A stretch of DNA of 64,000 nucleotides. Origin: Podarcis vaucheri (lineage: Eukaryota). Location of the stretch: NCBI GenBank assembly GCA_965113315.1, contig OZ220365.1. The stretch is one strand, 5' to 3'. The notes under the pieces are model-generated. The model had not been told where the DNA came from. It ran no database searches and was given only the letters and a program-made list of their open reading frames with translations. A program made the position numbers and the translations under genes. This document shows, piece by piece, positions 1 to 64,000 of this stretch. Each line of letters begins with the position of its first letter. The stretch's first letter is position 1.

Positions 1-1302
1 CAGAGTAATTTTCTACCTAGCCAACTAGCTTGTGTCTGTTTTATAGTCTTGACAAGTGTGTAACAACACATGACATTAATAGAGTAGTGCAATCTTTGTT
101 GATCATTTCCAACTATGCTGTCTGGTGTTTTGGCCTGTCTTAGAAGACAGTTATTTGTCTTGATCAAATTAATTAGTAGTCATTGCCATCTTTATTATCC
201 TTGTTTGTTTATCTTGTAGACATTGATTTTCTTTTTTTAAGAAAAAATGAGGGAGATTATCATGCAGATATCTGAATATGTCTTATATCTGAAACTATTT
301 TAATTATTTTTCCAGTTCACCACATTTAATAACAAGAGAACACATATATTATCTGTTAAATTTATATCCTGCATCTTCTTCCAGAGGTGCCTAACACTTA
401 ATATTGTTGGGTGTTTTGTTGTTGCTTTTTATTGATATACATCTTGCCTTCATAAAAGTGCACTTTTCAGAGCCAGTTACTAAAGATAGGATATTTGTTA
501 AAACTCCTAAATGGAAAATGCATTCTTAAAGTGTTGAGAAGATCCTGTAATGGTAGTGAATAGTTCTAGATGTTAATTTTGTTACATAGAATACAAGAGA
601 AATATCAGTGATGGGCCCTTCTGAGTCCCTGAGCCCAACCATTCTATGCCTGAACTGAGACTTAAGAGTTCCTCTTGGCACTTTTTCTCCTGTTTTCATG
701 GTACAGTAGCCTCAGCAGGTGGAGCAGTGGTTATTACTATGGTCCGTCAATTCAAAACATGGGTTGCGATTCTTCTTTACAAAACATGGTTCATCATTTC
801 GGACATCATGTCAAACTATAGTTAAGCTTTTTAAAGCATTGTTTGCTAGATGATGCTGGGAGACATTCCTAACACATGGGATGGTAACTCCTTCATTGTG
901 GAATAGGCAGGGTCCTTGCAAGTCTTCTGCCTCTCCCTTGTAGGGAGGAGCCATCCGGCCCTCCAGACCAGAGCTTTGATTAGGTTGGGTCTGACCTAAG
1001 CTCTGAAGAGTTCTGTCAGAAATACTTTCGAGTTGCTATGGATGTTTTGGGGTTTGTCTTTCCTTTCACCTTCTGTTGCTTCTAAATCTTTTTCTCTGGT
1101 CTTTCTGTTTTATTGTCAGTGTTTGCATTTTGTTGGTTGAAATCTCATTTTTCTTGTTTTTCACTTCATCCCCCCCCCTCTATCTTTGGAGGATGAGTTA
1201 CACATAGTTTTCATTGAGGGATATGTTTTGTTAGCCCTGAGGTTGCTGTTATCTGCCAAGCAATCCCTGTGATGTAGTGCCTTCAGGCACAGAGCTTTTG
1301 CA

Positions 1303-2178
1303 GGTTAATTCAATGGTGTAAAGAAAATAATCTTATGCTTAACACCAAAAAAACCAAAGAACTCATAATTGACTTTAGGAGAAAGAAAAGTGTATTGTTA
1401 CCATTGCACATAAATGGCGAGGAAGTGGAGAGGGTTGGTAGTTTTAAATACCTGGGCATTTATATCTCGGAGGACCTCTCATGGACTACAAATATTAATA
1501 TGGTTGTGAGGAAGGTGCAGGGGAGGTTGTATTTCCTGAGAATGCTCAGGGGACTGAATCTATCCCAGCACCTACTCCTGTCCTATTATCATAGTACCGT
1601 CGAGAGTGTCTTAACCTATAGTATATTATCGTGGTATGGGAGCAGCTCTGAAACGGATAAAAAAGCTTTACAGCGAACAATTAAAATTGCCCAGAACGTT
1701 ATTGGGCTCCGACTACCAACCCTGGATGAGATCTTCACGTCTCGCATCTTAAAGAAGTCACATAACATTCTGAGAGATCCCACCCACCCTGCCCACAACT
1801 TCTTTGAGCTATTGCCTTCGGGCAGAAGATATAGGACAATGAAAACACGAACCACACGCCTTCTGAATAGTTTCTATCCAAGAGCTCTGATTGCACTAAA
1901 TAATGATCTCAGGGCCAGTTGCAAGGTTTAGTAAGTAGGGAGAGGAAGGAATGAGATAGGTTTTAGGTTATGTTATGCTTTTAATAGGTCATGCTATATT
2001 TTAGACTGTGTATGTTTTATAGATTTATAGATTATGACCAAATAGGATGAGAGCTCGGAGATACGTGCAAATGTATATGTGTATCCGGTCTTTGGGTGGG
2101 TGTTTGATTTTTGTTGCTGTGCATACTGTGTATATACGGACAATGACAATAAATTATCTAATCTAATCTAATCTAATC
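1303..2178 (+). mobile_element. 5'-truncated Rex1/Babar-type LINE (RT C-terminus, 3'UTR and (ATCTA)n tail)
   Basis: ORF 1335..1931 has KTKELIIDFRR, FKYLG and HPAHNFFELLPSGRRYR motifs typical of Rex1/Babar; it ends in AATAAA plus a TCTAA tandem tail. Confidence 0.9.
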
Positions 2179-2799
2179 AAAGTTATCAGAAAGGCATTTT
2201 GTTTGTGGCTCTTGTGCTATCTCCCTTGCAATCGAAAAGGATGCAGTTGGTCCAGTGAGAGCAAGTCCCACACCCTCTATAATCCAGCACAATTGCCTGG
2301 GTCAATACTGCTTTTAGCAGCATAATATTGCTGCTTAACCTTGGTGTGGTTTTGTAATTATGCTTGTCATAATCCAGAGTATTAAAAAAGAGGTCCATGG
2401 TGCAAATTTGATTGAATAGTAGTGGAAATAGTGAGGTAAATATAACTACCGCAGTCTCTGAAACTCAGAAATTCAGAAGTATATGCTGTAGGTTTGTTCA
2501 CCATACATGGATGAAGGGATTTACTTTACATACAGTGAAATAAACTTTCTTACACAATTTCTTGAAATATTGTTGATTCTCTGGCTGCTAAAGACTTAAT
2601 GAATAAACCTGACTAGTGAGACTGAGGATCACATTTTGTAGTAATTATATAGTATAATATTGTTGCATGCCACCCCAGTCTCCAAGCTGTGCAATATTCC
2701 AGGGGTTCTGGGTACTTTCCCAGGGTTTATGTTTCCTTTTGGAAATGAGGCACAGTGGAGACTGTGGTGTCTTTATGATATATGGTTCATTTACACGTA

Positions 2800-3026
2800 C
2801 AATGGTACCTTGGTTTGCATATGTTTTGGATTACAAACATGTCAAACCTGTAAGTGTGTGTCCCAGTTTGCAACCTTTTTTTTTTGGATTACAACCCATT
2901 ATTTTTTTTGGATTATGAACAAATTTTGGAGGCCCCATTGGCGAAAGCACGCCTTGGATTACAACCTGTTTTGGTTTACAAACAGACCTCTGGAACGGAT
3001 TTTGGTTGTAAACCAAGGTACCACTG
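2800..3026. mobile_element. Tc1/mariner (Tigger-like) MITE
   Basis: TIRs CAATGGTACCTTGGTTT / AAACCAAGGTACCACTG with TA on both sides. Confidence 0.85.
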
Positions 3027-4029
3027 TATATACAACCCGAGCCTACAATGTAGGGGTTCCCAGCATTAATACCCCAAAAGGATCTTGTTTCTCCCATATC
3101 CGCAGCCTTAGATTCAAATAGAAATCAAACACTGCTCTCAAATGTATCTCTGCCTCTCCTCTCCAGCCTGCTGCTTTATTTCTAGATCATATTGCCCTCT
3201 CAACTCTCTTCCAAACTCTGGCTTGTCTCTTGAGTGAGGAGCCCCCACCCATTAGCCATCTCATACCAAGCTCCTTAATCACCTCATCAGACAGCTAACT
3301 TGGCTTGGTTAACTTTTAACACTTGGTGGATCCAGGGATTAGAAGGTTCTGGCACATATCTCAACACCACAAACTCCTAGCAATATAGTCTTGCATAGTA
3401 TAGTATTACAGGTACCCACAAATCTCCTTGCCAGGGACGAGTACACACAGCAGCCCAGAGGCTCGTTTTCCATTGCAATTTTTAAGCAGGTAAAAAATAG
3501 CAGGAGTCCCTTCCCATCAGCATAAGAAAGACTGCTGTTTCTTATCTTACCCATATGCTGCCAAAATGTGAGATGACCCTGCATCTCAAGAAATGGGAAG
3601 TGACTGGTGACAGGCACTAGTAAGGGCTGGCTAGTAAGCCAAGCCAACATTTTTGGACACTTAAATATTGTAAATGTACAGATGGCTTTTGATTGGGTTA
3701 CTTGCTCTGGGGAACAACTCATTTTCATTAGCTTGAAATTTCATTCTGTCCAGTAAATTACTCTGTATAACTGCAAAGCTTACATACTTAAGTACCAAGG
3801 TAAATTGCTCCAATATGAGTTATAATTATAATTTAGATATTTTGAATCTACTGTTATCTATTGAGGATAGAATAAGAAACTAATAACCATTTGATACTGT
3901 AAGTAAGTTTGAAGGTCTTTCAAATAATTAAAAACACCATTGGATGATTATTAAGCCTGCCTAAGATAAGTTTATGAATACTGAAATATATTGTATCGTT
4001 TCCCCACTTAATTCTCTTTCTATGAACAG

Positions 4030-4077
4030 GTGGTGAAAGACCCTGTGGCGTACATGAACTAATTTGCATTAGAAAAG
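4030..4077 (+). CDS. SYT14: SYT14 coding exon 2 (N-terminal luminal part, GGERPCGVHELICIRK)
   Basis: Acceptor ...tctttctatgaacag| and donor AAAG|gtaagc; 48 nt, phase 1-1. The translation matches the mammalian SYT14 N-terminus as I recall it (GGERTCGVHELICIRK). Confidence 0.93.
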
Positions 4078-4611
4078 GTAAGCAACTTCTTTGAATACTT
4101 TTAATTATCTAAACATTTTTTAAAATAGTGGAACAGCCTAGAAGAGTTAAGGAAAGAGCAATCCAGACCCTTATGTTCAGCTCTCCTCAGCTCAGCTAGT
4201 CTCCCACTGGCTGCTGAATGTCCCCACCAGTGGGGGCAGCACACAGCCCTGGAATGGGGCATTCCAAGGCTGTGAAGAGGCTGATGCTGAGCTGGCCCAA
4301 GATCTGCTGCCTCACAGCTGTTGTATGTCATCATTGGACCTAGCTGTTGTGCTAGCTGGTAGGTGGCATAGCAATCAGGTCTGAATTGGGCCCAAGTCTC
4401 TTACTCTGCTGTTACTGTCATGAGTGTTAGGACTATGGATGCAGTGGTTGTTCCTTTACTCTGCAATCAGATTTCCAGGAAGTTGCTTCAAATTCAATCT
4501 AGTTGTGCTTAAGAATCATTTCTATATTTTTGCATGTAGTAAAGCCTATTTCAGGCCAATTATTCTCCTGCTGTCTTCATGTGAGAAATGCTTGCTACAG
4601 AGCAATTTGTA

Positions 4612-4700
4612 TAGCCACTGTAGTGTAGTGGACAGAATCTTAGATTTGGCCTGGGAAGACCTTGGTTCAAATCTCCTTCAGCGTGAAGTGCTGCTGGCAA
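4612..4700 (+). mobile_element. Degenerate tRNA-derived SINE head (Squam3/MIR-like)
   Basis: A-box-like TAGTGTAGTGG and B-box GGTTCAAATC. Confidence 0.45.
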
Positions 4701-6299
4701 AAATTTGGGTGAAAGATGACTGGTGGGCCATTTCAAAAGAATTGAAAGGCAAGACCTGGTCCAGAGATGGACAGTTTGTCACACCTCCCTTTAAGGAAGG
4801 ACGTAATACAAATGTGATAGAATAATAAAATAACTGAATTCCGAATTGTAGGGTCATCTAGTCCAACCCCCTTCAATGCAGGAATCTCAATGAATGAATG
4901 AAACCTTAATTAAGCTCTTTTAAGCATGCCAAAGCACTAAAGTTGTCCAGTGGAAATTATTTTATTCTTTTCTTCTTCTTCTTGCATGGCAAACTCCCAT
5001 TCAGTATCACAATCTGCATTTGAAATTTTCAGTTTCCAAAGAGGCTTGCAATGCAGCATGGAAAGTTGCTTTTCCAGAAACACAAGTCAAAAGTTTATTT
5101 TAATGCATAGCCATAGTTGTATGGTTCTTTGGATCCAGGCTATAGGCTATATGTGTCAAATCTTAATTGTACTGAAAATTATTTATTTTACTTATATAAT
5201 TCAATACTTATATAATTACTGTCAATAGATCTCAAAGCGGTTTACATTTAAAAAGTCCAAGTACATACGTATTCAGTAAGCCCATTCTCCTTTCAAGTTT
5301 AAATTAAAGTACTTGGAAAATATAACCTATTCAAAATACATGATTGATTTTGGTGCAATACATTTTACAGCTAACAATTTGAATATAAGTCTGGCATATC
5401 AGTAAAAGCAGCATAGTAACATCCCATAAATGCCTGAATAAATACAGGTTAATCTCAGGACGAAAGTGCTATGTCAGAGTAGTATCAGACAAACATGGAA
5501 TCATCACAAAACTTTGCAAAGAGGAATTTATTAGGAGTGAACCCTTCCTTATACACATTGGCTGCTAATTAATTTACACCATGATACTATTTGTGGGCTA
5601 CAAGCATTCAGATGGCATCTTATGCCTATCTCAGGTTCAGGCCTTTTAGTTTTCTGTTTTTCTTAGCAACAGAAGTGTGCTTATAGGAGCTGTTTTGCAA
5701 AATGTTTTGTAGAGATAACCCAATGCTCCACTGCACTGGGAACATTGTTCCTTTTGTTGGTCTGTCACCACCTCTGACACTTGAACGGGTTAAAGCTAAT
5801 CTGCAAAGAGGCCTAAATTCCATAAACCTGTGGGATATAGAGAGAGTTTTGAAACTATTCCAGACACTCCTGCCCCTGTTTAAAGAATTAAGACTGAATG
5901 GATGTGAGGAAACATATTTTTATCATTGATGTAAGTTGCCTTGAGCATTGAGAATAGGAAGTAAAATGGTTAAATAAATATTTTAAGCATTAGCAAAATA
6001 ACTTTGTCATCACCAGTTTGTTTTTTAGAAGGTATGAAACTAGATATGTTTTTTTCCCTTTAGTCTGTTATTATCATAATGCTTGTGTTTTGAAAGCCAT
6101 TTACTAGCTCTTTAATAAATCAAGATTATATAACCCAATGAAACTAGATAGGTACTTGGCTATGGTAGATTGAATTTCCATTGGTAACAATCAACTGATA
6201 TATTGTCTGGTGATTTCCAGCTTTAAAATGTTGCATAGTGTAGCTTTGTCCACTCATTTCCATATGGCATATTGTTTACTAGACAACTCTTAAAGAAGT

Positions 6300-6440
6300 A
6301 GTAGTAGTAATAGTAGTAGTAATAATAATAATAATAATAATAATTAATAATAATAATAATATTTCTATCCTGCCTATCTGACTGAGTTGCCCCAACCACT
6401 CTGGACAGATTCCAACACAGAATAAAAACACAACAGAACC
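6300..6440 (-). mobile_element. 3' end of an L2-type LINE with (TTA)n tail
   Basis: Reverse complement resembles the 3'UTR and tail at 43980-44070; (TAA)n run at 6320-6360. Confidence 0.6.
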
Positions 6441-6504
6441 AATTTTGTTATGTATTAATAGCAAAAAAGCCATATCCTCCAAAGTATCTTAACAAATGAA
6501 AGTA

Positions 6505-6723
6505 GGGTCACACCTCTAACCTTTCATGTCTGTCATGTCCCTGTTTAAATGCCCTTAAAGCAAACAAACAAACAAACAAACAAACCCCAAAACACAGTTG
6601 TAACCTTATGGCATAAACTGGGAATTGCTCTACCCACTTGAACATTTTGGTTACCCGCTTTTTAATCTCTCCCTGCCCGCCCCTAGTTCTACATAACTTT
6701 TTGAGATGGCATGCCCAAAACAA
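6505..6723 (-). mobile_element. Old CR1-like fragment interrupted by the MITE at 6726
   Basis: Minus-strand remnant (VLFWACHLKK...KKRVTKMFKWVEQ...) resembles the CR1 ORF2 C-terminus and continues after 7556. Confidence 0.5.
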
Positions 6724-6725
6724 TA

Positions 6726-7554
6726 CAGTGGTACTTTGGTTCTCAAACTTAATCCGTTCCAGAAGTCCGTTCCAAAACCAAAATGTTCCAAAACCAAGGC
6801 ACGCTTTCCCATAGAAAGCAATGCAGAACAGATTCACCTGTTCCAGACTTTTAAAAACAACCCCTGAAACAGCAATTTAACATGAATTTTACTAACTAAT
6901 GAGACTATTGGTCCATAAAATGAAAGCAATAATCAATGTAAGGTAAAGGTAAAGGGACCCCTGACCATTAGGTACAGTCACGGACGACTCTGGGGTTGTG
7001 GTGCTCATTTCACTTTATTGGCTGAGGGAGCTGGTGTACAGCTTCCGGGTCATGTGGCCAGCATGACTAAGCCGCTTCTGGCAAACCAGAGCAGCACACT
7101 GTATCAATGTACTGTACTATAAAATAAGTAAGACAGCATTGTAGATGATAAAAATTAAAATTATTTTTTTCTCTTTACCTGCACTGATGATAGTCATTGT
7201 TTGGATGGGGGACTTTTATCCATTTCCACAGTCACACAATCAAACAGTAAGTAGCTGAATTGGGTTCCACACAGTCACAAAAACAATTTAACCGAATACC
7301 CCTAAAAATAAAAAACGCAAAATAAATAGCAAAAACAAAAGCTCCAAACTTAATCTGCTTCGGAAGTCCGTTTGACTTCCAAAATGTTTGAAAACCAAGG
7401 CACAGCTTCTGATTGGTGCAGACGCCTCGGAAACAATAGCCAACAGCCGCATTGGACGTTTTGCTTCTGAAAAAAAACGTTAGAAAACTGGAACACTTAC
7501 TTCTGGGTTTTCGGCATTTGGGAACCAAGACATTTGAGAACCAAGGTACCACTG
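6726..7554. mobile_element. Tc1/mariner non-autonomous element containing a nested SINE
   Basis: TIRs CAGTGGTACTTTGGTTCTCAAA / TTTGAGAACCAAGGTACCACTG, TA TSD. Confidence 0.88.
6941..7102 (-). mobile_element. 5'-truncated Sauria SINE nested in the MITE
   Basis: (AAAGGT)n reverse tail, SINE body, and TSD ATCAATGTA at 6932-6940 and 7103-7111. Confidence 0.88.
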
Positions 7555-8129
7555 TACACAGTACTGTACCTCAAAGCATGGACACACCATATATTTGTAT
7601 TTTAATTATGTGATGCTGGAAGTTTTATTTTTGATTCCTTCCCTAATAATAGCTATCATGCAATTTACTTTTTTCACAGCTGCAGCATCCTGGTCAGTTG
7701 TTTTCATTGAGCTATCCACCACAACCTCGAGTTATTTGTTGGTCAGTCAGTGCCAGCTCAGACTCCAAAGTCGCCTTGTAAAGTTAGGATTTTTTTTACC
7801 ATGAAATGTATCACTTTGCTGTTACTTTCACTGAACCACACTTTATTTATTTAACAAGTCCCCCCCCCCCGTTTAAACAACAAAAACCTCTTTTGTTTTT
7901 AAGTTTTACATAAAGCAGTACAAAAATTCATTAAAACACCAATAAAAACAGTAGGCAAAGTAAAATGTATCAAAATATAAGTAAAAGTCTGTAGTTTTAC
8001 AACAAATAGATGTAATAAAATTCTATGTCTAGTAGGTTTACCTAAGCAAATACGTTTTTAGCAGTTACCAGAAACTACAGTGAGGTTTTCATCATTAGTT
8101 GGCACTTGTCAATGTGCCAGCTTTGCAGA

Positions 8130-8790
8130 TTGAACCATTTGAGTGGGTAAGATAATTTCGCCTTTTTATTGCCTATTCAGCCAGTTAGGAGAGCTCTTTA
8201 TGGAGTTTTTTTTTTTTGCTTTTTTTACCATTCTGAATAACTTGGTGTCATCAGCAAACTACCATCTTATTGCTTATGCCTAGCTCCAGATAATTAATGA
8301 ATAATTTAAAAAGTTCTTGTTCCAATACAGTTCCTTACCTCCCTCATTGTGAAAACCATCCATTTGTGCTCTGACCTCTTATCCACTAGCTTCTAAGTTT
8401 ACTTTGGTGAAGGAATTAGTCAAACACTTTTTGAAAGCAGAAGGATAAAATGTGCTTGTTGTCACTGTCAAGGAACTCTGAACAGAATAGTGAGGCAGAC
8501 TTATTTCTGCAGAAAGCACATGAGGTTTTTCCAGCAAAACTTGTTCATCTCAGCACTTGGTAATTTTATCTTTAACAATATTTTAAGTGTATTTAGAATA
8601 TACTTTAAGCTAACAAGTGTGTAATTTTTTGGCGCCCCCACATCCTTTTAAAAAAGTTATTATACTGGGCACTTTCCAGTTCTCAAGTATAGAGACTGAT
8701 CTTATTTCAAGATCAGCAATTTCACATTTGTGTTTTTAAAGAACTCGTGGATGGGATACCATTAGAATCTGCTAATTTTTAAGTTGTCAA
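8130..8790 (-). mobile_element. Degraded CR1-like RT fragment
   Basis: Minus strand reads TTTGCTGATGACACCAAG (FADDTK RT motif) near 8241-8258, with surrounding CR1-like remnants; boundaries approximate. Confidence 0.55.
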
Positions 8791-10648
8791 GGCTTTGAAA
8801 ACTAGCAATACAATTTTAAATTACCTTCCAATCTAAAGGTACTAAATGTAAGGAATGTAGGACAGATACGATCTGATCACAGTTGCTTAGAGCAGGAAGT
8901 AACTATGCTATTCTATTATGAACAATTTAGTTCATAAAGCAGCATTACTGGAGGCCCATATAGAAGGAAATAGCAGAAACTGAGCTTTGTGACCACCAGA
9001 GACCATTGGGGCAAAACCACCACAGGACAAATAAAATCACAATTAGCACATCAATCTCAAACTCAGTATTCAAAATTTGAAGATGATAATGACCCACTTC
9101 CTTGATCTGAACTTGTCAATGCAAAAGAAATTGAGGACATTAATATTGTGCCCTTCAGACCCTCATATTGCACCCTTCATACATTCCCCACCAGTCTTCC
9201 CAGCAGAGAAAAAAGTACTATGATGCAAAGGGGTAAGAGATATGTTATGTTTACCTATGGCACTCTTAAGTGTCTGCTACTGAATCACTTGGGTGTAGAA
9301 CAGCACATAGAGGAACACATTTAAATCTCTTTGGAACAACACATAATTGTTCTTCATTAGTGATTCAATCTCATCTTGTGGATATAGATTTTGTAGGTAT
9401 ATTTTATTCAAGTTGGCTCATCTTGAAGAGGCAGTTCATGTTCAGTCATTTCTGATGAGATGCAGCTGTAAGGTCCAGTGTAATCATAATGGCTAGCTGT
9501 CCTTGATCTAAACTCCTCAGCAGATCAGCCATGCCCATAAAAAGTTTGAGGTTACAGAATTAAAAAAATTGGGGATAGTAGGTCAGTGCACCTGGAATAC
9601 GGCTTGGAGGCACCTATTAAGGGGCTAAAAAGGTCAGATTTGTGTACTAGTTATTGCCATGACTATGGGCTAGTTAGGGCTGGAATAACTGCTGTTCCTT
9701 CTGAGGTGGTGATTCAGAAGTGGGAGAAAATTTGGTAAGGGTCATGCAGTGACCGCTCCCCATGTGTTTCCTCCTTGTACGTGCGGAAGAGCCACCTCTG
9801 GCAAATTATTGTGTGTCCACTTGGGTCTTAGACCAACTTACCTGGGAGTAAGTCCCACTGAACTTGATGACATCATAACTGAAGTTACATATATGAGTGC
9901 ATAATGCCCTTCCTCCCAATAAGACCACTAAGTTCAGGGTCTAAAATTACCTAGCTGCACCACTGGCACAGTTCCTTCCTGAAATAGACCATTCCTTAAA
10001 TTGGGGCTTATGACCTCTCTCTGTTCCCTTCCTCTCCCCCTTTTCCAAGCCTAAAAAGCCTTACTTTATAGTTTGTGTACATCAAATGAATTTTATATGG
10101 ACTAGAGAAAATGATTTTAACTACAATCCTATAACTCTCACCAGTAAGCAAATACCAAGGAAATAAATGGGTTTACTCAGAACTGAGTAGACATGTAGAG
10201 AATTGTGCTGCGTGAAGGCAGTCTTGATTGCGGTGCACACTTAGCTGAAGTAAGCCTCACTGAATACAATAAAACTTACTTTGAGGTAAAAATGCATAAG
10301 ATTGTGCTGTAAATTCAGACTTCCGCTTGTTTTGTGTTTATTTAACAGTAACCTTATTATTTTTTAAAAAATATTATGAACTCCTAATTTATTTTCATTG
10401 AATTATATTTTTAGTTTTTATCCCATCACTATATCATATACTTTATAATACATATTTCAAAATGTATATTAAGGTTTTGTGAAAGTCTTAATTGCTTGAT
10501 GGACTCAAATTTTATATTACAAAAAGGGCTAATTTTTGTTTAAATCTTTGCTAAACTTACGGACTTTGAAGCAAAAAAGTAATTCAATTTCTTCCCCTCC
10601 CCCTTTTCATCTAGTTTATAGACCATCTGCTGGGTGTAGTTAGAGCAC

Positions 10649-10697
10649 ATGAAAGTGCGAAGGATGGTAGAGAACGAGACAAGCAGCTTTGACATAG
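10649..10697 (+). CDS. Candidate alternative 5' exon of SYT14 (MKVRRMVENETSSFDI, in frame with the TM exon)
   Basis: Polypyrimidine acceptor at about 10589-10614; ATGs at 10649 and 10664 (aggATGG); phase-1 donor TAG|GTAACA giving ...FDI-V-SPEAVG. Confidence 0.4.
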
Positions 10698-11372
10698 GTA
10701 ACATGTCTCAAAAGAAACAAAGCAAAGTAATCAACATTTCCCATTGAATTTGTGGTTCAGATATATTAAAAGAGTAAAGATGACTAGGATTTCTTAGTTT
10801 TAAACTATGGATAAAATATTTTCTGTGAAACCAAAATTATATAGCGTAAAGTAAGTTAGATGCTGACTGTATCGGAATATTGCAGTAAACCTGCTGTTTC
10901 CGTAGCACAAATAGGAGCACCAAACCACAGTCCCTGGATTAGAGTTATGTCTGAACTAGCAACTGTGGTTTGATTTGCTTCACATGAATTACAATCTAAA
11001 ACCAAAATTCGTTTTTGGCTTTCTGAGCATGACTTGTTCAAGAAAAACAAACCACCATCTTTGGGTCGGATGTAATGCTAAGTCAGGGATAATGGTTTAT
11101 TGCTTTTGTTTGTACTAGAGCAGGATCAGATTTGGAATGATCTGTGTCTTATGTGCAAAGAGGACCAATGTGTGTATAACTATAATATAAAAATTTTGTT
11201 TTTGGAAATATAATGAATAATTACAATACTTAGTGCTTCAGCAAAATTTGAGGGTAATGTTTTTAAAAGCATTGAACTTCACGGAGCTGAATATAATATA
11301 AAAAGTTCAACAGTGGAAAAAAAGCTTGCTCCTTTCTTGAAGGTAAAGGAATATGTCAGAGACACTTTAGTA

Positions 11373-11604
11373 CAGTAGTACCTTGGTTGTTGAACTTAAT
11401 CCGTTCTGGGAGTCCATTTGACTCCCGAAACGGTTTGAAAACCAAGGTGCGGCTTCCGATTGGCTGCAGGAGCTTCCTGCACCCAATTGGAATCTATGGA
11501 AGCCGCGTTGGACGTTCAGCTTCCAAAAAAGCTTGCAAACTGGAACGGTATTTGGGAGCTGATATGTTCGACAACTAAGCCGTTTGACAACCAAGGTACC
11601 ACTG
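11373..11604. mobile_element. Tc1/mariner MITE (short relative of 6726-7554)
   Basis: TIRs CAGTAGTACCTTGGTTGT / ACAACCAAGGTACCACTG, TA TSD. Confidence 0.85.
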
Positions 11605-12791
11605 TAACAGCATTTCAACTTGGAGGAGCCCTTTAAGCCTGTCATAATTTGTGGTGTGGCTTGTTTGCTTCCATTTTGCGGCTATTTTCATAAAACCTGT
11701 AATTTGTCCCGCTAATGTGGTATGGGAATTGCTTCGTTGGGTCACATTGAATATAAGTAACATTTGTTTACAGGAGTCTTCTGAAATCAGTGGATAATGT
11801 GGTTACTTCTCACACTAGCACTAGTATTGTGGTGTTGATGTAGGTGTAATCATATAACCAAACTCTTCCATGTGGTTCCTAGAAATAGACACTATTGGTG
11901 TGGCATGTGAGTCATCTATGCAGAATCTCTCTCACATTTCAGTGGTTGGTTACATATAAATTGGCCCTGAGTTATGAATGAGGCTGAATGTAATCTAGAA
12001 TGCATCAGACAAATACCTTAGAGATGTTGAATAATGTAGAGCATGACTGATCCTGCTCAATGCAGGTATTCCATTCCCCAGGGTTCTGTGGTTAAGCAGT
12101 AGCAATTAAATGTTTCTTTAAATATTTTCATTGTCTTGTGGTCACAGTTTATTTGTTTAGCTAGAGATTTAGGTTGGACGTAATCAATAATCTGTCATTC
12201 AAGTTATTTTACTTAATTTATGTGACGTAATTATGTGCATTTGCATCTCACTAAAATAAATACAATAAATTCATGTAATTGCATCAGCTTGCTGATTTCT
12301 AGAGAGATAATTTACTATTTATTGTAATCTGTTGATCATAAATAAGGATAATCATAACAAAAAAGGACAAATCCTAAATTTAGAAATGATGAGCCATTAG
12401 ATGAGCTTGTTGCATGGATCAGTGCTCATTACTTTTTATAAATCTAAAATAATGTTTATCTTCATAAAACAGGAAAGTATGATCCATCTTAAATGAAACA
12501 CTTTGAAGGCCTGTTCGTTTCAGTTGGAGTTAAGCACTTGCTCAGTTCCCTCCCTTTGAAATTAATAGGATTTAAATATGTTGAGCTGTATCTGGATTCC
12601 ACCCAATATTTGAGTAAGCAATCAAAGTCACTATCTGTGGTACTTATTTAGTGGGAACAGAATATTCAAAGTGTAGGTTTTGCACTTTGTAATCTAGTTG
12701 ACCTATAGTGCCATCTAATGGCTAATTTATGAAATACGTTAAAAAATTTCCCATGAAAACCATGGTCTAATGAATACTGTGCAAAATAATA

Positions 12792-13033
12792 CAGTGGTAC
12801 CTTGGATTACATACACTTCAGATTACATACACTTCAGGTTACAGACTCCGCTAACCCAGAAATATTACCTCGGGTTAAGAACTTTGCTTCAGGATGAGAA
12901 CAGAAATCGTGCTCTGGCAGCGCGGCGGCAGCAGGAGGTCCCATTAGCTAAAGTGGTGCTTCTGGTTAAGAACAGTTTCAGGTTAAGAACGGACCTCCAG
13001 AACGAATTAAGTACTTAACCCGAGGTACCACTG
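12792..13033. mobile_element. Tc1/mariner MITE
   Basis: TIRs CAGTGGTACCT / AGGTACCACTG, TA TSD; near-identical to 14293-14520. Confidence 0.88.
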
Positions 13034-13932
13034 TACTCTATATAGGTTGCTTTTGGCCATCATAGAAACCATTGAGATCAGTGGACTTAAGCTAGTAAAG
13101 ACAAGCTTATTTCTGTTCATTCTGGGATGGCTGCTCTGAGGATGAGTTAAGCAGATAAAGCCTATTTTTCATTGCAAATTATATTTAATAGATTTTCACA
13201 TCTGGTTTCCTGAGCCTGAGTGAGCACAGAAGTGAAAAATACTTTTGGCTGTGTGTACACTGAAATTACAACTGCAGTGTAATGGTTTGAGTTTTCACCT
13301 GCTGTCTCAGAACTAATACTTTGTAAGAATTTGAGAATAGTCTTTTTAAAATGAGCAGTATTAATTGATAATAATCTGAAGCTGCCAATAATTATTAAAA
13401 ACTTTATTTTTTATATGGGACAGTGGATGTCACTACTAATGTGAACTACTAAACTATGGTTGTCATAAAGAAGATCTCCCTGCCATGTTTTTAAACATGT
13501 GTCTTAAACGTATAAGCCCAGATTACCCATGAGTTCAGAAGGCTGCAGAAATTGCAGTAGCCCCATACTTCATCTCTCACAGGTTGAGGTGTGGGCTGAC
13601 ATACAGTGTGTCAGTAAGCCAGCATACTAGGATAGTTGGCATATGTGCCTTCACCTGCTGTCACCACTGCCTGGTCAGGTAATGACTTGATTAAAAGAAG
13701 AGAAGGGAGCTGAAGTGGGGAGTTGATGGGGAGGGTTCTTTGGGGACCAAAGAGGGTTGACTGGAAGGAGGAATATTTTCTGAACCTTGGTTTATTTCTG
13801 AATCAATTAAGGCAGTGGCCCACTTGCACATCTCTGCTGTGAACTTCTGTTTGTCTGCTTGCTGTGAGCAAGTAACATAAGCTTCTAGGAGTATGCCTCT
13901 TCCATTGAAACAGACTGCTTTCTTGTGCCATA

Positions 13933-14004
13933 AAGGTAAAGGTAAAGGTACCCCTGCCCGTACGGGCCAGTCGTGTCCGACTCTGGAGTTGCGTGCTCAT
14001 CTCA
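13933..14004 (-). mobile_element. Very short 3' fragment of a Sauria SINE
   Basis: (AAAGGT)3 tail; 12-bp TSD TCTTGTGCCATA at 13921-13932 and 14005-14016. Confidence 0.85.
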
Positions 14005-14292
14005 TCTTGTGCCATAGTTTCAGTGATATCTGTGCTACCCCTTTAACACTGGGGCTGGTCTCTGGGATAACATTATTGCAGATAATGATTCTGTCTCTGT
14101 CTTAAATGGTCACTGGCCTATTAAGCCAAGAAAGCAAATAAAGAAGTACACATATTGCCAATAGTGACTTTGTTTTTTTGTTGCGGCATGTATCCAGTGG
14201 GTAAATGGAGAAAAGGTTGGTTAAATACCCTTTGATTAATGAGGATCTTTAGAAGCAGCTGAAATAAGAACTTTTTAGTACTCCTTTTTATA

Positions 14293-14520
14293 CAGTGGTA
14301 CCTCGGGTTACATACGCTTCAGGTTACATGCACTTCAGGTTACAGACTCCGCTAAGCCAGAAATAGTACCTCGGGTTAAGAACTTTGCTTCAGGATGAGA
14401 ACAGAAATCGTTCTCCGGTGGCGCGGAGGCCCCATTAGCTAAAGTGGTGCTTCAGGTTAGGAACAGTTTCAGGTTAAGAACCTCCAGAACGAATTATGTT
14501 CTTAACCCAAGGTACCACTG
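14293..14520. mobile_element. Tc1/mariner MITE
   Basis: Same family as 12792-13033; TIRs and TA TSD intact. Confidence 0.88.
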
Positions 14521-17500
14521 TATGCCTATTTTAAACTTTTAAAATTCTATACTATTGTGAAAGAAATGAAGTTATTTAGTTATAATGAATTTATTATTAT
14601 ATAAATTAAATACCAATATTGTATTTGATACCTTAACACTGTAAAAACAGCATAACTTTTAGTACTAAGTAGCATTCAACTAAATAATTCCACAAGCGGA
14701 ATGAGTTCCATTTGTGCAAAGGGACTTAACTCCTCCTTACATCCCATGCCATTCCCAAATCTGCTCTCGAGTGCTGGGGTAACCCCCAAAACAGATTTAG
14801 GGAATACACAGGTGAGAAGAGAGAGGGTGAACATTCCCTTGTGCAAGGAGAATCCTTGCTTTCATGGAACACTCCCCTTAGTGCTACTTTGAATACAACC
14901 CGTTGAATTGTGTTTTTAAAAATAAGTGTATGTTCATTGACCATCATGGGGTTTCAGATCAAGTACCAGTTTGGCTTGTACACAAGGCAGATACTATTGC
15001 ATTGACCACATTAATAATTAAACTGTCTTGACATGCAGTAAGATAAATATATAGTTTCATACACTATTGGAGCAATTGAACAGTCAACACTTTATGTAAG
15101 TAAAAAAAGAAGTTTATAATTTTTTTTAAAGCAATTACCCTTCCTTAAAATTAAAGGTATTTGTTTTGGTTTAATGCTTGTGATACTGCTACTCTTCAAA
15201 AATACTTTCCCAGTATGTTTGAAATTACTTTTGGAAAGAGATAAAAACAAATTTAAATATACAACATATGTTGATTTTTGTGACAAAGAAAACAAAAGTC
15301 CTAATATAATGACATTTAATTTATGGTAAGCTGCCAAATACTAATTTTGTTAGCGTAATTTATAACCTTTGAATTCATTGCTAGTATTTACAGTACATTA
15401 CAATATTAATTTCAGTGAATTTCTTTCACCTGTTATTGAAATATAATAATGTTCCTTGAATTACTTTAGTTCATTAGATAGAATTTACATTCTTTTTGTC
15501 ATTGTGCATCTGCTATGTTGAATAAAACTGTTCAGCCTCATAAAAACAGTTCTAAGATAGTCTTTACAAAATCTGTTGTATTTTGAAAGTTGTAATACTT
15601 TTCAAGAAGCAATTAATATTATTGTGGGTCATTAATTAGGATATAACATTAGCAATATTTTTAATGGAGTGCATCCTCTGCATAATTGTGTTAAATTCCT
15701 TATATTTAATTTTATGAGAGTTACTATTACTATCTGTCCGTAAAATAATTGTGCTTAATAGTTAATTTAAGAGAATTAAATGCTTAATGTTAAATAGTGG
15801 AATGCAAACAGCATAGTATACTGTACTGTACATAATCCCTCATGGGGTTATAGAAATGCTGGTTACAGGTTTAAGAAAACTATCAGAATAGTCATGTCTT
15901 TCACATGTGATAAAATCAGGCTGCTTATAGTCCTAAAGATGGGTTCATGTATGCAAATTGATACAAGATAGATAATTCCAAATACTTGCATTTGGTGTTA
16001 AGGTAGATGAATAATTAATTAGTCTAGCTGAAGCTAAGGTATCATTCTTTCGTAAGGTATTAATTGCTGTATTCTCTTAACCTCAGAAAATGACCTTAGA
16101 TCTATAATTGATATTATCATATTAAACACTAAATTTAACATTAAGCTAATAAGCAAACCAGCTATGCTCTGTGGCTGAAAAAAGTGTTATCCTATTGGGA
16201 CAGTGCCCTTGCAGAAGAACTATACAGGCAGGAGTAACTTCTGCAATAAAATGGGGCTAGTTTTGTTTTAATTGATTATTTCTGTGCTGTGGCATTATAG
16301 TCCGTCAAAGTAAATAGGGGCAAATGAAACACTGCATGCTTGAAGGCATTGTCCACAACTTGATAAAAAGTCTATTGAAACAGCAAGTATTTTTCATAAA
16401 TTTGATGCAGCATTTAAAGCAAGGCATTGTTAACAATTTAGAGATGAAAACAGGGCTGCATGCCAGTGGCAGGCATAGCTAAAGTGAATGTAGAAGTACT
16501 CAAGTTGGTGTGGCCACCCCAGATTCACAGTCTCTTGCAGTCACAGACTTGCAGACATACAAAAATGCATGCAAATCCCTCTATAGTGGTTGCTCTGTAC
16601 TACAAGCACTAATCCGTAATGAAACTTCATACAATAAAATTAGAATTGTATGTCTAGACCCTTGGAAGACTAAACGTTAGAACTTCAGAGGGTTTTGGAT
16701 CGCCACTAGTCAATCTGGAGGCAAGCAAAGAGAACAGGAAGCTGGAGTGAGAAAGCAGTGGCTTCAAAACCAGGTCCAGGTTACTGACAGGTGTGGGATC
16801 CAATCAACACATTAAACATGCACTAGCTGTCAATTTGTTACCTGACCAAGTCAAAGATTTTACTATATATCTGTAGTGGACATTAGAAAGCATGTGTTGA
16901 ATTCATTCCCAGTAACAAGTTCCACATAGATATCCATGTGTGGTAACTGTTTATTTGCAGCAAAAAAAAAAAAAAATCCTGGTTATAATCCAAAAGGATG
17001 TGATTTTAAACTTTGATTTAAACATTATGTTCATTAATGGGTCACATTGCTTTTATGAAATACAAAAGTAAACACAATTCATAAAAGTAGACATAAAATT
17101 GCTGTCGTATTCAGCCAAAGCCATGTAGATTTCACAATTGGCAGGATGGGGATATATACACACATTGGTCTTGACAGTAGATCTGTGATTGATTACTTGA
17201 TTGAAAGTAGGCTGAAAAATTATATTGTAATGAAAATGATGGCAATTAATATTTATTTATTAAGGGTTTTTATTTTATTCTTTTAACTCTACAAGGCAAA
17301 TATATAAACAATATGATAATATAATAAATGTTAGTAAATAACTTAAAGAGCAAATAAATGAAACAAGGTAAAAGAGTTAAATAAAACATTCAAAGCACCA
17401 GCAGTTGAATTCTATTCTATGAACTCTGTTGAGCCTAAAATAAAACCATGTTGGCCTGATGCCTAAAAACTAACAAAAAAGAAGCAAAGCAACTTCCCTG

Positions 17501-17715
17501 GGTATGGAGTTCTACAGACTTGTTACCACCACTGAAAAGGCAGTGTGCCCATGTAACCACTTGAATGAAGGGGAATATGAAACTAGGCCTCTTGTTTCAT
17601 CTTCTCCCTATTATGTACTTGCATGGAAGTTTGGGTCTGGGTGTGATTTACTAACAATCTAGTTTAATGAAATGTGTTGGCTTTCCATTCTGGTCATTGT
17701 TTGTGTTTTTTCTAG

Positions 17716-17880
17716 TATCTCCTGAGGCAGTTGGATTTCTGTCAGCAGTTGGACTGTTTATTATCCTGTTGTTGATTCTTTTTCTATATATTAACAAGAA
17801 GATGTGTTTTGAGAATGTTGGAGGTTTCCCAGACCTCAATTCACGATACAATGCCAGAAAAAATTCACAGGACAAACTTT
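17716..17880 (+). CDS. SYT14: SYT14 exon 3, transmembrane segment (VSPEAVGFLSAVGLFIILLLILFLYINKKMCFENVGGFPDLNSRYNARKNSQDKL)
   Basis: Acceptor ttgtgttttttctag|, donor CTTT|gtaagt; 165 nt, phase 1-1. Hydrophobic helix followed by KK; lies inside ORF 17667..17936. Confidence 0.96.
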
Positions 17881-18902
17881 GTAAGTATCAAATTCTATGG
17901 TCTATGGCTTTGAAAGACTGCAAACCCCTGGTGTAATATCATATGAATAATGTTATGTAGGCATAAAAGTTTGACTTGAATAAAATAAATATCTGATATA
18001 GTCCAAAATACTTTTACTAATCCATCTGTAGTGCTTAGTCAGAATTTAATGGCTTTGGGGTCTGTTGAATGTTTTGTAAGGGGTTGACATTTTAGATAGT
18101 GGAAAGAAACAAATGGTTTTATATTTCCCAAATATGCTTAATAAGAATAATTAGATCACAGCTTTTATATACCAGGAAACCATATTTTCTCAATTATGAG
18201 GGACAAAATCTTAGATATTTCTGAAGTGGTAGGACAAACCTCTTTTATTTGCAGTGTATCATTCATTAAAAGTTAGAGGGAAAACACACAATAATCATAT
18301 TTGAACTGAATTATATTCCATGACCGCAGTTCAACATAGAATTTAGACTGCATAAACTTGTTGATTTTACTGGGGTTGTATGCTTATATTTGTACAGAAT
18401 TTGTACAGACTGTTGGCCATGGGTACAGAATTATTGTGGTCTGGGTGAATACAATGTTAAGAATGTAGTCCAGTGTTAAGAATTATGTTTTATGGTTTCT
18501 TAATAACCGATACAATGTGGGGTATATGCTAGTGTTTTGAAACAATGTAGTATATCTGTCTTTATAATATATTATTTAAATACGTTTAAACTTTTTCTTT
18601 GCAGGTGTAGAGTAAATTCAACAATTTACATATAATATTTAAAATGTCTGGTTATGTTATACAATACAACATACAACACAACATAAAAAACAGAATAGAT
18701 TTTTATCAATTGATTTTGGCTTTGTGTAGTAGAAAACACTTGCTCCTATTTATTGCTTTTAAGGTAACAGAATTCAGAGAATGACTAATCTGCAGAGTCC
18801 ACAATTTAAAGGATAGGGTTTAGGATACTTGAAAAAAATACAATAGCAGTGCATTTGAGGAATAACATATTTTCAAAGCAATAATGTACTAACAATCAAA
18901 AC

Positions 18903-19587
18903 ATGGCATTTTTCAAAAATTTTCAACAAAATCTGAGCCTTCCTTCTATGTCTTCTCTGGTTGACACACTCAGTAATGCTGTAGATGATCTAACCAGTGC
19001 TGTTGGAGATGTCAGCTATACAGTAGCTGACTCAGTTACAGAACAGGTAACAAGTATGATCAACAGCCTTCGGACAGATGATACTGCTACCGCCCAAGAA
19101 GATAAATCTATAGTAGATAAAGAGGAAAATAAAGAGAAAGAAGACTTGAAAAATGTTACCTTTCCAAAAGATACTAGGCAGAACTGCAAGACATATAGAA
19201 CAGATGAGTCCCTTAATAAAGAACTAAATCAAGAATTGCATGCTGAGGTAGAACAAAATGAGGGCCCGTTGCATAAAAAAGCAAAACAAAAATCACCAGG
19301 ACTTGACTTCAAAAACACCAGAGAAGTGCACAGTTTTGATTCCAGGAATTCAGAAAAAAATGAAGAGCAAACTCCAAAATTGCAGAAGTTAAAGTCTAAA
19401 AAAGCTCATGGGGTTCATGATGTAAAAGAAAAGAAATGCAAACCATTTTCGGATGGCCACAGACAGTCTGTAACAAAGCAGGAAGAAAATGCACCATCTA
19501 TTCTTTCAAAAGAAAGTAAAAAGGAAAAGGCTAAGCAATCAGAATGTTTTTCAAAAGAAGTGAGTAGTAAGAAGACACCAGAAAAAG
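18903..19587 (+). CDS. SYT14: Candidate alternative first coding exon of SYT14 (TM-less isoform, MAFFKNFQQNLSLPSMSSLVDTLSNAVDD...KKTPEK)
   Basis: 228 open codons in an AT-rich intron; strong Kozak aaacATGG; strong donor AAG|GTGAGG in phase 1 joining exon 4 in frame (G+AC = Asp); no transposon similarity noticed. Confidence 0.75.
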
Positions 19588-20755
19588 GTGAGGTGTCTTA
19601 TATCATACTTTATCCATGTGGCCTTTCCTGGATCTTTTACTACATACTTCTTTTCCCAACTGCTTTTTTAGATTTCATTCATAATGATCTTTAAAACAGT
19701 CTCCTTAGTAGAAACTCTTTGTGATATGTATATTATTTTCTCTGAAATTTGCTTTATCTAATTTTATTCATACTCCTTGAAAACTGGTTACATATTTTCT
19801 TTCCTGATTAATGCTACTAACTTTTGAATAGTGATTAATCAACTTTTTTAAAAAAAATATCTTTCTGTTCCCTTAAATTTTGCTACATTTTTCAACGGTT
19901 TGCACTGGATAACAAGAATATTTTGTACATGATTCTTGAATTCTATATTTATATGTGTTTATTTGCCTGGTGCTTCAGGACATAGTGTGCAGATGTTGTT
20001 TTATTATAAGAAATAATATCTGGGAACCTAACATATTATAAGCTACATATAGCTTTTCATGAGGGGTAATACTAAAAGTGAGAAAACTAACATACAAATC
20101 ATGAAGTAGTAATGCAACAAGTCTAATATATATATATCTAAAATAAATAAATATAATTGAAAATATATTTTCTCTAAAATCAGTCAATGCATAAATTATA
20201 AAATAGGCTATTTCACATCTCTAATAATGGAAGGAAAACAAACATTTAAAGCCATTGCTAGCGAAACCATGAAGGTATCCCAAACTTTGCAGTTATACAC
20301 AAAAACAAATGCTGACATAAATGTATCTATCTAACAAGAAGGATAAACCCCCTATATCAAGTTACAAAAGAGCTTTCTGAATCCACTAAGGGTGATAGGG
20401 CAAAGAGGGAAGACAAAACAAAATGAAATGCATGGGGGGGGGGACTTCCCCATGGGCAGCAGTAAAAAGCATGTATTTAGGAAACAACCTTGGTTCATCC
20501 CTTTAAAAGCCTGATTATTTCAGGCTAAAATAAATATTTCCAGGAATAACAGAAACAAAAAATAATTATGTTAGGGATAATACATTTATTGTGAAGTTTG
20601 AGCTCTTGCCTAAACTGGGTTAAAATGTGAACTATATTACCTTCTGTTTAGGAAAAAAAATGTATTAACAATTAAATGTTTACCCATTATAATTTTAGCA
20701 CTCTCCTTTATGGTGCCATCTGTTATCATTCCCCCCTCCTTTTTTTCCAAAATAG

Positions 20756-20974
20756 ACAACTCATACATAAATAAAGATCAGCATGGTTCATCATCTGAAA
20801 GTGAAGATGAGGCACTGGGTAAATATCACGAAGCCTTATCCAGAACACAAAGTTCAAGGCCACCAGCAGGCGATAACAGACAACAGAAAAACTATATTTG
20901 GGAAACCAGACAAAAATATAGCCCTCTGTCTGCAGAGTATGATGGGTACAGTAGTGAAGCCTCAATAGATGAAG
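20756..20974 (+). CDS. SYT14: SYT14 exon 4, linker (YNSYINKDQHGSSSESEDEALGKYHEALSRTQ...SSEASIDE)
   Basis: Polypyrimidine tract then aatag|, donor GAAG|gtatga; 219 nt, phase 1-1. Recognisable SYT14 sequence inside ORF 20710..21093. Confidence 0.96.
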
Positions 20975-21308
20975 GTATGACATTATTTACAATGGTTTTT
21001 ACTTCATCTTATTTCACATTCATCAAAAAACACCATAGGATAAAGATACAGCGGTTGCAAGATATTATCTGTAAAGGTGCCAGTAAAATCTAAAACCCTG
21101 ATTGAAATAGTTAGGGATTTAGGGGGAAAGACTGGATTTCTTTTATTGATCTTTTACCTTCTGAGTGCTTAGAGCTTTCCAAGCATTTCACCTATATTCA
21201 TATGGGAAACGTTTAACAAAAAGCGTAGCAGTTTACAATTTATTGTTATGTATGGAAAAGTTTGTAAACATTTCCTGATAATAAACTGCCTTTGGTATAT
21301 GGTGGTTT

Positions 21309-21470
21309 TAGGGTGACTAGATGAAAAAGACAGGGCTCTGTGCCTTTAATAGCTATGTAAAAGAGGGGTTTTCAGCATGTGTTACTTGTCATACAAGCAA
21401 CACCATTCCAAATTTACCTCCTCTATGCAGGTCTTAAAGGTGCGCTCCTCTTTTTCATCTGGTCACCCTG
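21309..21470. mobile_element. Palindromic hAT-like MITE
   Basis: Termini TAGGGTGACTAGATGAAAAAGA / TCTTTTTCATCTGGTCACCCTG. Confidence 0.6.
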
Positions 21471-23311
21471 GTTTGCACTGACTCTGTTTATAAATGAGAT
21501 TGTTAAGAAATCACTGTTGTTGTGAGCTAAAGGTACATGTTCTAGCCCTATTATATTCTTACTGGGATACCAGATAAGACATCCTCTGAGACTTCTATAC
21601 CAGCTGGATGATAGAAAACTCACGTTTGAGAACTCTGGTGATGATCTGGTTCAGTTGTGTAACCATAGCTGAATTTATTTAGAGTTTTACATATATGTGT
21701 CAGTTTATTTAAGGACCTGTTCTGAGACAGAAAAAAAGTTAGTTGGGTAAATTAGGAAGAAACACATAATACTGATGACCTGTTGGCACATAATGTATGT
21801 AAATCACCTTGGAAGATGATTCATAAATGTATTCATCATCATTACCATACTTTAATGTCCAAGGGAGTGCCCAAAGTGTCTAAGGTACCATACTATGTGT
21901 GGCGCTTATCTTTTCTGCCTTAGATGACTTCTAATAAGGTAGTGGAATTCTGGTGTGTGCTCAGAGTTTGGGTCAGGGAATCATCATCAAGTGATTCATC
22001 ATCAACAACAGACATATAATTTTGGATTGGGGACTAGTTAAAAGGGAGATAGAATCTGTCTCTGAGATAATAAAAGTAGGGCATAACTTTATTTGAATAG
22101 TTTGTTGTTTTGTCTTTCATCTGAAAGTCTCAGCTTCTCAACCAATTATGTTGTACATCCACTGTTGGATGAAATATATATTTGACTGCCAGTTGCTGAG
22201 AATCACTAGTAGGAATAGTGTGATTGTCCTCAGGTGTTTCTTGCAGGCTTCCCATAGGCATCTGGTTGGCCACTGTGAGAACAGGATGGATCACATGGGT
22301 CACTGGCTCATCCAAAAGGCTTTTTCTTATATTAATTAATATTTCCTGCTGCATTAGGGCATATTGTGTCAACTACTAATTAATGAACTGTTTTCATAAG
22401 TTATTTTTTTTGGTAAATCCAAATTTCCCTAACAAAGCGTCTTACCAACTTTGGCCTTTCCAAAAACTAGAAAATGTTTGGGTGATGTTAACGAAATGCT
22501 TTTTCTTTCCACCTTTGAGATAGTTCCTTCTGCTTTTTCTTAAGTAACTTAAGTGTTTTGCGACCCTTTGGGGCAGGCCTTACTTCTTCCCTTTCTAAAG
22601 TGGCAAATAAGTTTAGGCTCATTTTTCATCATAGTATAATAGTGGCAAGTCTTTAGTCAGCTTGAAAGGAGTCTTTGGGAAACGATCAGCATCCTAGTCT
22701 TACGTTCTTATAGGTAACAATACAGTCCATGTCCTCAGGCTTCCAGTCTAAAAGATACAATAAAAAATAAAAAAATAGATTGATGTAGAAGAGGGGGGAA
22801 AGCAAACCCAGGCACTATTGGTTAATTACAAAGAGTTCAAGGAAAAGAGGGATCCAAAGTTGCTGCCAATGGAGTGACTTGCTTCTTTCTGCTGTCACCT
22901 GATGTGATGGCTTCTGCCCATTGACAGTTGATTGGGGGAGGAGCCTGGTTATTTCTCTACAGACTGATGGTGACACTGCTTCCCTCATCTCCCTTTGATG
23001 TAGCCTCACTTTTAGGTAGATCATTGTCTTATGTTCAGTCAAGTTCCTAGCATGCTTTAATGATCTTATGACTATCATTGATCCTATTAGAATTTTAGCA
23101 GATTTTGACATGATGAAGTGTTGGTGCTATGGCTGGAATCCTTATGATTTTTCTTAAGACACTGAAATAGGACATTGCTGAGTTGATCTGCTCGTTCCTG
23201 GAAGAGCAAGGATGAATGCCTGCTCATTACCTCTCTGGCTTCATGTGAAGTTCTCTAACGTTTCATAGTATTTCCTCTTTCCCTCACACTTGCCTATTCA
23301 CTATATAGAGT

Positions 23312-23631
23312 CAGGGTTAGCAAACTTTTTCAGCAGGGGGCTGGTCCACTGTCCCTCAGATCTTGTGGGGGCCGGACTATACTTTGGGGAGGGAAAATGA
23401 ATGAATTCTTATGCCCCACAAATAACCCAGAGATGCGTTTCAAATAAAAGCACACATTCTACTTATGTCAAAACACCAGGCAGGCCCCACAAATATCCCA
23501 GAGATGCATTTTAAATAAAAGGACACATTCTACTCATGTAAAAACACACTGATTCCCGAACTGTCCACAGGTCGGATTTAGAAGGCGATTGGGCCGGATC
23601 CGGCCCCTGGGCCTTAGTTTGCTTACCCATG
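23312..23631 (+). mobile_element. hAT-family MITE
   Basis: CAGGGTTAGCAAACT...AGTTTGCTTACCCATG; 8-bp ATATAGAG on both flanks; same family as 48635 and 62668. Confidence 0.85.
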
Positions 23632-24520
23632 ATATAGAGGCTGTATTGAAATATATGGCAATTTGTAGTTAGAAGTAATTGATATGCAAATGACTATCAC
23701 CTATCCTTCTCATCCGTGTAAGATTCTAGGCTTACCGGATGCTTGACTATTGCAAAAACTGGACGTGAACCATGCAAACTGGTGTATTTACGATCAGCAG
23801 GCTTTGTGTCTAGTAAATGTGAGTGGGAGGGATTTGTAGTTCTTTCTAGATCTGATGGTATATTTGCACATTAGATTGTGTAAGGCATAGTGCAGGAATA
23901 CTGGTGAGTGACCAGGAAATTCTCTAAAATAATAATCAAAGTGTTGGCTCATGGGGACAATACAACCTGCCATGCCCTTCTTCTGACAATCCACCACTCT
24001 GATCTTTCTTCTGTAGTATCAAATGTACTGAATGAAAACATTTCTGATTCAACTCTATGTAGCTATTCTATCCCTCTAAGTCATACTCCAAGTAGACACT
24101 GAAACCAATGGACTGATTTCATAATGACTAACGTGTCATTCATTTCAGTAGGTTTACTCCAAGTATTAGTTAGTCAGGTAGAGTAAATTAAGATTTACAT
24201 TTGTGTTACTGGAAGCAACACAGCACTAGGCTTGTAAATAGCCAGTCACTTTCTCAATAGGAGTGAGTCAGAATTGCCATAGGTCTTCATCCGATAGGGT
24301 GCAGCCTAATGGGTTGCAGCCTGATTCAAAGTAGGTCGCAACAGGAGTACTACCACCATACAAATATATGGTAAAAGATTAAGAAAATATTAAGAAATGG
24401 GTCCTTAAATGCATGTTTGGGTTACAAGTCGATCCTTAGTCTGAAAGGTTTGAAGACACCTGCTCTAGGTGACCTAGTAGGACAACTTTTGCTAATAGAA
24501 ATGGAGCTGGCTCTCTAGGA

Positions 24521-24660
24521 CAGGGAAGGGGAACCTGTGGCCTCCAGATATTTTGTGTACTCCAACTCCCACCAGTCCCAGCCAGCATAGCCAAATGACA
24601 GGGGTGATGGGACTTGCAACATAGCATAACATCTGGAGGGCCAGGAGTTTCTCATCCCTG
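24521..24660. mobile_element. Short palindromic hAT-like MITE
   Basis: CAGGGA...GGCCTCCAGAT / ATCTGGAGGGCC...TCCCTG; related to 50720-50858 and 52795-52930. Confidence 0.6.
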
Positions 24661-24703
24661 TTATCTTCCCCACTCTTTATGGTTCTAGCAACATACCTCT
24701 TGA

Positions 24704-25768
24704 TTGTTGTTGTTTAGTTGTGTCCGACTCTTCCACTGCCTCCCACATCTTGGTCAAACGCATGTTCGTAGCTTCGAGAACACTGTGCAACCATCTTGTC
24801 CTCTGTTGTCCCCTTCTCCTTGTGCTCTCCATCTTTCCCAACGTCATGGTCTTTTCCAGGGAGTCTTCGCTTCTCATGAGGTGGCCAAAGTATTGGAGCC
24901 TCAGCTTCACGATCTGTCCTTCCAGTGAGCACTCAGGGCTGATCTCCTTAAGAATGGCTAGGTTTGATCTTCTTGCAGTACATGGGACTCTCAAGAGTCT
25001 CCTCCAGCACCATAATTCAAAAACATTGATTCTTCGGCGATCAGCCTTCTTTATGGTCCAGCTCTCACATCCATACATCACTACTGGGAAAACCATAGCT
25101 TTTACTATGCGGACCTTTGTTGGCAAAGTGATGTCTCTGCTTTTTAACATGCTGTCTAGGTTTGTCATTGCTTTTCTCCCAAGAAGCAGGCGTCTTTTAA
25201 TTTCATGGCTGCTGTCACCATCTGCAGTGATCATGGAGCCCGAGAAAGTAAAATCTCTCACTGCCTCCATTTCTTCGCCTTCTATTTGCCAGGAGGTGAT
25301 GGGACCAGTGGCCATGGTCTTCGTTTTTTTGATGTTGAGCTTCAGACCATATTTTGCTCTCTCCTCTTTCACCCTCATTAAAAGGTTCATTAATTCCTCC
25401 TCACTTTCTGCCATCAAGGTTGTGTCATCTGCATATCTGAGGTTGTTGATATTTCTTCCGGCAATCTTAATTCCGGCTTGGGGTTCATCCAACCCGGCCT
25501 TTCACACGATGAATTCTGCATATAAGTTAAATAAACAAGGAGACAATATATAGCCTTGTCGTACTCCTTTCCCAATTTTGAACCAATCAGTTGTTCCATA
25601 TCCAGTTCTAATTGTAGCTTCTTGTCCCACATACAGATTTCTCAGGAGAAAGATGAGGTGATGAGGCAGTCCCATTTCTTTAAGAACTTGCCATAGTTTG
25701 CTGTGGTCGACACAGTCAAAGGCTTTTGCATAATCAATGAAATAGAAGTAGATGTTTTTCTGGAACTC
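24704..25768 (-). mobile_element. BovB (RTE clade) LINE, 5'-truncated
   Basis: ORF 24677..25492 with NNLRYADDTTL, HEIKRRLLLGRKAM and KLRLQYFGHLMR; (CAA)n tail. Confidence 0.95.
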
Positions 25769-25977
25769 ACACTAAAAATTGGCTCACACTATCAGTCTAT
25801 TGCTTGTGCAATGTAATTTCAGAAATCTGAACTCACATGTGATCTCAGCATTTCAGTCAAAACAAAAAAGGAGTCATGATCTTACATGACTTTGCAGCTT
25901 AATGTTAACAGTGCTGAAGTACATGGACCATTTAAACACAAGTTGTCTGTCAGGGTATTGTTATACTGACTCTTATA

Positions 25978-26337
25978 CAGTGGTGCCCCGCAAGACGAAT
26001 GCCTCGTGAGACGGAAAACCTGCTAGACAAAAGGGTTTTCCGTTTTTGAGCTGCTTCGCAAGACGATTTTCCCTATGGGCTTGCTTTGCAAGACGAAAAC
26101 GTCTTGCGAGTATTCCGATTTTTTTCGCTCCCCCCCTTTTCTAAGCCGCTAAGCCGCTAATAGCCTTTTAGCCGCTAATCCGCTAAGCCTTTAATAGCCT
26201 CTAAGCCTTTAATAGCCGCTAAGCCTTCAATAGCGCTAATCCGCTATGCCGCTAATAGGGTTGCTTTGCAAGACGAAAAAACCGCTAGACGAAGAGACTC
26301 GTGGAATGGATTAATTTCGTCTTGCGAGGCACCACTG
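25978..26337. mobile_element. Tc1/mariner MITE with internal (AAGCCGCT/AATAGCC)n minisatellite
   Basis: TIRs CAGTGGTGCCCCGCAAGACGAA / TTCGTCTTGCGAGGCACCACTG, TA TSD. Confidence 0.88.
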
Positions 26338-27399
26338 TACTAGAAGCATTGGTACATATTCTCCAAAATGTATGAACATATTTAGGCTATTTCTAAATTA
26401 TTTCCGTTTAAGAAACTTTTGAAATATTACTACAATATCACAAATAAATTTACTTTGAATGCAGGAAAACATAATGAATGACGTTCACAGTTGCATCAGA
26501 TTTGTGATGGAGAAAACTCTGCGCAGCATAGGACTATAGTGGCTGAGAAAACAGGAACCAGCAGGCCATAAAGGAGGCTAACAAGCACTACCAGCCTGTA
26601 TAATTTTTAAAGAACTTTTAAAAAAAGTTTCTATCTCAGATTAGAAGTGATGGACATCAAGGTACATTTTAAACGTTCAACAGAAATAATAAAGGGGATA
26701 TGCTTGCATTGTGAAAATAAGACAAGATGTGGTGAATTGCATTCACATCTGCTATAGTGCATGGGGCAGCAGCAGTTCACAGCCCTGCTCCTATTTTATC
26801 ATTTCATACTACTACCTGTCAGGAGCATCAGACTCCTACTTTTTTGTATCAGTTTATTATTTTTAAATTTGTTTTTTAATTTCAAGTAACAAACATACCC
26901 ATACAAAGAAAACAGAGCATAGTATTTGTACAGAAAAGAAAAGAAAAATAGTGGATGCTGGTTGTAGTTTTAGATGTTCCAAGAAAGGCAATCAAATTAA
27001 AGTGTCTCTCCATAAGGTTCCATGAGGCAATGGAGGGTGAAAAGCAGATTTGATTGTCTTAAAAGTATTTAAAAGGATACAATGTTGTATAGATGGTGTG
27101 AGTCTTTCCCCACCAATCAATACTCCGTTTGTGAAATGATTGATTTGTCCATATGCACAATGTCCCATTGGTAGCCAGCATCCCAGTGTTGATGAAAACT
27201 GCAGTTCCCACCTTGGAAACCCTTGTGCTGAGTTTGAAATCAGCACAGATGTACCCATCGCACCAAAAACCGGATGAAGTCACACCAAAGTCACATTTCA
27301 GACCAACATCTTGATTCAAAATGGTGGCTGGATGCCCAACACCAATGAAAACCAGTTCCCCAGTCTCAGAAACCCTTGTTCCAAGTTTGACAACAGTAT

Positions 27400-27596
27400 G
27401 GTTACAGACTCCGCCAACCCAGAAATAGTACATCGGGTTAAGAACTTTGCTTCAGGATGAGAACAGAAATTGTGCGGTGGCAGCGTGGCGGCAGTGGGAG
27501 GCCCCATTAGCTAAAGTGGTACCTCAGGTTAAGAACAGTTTCAGGTTAAGAACGGACCTCCAGAACAAATTAAGTTATTAACCCAAGGTACCACTG
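27400..27596. mobile_element. Left-truncated copy of the 12792/14293 MITE family
   Basis: Shared body GGTTACAGACTCCGC...AAGGTACCACTG. Confidence 0.8.
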
Positions 27597-29049
27597 TGGT
27601 AGGTTCTCATATCCCAAAATAGTACTTAATAGTTATTTAAATAGTATTTTTAGCTAATAGAATTAGGAAGATTATTACTCATTGTGAGTTTTTATATATT
27701 GTTTTATACCTATGAGAATTCTACCTAAACCACACTGAATTGTTTGAAGTCACCTTGAGGAATGAAAGGAATATTTTCTTAACTGCACCAGTATTAACAT
27801 GATTGATAGGATCTGACCCACTGGCAGAATCACAGCTTTGGAGGCAGGAGTACACTAGACCCTTTATGGTACTCATTGCCTCTGAGATAGGGAGAAACAC
27901 ACTCAACTTCAGTCACCAGATTCTACTATACCTTCCTTCATCCCTGACAATGGCAAGTGGAGTCCAACATCTAGAACGCCAGAGGTTTTCTGTTCCCACC
28001 CTAGACTCCACTGCTCTGTCATACAGCCTAGAGATGACCTCTTTAGGATACACTGCTATCTATAGCTTCTGCTTCAACTCCCATGCAAGGTCAGTATAAC
28101 CATAACTGAAATGTAGTAGTGCATAAAGGTTTATTGTGTTTTCTACTTGCAGCTTTTTTAAAAAGGGCATATGACCTACAGATATGAAACATGTATCTAT
28201 AATTTTTGTTACTCTAGTGGCAGGATTCAGAGGGACCTGCGAAGATTTCTGTTTTAGAAAGTATGATGAGATTTCAATACTGCAAATCTTCCATTTTATA
28301 TATTCAACTGTGAATGCAACCTATTTAAATTTTATTATAGAAAATAGTTAAGTTGGGCATGACCTCTGCTGGGGTAACTTGCATGCTTTTGCAGGAAGAA
28401 AAGTGTCCAACAAACTCCAACTAAACATAAAGATTCACTGCTATGCAGTGAGTGCCTACCCTGAACACAGATCTGGATTGTTTCACTATATTATTGAGCT
28501 TATCTTCTACAAGCTGAGTAGCCTAACCTCACTGCTGCTACAGCAAGCTCACCGGGATTTTCTCTAAACCTCAGGGATTGAACCTTTCTGGATTTTATAT
28601 TGGGGCACCTAGGGATATTGTTTTTGGGTTTTTTTAAAAAAAATTGCATGCAAAGTGTGTGCTCTGCCACTGAGCTTTGTCCTTTCCTAAGGATATCTGC
28701 TAAATAATGGATTTTAAGGAATGAAATTTTATGGAGCACTTTCCATCTGAAATGAATTTTACACATCAATCACTGCCATTCAGTGCCTTAACATTTGGCA
28801 CGTACATATACTGTGTGGAGAAAAAAAGATTCCTTTGATAGAAACAGAGTTACCACTCCTAGGATAATTTCATTAGGAACAGATGTGTGCATAATACAAA
28901 AAATATACATTATAGTACAAGATGGATATGATACACACAAATGGCTGTGTGTATATGGATAGATAGATAAGGGTGTGGGTGTGTAATATCATGCCTTAAT
29001 GGTCTGTGTGGTAACTAGATGCATATCATGGGTTTGTACCCTTTCCCTG

Positions 29050-29080
<31 letters not shown>
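29050..29080. repeat. (GATT)n microsatellite
   Basis: Direct read. Confidence 0.9.
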
Positions 29081-29083
<3 letters not shown>

Positions 29084-32000
29084 TTAACTACTCACTTACA
29101 GCACATAGAATGCAAGTTATCTGATTCACACTTCCCAAAATAATATGCAGTTCTTTTGAGGAATTATTATATATATATTTTTTCACTTCATTGCTGCTGA
29201 TTTAAATTAAAATTATGGGAATCTTTGTATTGAAGAGCAGACTAGTAAATTCCTACCTCATTGAATACTGTAAAAAGCACAGTTTTGTAAACTCATATTT
29301 CACCATAGTCTTAAAAAAAAAAGACTACAAGTTTAGCTGGCCAAACCAATCAGAAAGCTTGCATCATTATAGTAGGTTGAACTCTAGTAATAGTTATGCT
29401 AGTAAAACAAAGTACTATGTACCAGTGCATTGTACTGATATTTTTCTGGTGTTCCCTGGCAGGCATACCAGCTCAAGATATACTTGTTTCATGATTATTA
29501 GTTTAAAATACTCAGAAACAAATATGGGCTGCTTTAGGATTATTCTTTTCACCTCTAGGTGGCCATATTAATCTTTTTTCTTTTCTTTTTTTAGCATGGG
29601 ACTACTTAGAAAAGATGACTTACCAATATGGCAAGATCAAGCTATGATTAAAAATGTTTCAACATGTAATATTTTCTATAATTTTCCTCTTATTTCTCAT
29701 TTTACATTTTATATAAATAATGAAGTACATATATAAAACTTAAAATATTATAAGAATGACAGTTACTTCAAGCAGATATGGCACTTCAAGATACTATTAT
29801 TCTCCTTTTAGAATAAATAGCTCTGAATCTAATAAAGTTGCACTCCTATGCAATGCAGTTCTCCAGCCAAGTAACATGTAGAAAAATACATAAACTAGTG
29901 TAAGATATGCATATAAATGTATATATTATTGAAAACAAATACAAAAATGCATGTTGTTCAGGAAAATTGCATACAAACATGTATATTAGGAGAAATTAGC
30001 ACTCAAATGCTGATGAATTTTAATGAGGACTTTAAAAAAATAATTTGCAAACAGATGTGCATATGTGAAGAACTGAGTTTAAGGTTGGAATAACTGAAAG
30101 AAACAGAAATGGACATATTTGTGCATCCCTATTGGCTACTCAAGAAAAATTAAAACAACTGCATAGGCCTGTTGGCATAAAACCAGTCTTCAAGAGACAC
30201 CTGAAAGTCAAAAGCGTGGATGCTTGCCGAATCTTCTGGAATAAATTCCCTTCATTGTTATAGTGCTTTGTCTTTCAGTTTTCATGAGCTAGTGGTTTTC
30301 AAATGTTATGCTTTCAGGGTATGTCAGTTTGTCTGTTGAGGGACCTGGTGCACTGCAGAGGATTCTGGGTTTTATTCTAGGATATACTGTATACATAAAT
30401 CAGAAGTGTTAGGTCATAGCATTTAAATGCCTTGTGTTCTCTTTCCCCCCCAACCCTCTACTGCATATACGGTAACACCAAATGTCTTACAACAAATGTA
30501 ACTGAAGAACCTGAAGAAAGAGACAATGCATGTGCTTTTGAAAATGAGGGGAAATTATTAGTCTTTTAAAGAAGAAAAGGAGTGTGTAGCAGCTCCCAGT
30601 ATTTAAAGAGCCCCCACCCCTTTTACATCATTAGAACCAGAACATAAACCTATGAAACTAGAAAAAGAGCAAAAAATATCAATGTTTGGTCCAGATGCTA
30701 GGTACTGCACCCTCACTAAAGTAGACTGTATGGATGATTCACTAAATGATTGTAGGATGACATGTGTACCTGAGCTTACGGCCTCAAATTCTCTTTATCT
30801 TATATGCTGTTTTATAACAAAAATGACGACTAGACTACTGATTCTAAACTGAATAGTTAGTTGCCCAACCATCCCCTCCAGAACCCACCGCTCTCAACTG
30901 ACTCTCAACTGCCTTGCATTCAGACTCCTTTCAAATCCTCATCCAGTCATCACTCACCACCAGAATTCCACAATCTCTCTTTCCCCCTCCCTCCCTCCTT
31001 AACCTTCCCATAATAATTCTGATACAGTTACCTTAATAACCCTGTTACATTCAATGTTTTATACACACTGCTACCTATAACCATACTGTTTAGAAGCACT
31101 TGAGCTTCCCATTCCTTGTTCCTAGGAAATGGGGGTGAGCAAACTGCAGGTTCTTCATCCCTGTTCTAAAAAGCAGATGTCTTCCCCCAAATGATCCTGG
31201 GACTTGTACTTTGTTAGGGGTTATGGGGATTGTAAGTCTGTGAGAAGGAAGCCACAAAGGCAGGAATCCTTTTGGGGGAAGTCATGTGCTTTAAAGGCGC
31301 ATTGGATGCTCTTTAAAACATAGCATCATCAACCCCCTACAATGAAGGAATCTCAACTAGATGATCCATGGCCGATGGCCATCCAAGCGCTGCTTAAAAG
31401 CATCCAAGGAAGGGGAATCACTGCTTCAGCCCTAAGGGCCTCTGGAGCAGCTGAAAACAAACTTGTTCCATCCTCCATGTGACAGCCCTTTAGACTTTAG
31501 TTATTAAAAGGGCTGCATGGTGTGGATTTCATATCAGTGTTATGAGTGTGGAAGCAACACATTTCTCTCTCCCCTATCCCCACACCATGCAGAATTGCAA
31601 TGGTAACCAGAAGGCTGGAGTTTGGAGCCCAGCCAGGGCTGGCTGTGGGCAGGATCCTTGCATTGCCGGGGGTTTGACTAGATTACCTCTTGGATCTCTT
31701 CCAAGCCTGCCATGCTTTGATTATATCAAGCAGCTAAAGGAACAAAAAGATGCTTCTGAAAGATTTGAGAATCATAGGACACTCTCCCCACCAGTGGCTT
31801 CCAGCAAGAGCTTGCATCTTTCTTAGGAGAGAGGCAGTCCAGAACAAGGTGGGAAAGGCTCAGAGTTCAGGTAGGTGGAAATGCCAAATACTATAGGAAT
31901 GCTTCCTTCCGGTGTCCCCCACCCTCATGCGCCAGACTGGTGCTAGCATGGCTGGGAGCTAGGCACTGCTGATTCCTCCAATTTCTTTGCAGGGAGGGAG

Positions 32001-35000
32001 CCTTTCCCCAACATATACTTTGTTCTGGCCAAATCCCTGGAGAGACATGATGACCCTCAGGAACTGGGGCAGAGGGAAGGAAGGGGTCCTTGTGGAACAC
32101 ATTTAGGGAGTCTGTGGCTTCCAGCAAGTGCTTTTCAGAAGCATTGCTCTCTCCAACAGGTGAGGCTGAGCATAACCATCATGGCTAGTTGCCTTTGATA
32201 GGCCTCTCCTCCATGCAATTGTCTAGCCTTCTTTGAAAGCCATCCCATCCAAGAAGCTCTTGTGGTGCATCTGATTCTCCTATGCTTCCTTGCTCTTGCA
32301 AGGAGATGACTATTATGAAATCCTTTGGTTAACATCTATCTGGGCAGGAAAATATTAAAGAATCAGAGGTCTGGTGAGCTTCCCTTGAAGCACAACTGAC
32401 CAAAGGCAGGCAGATCTGTTAGCATCTTGATAAAGATGCTCAAATGACGAAGGATGCTATCATACCCCGCAAGCATCTCAGAAAAAGCTCCCAAGCTGAA
32501 GAAGAGAGCAGTTAAGTGCTCAGTGGGGCTCCAGGTTGCCGTTTCTGGATCCCACCGCAGCCCTTCCAAGTTGCCAAAGAAATCATTGACACAACAGTTT
32601 TTTTCTCGCACCTCCTCCCCATGATCCCACATGGGGCCTTCTCAGAGGGGAGACTGCCCGCTGGGGGGCGGGTGGGCTGGGGAGCCCCTCTAGATTTAGA
32701 GGCCCTAGTTTTCAGCCTGCTGGGCCTATACATAAATCCAGCACTGCTTGTGTAACCTGATGGTGCGTCCTGGAACTTAAAAATCTATGACCCATGGTGT
32801 ATTGGAAGATCAGTAGTAATGTGGGAAAGCTATATTTCAGGAATTTTCTCTTCTGCTACTCATGTTCTCATTGACATCCTCTTAATAAACTTCTGAGGAG
32901 TATCATGAGCCACTAGAACACAGTTTGCAATTCACTGCTCTTGTCTTGCAATCTGTGTTGTCCATACCATCCCAAGAAACTATCTCAGCAAGCAGTAATC
33001 TAGTTAATTAGATTCTCAAGTTTTCATTTTCAGTTCATTTATTTATTTAATAATTTTATGTCTCACCTTTTAGGGCAAAAATGCTCCTAAGGTAGTTTTC
33101 AAACATTTAAAACAAGAATGAAAATATTTTGATAGGTAGACAGACAAAGCCATATGTATTTTAGGGAGAGACTTCCAAAAATGTAGACCCATCACTTTCT
33201 CTGATATCTCCTAATTTAATTAACTTTCATTGCAGGCCAGAGAGCAGGACCCATGCAGATTCATATGGGTGTAGGTAGTCTAAATACAATTCTCCTTTAA
33301 TTTCACAGGATATGGAAGCGAATGGGCCATTTTCTTTAAAATGTGCCCAGGTCTTATGGCGACTGTCCTAGTGTTCTTCTCAAGTATAACTCTTCCACAC
33401 ATAATCCTGGCTTGACTATAGCTTGCTGCTGCGGATATAGCTAAGTGTTCAACAAACTAATTTACAAGCAAATTAGCAAATTTACTATTTAGGTGAATTT
33501 GCACATGATGTTTTGGTTAGTTTTCTTTGGAACTCTTAAGGGAAATCATTAGTACATATCTTGTATAGCCTTTCTCAAAGGGTACATTAGTGCTCATCCA
33601 CACTTCCTTCTGCACCATTGCTTTGCATGGAAAACCTGTTTGCTGTTTGCTCCAGTTCAGCAGTAAAATACAGGTTTTCTCAGGGAATGCGCTGGGACAA
33701 AAAAATTCCACCCTGCTGTGACACAGAGCTTTAAAGCCCAGACCTGTGCTTAGAAATGTGGCACAAAAGGAAGGCTGGATTAGCCCTTAGTATAGCCTTT
33801 TTTGAATTAGCTTTTTTGAGGGTGGTAGAAATAACAACAACAACAACAATAATGGCAATTAAAGAACATCTTTGCCTTTTCAGCAACAGCCCTTTCAGCC
33901 GTACCTTTGCTAGGTATCAGTATTACATAGAGTCTAACATAGAAGTGGGCCTGCTTAGAGAAGATTTTATTTTTAATAGTGAAAATGAAAGAGTGAAGGG
34001 GAAGAAGTGAAATGCTTTTTAAAGCTGTTTTCATGACAGTTTTATTTTATTTTTTTAAAGTAGGCTGACAAAAAGGAACAAACTGAAGCATTTTTGATAA
34101 CCTAGTGTCTTGTTTCTTTCCAGATGCCTTTCTCTCTCCAAACAATTCAGCATCAGATTCTTCCAGCCACAAGCTGCCAAGTTAAAAGCAATAACAGACT
34201 GTAGGCTCCTGGAAAAGGCTGATGTTTGTAATGTGTTTATAGTTAGTGAACATTAAAATTTTCCTACCACACTGTGGGTGCAAACCCACCTTCTATCCAA
34301 GTCACTGGCAAAAATCCCATTGATTGTAATTGATCTGAAGGTTTTGAAGATAGGGTTACATGTTGAATTGTGCTGCGTCCAAGCGGTTTGTTATAATGTA
34401 TGCTGTTGTGTGGAGATTAAAGACTGCATCAGCTTGCATGAATTCTGTGGTGAAGGATGGTTATGTCTGAAATCATTTCCCCTCCTTTCTCTTTTACTAT
34501 TAAGCGAACAACACGACTGGAGTTAATACTTCTGTTTAACTCTGCATGTTGCTGCCTAATACTACTTATTCAAGGAGAAGAGGACACGTGCCTGTTTAAT
34601 CCTTAAGGTACCAGAAATAATTTTAGGTTTATTGGCTAGTGTTGTAGTGTTTTGCAGTGATTTAGCTGTTCACAGGATCAGGTGTACCCTAGTGATGAGG
34701 CATGATCCCAGTTGTTTATTGGCAAGGATTTGCAAGTAAAACATGGTGTGTGTCTGTGTGGTTTATGGAGTACAATTGCTCAAAGAACATTCTTCTAAAG
34801 GAGGAATGGCTGCCAAACATCTAGAAAACCTGATTTCACACCCACAACTTTTACTGGATTTGTCATGGATGCTGGCCTTGTGAGGCACAGTACTCCTCCA
34901 TAACCGTAAGATCCATGATTGTGGTACTTATTGAAGGAAGGACTGTAGCCTCCCAGAGAGGCGTTACTGTAGCCAGTTTTTATCAGACAGATAAAAACAG

Positions 35001-35311
35001 AGCTGAGGCAAGGAGAATTTGAGGTTTAGGAACTGCCAGATCCAGGACACTGTTGGAGCAGAAGGAGTGTCCTCCCCTTATCTTTTCCTTGTATGTGGCC
35101 TTTAAAAAATGTTTCAGTGTAATAGAAAATAAGTATCCCATCCCAGATTGGCATACTACCCACATTCCAGAATGTGTTGAAATGACATCTGATCAAGATG
35201 CAGCAGCAGAATGCCACCTTTTTTTCCTTGACTTCTAAGGAGGCATTGATGGTGAACCTTTCTATGGAGGTTGGGAGAAGGTTTCCAAGGGCAGGATTTC
35301 CCCTCATTGGT

Positions 35312-35647
35312 GTTGTTGTTTAGTCGTGTCCGACTCTTCGTGACCCCATGGACCAGAGCACGCCAGGCACTCCTGTCTTCCACTGCCTCCTGCAGTTTGG
35401 TCAAACTCATGCTGGGAGCTTCAAGAACACTGTCCAACCATCTCGTCCTCTGTCGTCCCCTTCTCCTTGTGCCCCCAATCTTTCCCAACATCAGGGTCTT
35501 TTCCAGGGAGTCTTCTCTTCTCATGAGGTGGCCAAAGTATTGGAGTCTCAGCTTCAGGATCTGTCCTTCCAGTGAGCACTCAGGGCTGATTTCCTTCAGA
35601 ATGGATAGGTTTGATCTTCTTGCAGTCCATGGGACTATCAAGAGACT
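35312..35647 (-). mobile_element. BovB LINE 3' fragment
   Basis: ORF 35156..35641 (VPWTARRSNLSILKEISPECSLEG...); (CAA)n tail; imperfect TSD CTCATTGGT/CTCATAGGT. Confidence 0.93.
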
Positions 35648-36271
35648 CTCATAGGTAGAAAAGTTAATTTTACTAGTTCTGCTATTATCCTATTTTGAAG
35701 AATGTTCTACTGTTTTAATATTTTGGTTTTGATGCACAGTTGTTTTAATTGATTGTTTTAATTGTTCTCTGCTCCAGAACCCTTTGGGGTTAACAAGTGT
35801 GAGCTACAAACAAAATATCTCTAATAAGAAGAAATTTTAAAAATTGCATTGTTGAAAAATATGCACATATTAAAAATAAGAAAATACAAAGAATAAATAT
35901 TTAGCACAACAAACTTATATAAATGGACATACATAAGCATAATAAAAGAACATTGCTGTTTTAATATAATTATCATAAAGAGGAACAGAATTGTCAGCTC
36001 TTTTACTTAAAATATAATTTTAAATTACTCGATGCATGATGCACCAAGTAATGGTGGGGCCTGGGGCCTTCCAGATAAGGATGGAAACCAACTTCCATCA
36101 GCCCCAGCCAGCATGATCCTTGGCCACAGATGGTGGGAGCTCTAACCCAAGATTACAAATTTCCTACCCCGTCATAAAAAAATTCTTTTTTATCCAGGTT
36201 TGTCCTTATAACTAATTTGATACACTTTTTGCCTTGCACAGAATTATAAAAAAATAGGTATGATACATGTG

Positions 36272-36514
36272 CTCCTGCCAACCTAGCAGTTCGAAAGCAC
36301 ATCAAAGTGCAAGTAGATAAAATAGGTACTGCTCCGGCAGGAAGGTAAACGGCGTTTCCGTGCACTGCTCTGGTTTGCCAGAAGCGGCTTAGTCATGCTG
36401 GCCACATGACCCGGAAGCTGTACACCGGCTCCTTCGGCCAGTAAAGCAAGATGAGAGCCGCAACCCCAGAGTCGTCTGCGACTGGACCTAACGGTCAGGG
36501 GTCCCTTTACCTTT
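36272..36514 (+). mobile_element. 5'-truncated Sauria SINE
   Basis: Body plus CCCTTTACCTTT tail; TSD ATGATACATGTG at 36260-36271 and 36515-36526. Confidence 0.9.
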
Positions 36515-36899
36515 ATGATACATGTGATGAGCATATAATGGGTTTGGTTTTTGTTTTAATTTATTTTGTTGACACTTAAACTTATGTAAGCTGCCCTGGG
36601 AACTGTTAAAGGGTGGGTTATAAATCCCTAAAATCAATCAATCAATAATAAAGAGGCGGTGGAGTTTGTTGTGGTGAAAACGATGTATTGTAGGTGTAGA
36701 AGTCTTTTGAGGGTGATTTGAAGGAAAAGGCAGTTTGCAGGATGCAGAATGGGTGGGAACTCTTCCAGGTATAGAATGTGATATTGTAGAAAGCGTGAAG
36801 ACAGTATTGGGAGAATGGAGCAAAGCTTGTATGTAGCTAGGACTGCTTCATTCAATCCCCCTACCCTGCCAACCCACCAGTCTGTGGCTTGAAGTCTAA

Positions 36900-38560
36900 G
36901 AAGGAAAGGAAAATAAAGTCCTTAAGATGACCTTGAGTTTATGTACTTGGAAAATATCAGAGACACAAACATTTCCAATGAGTGATATTCAATAAGTAGG
37001 AAACTGTCTGTTCCTTCATCTGTCTTTATATCTATTTCTATACAGGAGATATACCACTATATTGGTAGTAATGGTAGAGATATCCAATCTTTTTTTTAAA
37101 AAAAGCCAGGGAGCCAGAATAACCCCCATTCAGTCTTTCAAACCTCAACAGCTGTTACCCATGTGCATTTCACTCATATATCCCCAGCAGCAGCAGAAGA
37201 TGGCTTGCAGGTGCTAGCCTTGGGGCCTGTGAAAGGTTTTTGGCTTAGCAGGAATTGAACTAACACAAAGATGATTATGTGGGAGTAGGTTAGCAAACCT
37301 TCCCTCCGTGTCATGTTTGCTTCCAAGGTGATGCCGGGGTTTAATGGGTACACTGAGGTGGGGATGTTTCCAATTATCTCTATCTCCTCTTGCACCCATT
37401 GTTTTGTTTCATCTTCTAAGATGTATGGGATAATGTGGCGCACATGGTTGGCGATGTATTGAGGATTTTCCAACTCCTTCTGAGGAGGGGAGATGCAGAA
37501 GCTTGGAGTTTATTTGTGGCTTTTTGTGTGAGAAGATAAATGAGTGTAGTTTTTTCTGCCACAGAGTTGTGTTGAGGGGATCAAAACTGGGAGGATTGCT
37601 GAAAGCCTTATTTAGGCATTCAGTGCCAAATGGAACTGATCACGCAGGGCTACCCCACCTTCTTAATCTGAGTTCTCATCCACACGATGGAAACCTTATG
37701 CACGTAGAAGGGGACTCCTTCAAACTGATGCCAATCACACTTTGGATGGAAAAGTCTGACTGGTACATGTGACATCTTTGAGGGGGCAGAGTTATGTTCC
37801 TCCTGGTTCCTTCATGTGTTTCATACCCACATGTACTAAAGACTTAAAGTTGCAATTACTCTCTGCTCATTAAAGAGTAAATAAGTGTGTCTTGGGTCAC
37901 ACGCATACATTACCTGGGGAGAGCAGCATTGGCCGAGGGAGGAATCAGGTACCGGTAATTAGCCCTATCCAAAGATTGGTTACCAAAAGTTCAGGCCCTA
38001 AAACAATTCATTTTTCTTATTCCTCCCTTCTTTGCTGGAAAGAGAATTCAGTATGAAAAATAATTTCTGAGGAACTTAAAATCTTGCTCACTAAATTTTG
38101 TCGTAATAGAAGGTATTACACTACTGTTGCTCTTGGATTACCCCCCCCCCGCAATGGACTTACATGGCTGCCCGCAGTTTTAGATGCATCACGTGACCTT
38201 TCTCATTCTATATCAAAGTAATTATGTAAATATTTTTTTCTCGCGTATCTGGTTTACATATTTTCAGTATTGTGGATTCTCACTTTACATTTGGTCTGTG
38301 AGTTTGTGCTCATATATATTGTCATCTACTACTTTGACCTGATTTTACTTGTAGATGAAGCATTAGAATTGTACATTCTCAGAACACTTTTTTTACGTGG
38401 ATCAGCACCTTCTTCCTTCAGCTCAAAGTTATTTGATTTTTGTCTTTAGCTAGCTTGTTCATCTCCTTTGAAAACCAACAGGTTGTTTTCTGCCAACAGA
38501 ACAGAAAGCATTATCTGAAAGCATTTGCTTTATTGTTACATGACCAGATACATATTTAGA
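36900..38560 (-). mobile_element. Highly decayed L1/Tx1-like ORF2 fragment
   Basis: Minus-strand remnants resembling L1 motifs (KLLHLPSSEG..NPQYIANHVRHII; RDASKTA); many stops; boundaries approximate. Confidence 0.4.
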
Positions 38561-38904
38561 AATAAGTTACAGTACTGAGACTTTAATTCTAAATTTACTT
38601 AGTGTCATGGCTTTACGCACCATGTTTGGCATTTATATCCTGTTTCCTCACATATATTCAGACTCAGGGTTCAACTAAGTGACATGCCATTTGTGCAATT
38701 AACAAATGTGTGGATGTTGTATTAAATTTGTATACTGCCCTTCATCTGTAGATTCAGGGCTATTCGCAACATAAAATTACAATATAAAAAACACAAAATA
38801 CATAACAAAAGCAAACAAGCCAATAACCCCCTCCCCCTTCCACAAACACATTTCAGTCAAAAGGTTGAAGGGGAACATTTTCATCTGGTGCCTAAAGATG
38901 TATA

Positions 38905-39141
38905 CAGTGGAACCTCGGGTTGCGAACGTAATCCGTGCGGGAGGCACGTTCGCAACCCACAGTGCCGCGCCTGTGCACGCGCATGACGAGCTTCTGCGCA
39001 TGCGCAAAGCACGATTTAGTGTTTCTGCGCATGCGCGAGCACCGAATCCTGGAAGTAACCCGTTCCGGTACTTCCAGGTTTCAGCGCGTCAGTAACCTGA
39101 AAACACGTAACCCGAAGTGTCTGTAACCCAAGGTACCACTG
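38905..39141. mobile_element. Tc1/mariner MITE (CpG-rich) inserted in an older L2-like fragment (about 38720-39330, minus strand)
   Basis: TIRs CAGTGGAACCTCGGGTT / AACCCAAGGTACCACTG, TA TSD. Confidence 0.85.
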
Positions 39142-40745
39142 TAATGTGTATAATGAAGACAACAGCTGAACTTCCCTGTGGAGAGTATTCTGCAAAAGGG
39201 GAGCCACTGCAGAAAAGGCCTGTTCTCGTGTTGCCACCCTCCAGACCTCTCATGGAGGAGGCATATGAAGAAGGGCCTCAGAGGATGAATGTGGGATTTG
39301 GGTCAGTCCATATGGGGAAAGGCAGCCTTTGAGCCTTTAACCCTTCCCCCCACAAATAGAAATCCAATAGAAATAACAGGCATGATCAAGACTGGGACTA
39401 CAGCAAGTGCTAAAGCCCTGCGTCCTATCCCCTTGCTAGCCAGGGTCCCGGTCCAAATCAGAGCCCTCTTGTACTAACTATTTAAAACAGCAACACTGAC
39501 ACAGTTGCTAATGGCATCTTGTCTAATTTACCCTCGGGGACACAGAAATAGTTTGCTGAGATTGATACAATAGTTTCTGGGCCATCTTCCTCTTGTCTTT
39601 GCAAAGGCCATTCTCGCTGGAACTGTTGTCTTTTTCCATGGCTTGTATAGAAATGTTTTCAGAAACCTTCTAAAACCTGTTTTTCATTTCTAATTTGTGA
39701 GCTAGTTTATATTTTTAGTATTTAGAGTTTATTGACTTGGTTTTACAGTCTTCAGGTTAATTTTATTTTGTAGTAGTTCATCCTTCTACCAGTAGTTTAC
39801 AAATGCACTATTATATGGATGCCACACATTAATAGCATTCCTTCGCAAAATGCATCAATTTGTCAGATAAAGGAAGAAATTAGCTACACTTTCTTCATGT
39901 TAAAAGTCACACCCTATCTAATTTAGAGGCATCTTTGACTAGAAGTTGCAAGCCTTAGGATACTGATTTGAATTATGCATGACTGTCTGGTTTGCAGTTC
40001 CATTAGCCTGCTGTTTGGATAATGTAAACATGCTCTGAATTTTAAGTATACTATATGAGTGGCAGGTTAAAAATAGAGCTAATAAGAGTACATATTTGGA
40101 AGATGTGAATCTCAGAACAGAAGGCTGATCACTCCCAGCAACTTGAATTAGGATGGAAACACATGACCTGCAGCATGGTGATGCTAACAGCAAGGGTGAT
40201 GACCATCTGTGGCCTTTTGCCATGTGGTAAGTTAACATAATCACTACTGGAAATACACTGATGTTAATGCTGCCAGAGGTATGTAAAGCTAAACTTATCA
40301 CATAGTTTGAGACCACAGGTAGTTGTGATTCTGGGCCTGAGAACAGGAAGTGAAAGTGAGGGAACACCACTTACTACCTACAGCTTTTAAATGGACAATC
40401 TCCCGACATTTAATCAGTTGACTACAGCCCCTCCTGGACAATTATATTTGTAAATAATGTAGTCAAAAGGCCAAGGGGATTCAATAATTGATCTGTTGCT
40501 GATGAATAGCCATTATAGTGAGGATAGACTTACTACCCAAGGCCTCAGATGGAGAGAATGTGTATCCATGTACATAGGTGGGGAGGGTGATTTATTTGCT
40601 GAAATTTATCACAAATACTTTATAGTGCAACCATAGCCATATCTATTGAAGTCTTGTTAAGAGTTAGTGTTGCAACCATACATGGCAATTCTATAAATAC
40701 TCACCTGGGATTAAGCCAATTGGACTTGCTACTCAGGTAGTGGGT

Positions 40746-41097
40746 GGGATGCGGGTGGTGCTGTGGGTTAAACCACAGAGCCTAGGGCTTCCTGATCAGA
40801 AGGTCGGTGGTTCAAATCCTTGCAACGGGGTGAGCTTCTGTTGCTCGGTCCCTGCTCCTGCCAACCTAGCAGTTCGAAAGCACGCCAAAGTGCAAGTAGA
40901 TAAATAGGTATCGCTCCAGCGAGAAGGTAAACAGCATTTCCGTGCACTGCTCTGGTTCGCCAGAAAGTGGCTTAGCCATGCTGGCCACATGACCCAGAAG
41001 CTGTACGCCGGCTCCCTCGGCCCATAAGGCGAGATGAGCACCACAACCCCAAAGTCGTCTGCAACTGGACCTAACAGTCAGGGGTCCCTTTCCCTTT
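40746..41097 (+). mobile_element. Full-length Sauria SINE
   Basis: GGGATGCGGGTGGTGCTGTGGG A-box head, B-box GGTTCAAATCC, CCCTTT tail, flanking TACTCAGGT repeats. Confidence 0.92.
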
Positions 41098-41390
41098 ACT
41101 CAGGTGCTAAGGACATGCCTACAAATTTATTTTGATTAGCAGGCCACACTTCAAATGTGAATTTATAAATTTTTTTGGTAGTCTATAATTTTTTATAGTA
41201 CTGCTTTTTTATGAGCTGGATTAATATAAACTAAGAGCTTTCACTGAAGTATAATTTGCCATACTTTTGCCTCGAACCTGGCTTTGGTTATCTGATGTCT
41301 GAATTTACCCAAGTTAGCATGATGACAGGAGAAAAGAAAGGCTGACAACAAAAAACATCACTGTGTCATTAGTTACAACTGTGCAACCTA

Positions 41391-42312
41391 CTGTATTTTT
41401 CGCTCCATTGGACACAGTTTTCCCCCTCCAATAATTGAGGGGAAATGTGTGTGCGTCCTATGGAGCGAATGCCGGCTTGTGCCATAGCAGCGCGCAACAC
41501 CTCTGGCAGGGAGAGGCTGCACGGGGCTATGGCTTCTTTAGCTCCACGCAGCCTCTCCCGGCAGGGAGAGATTGCACGGGGCTAAAGAGGAAGCCAAAGC
41601 AGCCAGCAGGATCCATCCCGCTGGCTGCCTTGGCTTGTGCTATAGCCGCGCGCAACCCCTCCGGCAGGGAGAGGCTGTGAGATTTTGACCAGCTTCGGCC
41701 CATCTGAAGCTGATACAGGCTCATCTTATCTTGAACCCAAGCAGAGTAGTCCACACAGCAGAAGGATAAGCAGTATGTGCCACATTCTTAACTTTATTTC
41801 CACTCTATGCTGAGAGAATACAAACATGCATCTTGCCTCTGTGAGAGCAGAGAAGCAACTCCTCTCGGAAACAAAGAATACCGAGAGAACAGTGAAAAAC
41901 AGGAAACCAGTGTACGTCACATCCAGTCTCCCATTCCCGTGGGAATCCCACAGTAACTCTGACTGTGGAATGCAAAACAATGTCTTGTGACTGCAGTTGA
42001 TGCTCACTGAGGGAAATAGAAACCAACAGAGGCTGCACGGGGCTATGACTTCTTTAGCTCCACGCAGCCTCTCCCGGCAGGGAGAGATTGTGCGGGGCTA
42101 AAGAGGAAGCCAAAACAGCCAGCGCGATCCATCCCGCTGGCTGCCTTGGCTTGTACTATAGCCGCGTGCAACCCCTCCGGCAGGGAGAGGTTGTGCGCAG
42201 CCTGTACACTGCCTTTGGGGCTGGGGGGGGGACGATTTTTTTTATTTATTTCCCCGTCTAAAAACTAGGTGCGCCCTATGGTCCGGTGCGCCCTATGGTG
42301 CGAAAAATACGT
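41391..42312. mobile_element. Tc1/mariner-type non-autonomous element with an internal ~165-bp tandem duplication and a nested solo LTR
   Basis: TIRs CTGTATTTTTCGC / GCGAAAAATACGT, TA flanks; units at about 41511-41675 and 42029-42193. Confidence 0.8.
41676..42028 (-). mobile_element. Solo LTR (353 bp)
   Basis: TG...CA termini, 5-bp TSD GAGGC (41671-41675 and 42029-42033), AATAAA on the minus strand (about 41794-41799). Confidence 0.8.
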
Positions 42313-43124
42313 TATTTCTCAGACTTCTTGGTTTGTATAATAGCAAACTCAGGTGTCAGTGCAAACAGGAAAAAATCTGAAACGGAGACACTGAGGCAGA
42401 AGCAGGGAATCCCAAAGTTTGCAAAAATACAAAAAATACCTAAGGAGATGCCCCCTGTTTAAATACTGAAGACTGAGCTGAGGGTCAGTTGTTAAAGGAA
42501 AGTGAAAGACTTGGGAGGAAAGAAGAATGGATTGCTTTTCTTGGGCTCCTTGCAGCTAATAAAATCCTGGCAAAAGTGTGGCAATATATTATTACTACAA
42601 GGTGCCACTTGTTGCATCTAATAGCAAACCCAGGTTGTTGAGTGATGCCAACAGGATTGGAGCCCAAATGGCCGCTGAGAAATGAGAGGGCTGTATTGGA
42701 GTGCTTGAGTGAACCACAATGCAGTGAGGACTGAGCATGCTTAGTGACTTCCAGGAGCACAGAACGTTGAGTGTCAGCTGGAAAGAAAAACAGAAAATGG
42801 GGGTGGGATGAATTGTACTGCCTAGGCAGCTTACAGTTTATAAAACCCTGTCCATCTGATTAACTATGAACAGGAGCACTTCTGTTAAGGGATGAAGAGG
42901 ACACGCTGCAACATTTTGTTGCATGTCTCACTTGTTACACCAGATGATATTTATGGCGGGTTTTTTGCCTCAAGTGTGTTGAATTGAGACCCAGAATCAC
43001 AATTATCTGTGTATCAACCTGTGCCCTTGTATTATGTCCAGTTATGCTGATTTTGCTGATGTATGTAGTTGGTTTCAGGGTTGACTAGCAATTTTTTATA
43101 AGAGGATATGACTTCTATAAAGAG

Positions 43125-43666
43125 TGTCAGGAGCTGGAGTCAGGCGTAGGTCAGCAATAAAATAATAAGAGCACCCAATGTCAGTGAAGTTAACTTTTTA
43201 TTCAAGAAAAGAAAACAGCTCAGTCATAGTGGTCACAGCAACCCTTGCCCCAATGAAGCAGTTGTGAGGACTGAAGGTCTCTGCCTTTCCACTGCTCTCT
43301 AAAGCTTCTTTCCCAGTTCCTTCCCCAGCAGCCTAAGGCTCCATCATCTTGTTTCTCATTTCTGTGTCCTCTTCATTTCTTTGTTCTGGGAAAGGGGAGA
43401 GGAGGGGGAGCTGGTCACAGCAGGAGGGGGGAACTCCCTGGGTTCTTCAGCAGCCTGCCTTGTCTCCTGGGCCCCCTCTAGGGTTGTGCAAAAAATCACC
43501 ACACCCTTGAAATATTGAAATATTGTGATAAGTGTTTCAACAAGGCAGGTGGACACTTAACAGCTTCCTGGGAGTAGCTCAGGTGAACTGATACTTTAGT
43601 TACTCTGCAGATAATTTGCAGGCCCGGTGTTGCCAGCTTTGTATGTTCTCTCCCTCCTAACTGATA
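43125..43666 (-). mobile_element. Possible degraded solo LTR
   Basis: TGTCAGGAG...CTCCTAACTGATA ends, imperfect AGAG/AGAA flanks, minus-strand AATAAA. Confidence 0.35.
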
Positions 43667-43678
43667 AGAAATTAAGAT

Positions 43679-44070
43679 AGTGTTGGTGCTGACCTTTAAA
43701 GCCCTAAACGGCCTCGGTCCTGTATACTGGAAGGAGCGTTTCCACCCCCATCATCCAGCCTGGACACTGAGGTCCAGCGCCAAGGGCCTTCTGGTGGTTA
43801 ACCCCTCATTGCGAGAAGTGAGGTTACAGGGAACCAGGCAGAGGGCCTTCTTGGTAGTGGCGCCTGTCCTGTGGAATGCCCTCCCAGCAGATGTCAAGGA
43901 AATAAACAACTATTTTACTTTTAAAAGACAACTGAAGGCGGTCCTGTTTAGGGAAGTTTTTAATGTCTGATGCTGTATTGTTTTTAATATTCGGTTGGAG
44001 GCCGCCCAGAGTGGCTGGGGAGGCCCGGCCAGATGGGTGGGGTATTATTACTATTACTATTATTTTATTT
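43679..44070 (+). mobile_element. L2-type LINE 3' end
   Basis: ORF 43680..43970 with FKALNGLGP and RAF.VVAPVLWNALP motifs; 3'UTR and (ATT)n tail. Confidence 0.88.
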
Positions 44071-44796
44071 TGAGATAAACTCTCACACAAATCAGCAAAC
44101 TCTTTCAGCTTCACCAGTATCTTTCCATTTAGAGCTCAGCTAATTATGCTGAGCCTGCTAACAATCCAGAAAGAGCCCCCCCCCCCATGACTGGACAAGA
44201 AAGAATGTAAACAAAGAACTGGAAAACACTTATTTCTTTTTTCTTTTTTAGAAAAAAGAGGGGGAAGAGTTTTTATTTTTATTTTCTGATGGTGTTTATG
44301 CTGTCCCCCCCCCTAAATAGTTTCCTTCCATATCAAAAGGGAAGGTTTTATTTATTTATTTAAATGAGTCTATCTTTTTGCTTGCTTGCCCTCCCTCCCT
44401 CCCTCCCTCTGATAAAAAGGGAGAGATTGGTGGGATGAGGCCTTTGGGGGGGGTGTTCTGGGGGGACATGGAGGGGAGAAGATTTAGCTGGCTGCCTTGT
44501 GCTGAAATGGGAGGTTGGGTGTTTTGCAGTAAGCAGTGCAAGCAAATGCATTTCTACTCACAAGCAACCCCTCCTGAATTCAAGGAGGCTTACTCCCAGG
44601 AAAGTAGAAGTAAGTTAAGTTGAACTCAGTGGGGCTTATGCATGCATAGAATCCGCTTAGACCTCTGAGTGGGGAAGCAGATGCAACCTGACTAGTAAAT
44701 CACTTAAACAACTCTTAAATTAGTTGAAAATATATGAAATATATTATATGGGAGTTCATTTAATATTTTTATTAAGTCTACTAGTTTACAGTTTAA

Positions 44797-45083
44797 GACC
44801 CTCCACCGCCACAGGGAGCCTCATCAAGGCCCTCAGTTGCTGTGGGGAAGCGCGGCACACCCTCTGCCACTGTGGGGAGGTACGGCGAGACCCTCTGCTG
44901 CCAAGAGGGGGTGCTTCAAGGTCCTCTGCTGCTGCGGGGGGGGTATGGCGGGACCCTTTGCCACCGGGGGGAGGCCTGGCAAGGCTCTCCGCTGCCATAG
45001 ATATATATTGTGATATATCAAGATATAATGATATTCAGCTGGTGATATATTGTGATGTTGAAAATCAGATATTGCCCAACCCT
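44797..45083. mobile_element. Partial hAT-like element (right end only)
   Basis: GATAT-rich subterminal repeats ending ATATTGCCCAACCCTA. Confidence 0.45.
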
Positions 45084-47468
45084 ACCCCCCTCTGCTCCTG
45101 CCTCTGAGTCTGCACTGTTCTCTGCCACAGTCTCTTCCTGCTCACTAAATCCTGTTACCTCTTCAGCTTCCAGCACCACCTCCTCTCATTCGGCTCCCTC
45201 TTCTCCCTCTGACCACTCATTGTTGCCCCACCACCAATCCCCAGGCTCTAAGATTGTCCAGGAACCTCGAATATGCTCCCTTGAGTTAAAAAAAGGCAGG
45301 ATATAGTTATAAATATAAGAAAAGAGTCCCTAAATTTGGTCCACTGAATAATTTTCAAAATGTCTCACAATGCCACATGAGCTCAGGGCCAAAGCTGAAT
45401 GTCAGCTGTTCTTTGCTTGAGAACTTAAGTGTTATTTCTGAAACTCTCATATCATCGCTAGTCATTGCAGCAACGTTAGAAACTGAAACCCTAACCTTTT
45501 TTTGGACACTTTTTTCTTTTTCTTGGAATGCAGTCAGCTGGGTTAAATAACTCCTTCCCCTCCCGAAAATTAATCTACAAATTCATTTCATTTAGAACTC
45601 AAGTGTATACAGTATTGTGCAGCTTGTTTCTAAGGGTGGGGGTGGGAACCTCAAGGAACAGTACCAAGAGATTAGAAATTCATCCTATATAGATGGCTCA
45701 GATTCCTACTGTGTCAGTTTTCTGGTGTTTGATAAGACACACAAAGCAGTTGCAAGAGAAAGCATGTCGTTGGTATCCATGGCAACGCCAAAGATACTTT
45801 GGAACTCTGGGGGATAGACTGTGCCACAGTAATGGGTCGCATTATGAGGGCAAAATGCATAAAAGGCTCAGACATATGCTTGTAATTAATTGCCATAAAT
45901 AGCTTAAAACAAAACGTAATGGTTTGTTTTGCTGGTAGAAATCACTAACCTTTGAGATTTTAAAGATATGTTTGAACTGATTTTTTTAAATAAAAAAACC
46001 TTGTTGTCCTAAAAAAGTGCATGGTACCTTGAATACTAATATATTTGTGAAATCATGTGCCAGCCATGAGAGAGTACATGCTGATAAAAGCTTCTATAAA
46101 TCTCATATGTCCAAAGGTTTTAGATGGTGCATTTCAGTTTTAATTCCCCAGTCCATCATGCAATTTCTTACGATGACTTTGGACTGTAAAGCATTGCCCA
46201 TATGGTGCATTGTGTAAGGAATTACTCAAAGGTATGTTTAATATATGCCTTTCTTTCCAAGGGAATGATGCAACAGACATTGTTGAAAATTGGTACTTCA
46301 GGTTAGACTAGAAATCCTTTTTTTTTTTAAGGACATGTCTTGAATTTATTTATAGGAACAGCAATTGCAGTGTAATATTTGTCCAGGGTGCAGGGAGATT
46401 CAACAAGCAACATTTTTAGATAGGAAAAACAGAATAATTATTTAGAGAAAATGTTTTAATTTGAAGGGGGGGGGAGGCTAAACTTTTAGCAAAATAATCC
46501 TGTTTGCAAGGAACCCATCTTTGTGTATTACAATGCAATTCACCACATTATTTCTTCTTGGTTGCTATAGAAACTAATTCTGGTGCAGATGTGATCGCCT
46601 ATCAAAATTCTAACATTACCCTATGTTACAATACACATTTCTTACTTCAAAGTAAATTGCAATATGGAGTCTGGTTAAACCATGTACTTCATCATTCAAG
46701 AATTGTTGAATGGCCAAAATGATAATGCAATTATGTTTCTGAAAACTGTCCCTGCCTACTTTTTTTTTTTGCAACTTTGTACAAGAAAACAAGAGTGCTT
46801 ACTTATGGTTGTTTTTAACTGAAATTCAGGCAGCTCGGGGAAGCACATGATATTTTGCGAGCCCAATCTTTGTTTCATTTCATGGTCATACATTGTTCAG
46901 CCACAATTGTTTCTAATAGGAGTTAATTTGAAAGTATTTGATTATGCTGCGACTTCTATTCTGGTTTATAATTCTATAAACAAACCAGTCTTCTATGATA
47001 ACAGTTTAAAACAGCTGCTTTGGTGAAGTGGGACAAGTACCATAACAGTGGTATACATGCTATGAAAACTTGAGCATTATATACTGTGAGCATTATATTC
47101 AAACCATTTTCTTTTAGAATCTTAGAGCTGGAGAGTTGGAAGATACACCAAAGGTCATCTAGTCCAACCCCCTGCATTGCAGAAATCACTGCTTTTAAGG
47201 TAGGGTGCAGTCAGCAGTCCCTACCGATGTCCTTTGATAAACATTTTAAGATAAGTGGATTTTGCATAGAGCCATGAAATAATTTCATTCCTGTTATTGA
47301 AACCTTAATAAAAATAATTCCAGGCAAGGGAACTTTATAGCAGGGTTAGCTGTTGAATTCATGGAAGTCTAATGAGATTTGCAAAAAGTTATTTACCTTC
47401 TGATGCAACCTATCTTATGATGATAGGAAGGAGAAGGAAGGGAAGCATGGGCAAATAGGAAAATAATA

Positions 47469-47816
47469 CAGTGGTGCCTCGCAAGACGAAAAGAATCCGT
47501 TCTGTGATTCTCTTCGTCTAGCGGTTTTTTCGTCTTGCGAAGCAAGCCCATTGACGGATTAGTGGATTAGCGCTATTAGCAGCTTTTAGCGGCTTTTAGC
47601 GGCTTATCTGCTGATCGGATCAGCTGATAAGCAGCTTAGCAGCTTAGAAAAAGGGGGGGAGGAAAGGAAAAAAACCCCGCAGGAACTTGCAAGACATTGT
47701 CGTCTTGCAAATCAAGCCCATAGGAAATTCGTTTTGCGAGCACCTCCAAAACGGAAAACTCTTTCGTCTAGTGAGTTTTCCGTCTTGCGAGGCATTTGTC
47801 TTGCGGGGCACCACTG
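47469..47816. mobile_element. Tc1/mariner MITE, same family as 25978-26337 in opposite orientation
   Basis: TIRs CAGTGGTGCCTCGCAAGACGAA / GTCTTGCGGGGCACCACTG; internal (TTAGCGGC)n; TA TSD. Confidence 0.88.
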
Positions 47817-48634
47817 TATGCGATTATTTCAATTGCATGTGCTTAAGGCCTAACTGCATATTACATTTACAATGTTACTAGCCATCACATTATGAGTTTT
47901 TTGGTTTTTTAAAAAAGGTTAATGCCCCCCCCCCCGTTTTATATTTACAGATCATATTTTCATCCTTATACAATAATTTGCATAGAGTTCCCCACCTGGG
48001 TTTCCGTGGCAGTTCAGATGCATCTTATTTAGCTACATATCCATTAATTTATCCATCCTATTTTTACCCCCTTCCATATCATTGTTGTTATCAACTGTTG
48101 ATCATAACATTCCAAGTGGGTAGGGAAGGTTTAAAACCTTCCCTCGCCAGCTGTGATCTTGGTAAAGAAAAATCCCCTCCCAAGCACAGTGATTCACAAT
48201 AGGGAAAAACTCCCACTGGTACCTAGCCAATTCATGCTTAATTCATGCAAAATCCATATTACTAATGTTTCAATTGGATGGGAGAGAGAGATGAAAAACG
48301 AAACTAAATGATAATTCTTTTCTGGTGCAGGTGCAGCATCTGTTCACGGAGCAGTCCCCACAGGGCTCAGTCAAGCTCCATTTCTCCTCCTCTAGGCAGT
48401 GCATGGGAATATTATGGGGCCTTTCCTCCCTTATCCCCATCCAGTCTTCCCTTGTGTAAGTTTTTTCGTCTATGAGACATGTGCAGGTTGCATACAGCCA
48501 TGATAAAACACTGGATGGAGATATGGGACACATGCATAGCTCTTTGTTCCCCGTAATCTTATGGTGGGCATACGTGGGAGGCTGGGTGTGAAATAAAACA
48601 GTTTTGCTGAGATGAAATGGCTCAGAGACTAGAT

Positions 48635-48868
48635 CAGGGGTTAGCAAACTTTTTCAGCAGGGGGCCAGTCCACTGTCCCTCAAACCTTGTGGGGGACTGG
48701 AATATTTTTTTATTTGGGGGGGGGATGAATGAATTCCTATGCCCCACAAATAACCCAGGACACATTCTACTCATGTAAAAACACGCTGATTCCTGGACCA
48801 TCCCTGGGCCGGATTCAGAAGGCTATTGGGCTGTATCCGGCCCCCAGGCCTTAGTTTGCCTACCCATG
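48635..48868 (+). mobile_element. hAT-family MITE
   Basis: Perfect 8-bp TSD GACTAGAT; CAGGGG...CCCATG termini. Confidence 0.9.
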
Positions 48869-49112
48869 GACTAGATGCTACATTTCTTGTTTTTAACTGT
48901 AAGCTGCCTTGAGTCCCGTCAGGAAAAAAGGTGGGGAATAAATAAATATATTATAATAAGAAGATGTTAGCTGTATATCTTTGTACTTAAGTACCTTGTT
49001 TTCCATCTTGGAGACCAGGGTTCAAATCCCTGTTCAGCCATGAGGCTGTGTAACTTTGGGCTGGTTATTGACCATCGGCTCACCTCTCGCACAGGGTTGT
49101 TGTGAAGAAATA

Positions 49113-49410
49113 GCATACGCTTCAACATTTCTCCGATGAAAATAGGGACACCCCATTCCATAATGATAATTTTACTATTTATACATCACACATCTTACTC
49201 TGTTGCCCTAGCCACTCTGGGCAGCTTCCAACATATATCAAAACATTTTTTTTAAAAAAAATCCCAGAACAGGATTGCCTTCGGACAGCTCGGGGGGGGG
49301 GTGTGTCAGATAATTCCATACCTGCCAACATTTCTCCAATGAAAATAGAAACCAGGACGGCTTCTCTAAATCAGGGACGCCCTGGAAAATAGGGAAACTT
49401 GGAGGGTCTG
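49113..49410. mobile_element. hAT-like element carrying a captured L2 3' fragment
   Basis: CATAC..TCAAC / TTGGAGGGTCTG ends; duplicated CAACATTTCTCC(G/A)ATGAAAATAG; internal piece similar to the reverse complement of 43940-44040. Confidence 0.45.
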
Positions 49411-50719
49411 ATACAACTCTCAGATCACTAGCTGAGAGAATGCTTTTCACAGCTTCTATAATGCTACTTACTATTTTAAGAATGCTTTTACTACCACTAT
49501 TACTACTATTATTGACATCTTTTACAGCTTAGTCTACTTCAGGAGGAAGAGTGGGATATGAGTTAACTGAATGAATGAATGAATGAATGAATGATGGGAG
49601 CGGGAGAGCTTTGTATGTCACTTTGAGCTCCTTGCAGGAAATATCAGATATAAACGTAACAAATAAATAAAGTGTAGCTTGGTAGAAGGGGTTTAGCCAT
49701 TTGTCCTCCACTATGCCCCCACTCGTAGAAAAGCAAATGACACTCCTCCACCCCTCTGCTGTGCAAATCGTAAATCTGAATCGGGACCAAAGTGAAGGAG
49801 TTAAGTGCAAATCTCCCTATTTATATGTTTTAAAATCCTACACTTAAAAGCACCAATACATAGGTGTTGCAATATATACATCCCCTAATATCTTTTTTTC
49901 TGATTTGCTATTAAATAATTTCCACACCTTCAAAACAGTGCCCAGTTAATACATGGTTTTAAAGGATTGGCTGTTCAATTTTTTCCCTATTCTACCGTGC
50001 TGGCATCAAGGGCTAGAATTATTATTTTCTTACTTGCTTTTTATTGACTAAGCCGTCCCAACATGCAACGATTTTTTCCGCGTGGAAGAAATCAAAGTGG
50101 TCTTTGTTTGTATCCCTGTAAGAAAACACTGGAATGTTTTAATCGCGTGTTTTTTTTCCAGATAAGTCATTTAGCTTCTGAATGGATCTTCAATAAACCA
50201 TTTTCAGTTTTGGAATTATCATACAAACATTTTGCAGCTGTAGCTGTCAGATTTGTTAGTAATTAGCTACTTATCTGCTACCTTCAAATGGGTTGTTTAA
50301 CAAGCTGTATAAAACAGTAATTTCAAATTAGGTATCTAAAATGTTACATTTTATGCCCATGAAAATGTTGAGTGTGTAAACTAATAACTGTAAATAGTAA
50401 ATACATCAGCATTCTTTTGAAATATGCTTTTACAACTTCCATTGTGACACTATTGACTGTAAGGTGGTAAAACCAGCACTTGAGAGTAGATTGTTCAGTA
50501 CTTGTGTCTCCCCGCAGTCAGATTGTCTTCTGATGATTAGCTTTCCATTAGGAAGGAACTCATTCTGGTTCTTGAATTGGCATAATAACCTTGTATGTTT
50601 TCCCATGTTGGTGATGAAGCAGTTTGGGTCGAGCAATTTGGGTCGAGCAATTCTGAGCTGAAGAGTCTTCCTGCAGGATCGGGAGAAGGTTAAATCTCTG
50701 CCCACATCTCCTTCATCCA

Positions 50720-50858
50720 CAAGCAGTGAGGAACCTATGGCCTTCCAGTTGTTGTGGAATTCCCAACCCCCGTCAGCCCAAACCAGCATGGCCAAAGATC
50801 AGGATGATGGGAGTTGTAGTCCAGCAATGTCTGGAGGTCCACTGGTTCCCAAATCCAG
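50720..50858. mobile_element. Degenerate short hAT-like MITE
   Basis: Related to 24521-24660 (CCTTCCAG...CAGCATGGCCA...GATGGGAGTTGTAGTCC...CTGGAGG). Confidence 0.55.
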
Positions 50859-50899
50859 GCTGCATTGGGTTAAAATAAATAGTGCTCAGCTTTAAGTTA

Positions 50900-51283
50900 G
50901 CTTCAGCGATATTTCAGTCTGAAATTTTGGGGCAGGGGACGGAGTGGCAGTCAAGGGAAAATGACGCCAAAGTCGCCCTACAGTTTACCCTTCTTCAACA
51001 TCGCTTTTCTTATGGTGCTGACAATAGCACTCTTCCGGCAGCAGCCATTTCTTCACACATTGGATGATTCTGAGGTAGCTTTTCGGGGGTGACGGTGGTC
51101 AAGGGACGCCTTTTTGTTTTGACAGAAGCCTCTCACAGAATGATTAAATTGTGTTGTTCCAAGGAGCGATTCTGGGGAAATAAAATGGTAGTCACAGGGA
51201 AGAGAGCTGGCACTAGAAAGTTTCCCTTCTCCCCATTTCACTACTTCTCCAGCCTCCCCACATTTCTTAGAGAGAAAAGAATC
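50900..51283 (+). promoter_or_regulatory. Putative internal promoter / 5'UTR (locally CpG-enriched)
   Basis: Several CpGs in a CpG-poor intron; TGACGCCA (CRE-like), CTTCCGG (ETS) and GCAGCCATTT (YY1-like) motifs directly upstream of the candidate exon at 51284. Confidence 0.35.
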
Positions 51284-51449
51284 ATGGGATTGGTTGTAAC
51301 ATGTTGCTTGCTGTGGAATGACAGCAGAGAAAACAATGGAGGGGGGGAGATATTTGAGGGGAGCAGGCATGTTAAAGGAGGCTTTGGAAACATTGAATCT
51401 AGGCACTCCTGCGTCTCCAATGCTAGAACAGGGGGAACAGATACCCCAG
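51284..51449 (+). CDS. Candidate alternative first coding exon of SYT14 (MGLVVTCCLLWNDSRENNGGG...GTDTP)
   Basis: Kozak atcATGG, 55 codons, phase-1 donor CAG|GTGTGC in frame with exon 5; upstream CpG-enriched non-repetitive region. The donor is only moderately strong. Confidence 0.45.
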
Positions 51450-52794
51450 GTGTGCTGCATGGAAGCAATGGCATGGATTTAATTTTTAAAGATGTAGCAG
51501 TGAACCAATGAAAAGGAGGAAGAACCCACATCACTGCTTTCTGCCGTACTGACACAAGCCCAATGGGGCTTTGGATTAGGCGGTTTGCTCGCCTTCGATT
51601 CTCCTTTCCTTTTGGATTGTTCTGCCCAGCAATCAGTTAAAGGGAAGAGGTTGTGTAGGTAGCAAACGAGAACTGGGTTGTCTGATTGATGCTTATTTCA
51701 GCTTTTGAGCAAGACAGCTGAGCTGTCTTCAAGTGAATGTAACTGCCACTCCCCGCTCCTTTTTTCTTCCCTCCTTGTTCATTCATTCTGTCAGACTGCT
51801 TTTTTCTTCTGCTCCTTTCTAGTACAGAGCTGATTACCGATCGAAAATCTTGTTATGACACATTTCTTTAATAGGTTCTTTAATAGGAGTTTCTCGCTTT
51901 TCAGTGGGATTCTGGGGGTGTTATTTTCTAAACTGAATTTTAGTTTATTTCATTAAGCACAAGAGAAACAAAACTTCCTCTCCACCCCACCCCACCCCAA
52001 GAGCTGTGCTATTTATTGCTTTTGGGCTCCAATGTCAGCATGGTTCACCAAAATATGGTGCCATTTGTGTGGTATGGTGACAAAGTATAGTAACTTAGTG
52101 GAGGCAGGGGCCAGCCAAAAGGACACAGTGCATGTATGTGCTAGCCAAATAGTCAATGGTGCCCAGCATGGGTGTGCGTTATGCTTGCATTCAGCATAAC
52201 TCCCGGACCCAGCCAGTTCAGGGTTAGTGCTTGTTTTACTGCTCCCTGCTCTCATCAAAGCTGCCTGGTGCCATGACTGCAGTATTCATGCAGAGGTTGG
52301 GTGACTATCTGTCATGGATGCTTTAGCTGAGATTCCTGTATTGCAAGGGGTTGGACCAGATGACCTTTGGGATTTCTTCCAACTCTACAATTCTGTGATT
52401 TTATGGTCTGATGAAACCACCCCATGTTTTTCCTACACATCTAGCGGAGCAACCCACAAGTGCCTTCTCCTTTCCCCCATTTTGTCACCCAGCACTACAA
52501 GTACATAGCATGGTTAACAAATTTACTATTGTTGCCATTACTGACAACAATAATAATAATTTATAAAGCACCTGCAGCTTTTTAACTACTCTCAAAAGTT
52601 TTTTTTTAAAAAAAACAACAACCAGAGTTCCTGCATGCAAACGTATTGTCTAATCAATGTGATGCAAAAGGAAATAGGATTGGGGAGAAAAGAGGGAAAC
52701 AAGCCAACTTGGGCCCCTAGTTTTTGGAGTTACTTAATTTTTCTTATGATGACCAGCTAGAATGGAGACAGTCCTAGGAGAGGAGAAGCCAAAG

Positions 52795-52930
52795 CAGGCT
52801 TCCTCAAACTCAGCCCTCCAGATATTTTTGGCCTACAACTCCCATGATTCCTAGCTAGCAGGACCAGTGGTCAGGGATGATGGGAATTGTAGTCTCAAAA
52901 CATCTGGAGGGCTGAGTTTGAGAAAGCCTG
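52795..52930. mobile_element. Palindromic hAT MITE
   Basis: CAGGCTTCCTCAAACTCAGCCCTCCAGAT / ATCTGGAGGGCTGAGTTTGAGAAAGCCTG; 8-bp TSD AGCCAAAG/CGCCAAAG. Confidence 0.85.
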
Positions 52931-55850
52931 CGCCAAAGAGTTCATTTCTCAGCTGAGCTGATGGGGTGAGCCTCTCCTTTCTCAACCTTAGTAGCACCAA
53001 AGGGTTTCATCTTAGCAGCACCAAAGGGTTTCACCAGTAGATGAAAACCCAAGGGAGAGGAGGATGTGAATGGCAACTGTGAATTTTCACTGCATTATAA
53101 TGCGTTTGAATGCACGTTCCCTGAGTTCAGCTTGCTTTCAGAATTTAGGAATGTCCAAAGTAGCAATTTATTTGGAAATGAAATCAAAACGATTTGTCTT
53201 CCTCCCAAACAACCCAGTAATCTACTCGTAAGGTATATTTATTTTCTCTCTGCACAAGTTACCCTTCATGTTTAATATATGTTGTTTCCATTTTGGTAGG
53301 CAGGTGGTATAAGCCGTGATTCCTCTGTAGCAGGATGCTGAGACAACCCACTTCATTGTGAAATAACAATGTTTGCATACGCTCGTCTAATCTTTCTGTT
53401 TTAAAAGGGGGGGAAAGCGCCCCAGGTCTTCATTAAACATTTATTATTTATCTTCTATACTCTCTTTGCGTTGCAGGGTTATTTGGCGAGATGAACTTTT
53501 CCCAGCTCAAAAATATTAAAACATGAAAATTCCATTTGCGCTCATTGGAGTAGCATAGCAGAAACCTCTGTGGGTATTTAATCATTCAAAATAAAGGGTT
53601 TTATTTAATTTTTAAACATGTATTTCATTTTATGTTTTATTTAAATTGTTTTAACATTTGCCGAGAAGCCCCTGAAGTACTAAAACTTTTGAAACTTAGG
53701 TTAGCTTAAAAATAAACATGAGTAATCCTGCATGTGGAGGAATGACAGGAGAGAGGAAGGGGGAGAGAGAGATGCAAGTATGCTGCTGAGAAAGAAACCA
53801 GCCATGATGATTACAAAGCATTACTTGCAAAAATTATCAAGCTATACAAGGAAGCCGGAATTGGGTTGCTCATTGATAACAATAGGCCTTTTTTCTGATT
53901 ATTATGAATATTTAAAGGAGCTCATGAGAAGCTCAAAGCTAATGTGCAAAATCAGATTTTGGTAGAGCAGTTCTCTGGCTAGGGATTTTGAACCTCAGAG
54001 ATAAGGCAGCAGTTTCCAGATGTTAATGAGGCAGACAGTGTAGGCATGGTTTGGGGAAACCAAATATAGAACAAGAAGAGTTGAGATGATGAAGACCTGT
54101 GGGAAACTGCAAGGCACGCAATGCAAAAGAACTTTACTAGCAAATGCTGTATTTTTGTGAGTAAGTAACATGTAAGGCAAGGGACCAAACTTGCAATTGA
54201 AACGAAAAAGTTGAACATTTCAAAGGAGAGGGGAAAAAGAAGGAATAAGATGGAGCTTACATCTGAAACAGTAATGGTTGCAGTTAATATGGATTCAATT
54301 TGTTTCCTTCTACAGGAAATTTGCAACCCACTTAAATTGGTTAGTAGCATTAATCACTTCTCTGCTTCTTTCCTGACTCCAAAATGCACCTTTCTTTTCT
54401 TCATTATCTTATCCAGCTTTTAGAAGCAGCCCATATACTCATACACTTTACTTCATATAAATCCTTGTTAATGGAAAACACTAATTTGTTTCTGTTTTGT
54501 CTTATGGGGGGGGGGCAAACGCCGTGTGTTCATAGGTTTTACTTGACTATTTCTTCTGTATGTACTTTCCATCTGTCTTGAAATATATTAGGGCTGTCAT
54601 TCTTCTTCATTTCTTAAAGTTATTTAATTAATTGTTTGAGGTTTCCAGTGCAATCTTATACATACCATAATCCCTGCTGACTTCAATGGGACTTACTACC
54701 AGGTAAGTGGGTATAAGATTGCAGCCTTCATTAAGTAATTAATCAATTTTATAGTTGCATATGAATAAGACACTTGTTTTTTGGGGGGTGGGGAGTGCCT
54801 CCTTGTTTTCAGACAAGGCATGTGCCACAGAACACACAATGTATTCCCTCCTGTGTCATAGAAAAAGAAGTTGGAATCTTCTTTTAAGAGGTGCCATATG
54901 TCCAGAAGAGTAGATTATGGCAAATTTTCTTTTAAAAAGCTCAACAACTTTGCCAACTGTTGTGTCTGGACTTTCACTTTTTAAAATATGGCAACCCGAT
55001 TCTAATATGCTGTTGACCCTGTGCCTTTTTTATATGTGTTAATATTTAACACAATGTATTTCCCTATAAATTGGGGGCACCTTTTGATCAGTTAAAAAGC
55101 TTTTAAACTGATAACTGTTTAATCAGCTAAATGGCGCAGCCCCCTAATAATACTTAAATTATATTACAGTACTTGCAAAGTTAAAATAAAGTTCCATTTA
55201 AAAGAACTTGGCTATATGTTTTGGAAAACGTAGCCGCAATGTTTGGCACACTTGATTGTGTTTGCAGGATCTGGACTGGGACTCAATACAGAATCAGAAC
55301 TGTAGGTGAGCTCTTAGACTCAGAACCAGGAGATGAACTCAGCTATAGCTGTCAAGCAAGCACATGCCTCATAGTGACAGACTCACGGTTATGATTCAAG
55401 TATCAAGCTAGGAAAGTTAGGCAAGAAAAGAAGCTGCAAGGATTGTCAGAATCTTATCAAGGACAGAAGATCACACCTAGGAAGTACTTTTTATGAGAAG
55501 GCACGGGTGGCAATTTGAGGTAGAATTCAACCCGGCGCTGCATTGTTGGATAGCAGATGAGGCAAAAACTGTGAGGATATTGAAGTTGGGTCGTATTGGA
55601 AGTTCAGGATAATCAGGGCAGGGCAAAAGCATATCTGGATCCATGGAGCAGGAGTGGTAAGGGAGCATACCTAGAGATGAGGGATGCAGTTCCTTCTTCA
55701 TGCACCAAGCTCAGCACATAACTCTTTGGATCAGGGCCACCATGTTTGAATTCCTCGTAAAGCACCACCTTGCTAAACAAATGATGTTTTTCTCTTCCAG
55801 CCACATTTCTTACGGAATGAAAGCCTATGATAACTGTTATTTATTCCTAG

Positions 55851-56119
55851 CAAACTGCATTCAGAGAATGAGACAAACACCTCCTCTTGATGAATTGCAG
55901 CCCCCACCGTACCAAGATGATAGCGGCTCCCCGCATCTCTCATGCACGCCCTCCGAAGTTGGTGACAGCAAATGTGAATTCTCTCAGTGTAGCAACAGTC
56001 CGAGATGCTCATATAAATGCCCAAGTGAAGGGAGCACTGGGCATGAAATAGAAAGCTTCCATAACAAAGGATATGAAGAAGATGTACCCAGTGACAGCAC
56101 TGCAGTCCTTAGCCCAGAG
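55851..56119 (+). CDS. SYT14: SYT14 exon 5, linker (ANCIQRMRQTPPLDELQPPPYQDD...DSTAVLSPE)
   Basis: Acceptor ttattcctag|, donor GAG|gtaaac; 269 nt, phase 1-0. In frame with exon 4 (G+CA = Ala). Confidence 0.96.
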
Positions 56120-56282
56120 GTAAACACACGCTCTCCCAATTGTACCAAAATTATTCAGGATATAATGAAGCAGCATTGGTCCGGTACATTACAGATCAGT
56201 CGGGCCTTGAAAGATGGCTTTCCCCATTGAGCCATACATGCACCACCTGAGACACAGGCAGAGAACTCTTTAAGTTCCTCCA

Positions 56283-56626
56283 GGTGGCGCTGTGGGTTAA
56301 ACCACAGAGCCTAGGACTTGCCGATCAGAAGGTCGGCGGTTCGAATTCCCGCGATGGGGTGAGCTCCCATTGCTTGGTCCCTGCTCCTGCCAACCTAGCA
56401 GTTCGAAAGCACGTCAAAGGTGCAAGTAGATAAATAGGTACCACTGCGGTGGGAAGGTAAACGGCATTTCCGTGCACTGCTCTGGTTCGCCAGAAGCGTT
56501 TTAGTCATGCTGGCCACATGACCCGGAAGCTGTACGCCGGCTCCCTCGGCCAATAAAGCGAGATGAGAGCTGCAACCCCAGAGTCGGCCACGACTGGGCC
56601 TAACGGTCAGGGGTCCCTTTACCTTT
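56283..56626 (+). mobile_element. Near full-length Sauria SINE
   Basis: GGTGGCGCTGTGGG head, GGTTCGAATTCC B-box, CCCTTTACCTTT tail. Confidence 0.92.
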
Positions 56627-57546
56627 TGCCTACTGAGCATGAAAACTGAGATGCAGCCTCTATCAAAGCCTTGGCTAGAGTTTAAATTAGAGAGGATGTG
56701 GTAATTCTTCTTGTTTGCCTGGATAGAGGATCAAGGAGTGTGTGTGTGAGAGTATGTGGAAACTAGCCTACTGTAAAAAGGTAAAAACCACCTTTCCCTC
56801 TGGCCCCACTCATCACTTCCCTGTGGCCCCCGGAAACTTGCCCAGAAGAAAAGGTGGCCCCCAGGCTGAAAAACACTCCCCAATTCTGACACATCAGAAG
56901 ACCACCTCAGGACCTGAAGTTAACTTCTTCCCCAAACCTGCCCCTGAGCCTTTCTTCCACCAAGTGCCCTGTGGGAAGAATAGCCATGACTTTTTACTTT
57001 CCTCATAGTAAAATATTGTGTACTTTAAAAAAGTAATTTAATGTCACTAATAAGCCGTTGTGGAAGGATTTGTATCCTGAAAGGTGGGAAAGAAGTAATT
57101 GCAACAAATAAGTATATAAATGTAAGTCTATTATAGTTAGACTTGCTAACTTTTCAGTGGAATTCTTTGACTGGAATCTTAATGTTTGGTACACAGATAA
57201 CACCACCGTCATCTACCACAACCAAAATTATTAGCAGATTTGGCTACATATGTGAATCTCATTCTTATAATTAATAATGTGCTTTGATAGTTTAAATGTA
57301 CAGCATGCAATTAGGAAGGTGTTTTATTTTTAACTGAGTCTTCTCACATACCAAATGTCACTTTGACTGGTCATTTGACCAGTCTGGTAGCAGGGTTTTG
57401 GTTTTCTTTTTAGTAAAGCACAGGGTGAAATAGGTGGAAAAAGGCTGTGGTGTCAGCACATAGCACCCTCATGCTATGGGACTTATCTGTCCCTCCCTTA
57501 AAATAAATCTGGCACTCTGAAGAATCACCAGGTGTTTTGAAACAGC

Positions 57547-57583
<37 letters not shown>
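57547..57583. repeat. (TAT)n microsatellite
   Basis: Direct read. Confidence 0.9.
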
Positions 57584-57586
<3 letters not shown>

Positions 57587-58333
57587 CACAAATGGAAGTT
57601 CTTTCCCCCAATAGACATAGCAGGTGCAGAAGGCCTAATCCTGAAACTGACTATAGTAGAGGGAAAGGGGTTAGCTTACCCACCCTGATCCAGATCAGAC
57701 CTCCTGCACATGCTTTTAACTTTTAAAATGCCATGCCCACAATTGATAATGTCATGAGCAACATCTAGTCTTGCCTTTAAAGGCACAATTTCTACAGCCC
57801 CTGCTTCTATGTATCAGGCTGCACAATCCACAAATTGTCACTTATTTCTATGTTTTATTTCTGTTTTGTTCATTTTTATGCAAACATTTCAAAATGGTTT
57901 ATTATGTCATTGATTAATTAAATTTATTATGTCATTTAATTCTCCAGCTCCTCCCGACCCCTTCAACATTGTCCTAGCCAGTTCTCCCAGCTGTTTCCAA
58001 ACACTTTGACCTTCTTGCTATGAACCTTTTATTCTTGCCTTTCTCTTTTCTGATTGGCTCTTTTCACAAGCAGTAAAAGAAGCCTTCACATTTTTTGTTT
58101 GACTGCCTGACAGCATACTGTCCTTCCTTGAATATTCAAATACCTTGTGTGTGAAATGAACAAAAACATCATACTCCGTCACCGAGGACAAGCATTTTAA
58201 TTTTAACAATTTATGTTAAGACACATACTGGCGAAACCACTTTTAACAAAATGTATCACAGAGTGTATCGATACAGTTATAGATGTCTAAATGGGGGTGA
58301 ATGTATGTAAAATCTCTGCTCCATTTCATTTAG

Positions 58334-58783
58334 GATCTGTCAGCTCGAGGATCATCATCACAGCTCCCTAAATCTTTTGATCCTGAACCAGAAGCTAAGT
58401 ATGGCACCCTGGATGTGACTTTTGACTACGACTCGCAGGAACAGAGGCTTCTGATAACAGTGACAGCTGTCACAGACATTCCAAATTATAGCAGGACAAG
58501 TGGAAGTTTATGGCAAGTACACCTGGTTCTTCTTCCTATCAAGAAGCAGAGAGCAAAGACCAGCATCCAGCGGGGTCCATGCCCTGTCTTCACTGAGACA
58601 TTTAAATTTAATCATATTGAGTCTGAGATGATTGGGAATTATGCAGTGCGCTTTAGACTGTACAGTATACGCCGTGTAAAAAGAGAGAGGATTTTGGGAG
58701 AAAAGATATTTTACTTAACCAAATTAAATCTTCAAGGGAAGATGTCGGTACCGGTGACATTGGAGCCAGCGTACCCTATTTCC
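58334..58783 (+). CDS. SYT14: SYT14 exon 6, C2A domain (DLSARGSSSQLPKSFDPEPEAKYGTLDVTFDYDSQEQRLL...LEPAYPIS)
   Basis: Acceptor ccatttcatttag|, donor TCC|gtgagt; 450 nt, phase 0-0. C2 motifs WQVHLVLLP, PVFTETFKF and VRFRLY; lacks the canonical Ca2+-binding Asp set, as known for SYT14. Confidence 0.97.
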
Positions 58784-59121
58784 GTGAGTATTAAATCATA
58801 CAGAAAAGTGTACAACCAAGGATTCTGATTAGAACCGTTATTTGTGCCACAAAGAAATATACTTCTCTACAGCAGGACAATCGTTACAGCAGGGCAATGA
58901 ATAGTTGGTTGATTTAATGAAATTCGCTCACTCCTTCTTTTCTGTTGGGGAAGGAGAGAATCCATTTTGGAGTTCACCTCAGGTGCTGAAATGGCTTGGA
59001 CTGGCCCTGGTAGTAGCCCTAAAACTTTGTAATTCCCTCCCAGCAAAGGTCCATGTAGCATTGCCATTATTCAGTTTTTGTCATATGCTAAAGACACACC
59101 TCTTTATCTTGGCCTTTGAGG

Positions 59122-59123
<2 letters not shown>

Positions 59124-59150
<27 letters not shown>
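59124..59150. repeat. (GT)n microsatellite
   Basis: Direct read. Confidence 0.9.
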
Positions 59151-59152
<2 letters not shown>

Positions 59153-59196
59153 ACCTGAAAATAGTAAATTAGTAATATATATATATATATATATAT

Positions 59197-59453
59197 ATGC
59201 AGGTTTTGGTGTCTTCGGGTGTCTTCCCGTGTAAGAGTCGGGGTGTCTGGGCGACGTTTCGACGAGGTCTCACTCGTCATCTTCAGGCTGGTGCTTTCGG
59301 CTTCTTGTTACTGTAACAAGAAGCCGAAAGCACCAGCCTGAAGATGACGAGTGAGACCTCGTCGAAACGTCGCCCAGACACCCCGACTCTTACACGGGAA
59401 GACACCCGAAGACACCAAAACCTGCATTCCTGTACCCGTGAAAATCTACGAAA

Positions 59454-59455
<2 letters not shown>
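59197..59455 (+). mobile_element. Penelope-like element remnant: perfect inverted repeat plus 3' extension, inserted in (TA)n
   Basis: Arms 59197-59311 and 59313-59427 are exact reverse complements; the right arm continues 28 nt further; (TA)n on both sides; hammerhead core inside. Confidence 0.75.
59336..59373 (+). ncRNA. Minimal type I hammerhead ribozyme motif (mirrored on the minus strand at 59251-59288)
   Basis: CUGAAGA-U-[GACGAG ugagac CUCGUC]-GAAA-CG-UC; predicted cleavage after C59371; stem I only 2 bp. Confidence 0.65.
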
Positions 59456-59506
<51 letters not shown>

Positions 59507-60233
59507 ATGCTATTAATTGTGCTTTGAACTGTATTGCTTTTGCTGTTGCATGTCAGCCAAGATTCCTTTGTAAAAGGATGCTATCAGAAATACTGGAAGG
59601 TTTACTCCATTGGAGACCAAGACAGAAAGAAATATGAGATCTCTGATAGTTGTTTCTGTAATAATTATCATCTGAGGGGGTGCTTTCAGGAAACGTTAAA
59701 TCTGAGGTAATTAATCCAGCTCAATGTGGGCACATCATTTTATCCTACAATGTAACGTAAACAACATGGCTCTCATTTGTGTAATACAAGATGAGTATTA
59801 CTAAGTTGGAATGTGTGAGCTCTTTGAAGTAATGTAAGTGGCTTGTCTGAACAGATCCACAATGAACAACTGTTGCTCAAGTCTAGGTTTGAAAGCTGGT
59901 GGTACTAGAAATAAACATGGGTAGGGGGACAGAGGGGTGAAAAGAGAAAAAACAGAATGATTCAGCTTCCTAAGCTCCAGTTAGTTTTCCCTGCATTTAC
60001 TACACAGTTTCCTCCAGGTTCCTCAGATATGTGTTTATTGTATCACCTTGTGAGAAGCATGGTAGGATTCTGCCAAATGGCTTGAATCACCTTGTATCAG
60101 CTGCAGGCAGCACTAAACCAAATTCTTCCCAACTGAATTTGCAATGAGACAGGGGGGCATCATATGCTATATTCAAGAAACCGTCAAAAGACTTTAAGGA
60201 CAATGGGGCTATCTATCGCTTACAGGTCATATA

Positions 60234-61083
60234 GGGACGTGGGTGGCGCTGTGGGTTAAACCACAGAGCCTAGGACTTACTGATCAGAAGGTCGCGGTTC
60301 GAATCCCTGCTCCCGGGTGAGCTCCCGTTGCTCGGTCCCAGCTCCTACCAACCTAGCAGTTTGAAAGCACATCAAAGTGCAAGTAGATAAATAGGTACCA
60401 TTCCAGCGGGAAGGTAAATGGCGTTTCCGTGTGCTGCTCTGGTTCGCCAAAAGCGGCTTAGTCATGCTGGCCACATGACCTGGAAGCTGTACGCCAGCTC
60501 CCTCGGCCAATAAAGCGAGATAAGCGCCGCAACCCCAGAGTTGGCCACAACTAGACCTAATGGTCTAGCAGAGACCTTGCCAACAAAGTTCCATATAGTT
60601 AAAGCCATGGTTTTCCCAGTAGTGATGTATGGAAGTGAGAGCTGGACCATCAAGAAGGCTGATTGCTGAAGAATTGATGCTTTTGAATTATGGTGCTGGA
60701 GGAGACTCTTGAGAGTCCCATGGACTGCAAGAAGATCAAACGTATCCATTCTTAAGGAAATCAGCCCTGAGTGCTCACTGGAAGGACAGATCGTGAAGTT
60801 GAGGCTCCAATACTTTGGCCACCTCATGAGAAGAGAAGACTCCCTGGAAAAGACCCTGATGTTGGGAAAGATGGAGGGCAAAAGGAGAAGGGGACGACAG
60901 AGGACGAGATGGTTGGACAGTGTTCTTGAAGCTACAAACATGAGTCTGACCAAACTGTGGGAGGCAGTGGAAGACAGGAGTGCCTGGCGTGCTCTGGTCC
61001 ATGGGGTCACGAAGAGTTGGACACGACTAAACGACTAAACAACAACAACAACAGACCTAATGGTCAGGAGTCCCTTTACCTTT
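60234..61083 (+). mobile_element. Full-length Sauria SINE interrupted by BovB
   Basis: GGGACGTGGGTGGCGCTGTGGG head; tail CCCTTTACCTTT at about 61072-61083; TSD TTACAGGTCATAT on both flanks. Confidence 0.9.
60566..61052 (+). mobile_element. BovB 3' fragment nested in the Sauria SINE
   Basis: ORF 60709..61038; (CAA)n tail; 13-bp TSD AGACCTAATGGTC at 60553-60565 and 61053-61065. Confidence 0.93.
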
Positions 61084-62667
61084 ACAGGTCATATGCTTTC
61101 TTTATAGAATTGATTCCTCAAAGAATAGTGGATCTACATATACACACACATGCAATATTCTCTGGGGGATTTTCTATAAAGCTTGCAAAAAAAATCATGA
61201 GGTGGCTGCCATTATTTTGCTAATGGGCTGTTCTTTCAGAGTACTCACAGCCATTAATTAACATTCAAGACCATGGATTTTAGTGGGCTTAATCAGTAGC
61301 AGTGTGTGTTGTGGCCTCCTGTGACTGGCATTTCTACGGCTTACCTGGACAAGGCAGGGCAACAGTGAGGTCAGGGCTACATGGTTGCATTGGTGGGACT
61401 GTGGCCTGTTCCCACCCCTGTCCAAGTAAGCAGCAGTGATGCCAGTGCCATGCTACTACTGACCTTATGTGTGGTTAACTCTATGTTAGGTTGTGATTTT
61501 TGACTTGGGATCCCTTTATCGGGGATGCCTGAGGAAGTTGCTCTTTGTGAATTCTGATAGAAACTGAGCTGACCCACACACACCTCCCAAGCTATTATGC
61601 AGATTGGAACCTAGTTATTCTTTAGATTTAGCACTCCTCTGAATTTTCTGCTGCAGTTTTTCACTCCAAAATATGTAAAGTATCTGAGGTGAAATACATT
61701 TATAAATGCATATTTAGAGATAAAATATGTTCAAAAAGTATTTATTTAAATTTGACTTTTGTGAGTTTTTTAAAATCTTGTAGATTGATGCAGAAACACG
61801 ATGAAATGGATTTATGAAAAAACATTGCTTGAAAGAGGCATAAACCAGAAATAGACTGATATGTGCCTGCTTACCCTTTAATCAAATGTTTGAAAAGTTT
61901 TTATGGCTACATTCTTACATAGCTGTGAAGTATGTTTGTCAGTGAAAGATGCCTTGCATATGACACTATTAGACCCTAATGTAGACTATAAAAAGGGTAT
62001 CTAGGCAATAATTTTAATGCTTTGTCAGAGCACATTCCAAACAAATTAAATAATCTATCTTCTCATTTTTACCCACTAAGATGTACTGCATAATTTTTAT
62101 TAGAAAACTTATAAAGACACTGCATTGTGCATCAAATGAGAAAAGTGGCACAAGGGTGCCATTCTTACCTTGCCAAATGTCTGTTGAGGAAGTTGGAACA
62201 CTGATTTGCCAAAACATATAAATTCTGTTTTGTCATTTCATTTTGAGAGTATATTATTCACAGTAGCTTAAGTTTGGGAACAAAGCTGATCTGTGAATAG
62301 TGTGATACTTTTGTTCTCAGAATAATTTGCCTATGCATATATTTCACATATTATTTATGATTTGCAGAAGGAAATTTGATATAACTTTATAGACTCTGTA
62401 GTAATAAATCACAGCTGTATGTAATAATTTTTAAAGATTTGAGTCTCTTGATTATACCCAGTGAAGGAATTATGTTTTTCATTTGATTTTACTTTAATCA
62501 GTGTTTTTGCCCAAGACAGAAGGAGATTTTTAATAGTGCATCTACCAGTTTGCCCTCTTGAGATTGAAAAAAACAAATTAGAAGCAAAGGCCTTTGAGAA
62601 GTTGTCTTTTAACCAATTCTTCTAAAACTCTGATTAGGTGCTTCATGCAATTCTATAGAGTCTATGC

Positions 62668-62963
62668 CAGGGGTCAGCAAACTTTTTCAGCAGACCTTGT
62701 GAGGGGCTGAACTATATGGGGGGGGGGAATGAACGAATTCCTATGCCCCACAAATAACCCAGAGATGCATTTTAAATAAAAGCACACATTCTACTCATGT
62801 AAAAACACCAGGCAGGCCCCACAAATAACCCAGAGGTGCATTTTAAATAAAAGCACACATTCTACTCATGTAAAAACACGCTGATTCCTGGACCATCCGC
62901 AGGCCGGATTGAGAAGGCAATTGGGCCGGATCTGGCCCCCGGGCCTTAGTTTACCTACCCATG
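62668..62963 (+). mobile_element. hAT-family MITE
   Basis: CAGGGG...CCCATG; TSD GTCTATGC/GTCCATGC; internal duplicated ACACATTCTACTCATGTAAAAACAC unit. Confidence 0.88.
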
Positions 62964-63937
62964 GTCCATGCAGAATTAAGAATCAATGAGTTCTGTGTGG
63001 CTTTCTCCTAGATAAGTGGATATAGGATTGTAGATGAGCAGATCAATCCTCTGCACTGGAGTGAATTTGGATGGGGCTTCCAACTGCATGTGACTGAACG
63101 TGTGGAAGCTACCACTGGCAGTGTCAGTGTCAGCTACAGCTTGTGTGTGCCTCCCAAACAAGGCTTTTCAGGGGCGAGGAGTGGAGAGTTTTGGGTTGGC
63201 AAAGGAACTACTGATCCTAAGCCAGTCCATTGACAGGCCCAATCCAGGTCTCTCTGCTGTGTTATCCTGGAGCTGCTCCAGAATGGTAATTTCGTGCCAC
63301 CCACCTTCTGCTCTGATTGCCATGATGTCCAGTTGTACCCTCCAGGAGTTTGGATTGTGCCCTTAATAAAACAACATATCATTTTTTACTGTACCACTAG
63401 AATGGCATATGTAGCCGGCAAGATTTTTCATAAATCAATAAAAGAGCTTGGCTCTAAATTTTATTCAAACTAGATCTCACCCCCTCATCTTAAATAGAAG
63501 CTATACTGTGATTAAAATAATCATCATCACAAATATTCTGATTACAAATATGGTCCCCCCTGCCTTAATGGAAGCAGCCCCCACAACAGCGGGGGATCAC
63601 CAGCAAATGAAAAACAAGGATGACAGAGGCTAAATCACCCTTGCAAATTCCCCCCAGGGATGGGGGGAATGGGCTTCACTCGTAGTTTGACTCGGTACCT
63701 GGCTCTTGCTCCAGTATGGGACAGGAGACCTTTAATCTTAACTTAGCAGCTTGCTTTTCTGTCTCTAACCATGAGTCAACCTGGGAAGCATGTAGAATTG
63801 TAGAAATAAAGTAAGTTACCCTTTCAGTGCCAAAACAGGAACATTCCTGTTCAAGATAACCTTTTCTAAGAAGCCAGAAGCTTTTCTTTTAGCAATCCTA
63901 GGTGCAAAGATTCCAAATAACCGGAAGAGACTATTTA

Positions 63938-64000
63938 CCGTATTTTTTGCACCATAACACTCACTTTTTTCCTCCTAAAAAGTAAGGGGAAATGTCTGTG
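63938..64000. mobile_element. Left end of a MITE related to 41391-42312 (runs off the window)
   Basis: TA followed by CCGTATTTTTTGCACCATA...GGGGAAATGTCTGTG. Confidence 0.65.

Follow-up and report, generated by a model that had tools for sequence, protein, structure and literature searches.

One lizard SYT14 locus probably offers three N-terminal entry points, including an ancient leader exon that bypasses the transmembrane helix

A catalogue of synaptotagmin genes indicated that many loci encoding a transmembrane (TM) helix also express TM-less variants (Craxton, 2010; PMC2823689, in the part available). Its supplements list SYT16 var1 (TM) and var2 (TM-less) in tetrapods and a Ciona Syt16 var1/var2 pair (additional files 30–32, as far as available), and the initial annotation of the present locus, which held that such anchor types occur only in separate paralogues, was therefore wrong in its premise. 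Human SYT14 variants 2, 4, 6, and 7 are also described as being without a TM domain; in the part of the catalogue available, their start is a Met within the TM exon that the lizard TM exon does not have, and the long leader exon described below is not part of them. Neither the SYT14 alignment nor the readable part of the vertebrate table in the same work includes that leader, and a search of open-licence PMC and bioRxiv found no paper on a SYT14 leader isoform. The accessible parts of two reports state that the function of SYT14 is unknown and link a mutation to spinocerebellar ataxia (PMC13069148, PMC8164606). Switching of the anchor by alternative starts at one synaptotagmin locus is thus already published, and both SYT14 forms are present in automated catalogues; what we add is one under-studied ancient isoform in an ordinary architecture rather than a new principle.

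The window, by which we mean the whole 64,000 nt stretch of DNA analysed, covers the 5′ half of a SYT14 gene from a wall-lizard-like lacertid (99% identity to the Podarcis muralis RefSeq models). Orthology to SYT14 rather than SYT16 follows from 99–100% matches to named SYT14 models and from a separate SYT16 locus on contig C1 (82% in C2B). Tandem C2 domains (Pfam C2) follow a linker, as in the Syt14/16 group. Exon 1 lies 2 kb upstream of the window and ends in phase 1, and the C2B exons lie 2–7 kb beyond it. The canonical exons within the window are as follows.

4030..4077, + strand: exon 2, canonical Cys-bearing luminal tip, phase 1-1 (48 nt, AG/GT ends)
17716..17880, + strand: exon 3, TM helix, phase 1-1 (165 nt, AG/GT ends)
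20756..20974, + strand: exon 4, acidic linker, phase 1-1, skippable (219 nt, AG/GT ends; spliced contigs)
55851..56119, + strand: exon 5, phase 1-0, the first exon that every C2-bearing form shares (sequence, spliced contigs)
58334..58783, + strand: C2A exon (bounds from tblastn; Pfam C2, E 1e-6)

Exon 2 sits between exon 1 and the TM exon in 37 of the 39 stored proteins that contain it, and the helix of exon 3 reaches a peak hydropathy window of 3.01, both in keeping with the proposed canonical luminal plus TM N-terminus; the exon 2 junction had no coverage in the sequencing runs examined. Anolis and Rhineura models insert a 9-residue microexon after exon 4 and before exon 5; a search of intron 4 did not find it here. 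The sequence confirms that exons 2, 3, and 4 are symmetric and that exon 5 opens in phase 1, and also that four intronic ATG segments, beginning at 10649, 18903, 51284, and 54121, stay open to phase-1 GT donors at 10697, 19587, 51449, and 54160. A coding exon can be spliced to a phase-1 acceptor only if it has this phase, so the shared phase is no evidence of a special system. As alternative exons, the segments at 10649 and 18903 are borne out by spliced contigs and by models in other species; those at 51284 and 54121 do not stand out from a chance count and match none of the stored proteins. We consider it probable that three N-terminal entry points serve one linker-C2A-C2B body, that the 18903 leader is ancient, that an exon at 26465 ends a stub, and that 51284 and 54121 are ordinary intron. 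The canonical exons 1 and 2 and the squamate 10649 exon would feed the TM exon, and the ancient 18903 exon would bypass it to give a peripheral, TM-less protein.

The splice evidence comes from Logan contigs of related lizards, whose RNA origin is presumed (no sequencing run matching the locus is recorded as RNA), with one contig per join. Contig junctions were 10697–17716, 17880–20756, 19587–20756, and 19587–55851, and spliced joins occurred in contigs of X2, X7, and X14, three of the four studies examined; the contigs of the fourth, X13, were three unspliced pieces with no join. Raw-read runs X21, X23, and X24, of which 6–12% each was read, showed no depth on any SYT14 exon, and X1 gave unspliced pieces only among the matches listed; this comparison was swamped by repeats and is evidence in neither direction. 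The contigs contain joins into 17716, 20756, and exon 5 from the 10649 and 18903 exons, and none of the 39 stored proteins with exon 2 skips exon 3 alone.

The 10649 exon adds a second luminal tip.

10649..10697, + strand: alternative first coding exon encoding a luminal tip of 16 residues, with Asn9 in an N-x-T sequon (spliced contigs, protein models; 3′ end set by the splice, 5′ limit taken as the ATG, and the exon may start earlier)

Unaligned contig ends before 17713 in two studies (X2 and X14) match the 3′ end of this exon, which is also modelled in nine stored proteins from six squamate genera (Podarcis, Rhineura, Anolis, Pogona, Elgaria, and Phrynosoma). The exon is therefore real and is spliced to the TM exon, in line with the suggested short, sequon-bearing tip. 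The sequon is conserved in 9/9 proteins, with N and T fixed and x being E, M, L, or V, and Asn9 lies on the luminal side, 12 residues ahead of the TM stretch. A conserved luminal N-x-T of this kind is what a SYT1-like, N-glycosylated tip would carry, and Asn9 may be glycosylated.

The 18903 exon encodes a long leader, and the RefSeq and Ensembl SYT14 models, which are automated and state no function, have the same exons and joins as found here for it, for 10649, and for 26465.

18903..19587, + strand: alternative N-terminal exon, TM-less leader, 228 codons plus 1 nt (spliced contigs, RefSeq models, homologues)
18903..19082, + strand: conserved first 60 residues, a short helix and a long, acidic, Ser/Thr-rich predicted amphipathic helix (alignment, moment, AlphaFold)
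18605..18902, + strand: 5′ extension of the 18903 exon, acceptor at 18605 (joint 17880–18605 in one X7 contig)
XP_028580571 (X1), XP_028580575 (X5), and XP_028580577 (X7): P. muralis SYT14 isoform models (RefSeq)
XP_058437933 (marmot) and CAI5771043 (P. lilfordi): other matching SYT14 models

The leader joins either exon 4 (joint 19587–20756, study X14) or exon 5 (an unaligned contig end running into exon 5, study X7), and RefSeq models X1 and X5 are 99% identical to it. Leader isoforms have no TM-like window (maximum hydropathy 1.80 versus 3.01 in the TM exon). The 18903 exon is real, bypasses the TM exon, and drops the TM helix, as had been proposed for a long TM-less start, and the resulting form is likely to be a peripheral protein. 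We found 184 proteins with the leader, the best 120 of which are all sauropsid and nearly all named SYT14; homologues extend over shark, teleosts, frog, turtles, crocodile, birds, and mammals, the distant ones including bamboo shark, frog, manatee, marmot, rhinoceros, and teleosts. Pfam has no family for the leader. One repeat protein among the matches (P0261) was dropped, its similarity being one of composition, and models P0045 and P0021, which are of ab initio type and read in frame from the TM exon into the leader, were not counted as evidence. Both the 10649 and the 18903 exons may be driven by intronic promoters of their own; neither lies in a CpG island, and contigs, which cannot show starts, either begin inside the 18903 exon (X14) or enter it from the TM exon (X7).

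The initial annotation had overlooked the acceptor at 18605, which the protein records do not show. A frame continued from the TM exon into the extension meets a stop after three codons, and the extension contains four ATGs upstream of 18903. Together with the 17880–18605 joint in X7 and with contigs of X1 and X2 that retain intron sequence across this region, these features would suit an internal poison exon, entered at 18605 and leading to early termination and mRNA decay, with the long leader rarely made. We regard this as very unlikely to be the main role of the exon: its 228-codon frame, which continues in phase into exon 4, and a motif of 60 residues conserved between shark and mammals need selection on a protein, and the context of ATG 18903 is strong. 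The two roles can coexist.

The leader form brings SYT14 close to SYT16. In this genome SYT16 has a TM exon (L022:8072-8251), a TM-less leader exon (L021:6897-7386), and a linker exon (L019:4048), with all joins in phase 1; SYT14 likewise has, at one locus, a TM exon, then a long intronic TM-less leader, then an acidic linker exon reached by a phase-1 splice, which makes the two genes look like twins in plan. Because SYT16 and Ciona Syt16 place a TM-less leader at the same site, the TM/TM-less layout was likely inherited from a Syt14/16 ancestor. The leaders themselves share a helix-then-spacer plan, but the SYT14 helix is longer and the two have no significant sequence match. Their score of 6.2 bits was reached by 1 of 2000 plain shuffles, by 1 of 1620 genomic windows, and by 155 of 2000 shuffles that preserved the hydrophobic pattern; a first profile placed the SYT16 leader ORF 9th of 3259, and with a deeper one it was not among the best 16 rows. 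Separate origins of the two leaders at the same intron are thus a real possibility, if not the reading we prefer: the match loses significance once the hydrophobic pattern is controlled for, the Ciona leader resembles neither, and any new first exon in that intron must be phase 1. Against this, both paralogues share intron, phase, and plan (amphipathic helix, then charged spacer), and the score is as rare among plain shuffles and genomic windows as given above. Common inheritance of the layout remains our preferred explanation.

Conservation within the leader is concentrated at its N-terminus, where residues 1–60 have a mean identity of 0.66–0.75, versus 0.15–0.32 for residues 61–220 (62 rows). 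The hydrophobic moment reaches 0.49 there, and AlphaFold places helices at residues 3–10 and 16–62 with low confidence (pLDDT 57); the full-length model (pLDDT 45) is too poor for judging how the helix packs on the C2 domains. The helix would bind membranes reversibly, and the charged spacer after it, which is variable and 160–300 residues long, may set the reach to the C2 domains. According to the available part of one study, a polar face rich in Ser/Thr and small hydrophobic residues are traits of helices that bind lipid, ALPS and perilipin 4 among them, and the ALPS polar face consists of Ser/Thr/Gly without charged residues (PMC6164224). As in the ALPS of GMAP-210 and in perilipin 4, so far as these are described there, the SYT14 helix is N-terminal to a long spacer, its polar face is Ser/Thr-rich (15 of 45 residues in 14–58), and its hydrophobic face is made of small Val/Ala/Leu. 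Unlike them, it is acidic: residues 14–58 carry six Asp/Glu and one basic residue, whereas ALPS is uncharged, which sets the helix outside the ALPS type, and perilipin 4 has both charges. The likeness is one of chemistry only. The same six acidic residues and one basic residue disfavour anionic membranes, and the hydrophobic residues recur at a seven-residue period along what AlphaFold models as a single long helix, so the conserved segment could instead be a protein-binding or self-association coil and the leader form a cytosolic adaptor. We think this somewhat unlikely, given the resemblance of both faces to the ALPS and perilipin 4 helices (in the part of PMC6164224 available) and the lack of a match among solved structures; searching the PDB with the helix, by sequence and by fold, produced no meaningful match, and the ESM Atlas gave no usable match to residues 1–66 of a leader protein (P0015). 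Reversible membrane binding is thus the reading we favour for the helix.

The remaining two ATG segments lie in intron 4.

51284..51449, + strand: candidate acylated start, unsupported (frame open as far as a phase-1 GT; present once in the genome)
54121..54160, + strand: candidate acylated start, unsupported (frame open as far as a phase-1 GT; present once in the genome)

An acylated N-terminus with a Cys cluster is what we take to be a SYT17-like anchor. Intron 4 contains 70 ATG segments that run at least 13 codons to a phase-1 donor-like GT, and nine of these, 51284 and 54121 among them, have at least two Cys in the first 12 residues. Neither candidate is matched by any of 283 stored proteins (18 from lacertids), and Pfam has no family for 51284; by the chance count and the stored proteins, neither has support as the transcribed, conserved exon that a SYT17-like Cys cluster implies, and both are likely to be ordinary intron, open by chance. 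The proposed acylated N-terminus is likewise unsupported. Skipping of exon 3 alone, suggested as a route to an anchorless form, occurs in 0 of the 39 stored proteins containing exon 2; one Ensembl model (P0145) skips exons 3 and 4 jointly, joining exon 2 to exon 5. The full version of the initial annotation, with five interchangeable anchors that include both acylated starts and exon 3 skipping, can point to that model, to phases that fit, and to Cys-bearing TM-less leaders in Ciona and sea urchin Syt16, but with 9 of 70 chance segments in that intron looking as good and with the protein counts just given, we find it scarcely credible.

The locus also has an alternative 3′ end.

26465..26728, + strand: likely alternative last exon (unaligned contig ends past 20975 in X2 and X14; Podarcis lilfordi models P0189 and P0179; 3′ end approximate)

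This exon likely terminates a 149-residue TM stub without C2 domains, which would add to the forms made from the locus. The TM-less isoform, with its 60-residue shark-to-mammal motif, is a concrete second SYT14 form that the available part of the 2010 catalogue does not list for this gene. On a speculative and, in our estimate, unlikely reading, it would be an overlooked isoform of all jawed vertebrates and a soluble two-ended tether, with the helix on vesicles or lipid droplets, a long disordered spacer setting the distance, and calcium-independent C2 domains on a second membrane or partner; the 26465 form would be an anchor without C2 domains, and the leader form rather than the TM form could be what matters in SYT14 ataxia. 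If so, the starts and ends used in each tissue would decide between an anchor-only form, a C2-with-helix form, and the full form. The 26465 exon, which had been overlooked in the initial annotation, reaches a stop after five codons and carries an AATAAA at 26688.

Two of the four alternative N-terminal exons that the initial annotation proposed for SYT14, 10649-10697 and 18903-19587, proved to be true, and the other two, 51284-51449 and 54121-54160, were not upheld. The finding is real and mostly known: both true exons are already in pipeline annotation, and the alternative-anchor plan is already published for the sister gene SYT16. What is of interest is an ancient SYT14 isoform that lacks the transmembrane (TM) segment, with a predicted function, and a probable C2-less stub. 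The frame at 18903 (228 residues) shares 99% identity with the N-terminus of Podarcis muralis synaptotagmin-14 (RefSeq isoforms X1 and X5), and isoform X1, mapped back onto the window, gave exons at 18903, 20756, 55851, and 58334. Parts of the gene flank the window:

SYT14 C2B exons, just downstream of the window, from the mapping of RefSeq X1
SYT14 exon 1, some 2 kb before the window starts, within a CpG island, with a phase-1 end

In the flanking piece L002, RefSeq X3 models use a long in-frame upstream extension of exon 1 (L002:7657-7994), and the P. raffonei X7 model uses another small first exon 450 nt downstream (L002:8434-8469). The claimed SYT14 exon lengths, splice dinucleotides, and phases were all borne out on a sequence check, and each of the four candidates has its open frame to a phase-1 GT. 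Phase match by itself is no proof of a real exon, because 70 ATG segments in intron 4 run for at least 13 codons up to a donor-like site in phase 1, and intron 2 contains 21 donors of this type.

Eight of the 24 listed sequencing runs were compared with the window, raw reads X21, X23, and X24 and contigs X1 over 3900-21100, and contigs X2, X7, X13, and X14 (related lizards, four studies, RNA status guessed) over 15000-21300; both comparisons end before 51284 and 54121. Over their respective regions, the raw reads gave no exon cover, X1 gave, among the matches listed, only unspliced pieces, and X13 showed no join. The canonical junctions were recovered in part: 17880-20756 was seen in X2 and X14 contigs, and 4077-17716 was not found in the runs compared, its support coming from annotation, where exon 2 leads into the TM exon in 37 of the 39 stored proteins that contain it. 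Non-canonical joins were also present: in X2 and X14 the sequence just before the TM exon is the 3' end of exon 10649-10697, and 19587 is joined to 20756 in X14 and runs on into exon 5 in X7. Skipping of exon 4 occurs both behind the leader encoded by 18903-19587 (X7 and numerous models from birds and lizards) and behind the TM exon (models P0150, P0161, P0164, P0165, and P0208), so the SYT14 linker varies in length too.

The 10649 exon encodes a 16-residue tip that substitutes for exons 1 and 2, so that both luminal Cys residues supplied by exon 2 are lost. It is carried by nine of the 283 stored proteins, from six squamate genera, and was absent from the stored bird, turtle, and mammal proteins, which had been collected for other queries. 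All nine retain an N-x-T sequon with variable x, and the tip is a putative glycosylation site, of uncertain importance because glycosylation was reported dispensable for SYT1 sorting (PMC3471705). Entry from exon 2 via acceptor-like sites at 10615 or 10622 would stop the canonical frame, so the exon is coding only when it comes first among the coding exons.

The 18903 frame had 184 protein matches, the best 120 all sauropsid (lizards, snakes, turtles, crocodile, and birds); residues 1-75 of the turtle leader form matched 215 (120 of these listed). Leader residues 1-66 gave 36 matches among 1.84 billion representatives, one of which, a repeat protein, was discarded. Of these matches, 20 were looked up and 12 were nameable: bamboo shark, Mantella frog, manatee, marmot, black rhinoceros, and seven teleosts. 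Conservation is limited to residues 1-60 (0.66-0.75 vs 0.15-0.32 in residues 61-220). The leader isoform has no TM-like window; its conserved part is acidic and Ser/Thr-rich, has a hydrophobic moment of up to 0.49, and is predicted as helices with low model confidence. The leader would most likely be a peripheral membrane-binding helix followed by a disordered spacer, the main rival being that the conserved helix is a protein-binding coil. The lacertid spacer is ~60-90 residues shorter than that of most other sauropsids (727 vs about 770-815 residues), so spacer length is loosely constrained. An X7 contig also joins the TM exon to the leader-encoding exon itself (17880-18605), with a stop three codons in; its product may be minor and decay-bound, and the 18605 acceptor is possibly a decay switch.

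Craxton 2010 (PMC2823689) was used for passages, supplement 31 whole, the first part of supplements 30, 32, and 33, and a search of table S3. In these parts, many TM-bearing Syt genes express TM-less variants, SYT16 from frog to mouse has a TM-bearing var1 and a var2 whose long leader is TM-less, and Ciona Syt16 is shown in both forms. A second locus, on contig C1 of the P. vaucheri genome, is SYT16:

G000:C1:10136897-10137386 (L021:6897-7386), exon encoding the TM-less SYT16 leader; its two candidate phase-1 donors are separated by 27 nt

Its TM, leader, and linker exons are ordered as in SYT14 and are all phase 1; the SYT14 switch therefore works like that of SYT16 and fits the same positional definition, and it is plausible that both leaders descend from one ancestor. 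RefSeq and Ensembl models include the SYT14 leader; it is missing from the SYT14 alignment of the parts of Craxton 2010 used here, and searches of open-licence PMC and bioRxiv literature did not find this isoform. The same parts describe C2B variants; in SYT14, a small exon within C2B (L008:5760-5828) is in some models and missing from others (727 vs 708 residues).

One further exon had no mention in the initial annotation:

26465-26728, exon joined behind exon 4 by loose contig ends in two studies (X2 and X14)

Its frame stops after five codons, AATAAA lies at 26688, the X14 contig would end at ~26728 (assuming contiguity), and Podarcis lilfordi models P0189 and P0179 have the same ending. 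It probably serves as an alternative last exon, yielding a TM protein of 149 residues that lacks C2 domains; a donor-like site at 26661 leaves some room for a poison cassette. In X2 and X14 this last exon accompanies the 10649 start, a pairing that may point to a short, tissue-specific transcript.

The 51284 and 54121 segments, each single-copy, matched none of the 283 stored proteins, nor any of the 220 showing sequence before exon 5, and are two of nine equally Cys-bearing chance segments of intron 4. Either could be a lineage-specific exon, since lacertids contribute 18 proteins to the stored set, which does not cover all RefSeq isoforms (for one cluster, 15 of its 26 members were listed).

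Intron repeat content is ordinary for a lizard. Broken reverse-transcriptase fragments (24630-25550, 35159-35689, 60465-61045, and 1278-1928), LINE-type in character, are accompanied by several SINE-like repeats of 250-350 nt (e.g., 40746-41097 and 56283-56626).

Follow-up and report, generated by a model that had tools for sequence, protein, structure and literature searches.

A conserved alternative exon of SYT14 that encodes a predicted amphipathic helix at the position of the transmembrane anchor

In the parts of the literature available to us, SYT14 is a Ca2+-independent, transmembrane protein of unknown function. It has been implicated in recessive ataxia, and hair cells and electroreceptors are enriched for it across vertebrates (PMC13069148, PMC8164606, 10.64898/2026.09.02.748811). 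An initial annotation of the window (the whole 64,000-nucleotide stretch of Podarcis vaucheri DNA analysed here, from contig OZ220365.1 of assembly GCA_965113315.1) proposed that a hidden 228-codon exon in intron 3 of this gene replaces the membrane anchor with an amphipathic helix and a charged domain. Does such an exon exist, is a protein made from it, and how might that protein meet a membrane?

SYT14 lies on the + strand of the window. Its exon 1, with the canonical ATG, is about 2 kb upstream of the window, where the candidate is G000:C17:26161980 (a pattern search of the genome gave three matches, only this one at the SYT14 locus). Exon 2 (48 nt) occupies 4030..4077; exon 3, which encodes the transmembrane (TM) anchor, has phase 1 at both ends and is covered by probable-RNA contigs of runs X1, X3 and X9, occupies 17716..17880; exon 4 (the acidic SSSESE exon) occupies 20756..20974; and exon 5 lies at approximately 55850..56119, by its tblastn bounds. 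The introns carry reverse-transcriptase-like retroelement fragments (1278-1931, 24630-25553, 35156-35689 and 60462-61038). Elsewhere in the genome, at G000:C38:10858897-10859274, the C2A exon has a third match, weaker than the others at 31% identity, within a 323-codon frame.

The alternative exon lies between exons 3 and 4. From an ATG in strong context (AAC-ATG-G) at 18903, 685 nt (228 codons plus 1 nt) lead to a phase-1 donor, AAG/GTGAGG, at 19587/19588. The exon 4 acceptor (20755/20756) is common to exon 3 and the alternative exon, and the joined frame continues through exon 4 with no stop, so the geometry originally described (codon number, Kozak context, donor phase and in-frame junction) is all seen in the sequence. 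The stop-free frame is 269 codons long, and of the 44 frames listed only two overlapping reverse-transcriptase element frames are longer, which agrees with its description as the longest non-transposon open reading frame; in 1000 base shuffles of intron 3 the longest frame averaged 83 codons and never exceeded 203. The many retroelement fragments in the window might favour a chance frame, a transposon or a retrocopy, yet the first 60 residues match the genome only once, the product matches no Pfam family (0 families), and throughout the jawed vertebrates its orthologues are parts of SYT14 proteins. Neither a multicopy match nor one to an element protein was thus found, a check that the initial annotation had itself suggested, and the conserved orthologues refute these origins, whose chance we consider negligible.

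The exon proved not to be hidden. It forms the N-terminus of RefSeq-predicted Podarcis SYT14 isoforms (226 of 228 residues are identical in Podarcis muralis isoform X1, XP_028580571), as the initial annotation had guessed might be the case, and predicted isoforms of human (X3, XP_047273019) and mouse (XP_006497319 / A0A1L1SVE7) carry it as well. A protein search gave 184 proteins of 1408 candidates, the best among the matches listed being Podarcis muralis SYT14 isoforms X5 and X1; a second (193 of 222 proteins) added frogs and axolotl among the matches listed, and a mammal search (139 of 241 proteins) included placentals and marsupials among those listed. Thirty-five of the 36 representatives from a third search have the SYT14 alternative head; ten were identified, and those named include bamboo shark, four teleosts and rhinoceros. 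The remaining one (P0176, a repeat protein with 29% identity) was rejected as unrelated. Orthologues therefore extend over shark, teleosts, amphibians, sauropsids, mouse and human, as the conservation check proposed with the first 60 residues had anticipated, and in sequence and RefSeq models the exon splices in frame to downstream SYT14 exons. The long RefSeq and TrEMBL isoforms share the N-terminus and are automatic models, for which we found no functional description; among the members listed (15; 39 of 155 examined) there is no curated human NP_ record for the long isoform. One aye-aye model bears the name "isoform 6". No paper on a long TM-less SYT14 isoform was found in the literature searched, whose coverage stops short of subscription journals and unread supplements.

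The head is the conserved part: identity to the lizard is 40/60 in human, 36/60 in mouse, 37/60 in shark and 36/60 in Albula, and M1 and F3 are invariant in all 50 aligned orthologues. While the head is kept, the spacer that follows it (about 170-300 residues) shifts in length, giving exons of 228 codons in lacertids, 304 in Anolis, 323 in turtle and 365 in human (emu, opossum and shark lengths overshoot and were left out of this comparison). Tail identities are rough, since low-complexity sequence was aligned globally to obtain them, and counts of the presence or absence of exon 4, which rested on one motif, were not used. The lacertids Podarcis and Zootoca are without some 60-95 spacer residues of other reptiles (near 19130-19150 of the window), which, judged by eye from the alignment, looks like an in-frame deletion of approximately that extent. 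The exon exists, is coding and is conserved over the range from shark to human; it is already annotated but uncharacterised, and that it codes for protein is as good as certain.

Four sets of probable-RNA contigs were compared with the locus; the RNA nature of the runs is a guess. In run X1, contig 7 (1589 nt, depth 5.8) reads through exon 3 and then 18605-19587 with a gapless junction from 17880 to 18605. The 18605 acceptor is preceded by a pyrimidine tract and AG (18575..18604), and the exon that uses it is 983 nt long, with a 5' untranslated part at 18605..18902; it does not begin at its ATG, as the initial annotation had it. This 5' junction is present in one contig of one of the four runs, and that contig retains the TM exon upstream, so replacement of the anchor holds at the level of the protein and not in the only contig that reaches across the junction. 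At the other end, probable-RNA contigs terminate at 19585-19587 in runs X1 and X9, at the donor. In X9 an exon 3 contig and an alternative-exon contig each carry about 30 unplaced letters, and another contig starts exactly at 20756, from which piece coordinates we infer that exon 3 and the alternative exon both feed exon 4. A contig of X3 has AG directly before exon 4, as the end of the alternative exon would give (exon 2, which also ends in AG, has no cover in X3). The 19587-20756 join thus fits the piece geometry of X3 and X9 and is absent among the junction rows listed for the probable-RNA contigs; of the spliced transcripts first expected from 19587, the contig ends at the donor are observed and the join to exon 4 is deduced from coordinates. 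Intronic cover is also present, so part of the signal is unspliced RNA.

Some predicted forms have other splices. Contig 7 of X1 continues beyond 19587 for 285 nt that are not in the compared stretch, and X1 has no cover of exon 4, which fits the exon-4-skipping RefSeq model X5; it is compatible with a splice from 19587 to about 55850, the exon 5 acceptor that would be used. Several predicted long isoforms likewise leave out exon 4 and splice to exon 5: P0001 (RefSeq X5), P0003, P0039, P0048 and P0072. In X9 a depth-74 contig (17370-17880) reaches 346 nt upstream of exon 3 into intron 2, a hint of another start site or of a retained intron, from which a short TM-less form could arise.

In the transcript that joins exon 3 to 18605, the TM frame stops at 18613-18615, three codons into the alternative exon, after 78 codons in total, and four further ATGs precede 18903 (at 18644, 18654, 18781 and 18884, opening 46, 10, 11 and 2 codons). 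Five upstream reading frames thus stand before the ATG at 18903, and translation from it should be hindered in this transcript. These features, together with the position of the stop far upstream of later junctions, could mean that in adult tissues the exon serves chiefly as a poison cassette, with termination of the TM frame leading to nonsense-mediated decay or a 78-residue TM micropeptide and little long protein. A poison exon would not, however, retain its start codon, head of 60 residues and frame of 230-365 codons from shark to human; such activity is conceivable only as an added role, and as the main explanation we regard it as improbable. Still less probable is the use of an acceptor inside the exon for in-frame splicing after the TM exon; the product would then keep the TM anchor and gain a long linker. 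There is an in-frame AG at 18983-18984, and in the gene models P0045 (turtle) and P0021 (horned lizard) the TM exon runs directly into the middle of the helix, but this AG has no polypyrimidine tract, its use is seen in no probable-RNA contig and would remove the invariant residues 1-28, and 140 of 146 proteins begin at the exon's own Met (four have a short upstream extension). The most economical reading is that the alternative exon is probably a hybrid first/internal exon, whose internal use is observed in the X1 contig. The alternative-exon contigs of X3 and X9 stop at 18820 and 18729, and contigs cannot show where transcription starts. As in the hybrid first-internal exons described in available parts of 10.1101/2021.05.27.446076, a strong acceptor lies upstream of the exon's own start codon; the SYT14 exon differs in that it carries the start of the main reading frame, which is reported there to be less common. 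Taken together, we think it very likely that a TM-less SYT14 protein is made.

What would hold such a protein at a membrane? Residues 1-15 (18903..18947) form a short aromatic and basic helix (predicted at residues 3-9) and then a linker with a Pro-Ser end, as delimited by the orthologue alignment and a low-confidence AF2 model. Residues 16-57 (18948..19073) are predicted to form an amphipathic helix of about four hendecads, and 19074..19587, up to the phase-1 donor, encodes the charged, fast-evolving spacer (K 20%, E 14%, S 10%), in keeping with the Lys/Glu-rich stretch first described. The initial annotation saw heptad-like repeats in the head. The hydrophobic moment of residues 15-57 instead peaks at 98.5 degrees, the 11/3 period, with a value of 0.457 that none of 5000 shuffles reached; at the heptad angle it is 0.231 (p 0.036), about half as large, so the 7/2 dominance of a heptad coiled coil is not seen. 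The human, shark, teleost and axolotl orthologues peak at 98-98.5 degrees, with net charges of -4 to -5. AF2 models of the head give helices at residues 3-9 and, continuous, 16-65, at low confidence (pLDDT 56, pTM 0.23); a full-length model (pLDDT 31) was unusable.

Alignment of 50 orthologues shows a V/L/I/M face, S/T/G flanks and a D/E back: hydrophobic residues make up at least 80% of each of 16 columns, where V, L, I and M interchange, six acidic columns lie opposite, and no column between residues 16 and 54 is K/R-dominant. Helix indels are absent from 190 of 204 scored sequences, the others including a +4 insertion in six and a +7 insertion in seven marsupials (7 of 211 N-termini were left unscored, and a row with a spacing of "27", P0177, is a pattern artefact); the insertions that keep the helical phase represent only about three independent events, and 2-residue indels are confined to the linker before residue 16.

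The initial comparison was with lipid-packing-sensor (ALPS) and perilipin-type helices, and neither label survives. According to the definition in accessible parts of PMC6164224, the polar face of ALPS helices is without charges. The SYT14 head resembles the ALPS of GMAP-210 described there in being an N-terminal, S/T/G-rich amphipathic helix followed by a long spacer in a trafficking protein, and differs in its six conserved acidic columns, where the GMAP-210 polar face has no charge. With the 3-11 helices of perilipin, synuclein and apolipoproteins (same source, with the same restriction) it shares the 11/3 period and small hydrophobic residues; unlike them, it has no basic residues along its approximately four hendecads, a net charge of -5 and no match to the Pfam Perilipin profile. 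The lizard helix, with its acidic back and no basic flanks or lysine wings, therefore belongs to neither class.

Hendecad repeats also occur in coiled coils, an established type of structure. It is accordingly possible, if the less likely of the two, that the isoform is made and that its helix, instead of anchoring in lipid, forms a hendecad coiled coil for protein binding or self-assembly. The 11/3 period with a core of small V and L residues fits this, strong acidity disfavours many membranes, and the polar face is about as well conserved as the hydrophobic one (column entropies of 1.17 and 1.00), which also fits a protein interface. On the other hand, the hydrophobic columns conserve class more than identity, phase-keeping insertions are tolerated, the helix lies exactly at the membrane-anchor slot, as in SYT16 (below), and there is no meaningful match to a solved structure (a PDB sequence search gave two weak matches, with E values of 1.3 and 5.3, which were treated as chance). 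Its chemistry, and the fact that it takes the slot of the TM anchor, lead us to judge that the helix rather likely binds lipid.

The proposed likeness to SYT16 turned out to be stronger than first put forward, since the two genes share exon slot and phase. In the Podarcis vaucheri genome SYT16 has its TM exon at G000:C1:10128074, an ATG exon at C1:10136897 and an acidic exon at C1:10154047. The ATG exon has 490 coding nt and a phase-1 donor and encodes, between the TM and acidic exons, an amphipathic head (moment peak 99 degrees) followed by a disordered, low-complexity spacer; it thus matches the SYT14 alternative exon in slot, own ATG, donor phase and architecture. The SYT16 helix is shorter (about 29 residues) and contains Trp, Tyr and Phe, and its spacer is acidic. 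A strong candidate acceptor lies 186 nt upstream of the SYT16 ATG (L013:2711-2897; G000:C1:10136711-10136897), through which, as read from the bases, the TM frame would stop within five codons. BLASTP gave no alignment between the two heads; a profile of the SYT14 head scores the SYT16 head at 7.3 bits (5.8 in reverse, with one SYT16 sequence only), more than any of the 1684 scored of 2000 shuffles.

In the parts of Craxton 2010 (PMC2823689) available to us, the TM and TM-less N-termini of vertebrate SYT16 both join the acidic exon and a TM-less Ciona form is listed; the SYT14 rows there are without the alternative exon, and the human TM-less variants are truncations. A motif search of its supplement S3 did not find the SYT14 alternative exon. 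Its supplement S33 gives the Anolis Syt14 row a TM segment that matches the one in S31 for Anolis Syt16 var1; an exon seems to have been mis-assigned there. Given the same exon layout in both genes, the anchor swap likely predates the SYT14/16 duplication, and position, phase and architecture make common descent of the two alternative exons a reasonably good prospect.

The observations first reported are therefore sound as to reading frame, splice sites and phase, and not as to heptads, the exon start or the word "hidden"; their interpretation stands for a conserved, SYT16-like, TM-less isoform and falls for the ALPS/perilipin label. On balance we favour, by a modest degree, a conserved alternative exon that yields TM-less SYT14 with a predicted 11/3 helix binding membranes from the cytosolic side. 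Most of the long protein would come from transcripts that start inside intron 3 or inside the alternative exon, and splicing of exon 3 to 18605 would convert the TM frame into a 78-codon upstream reading frame and so lower the TM isoform. Residues 1-57 may lack structure in solution and become folded on membranes that are neutral and loosely packed, with anionic surfaces disfavoured by the acidic back. The charged spacer of 170-300 residues might allow the Ca2+-independent C2 domains to extend to a second membrane or a partner as a reversible tether. The SYT14 exon and the TM-less SYT16 N-terminus may derive from one ancestral exon. The full proposal, that one pre-vertebrate anchor-switch exon gave rise to both and that the SYT14 hybrid exon ends the TM form and starts a soluble tether whose acidic 11/3 helix senses membranes by a chemistry unlike that of ALPS and perilipin, is a speculation that we consider unlikely as a whole.

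The exon is already in annotations, so the surprise is limited. If the proposal is true and hair cells or Purkinje cells contain mainly this form, the work on SYT14 in ataxia and hair cells would have addressed the wrong protein, and variant interpretation would be missing a human exon of 365 codons. The 60-residue head, conserved from shark to human, is a handle for isoform-specific knockouts, localisation and variant screening, and its presence points to the TM-less state seen in SYT16 as a feature common to SYT14 and SYT16.
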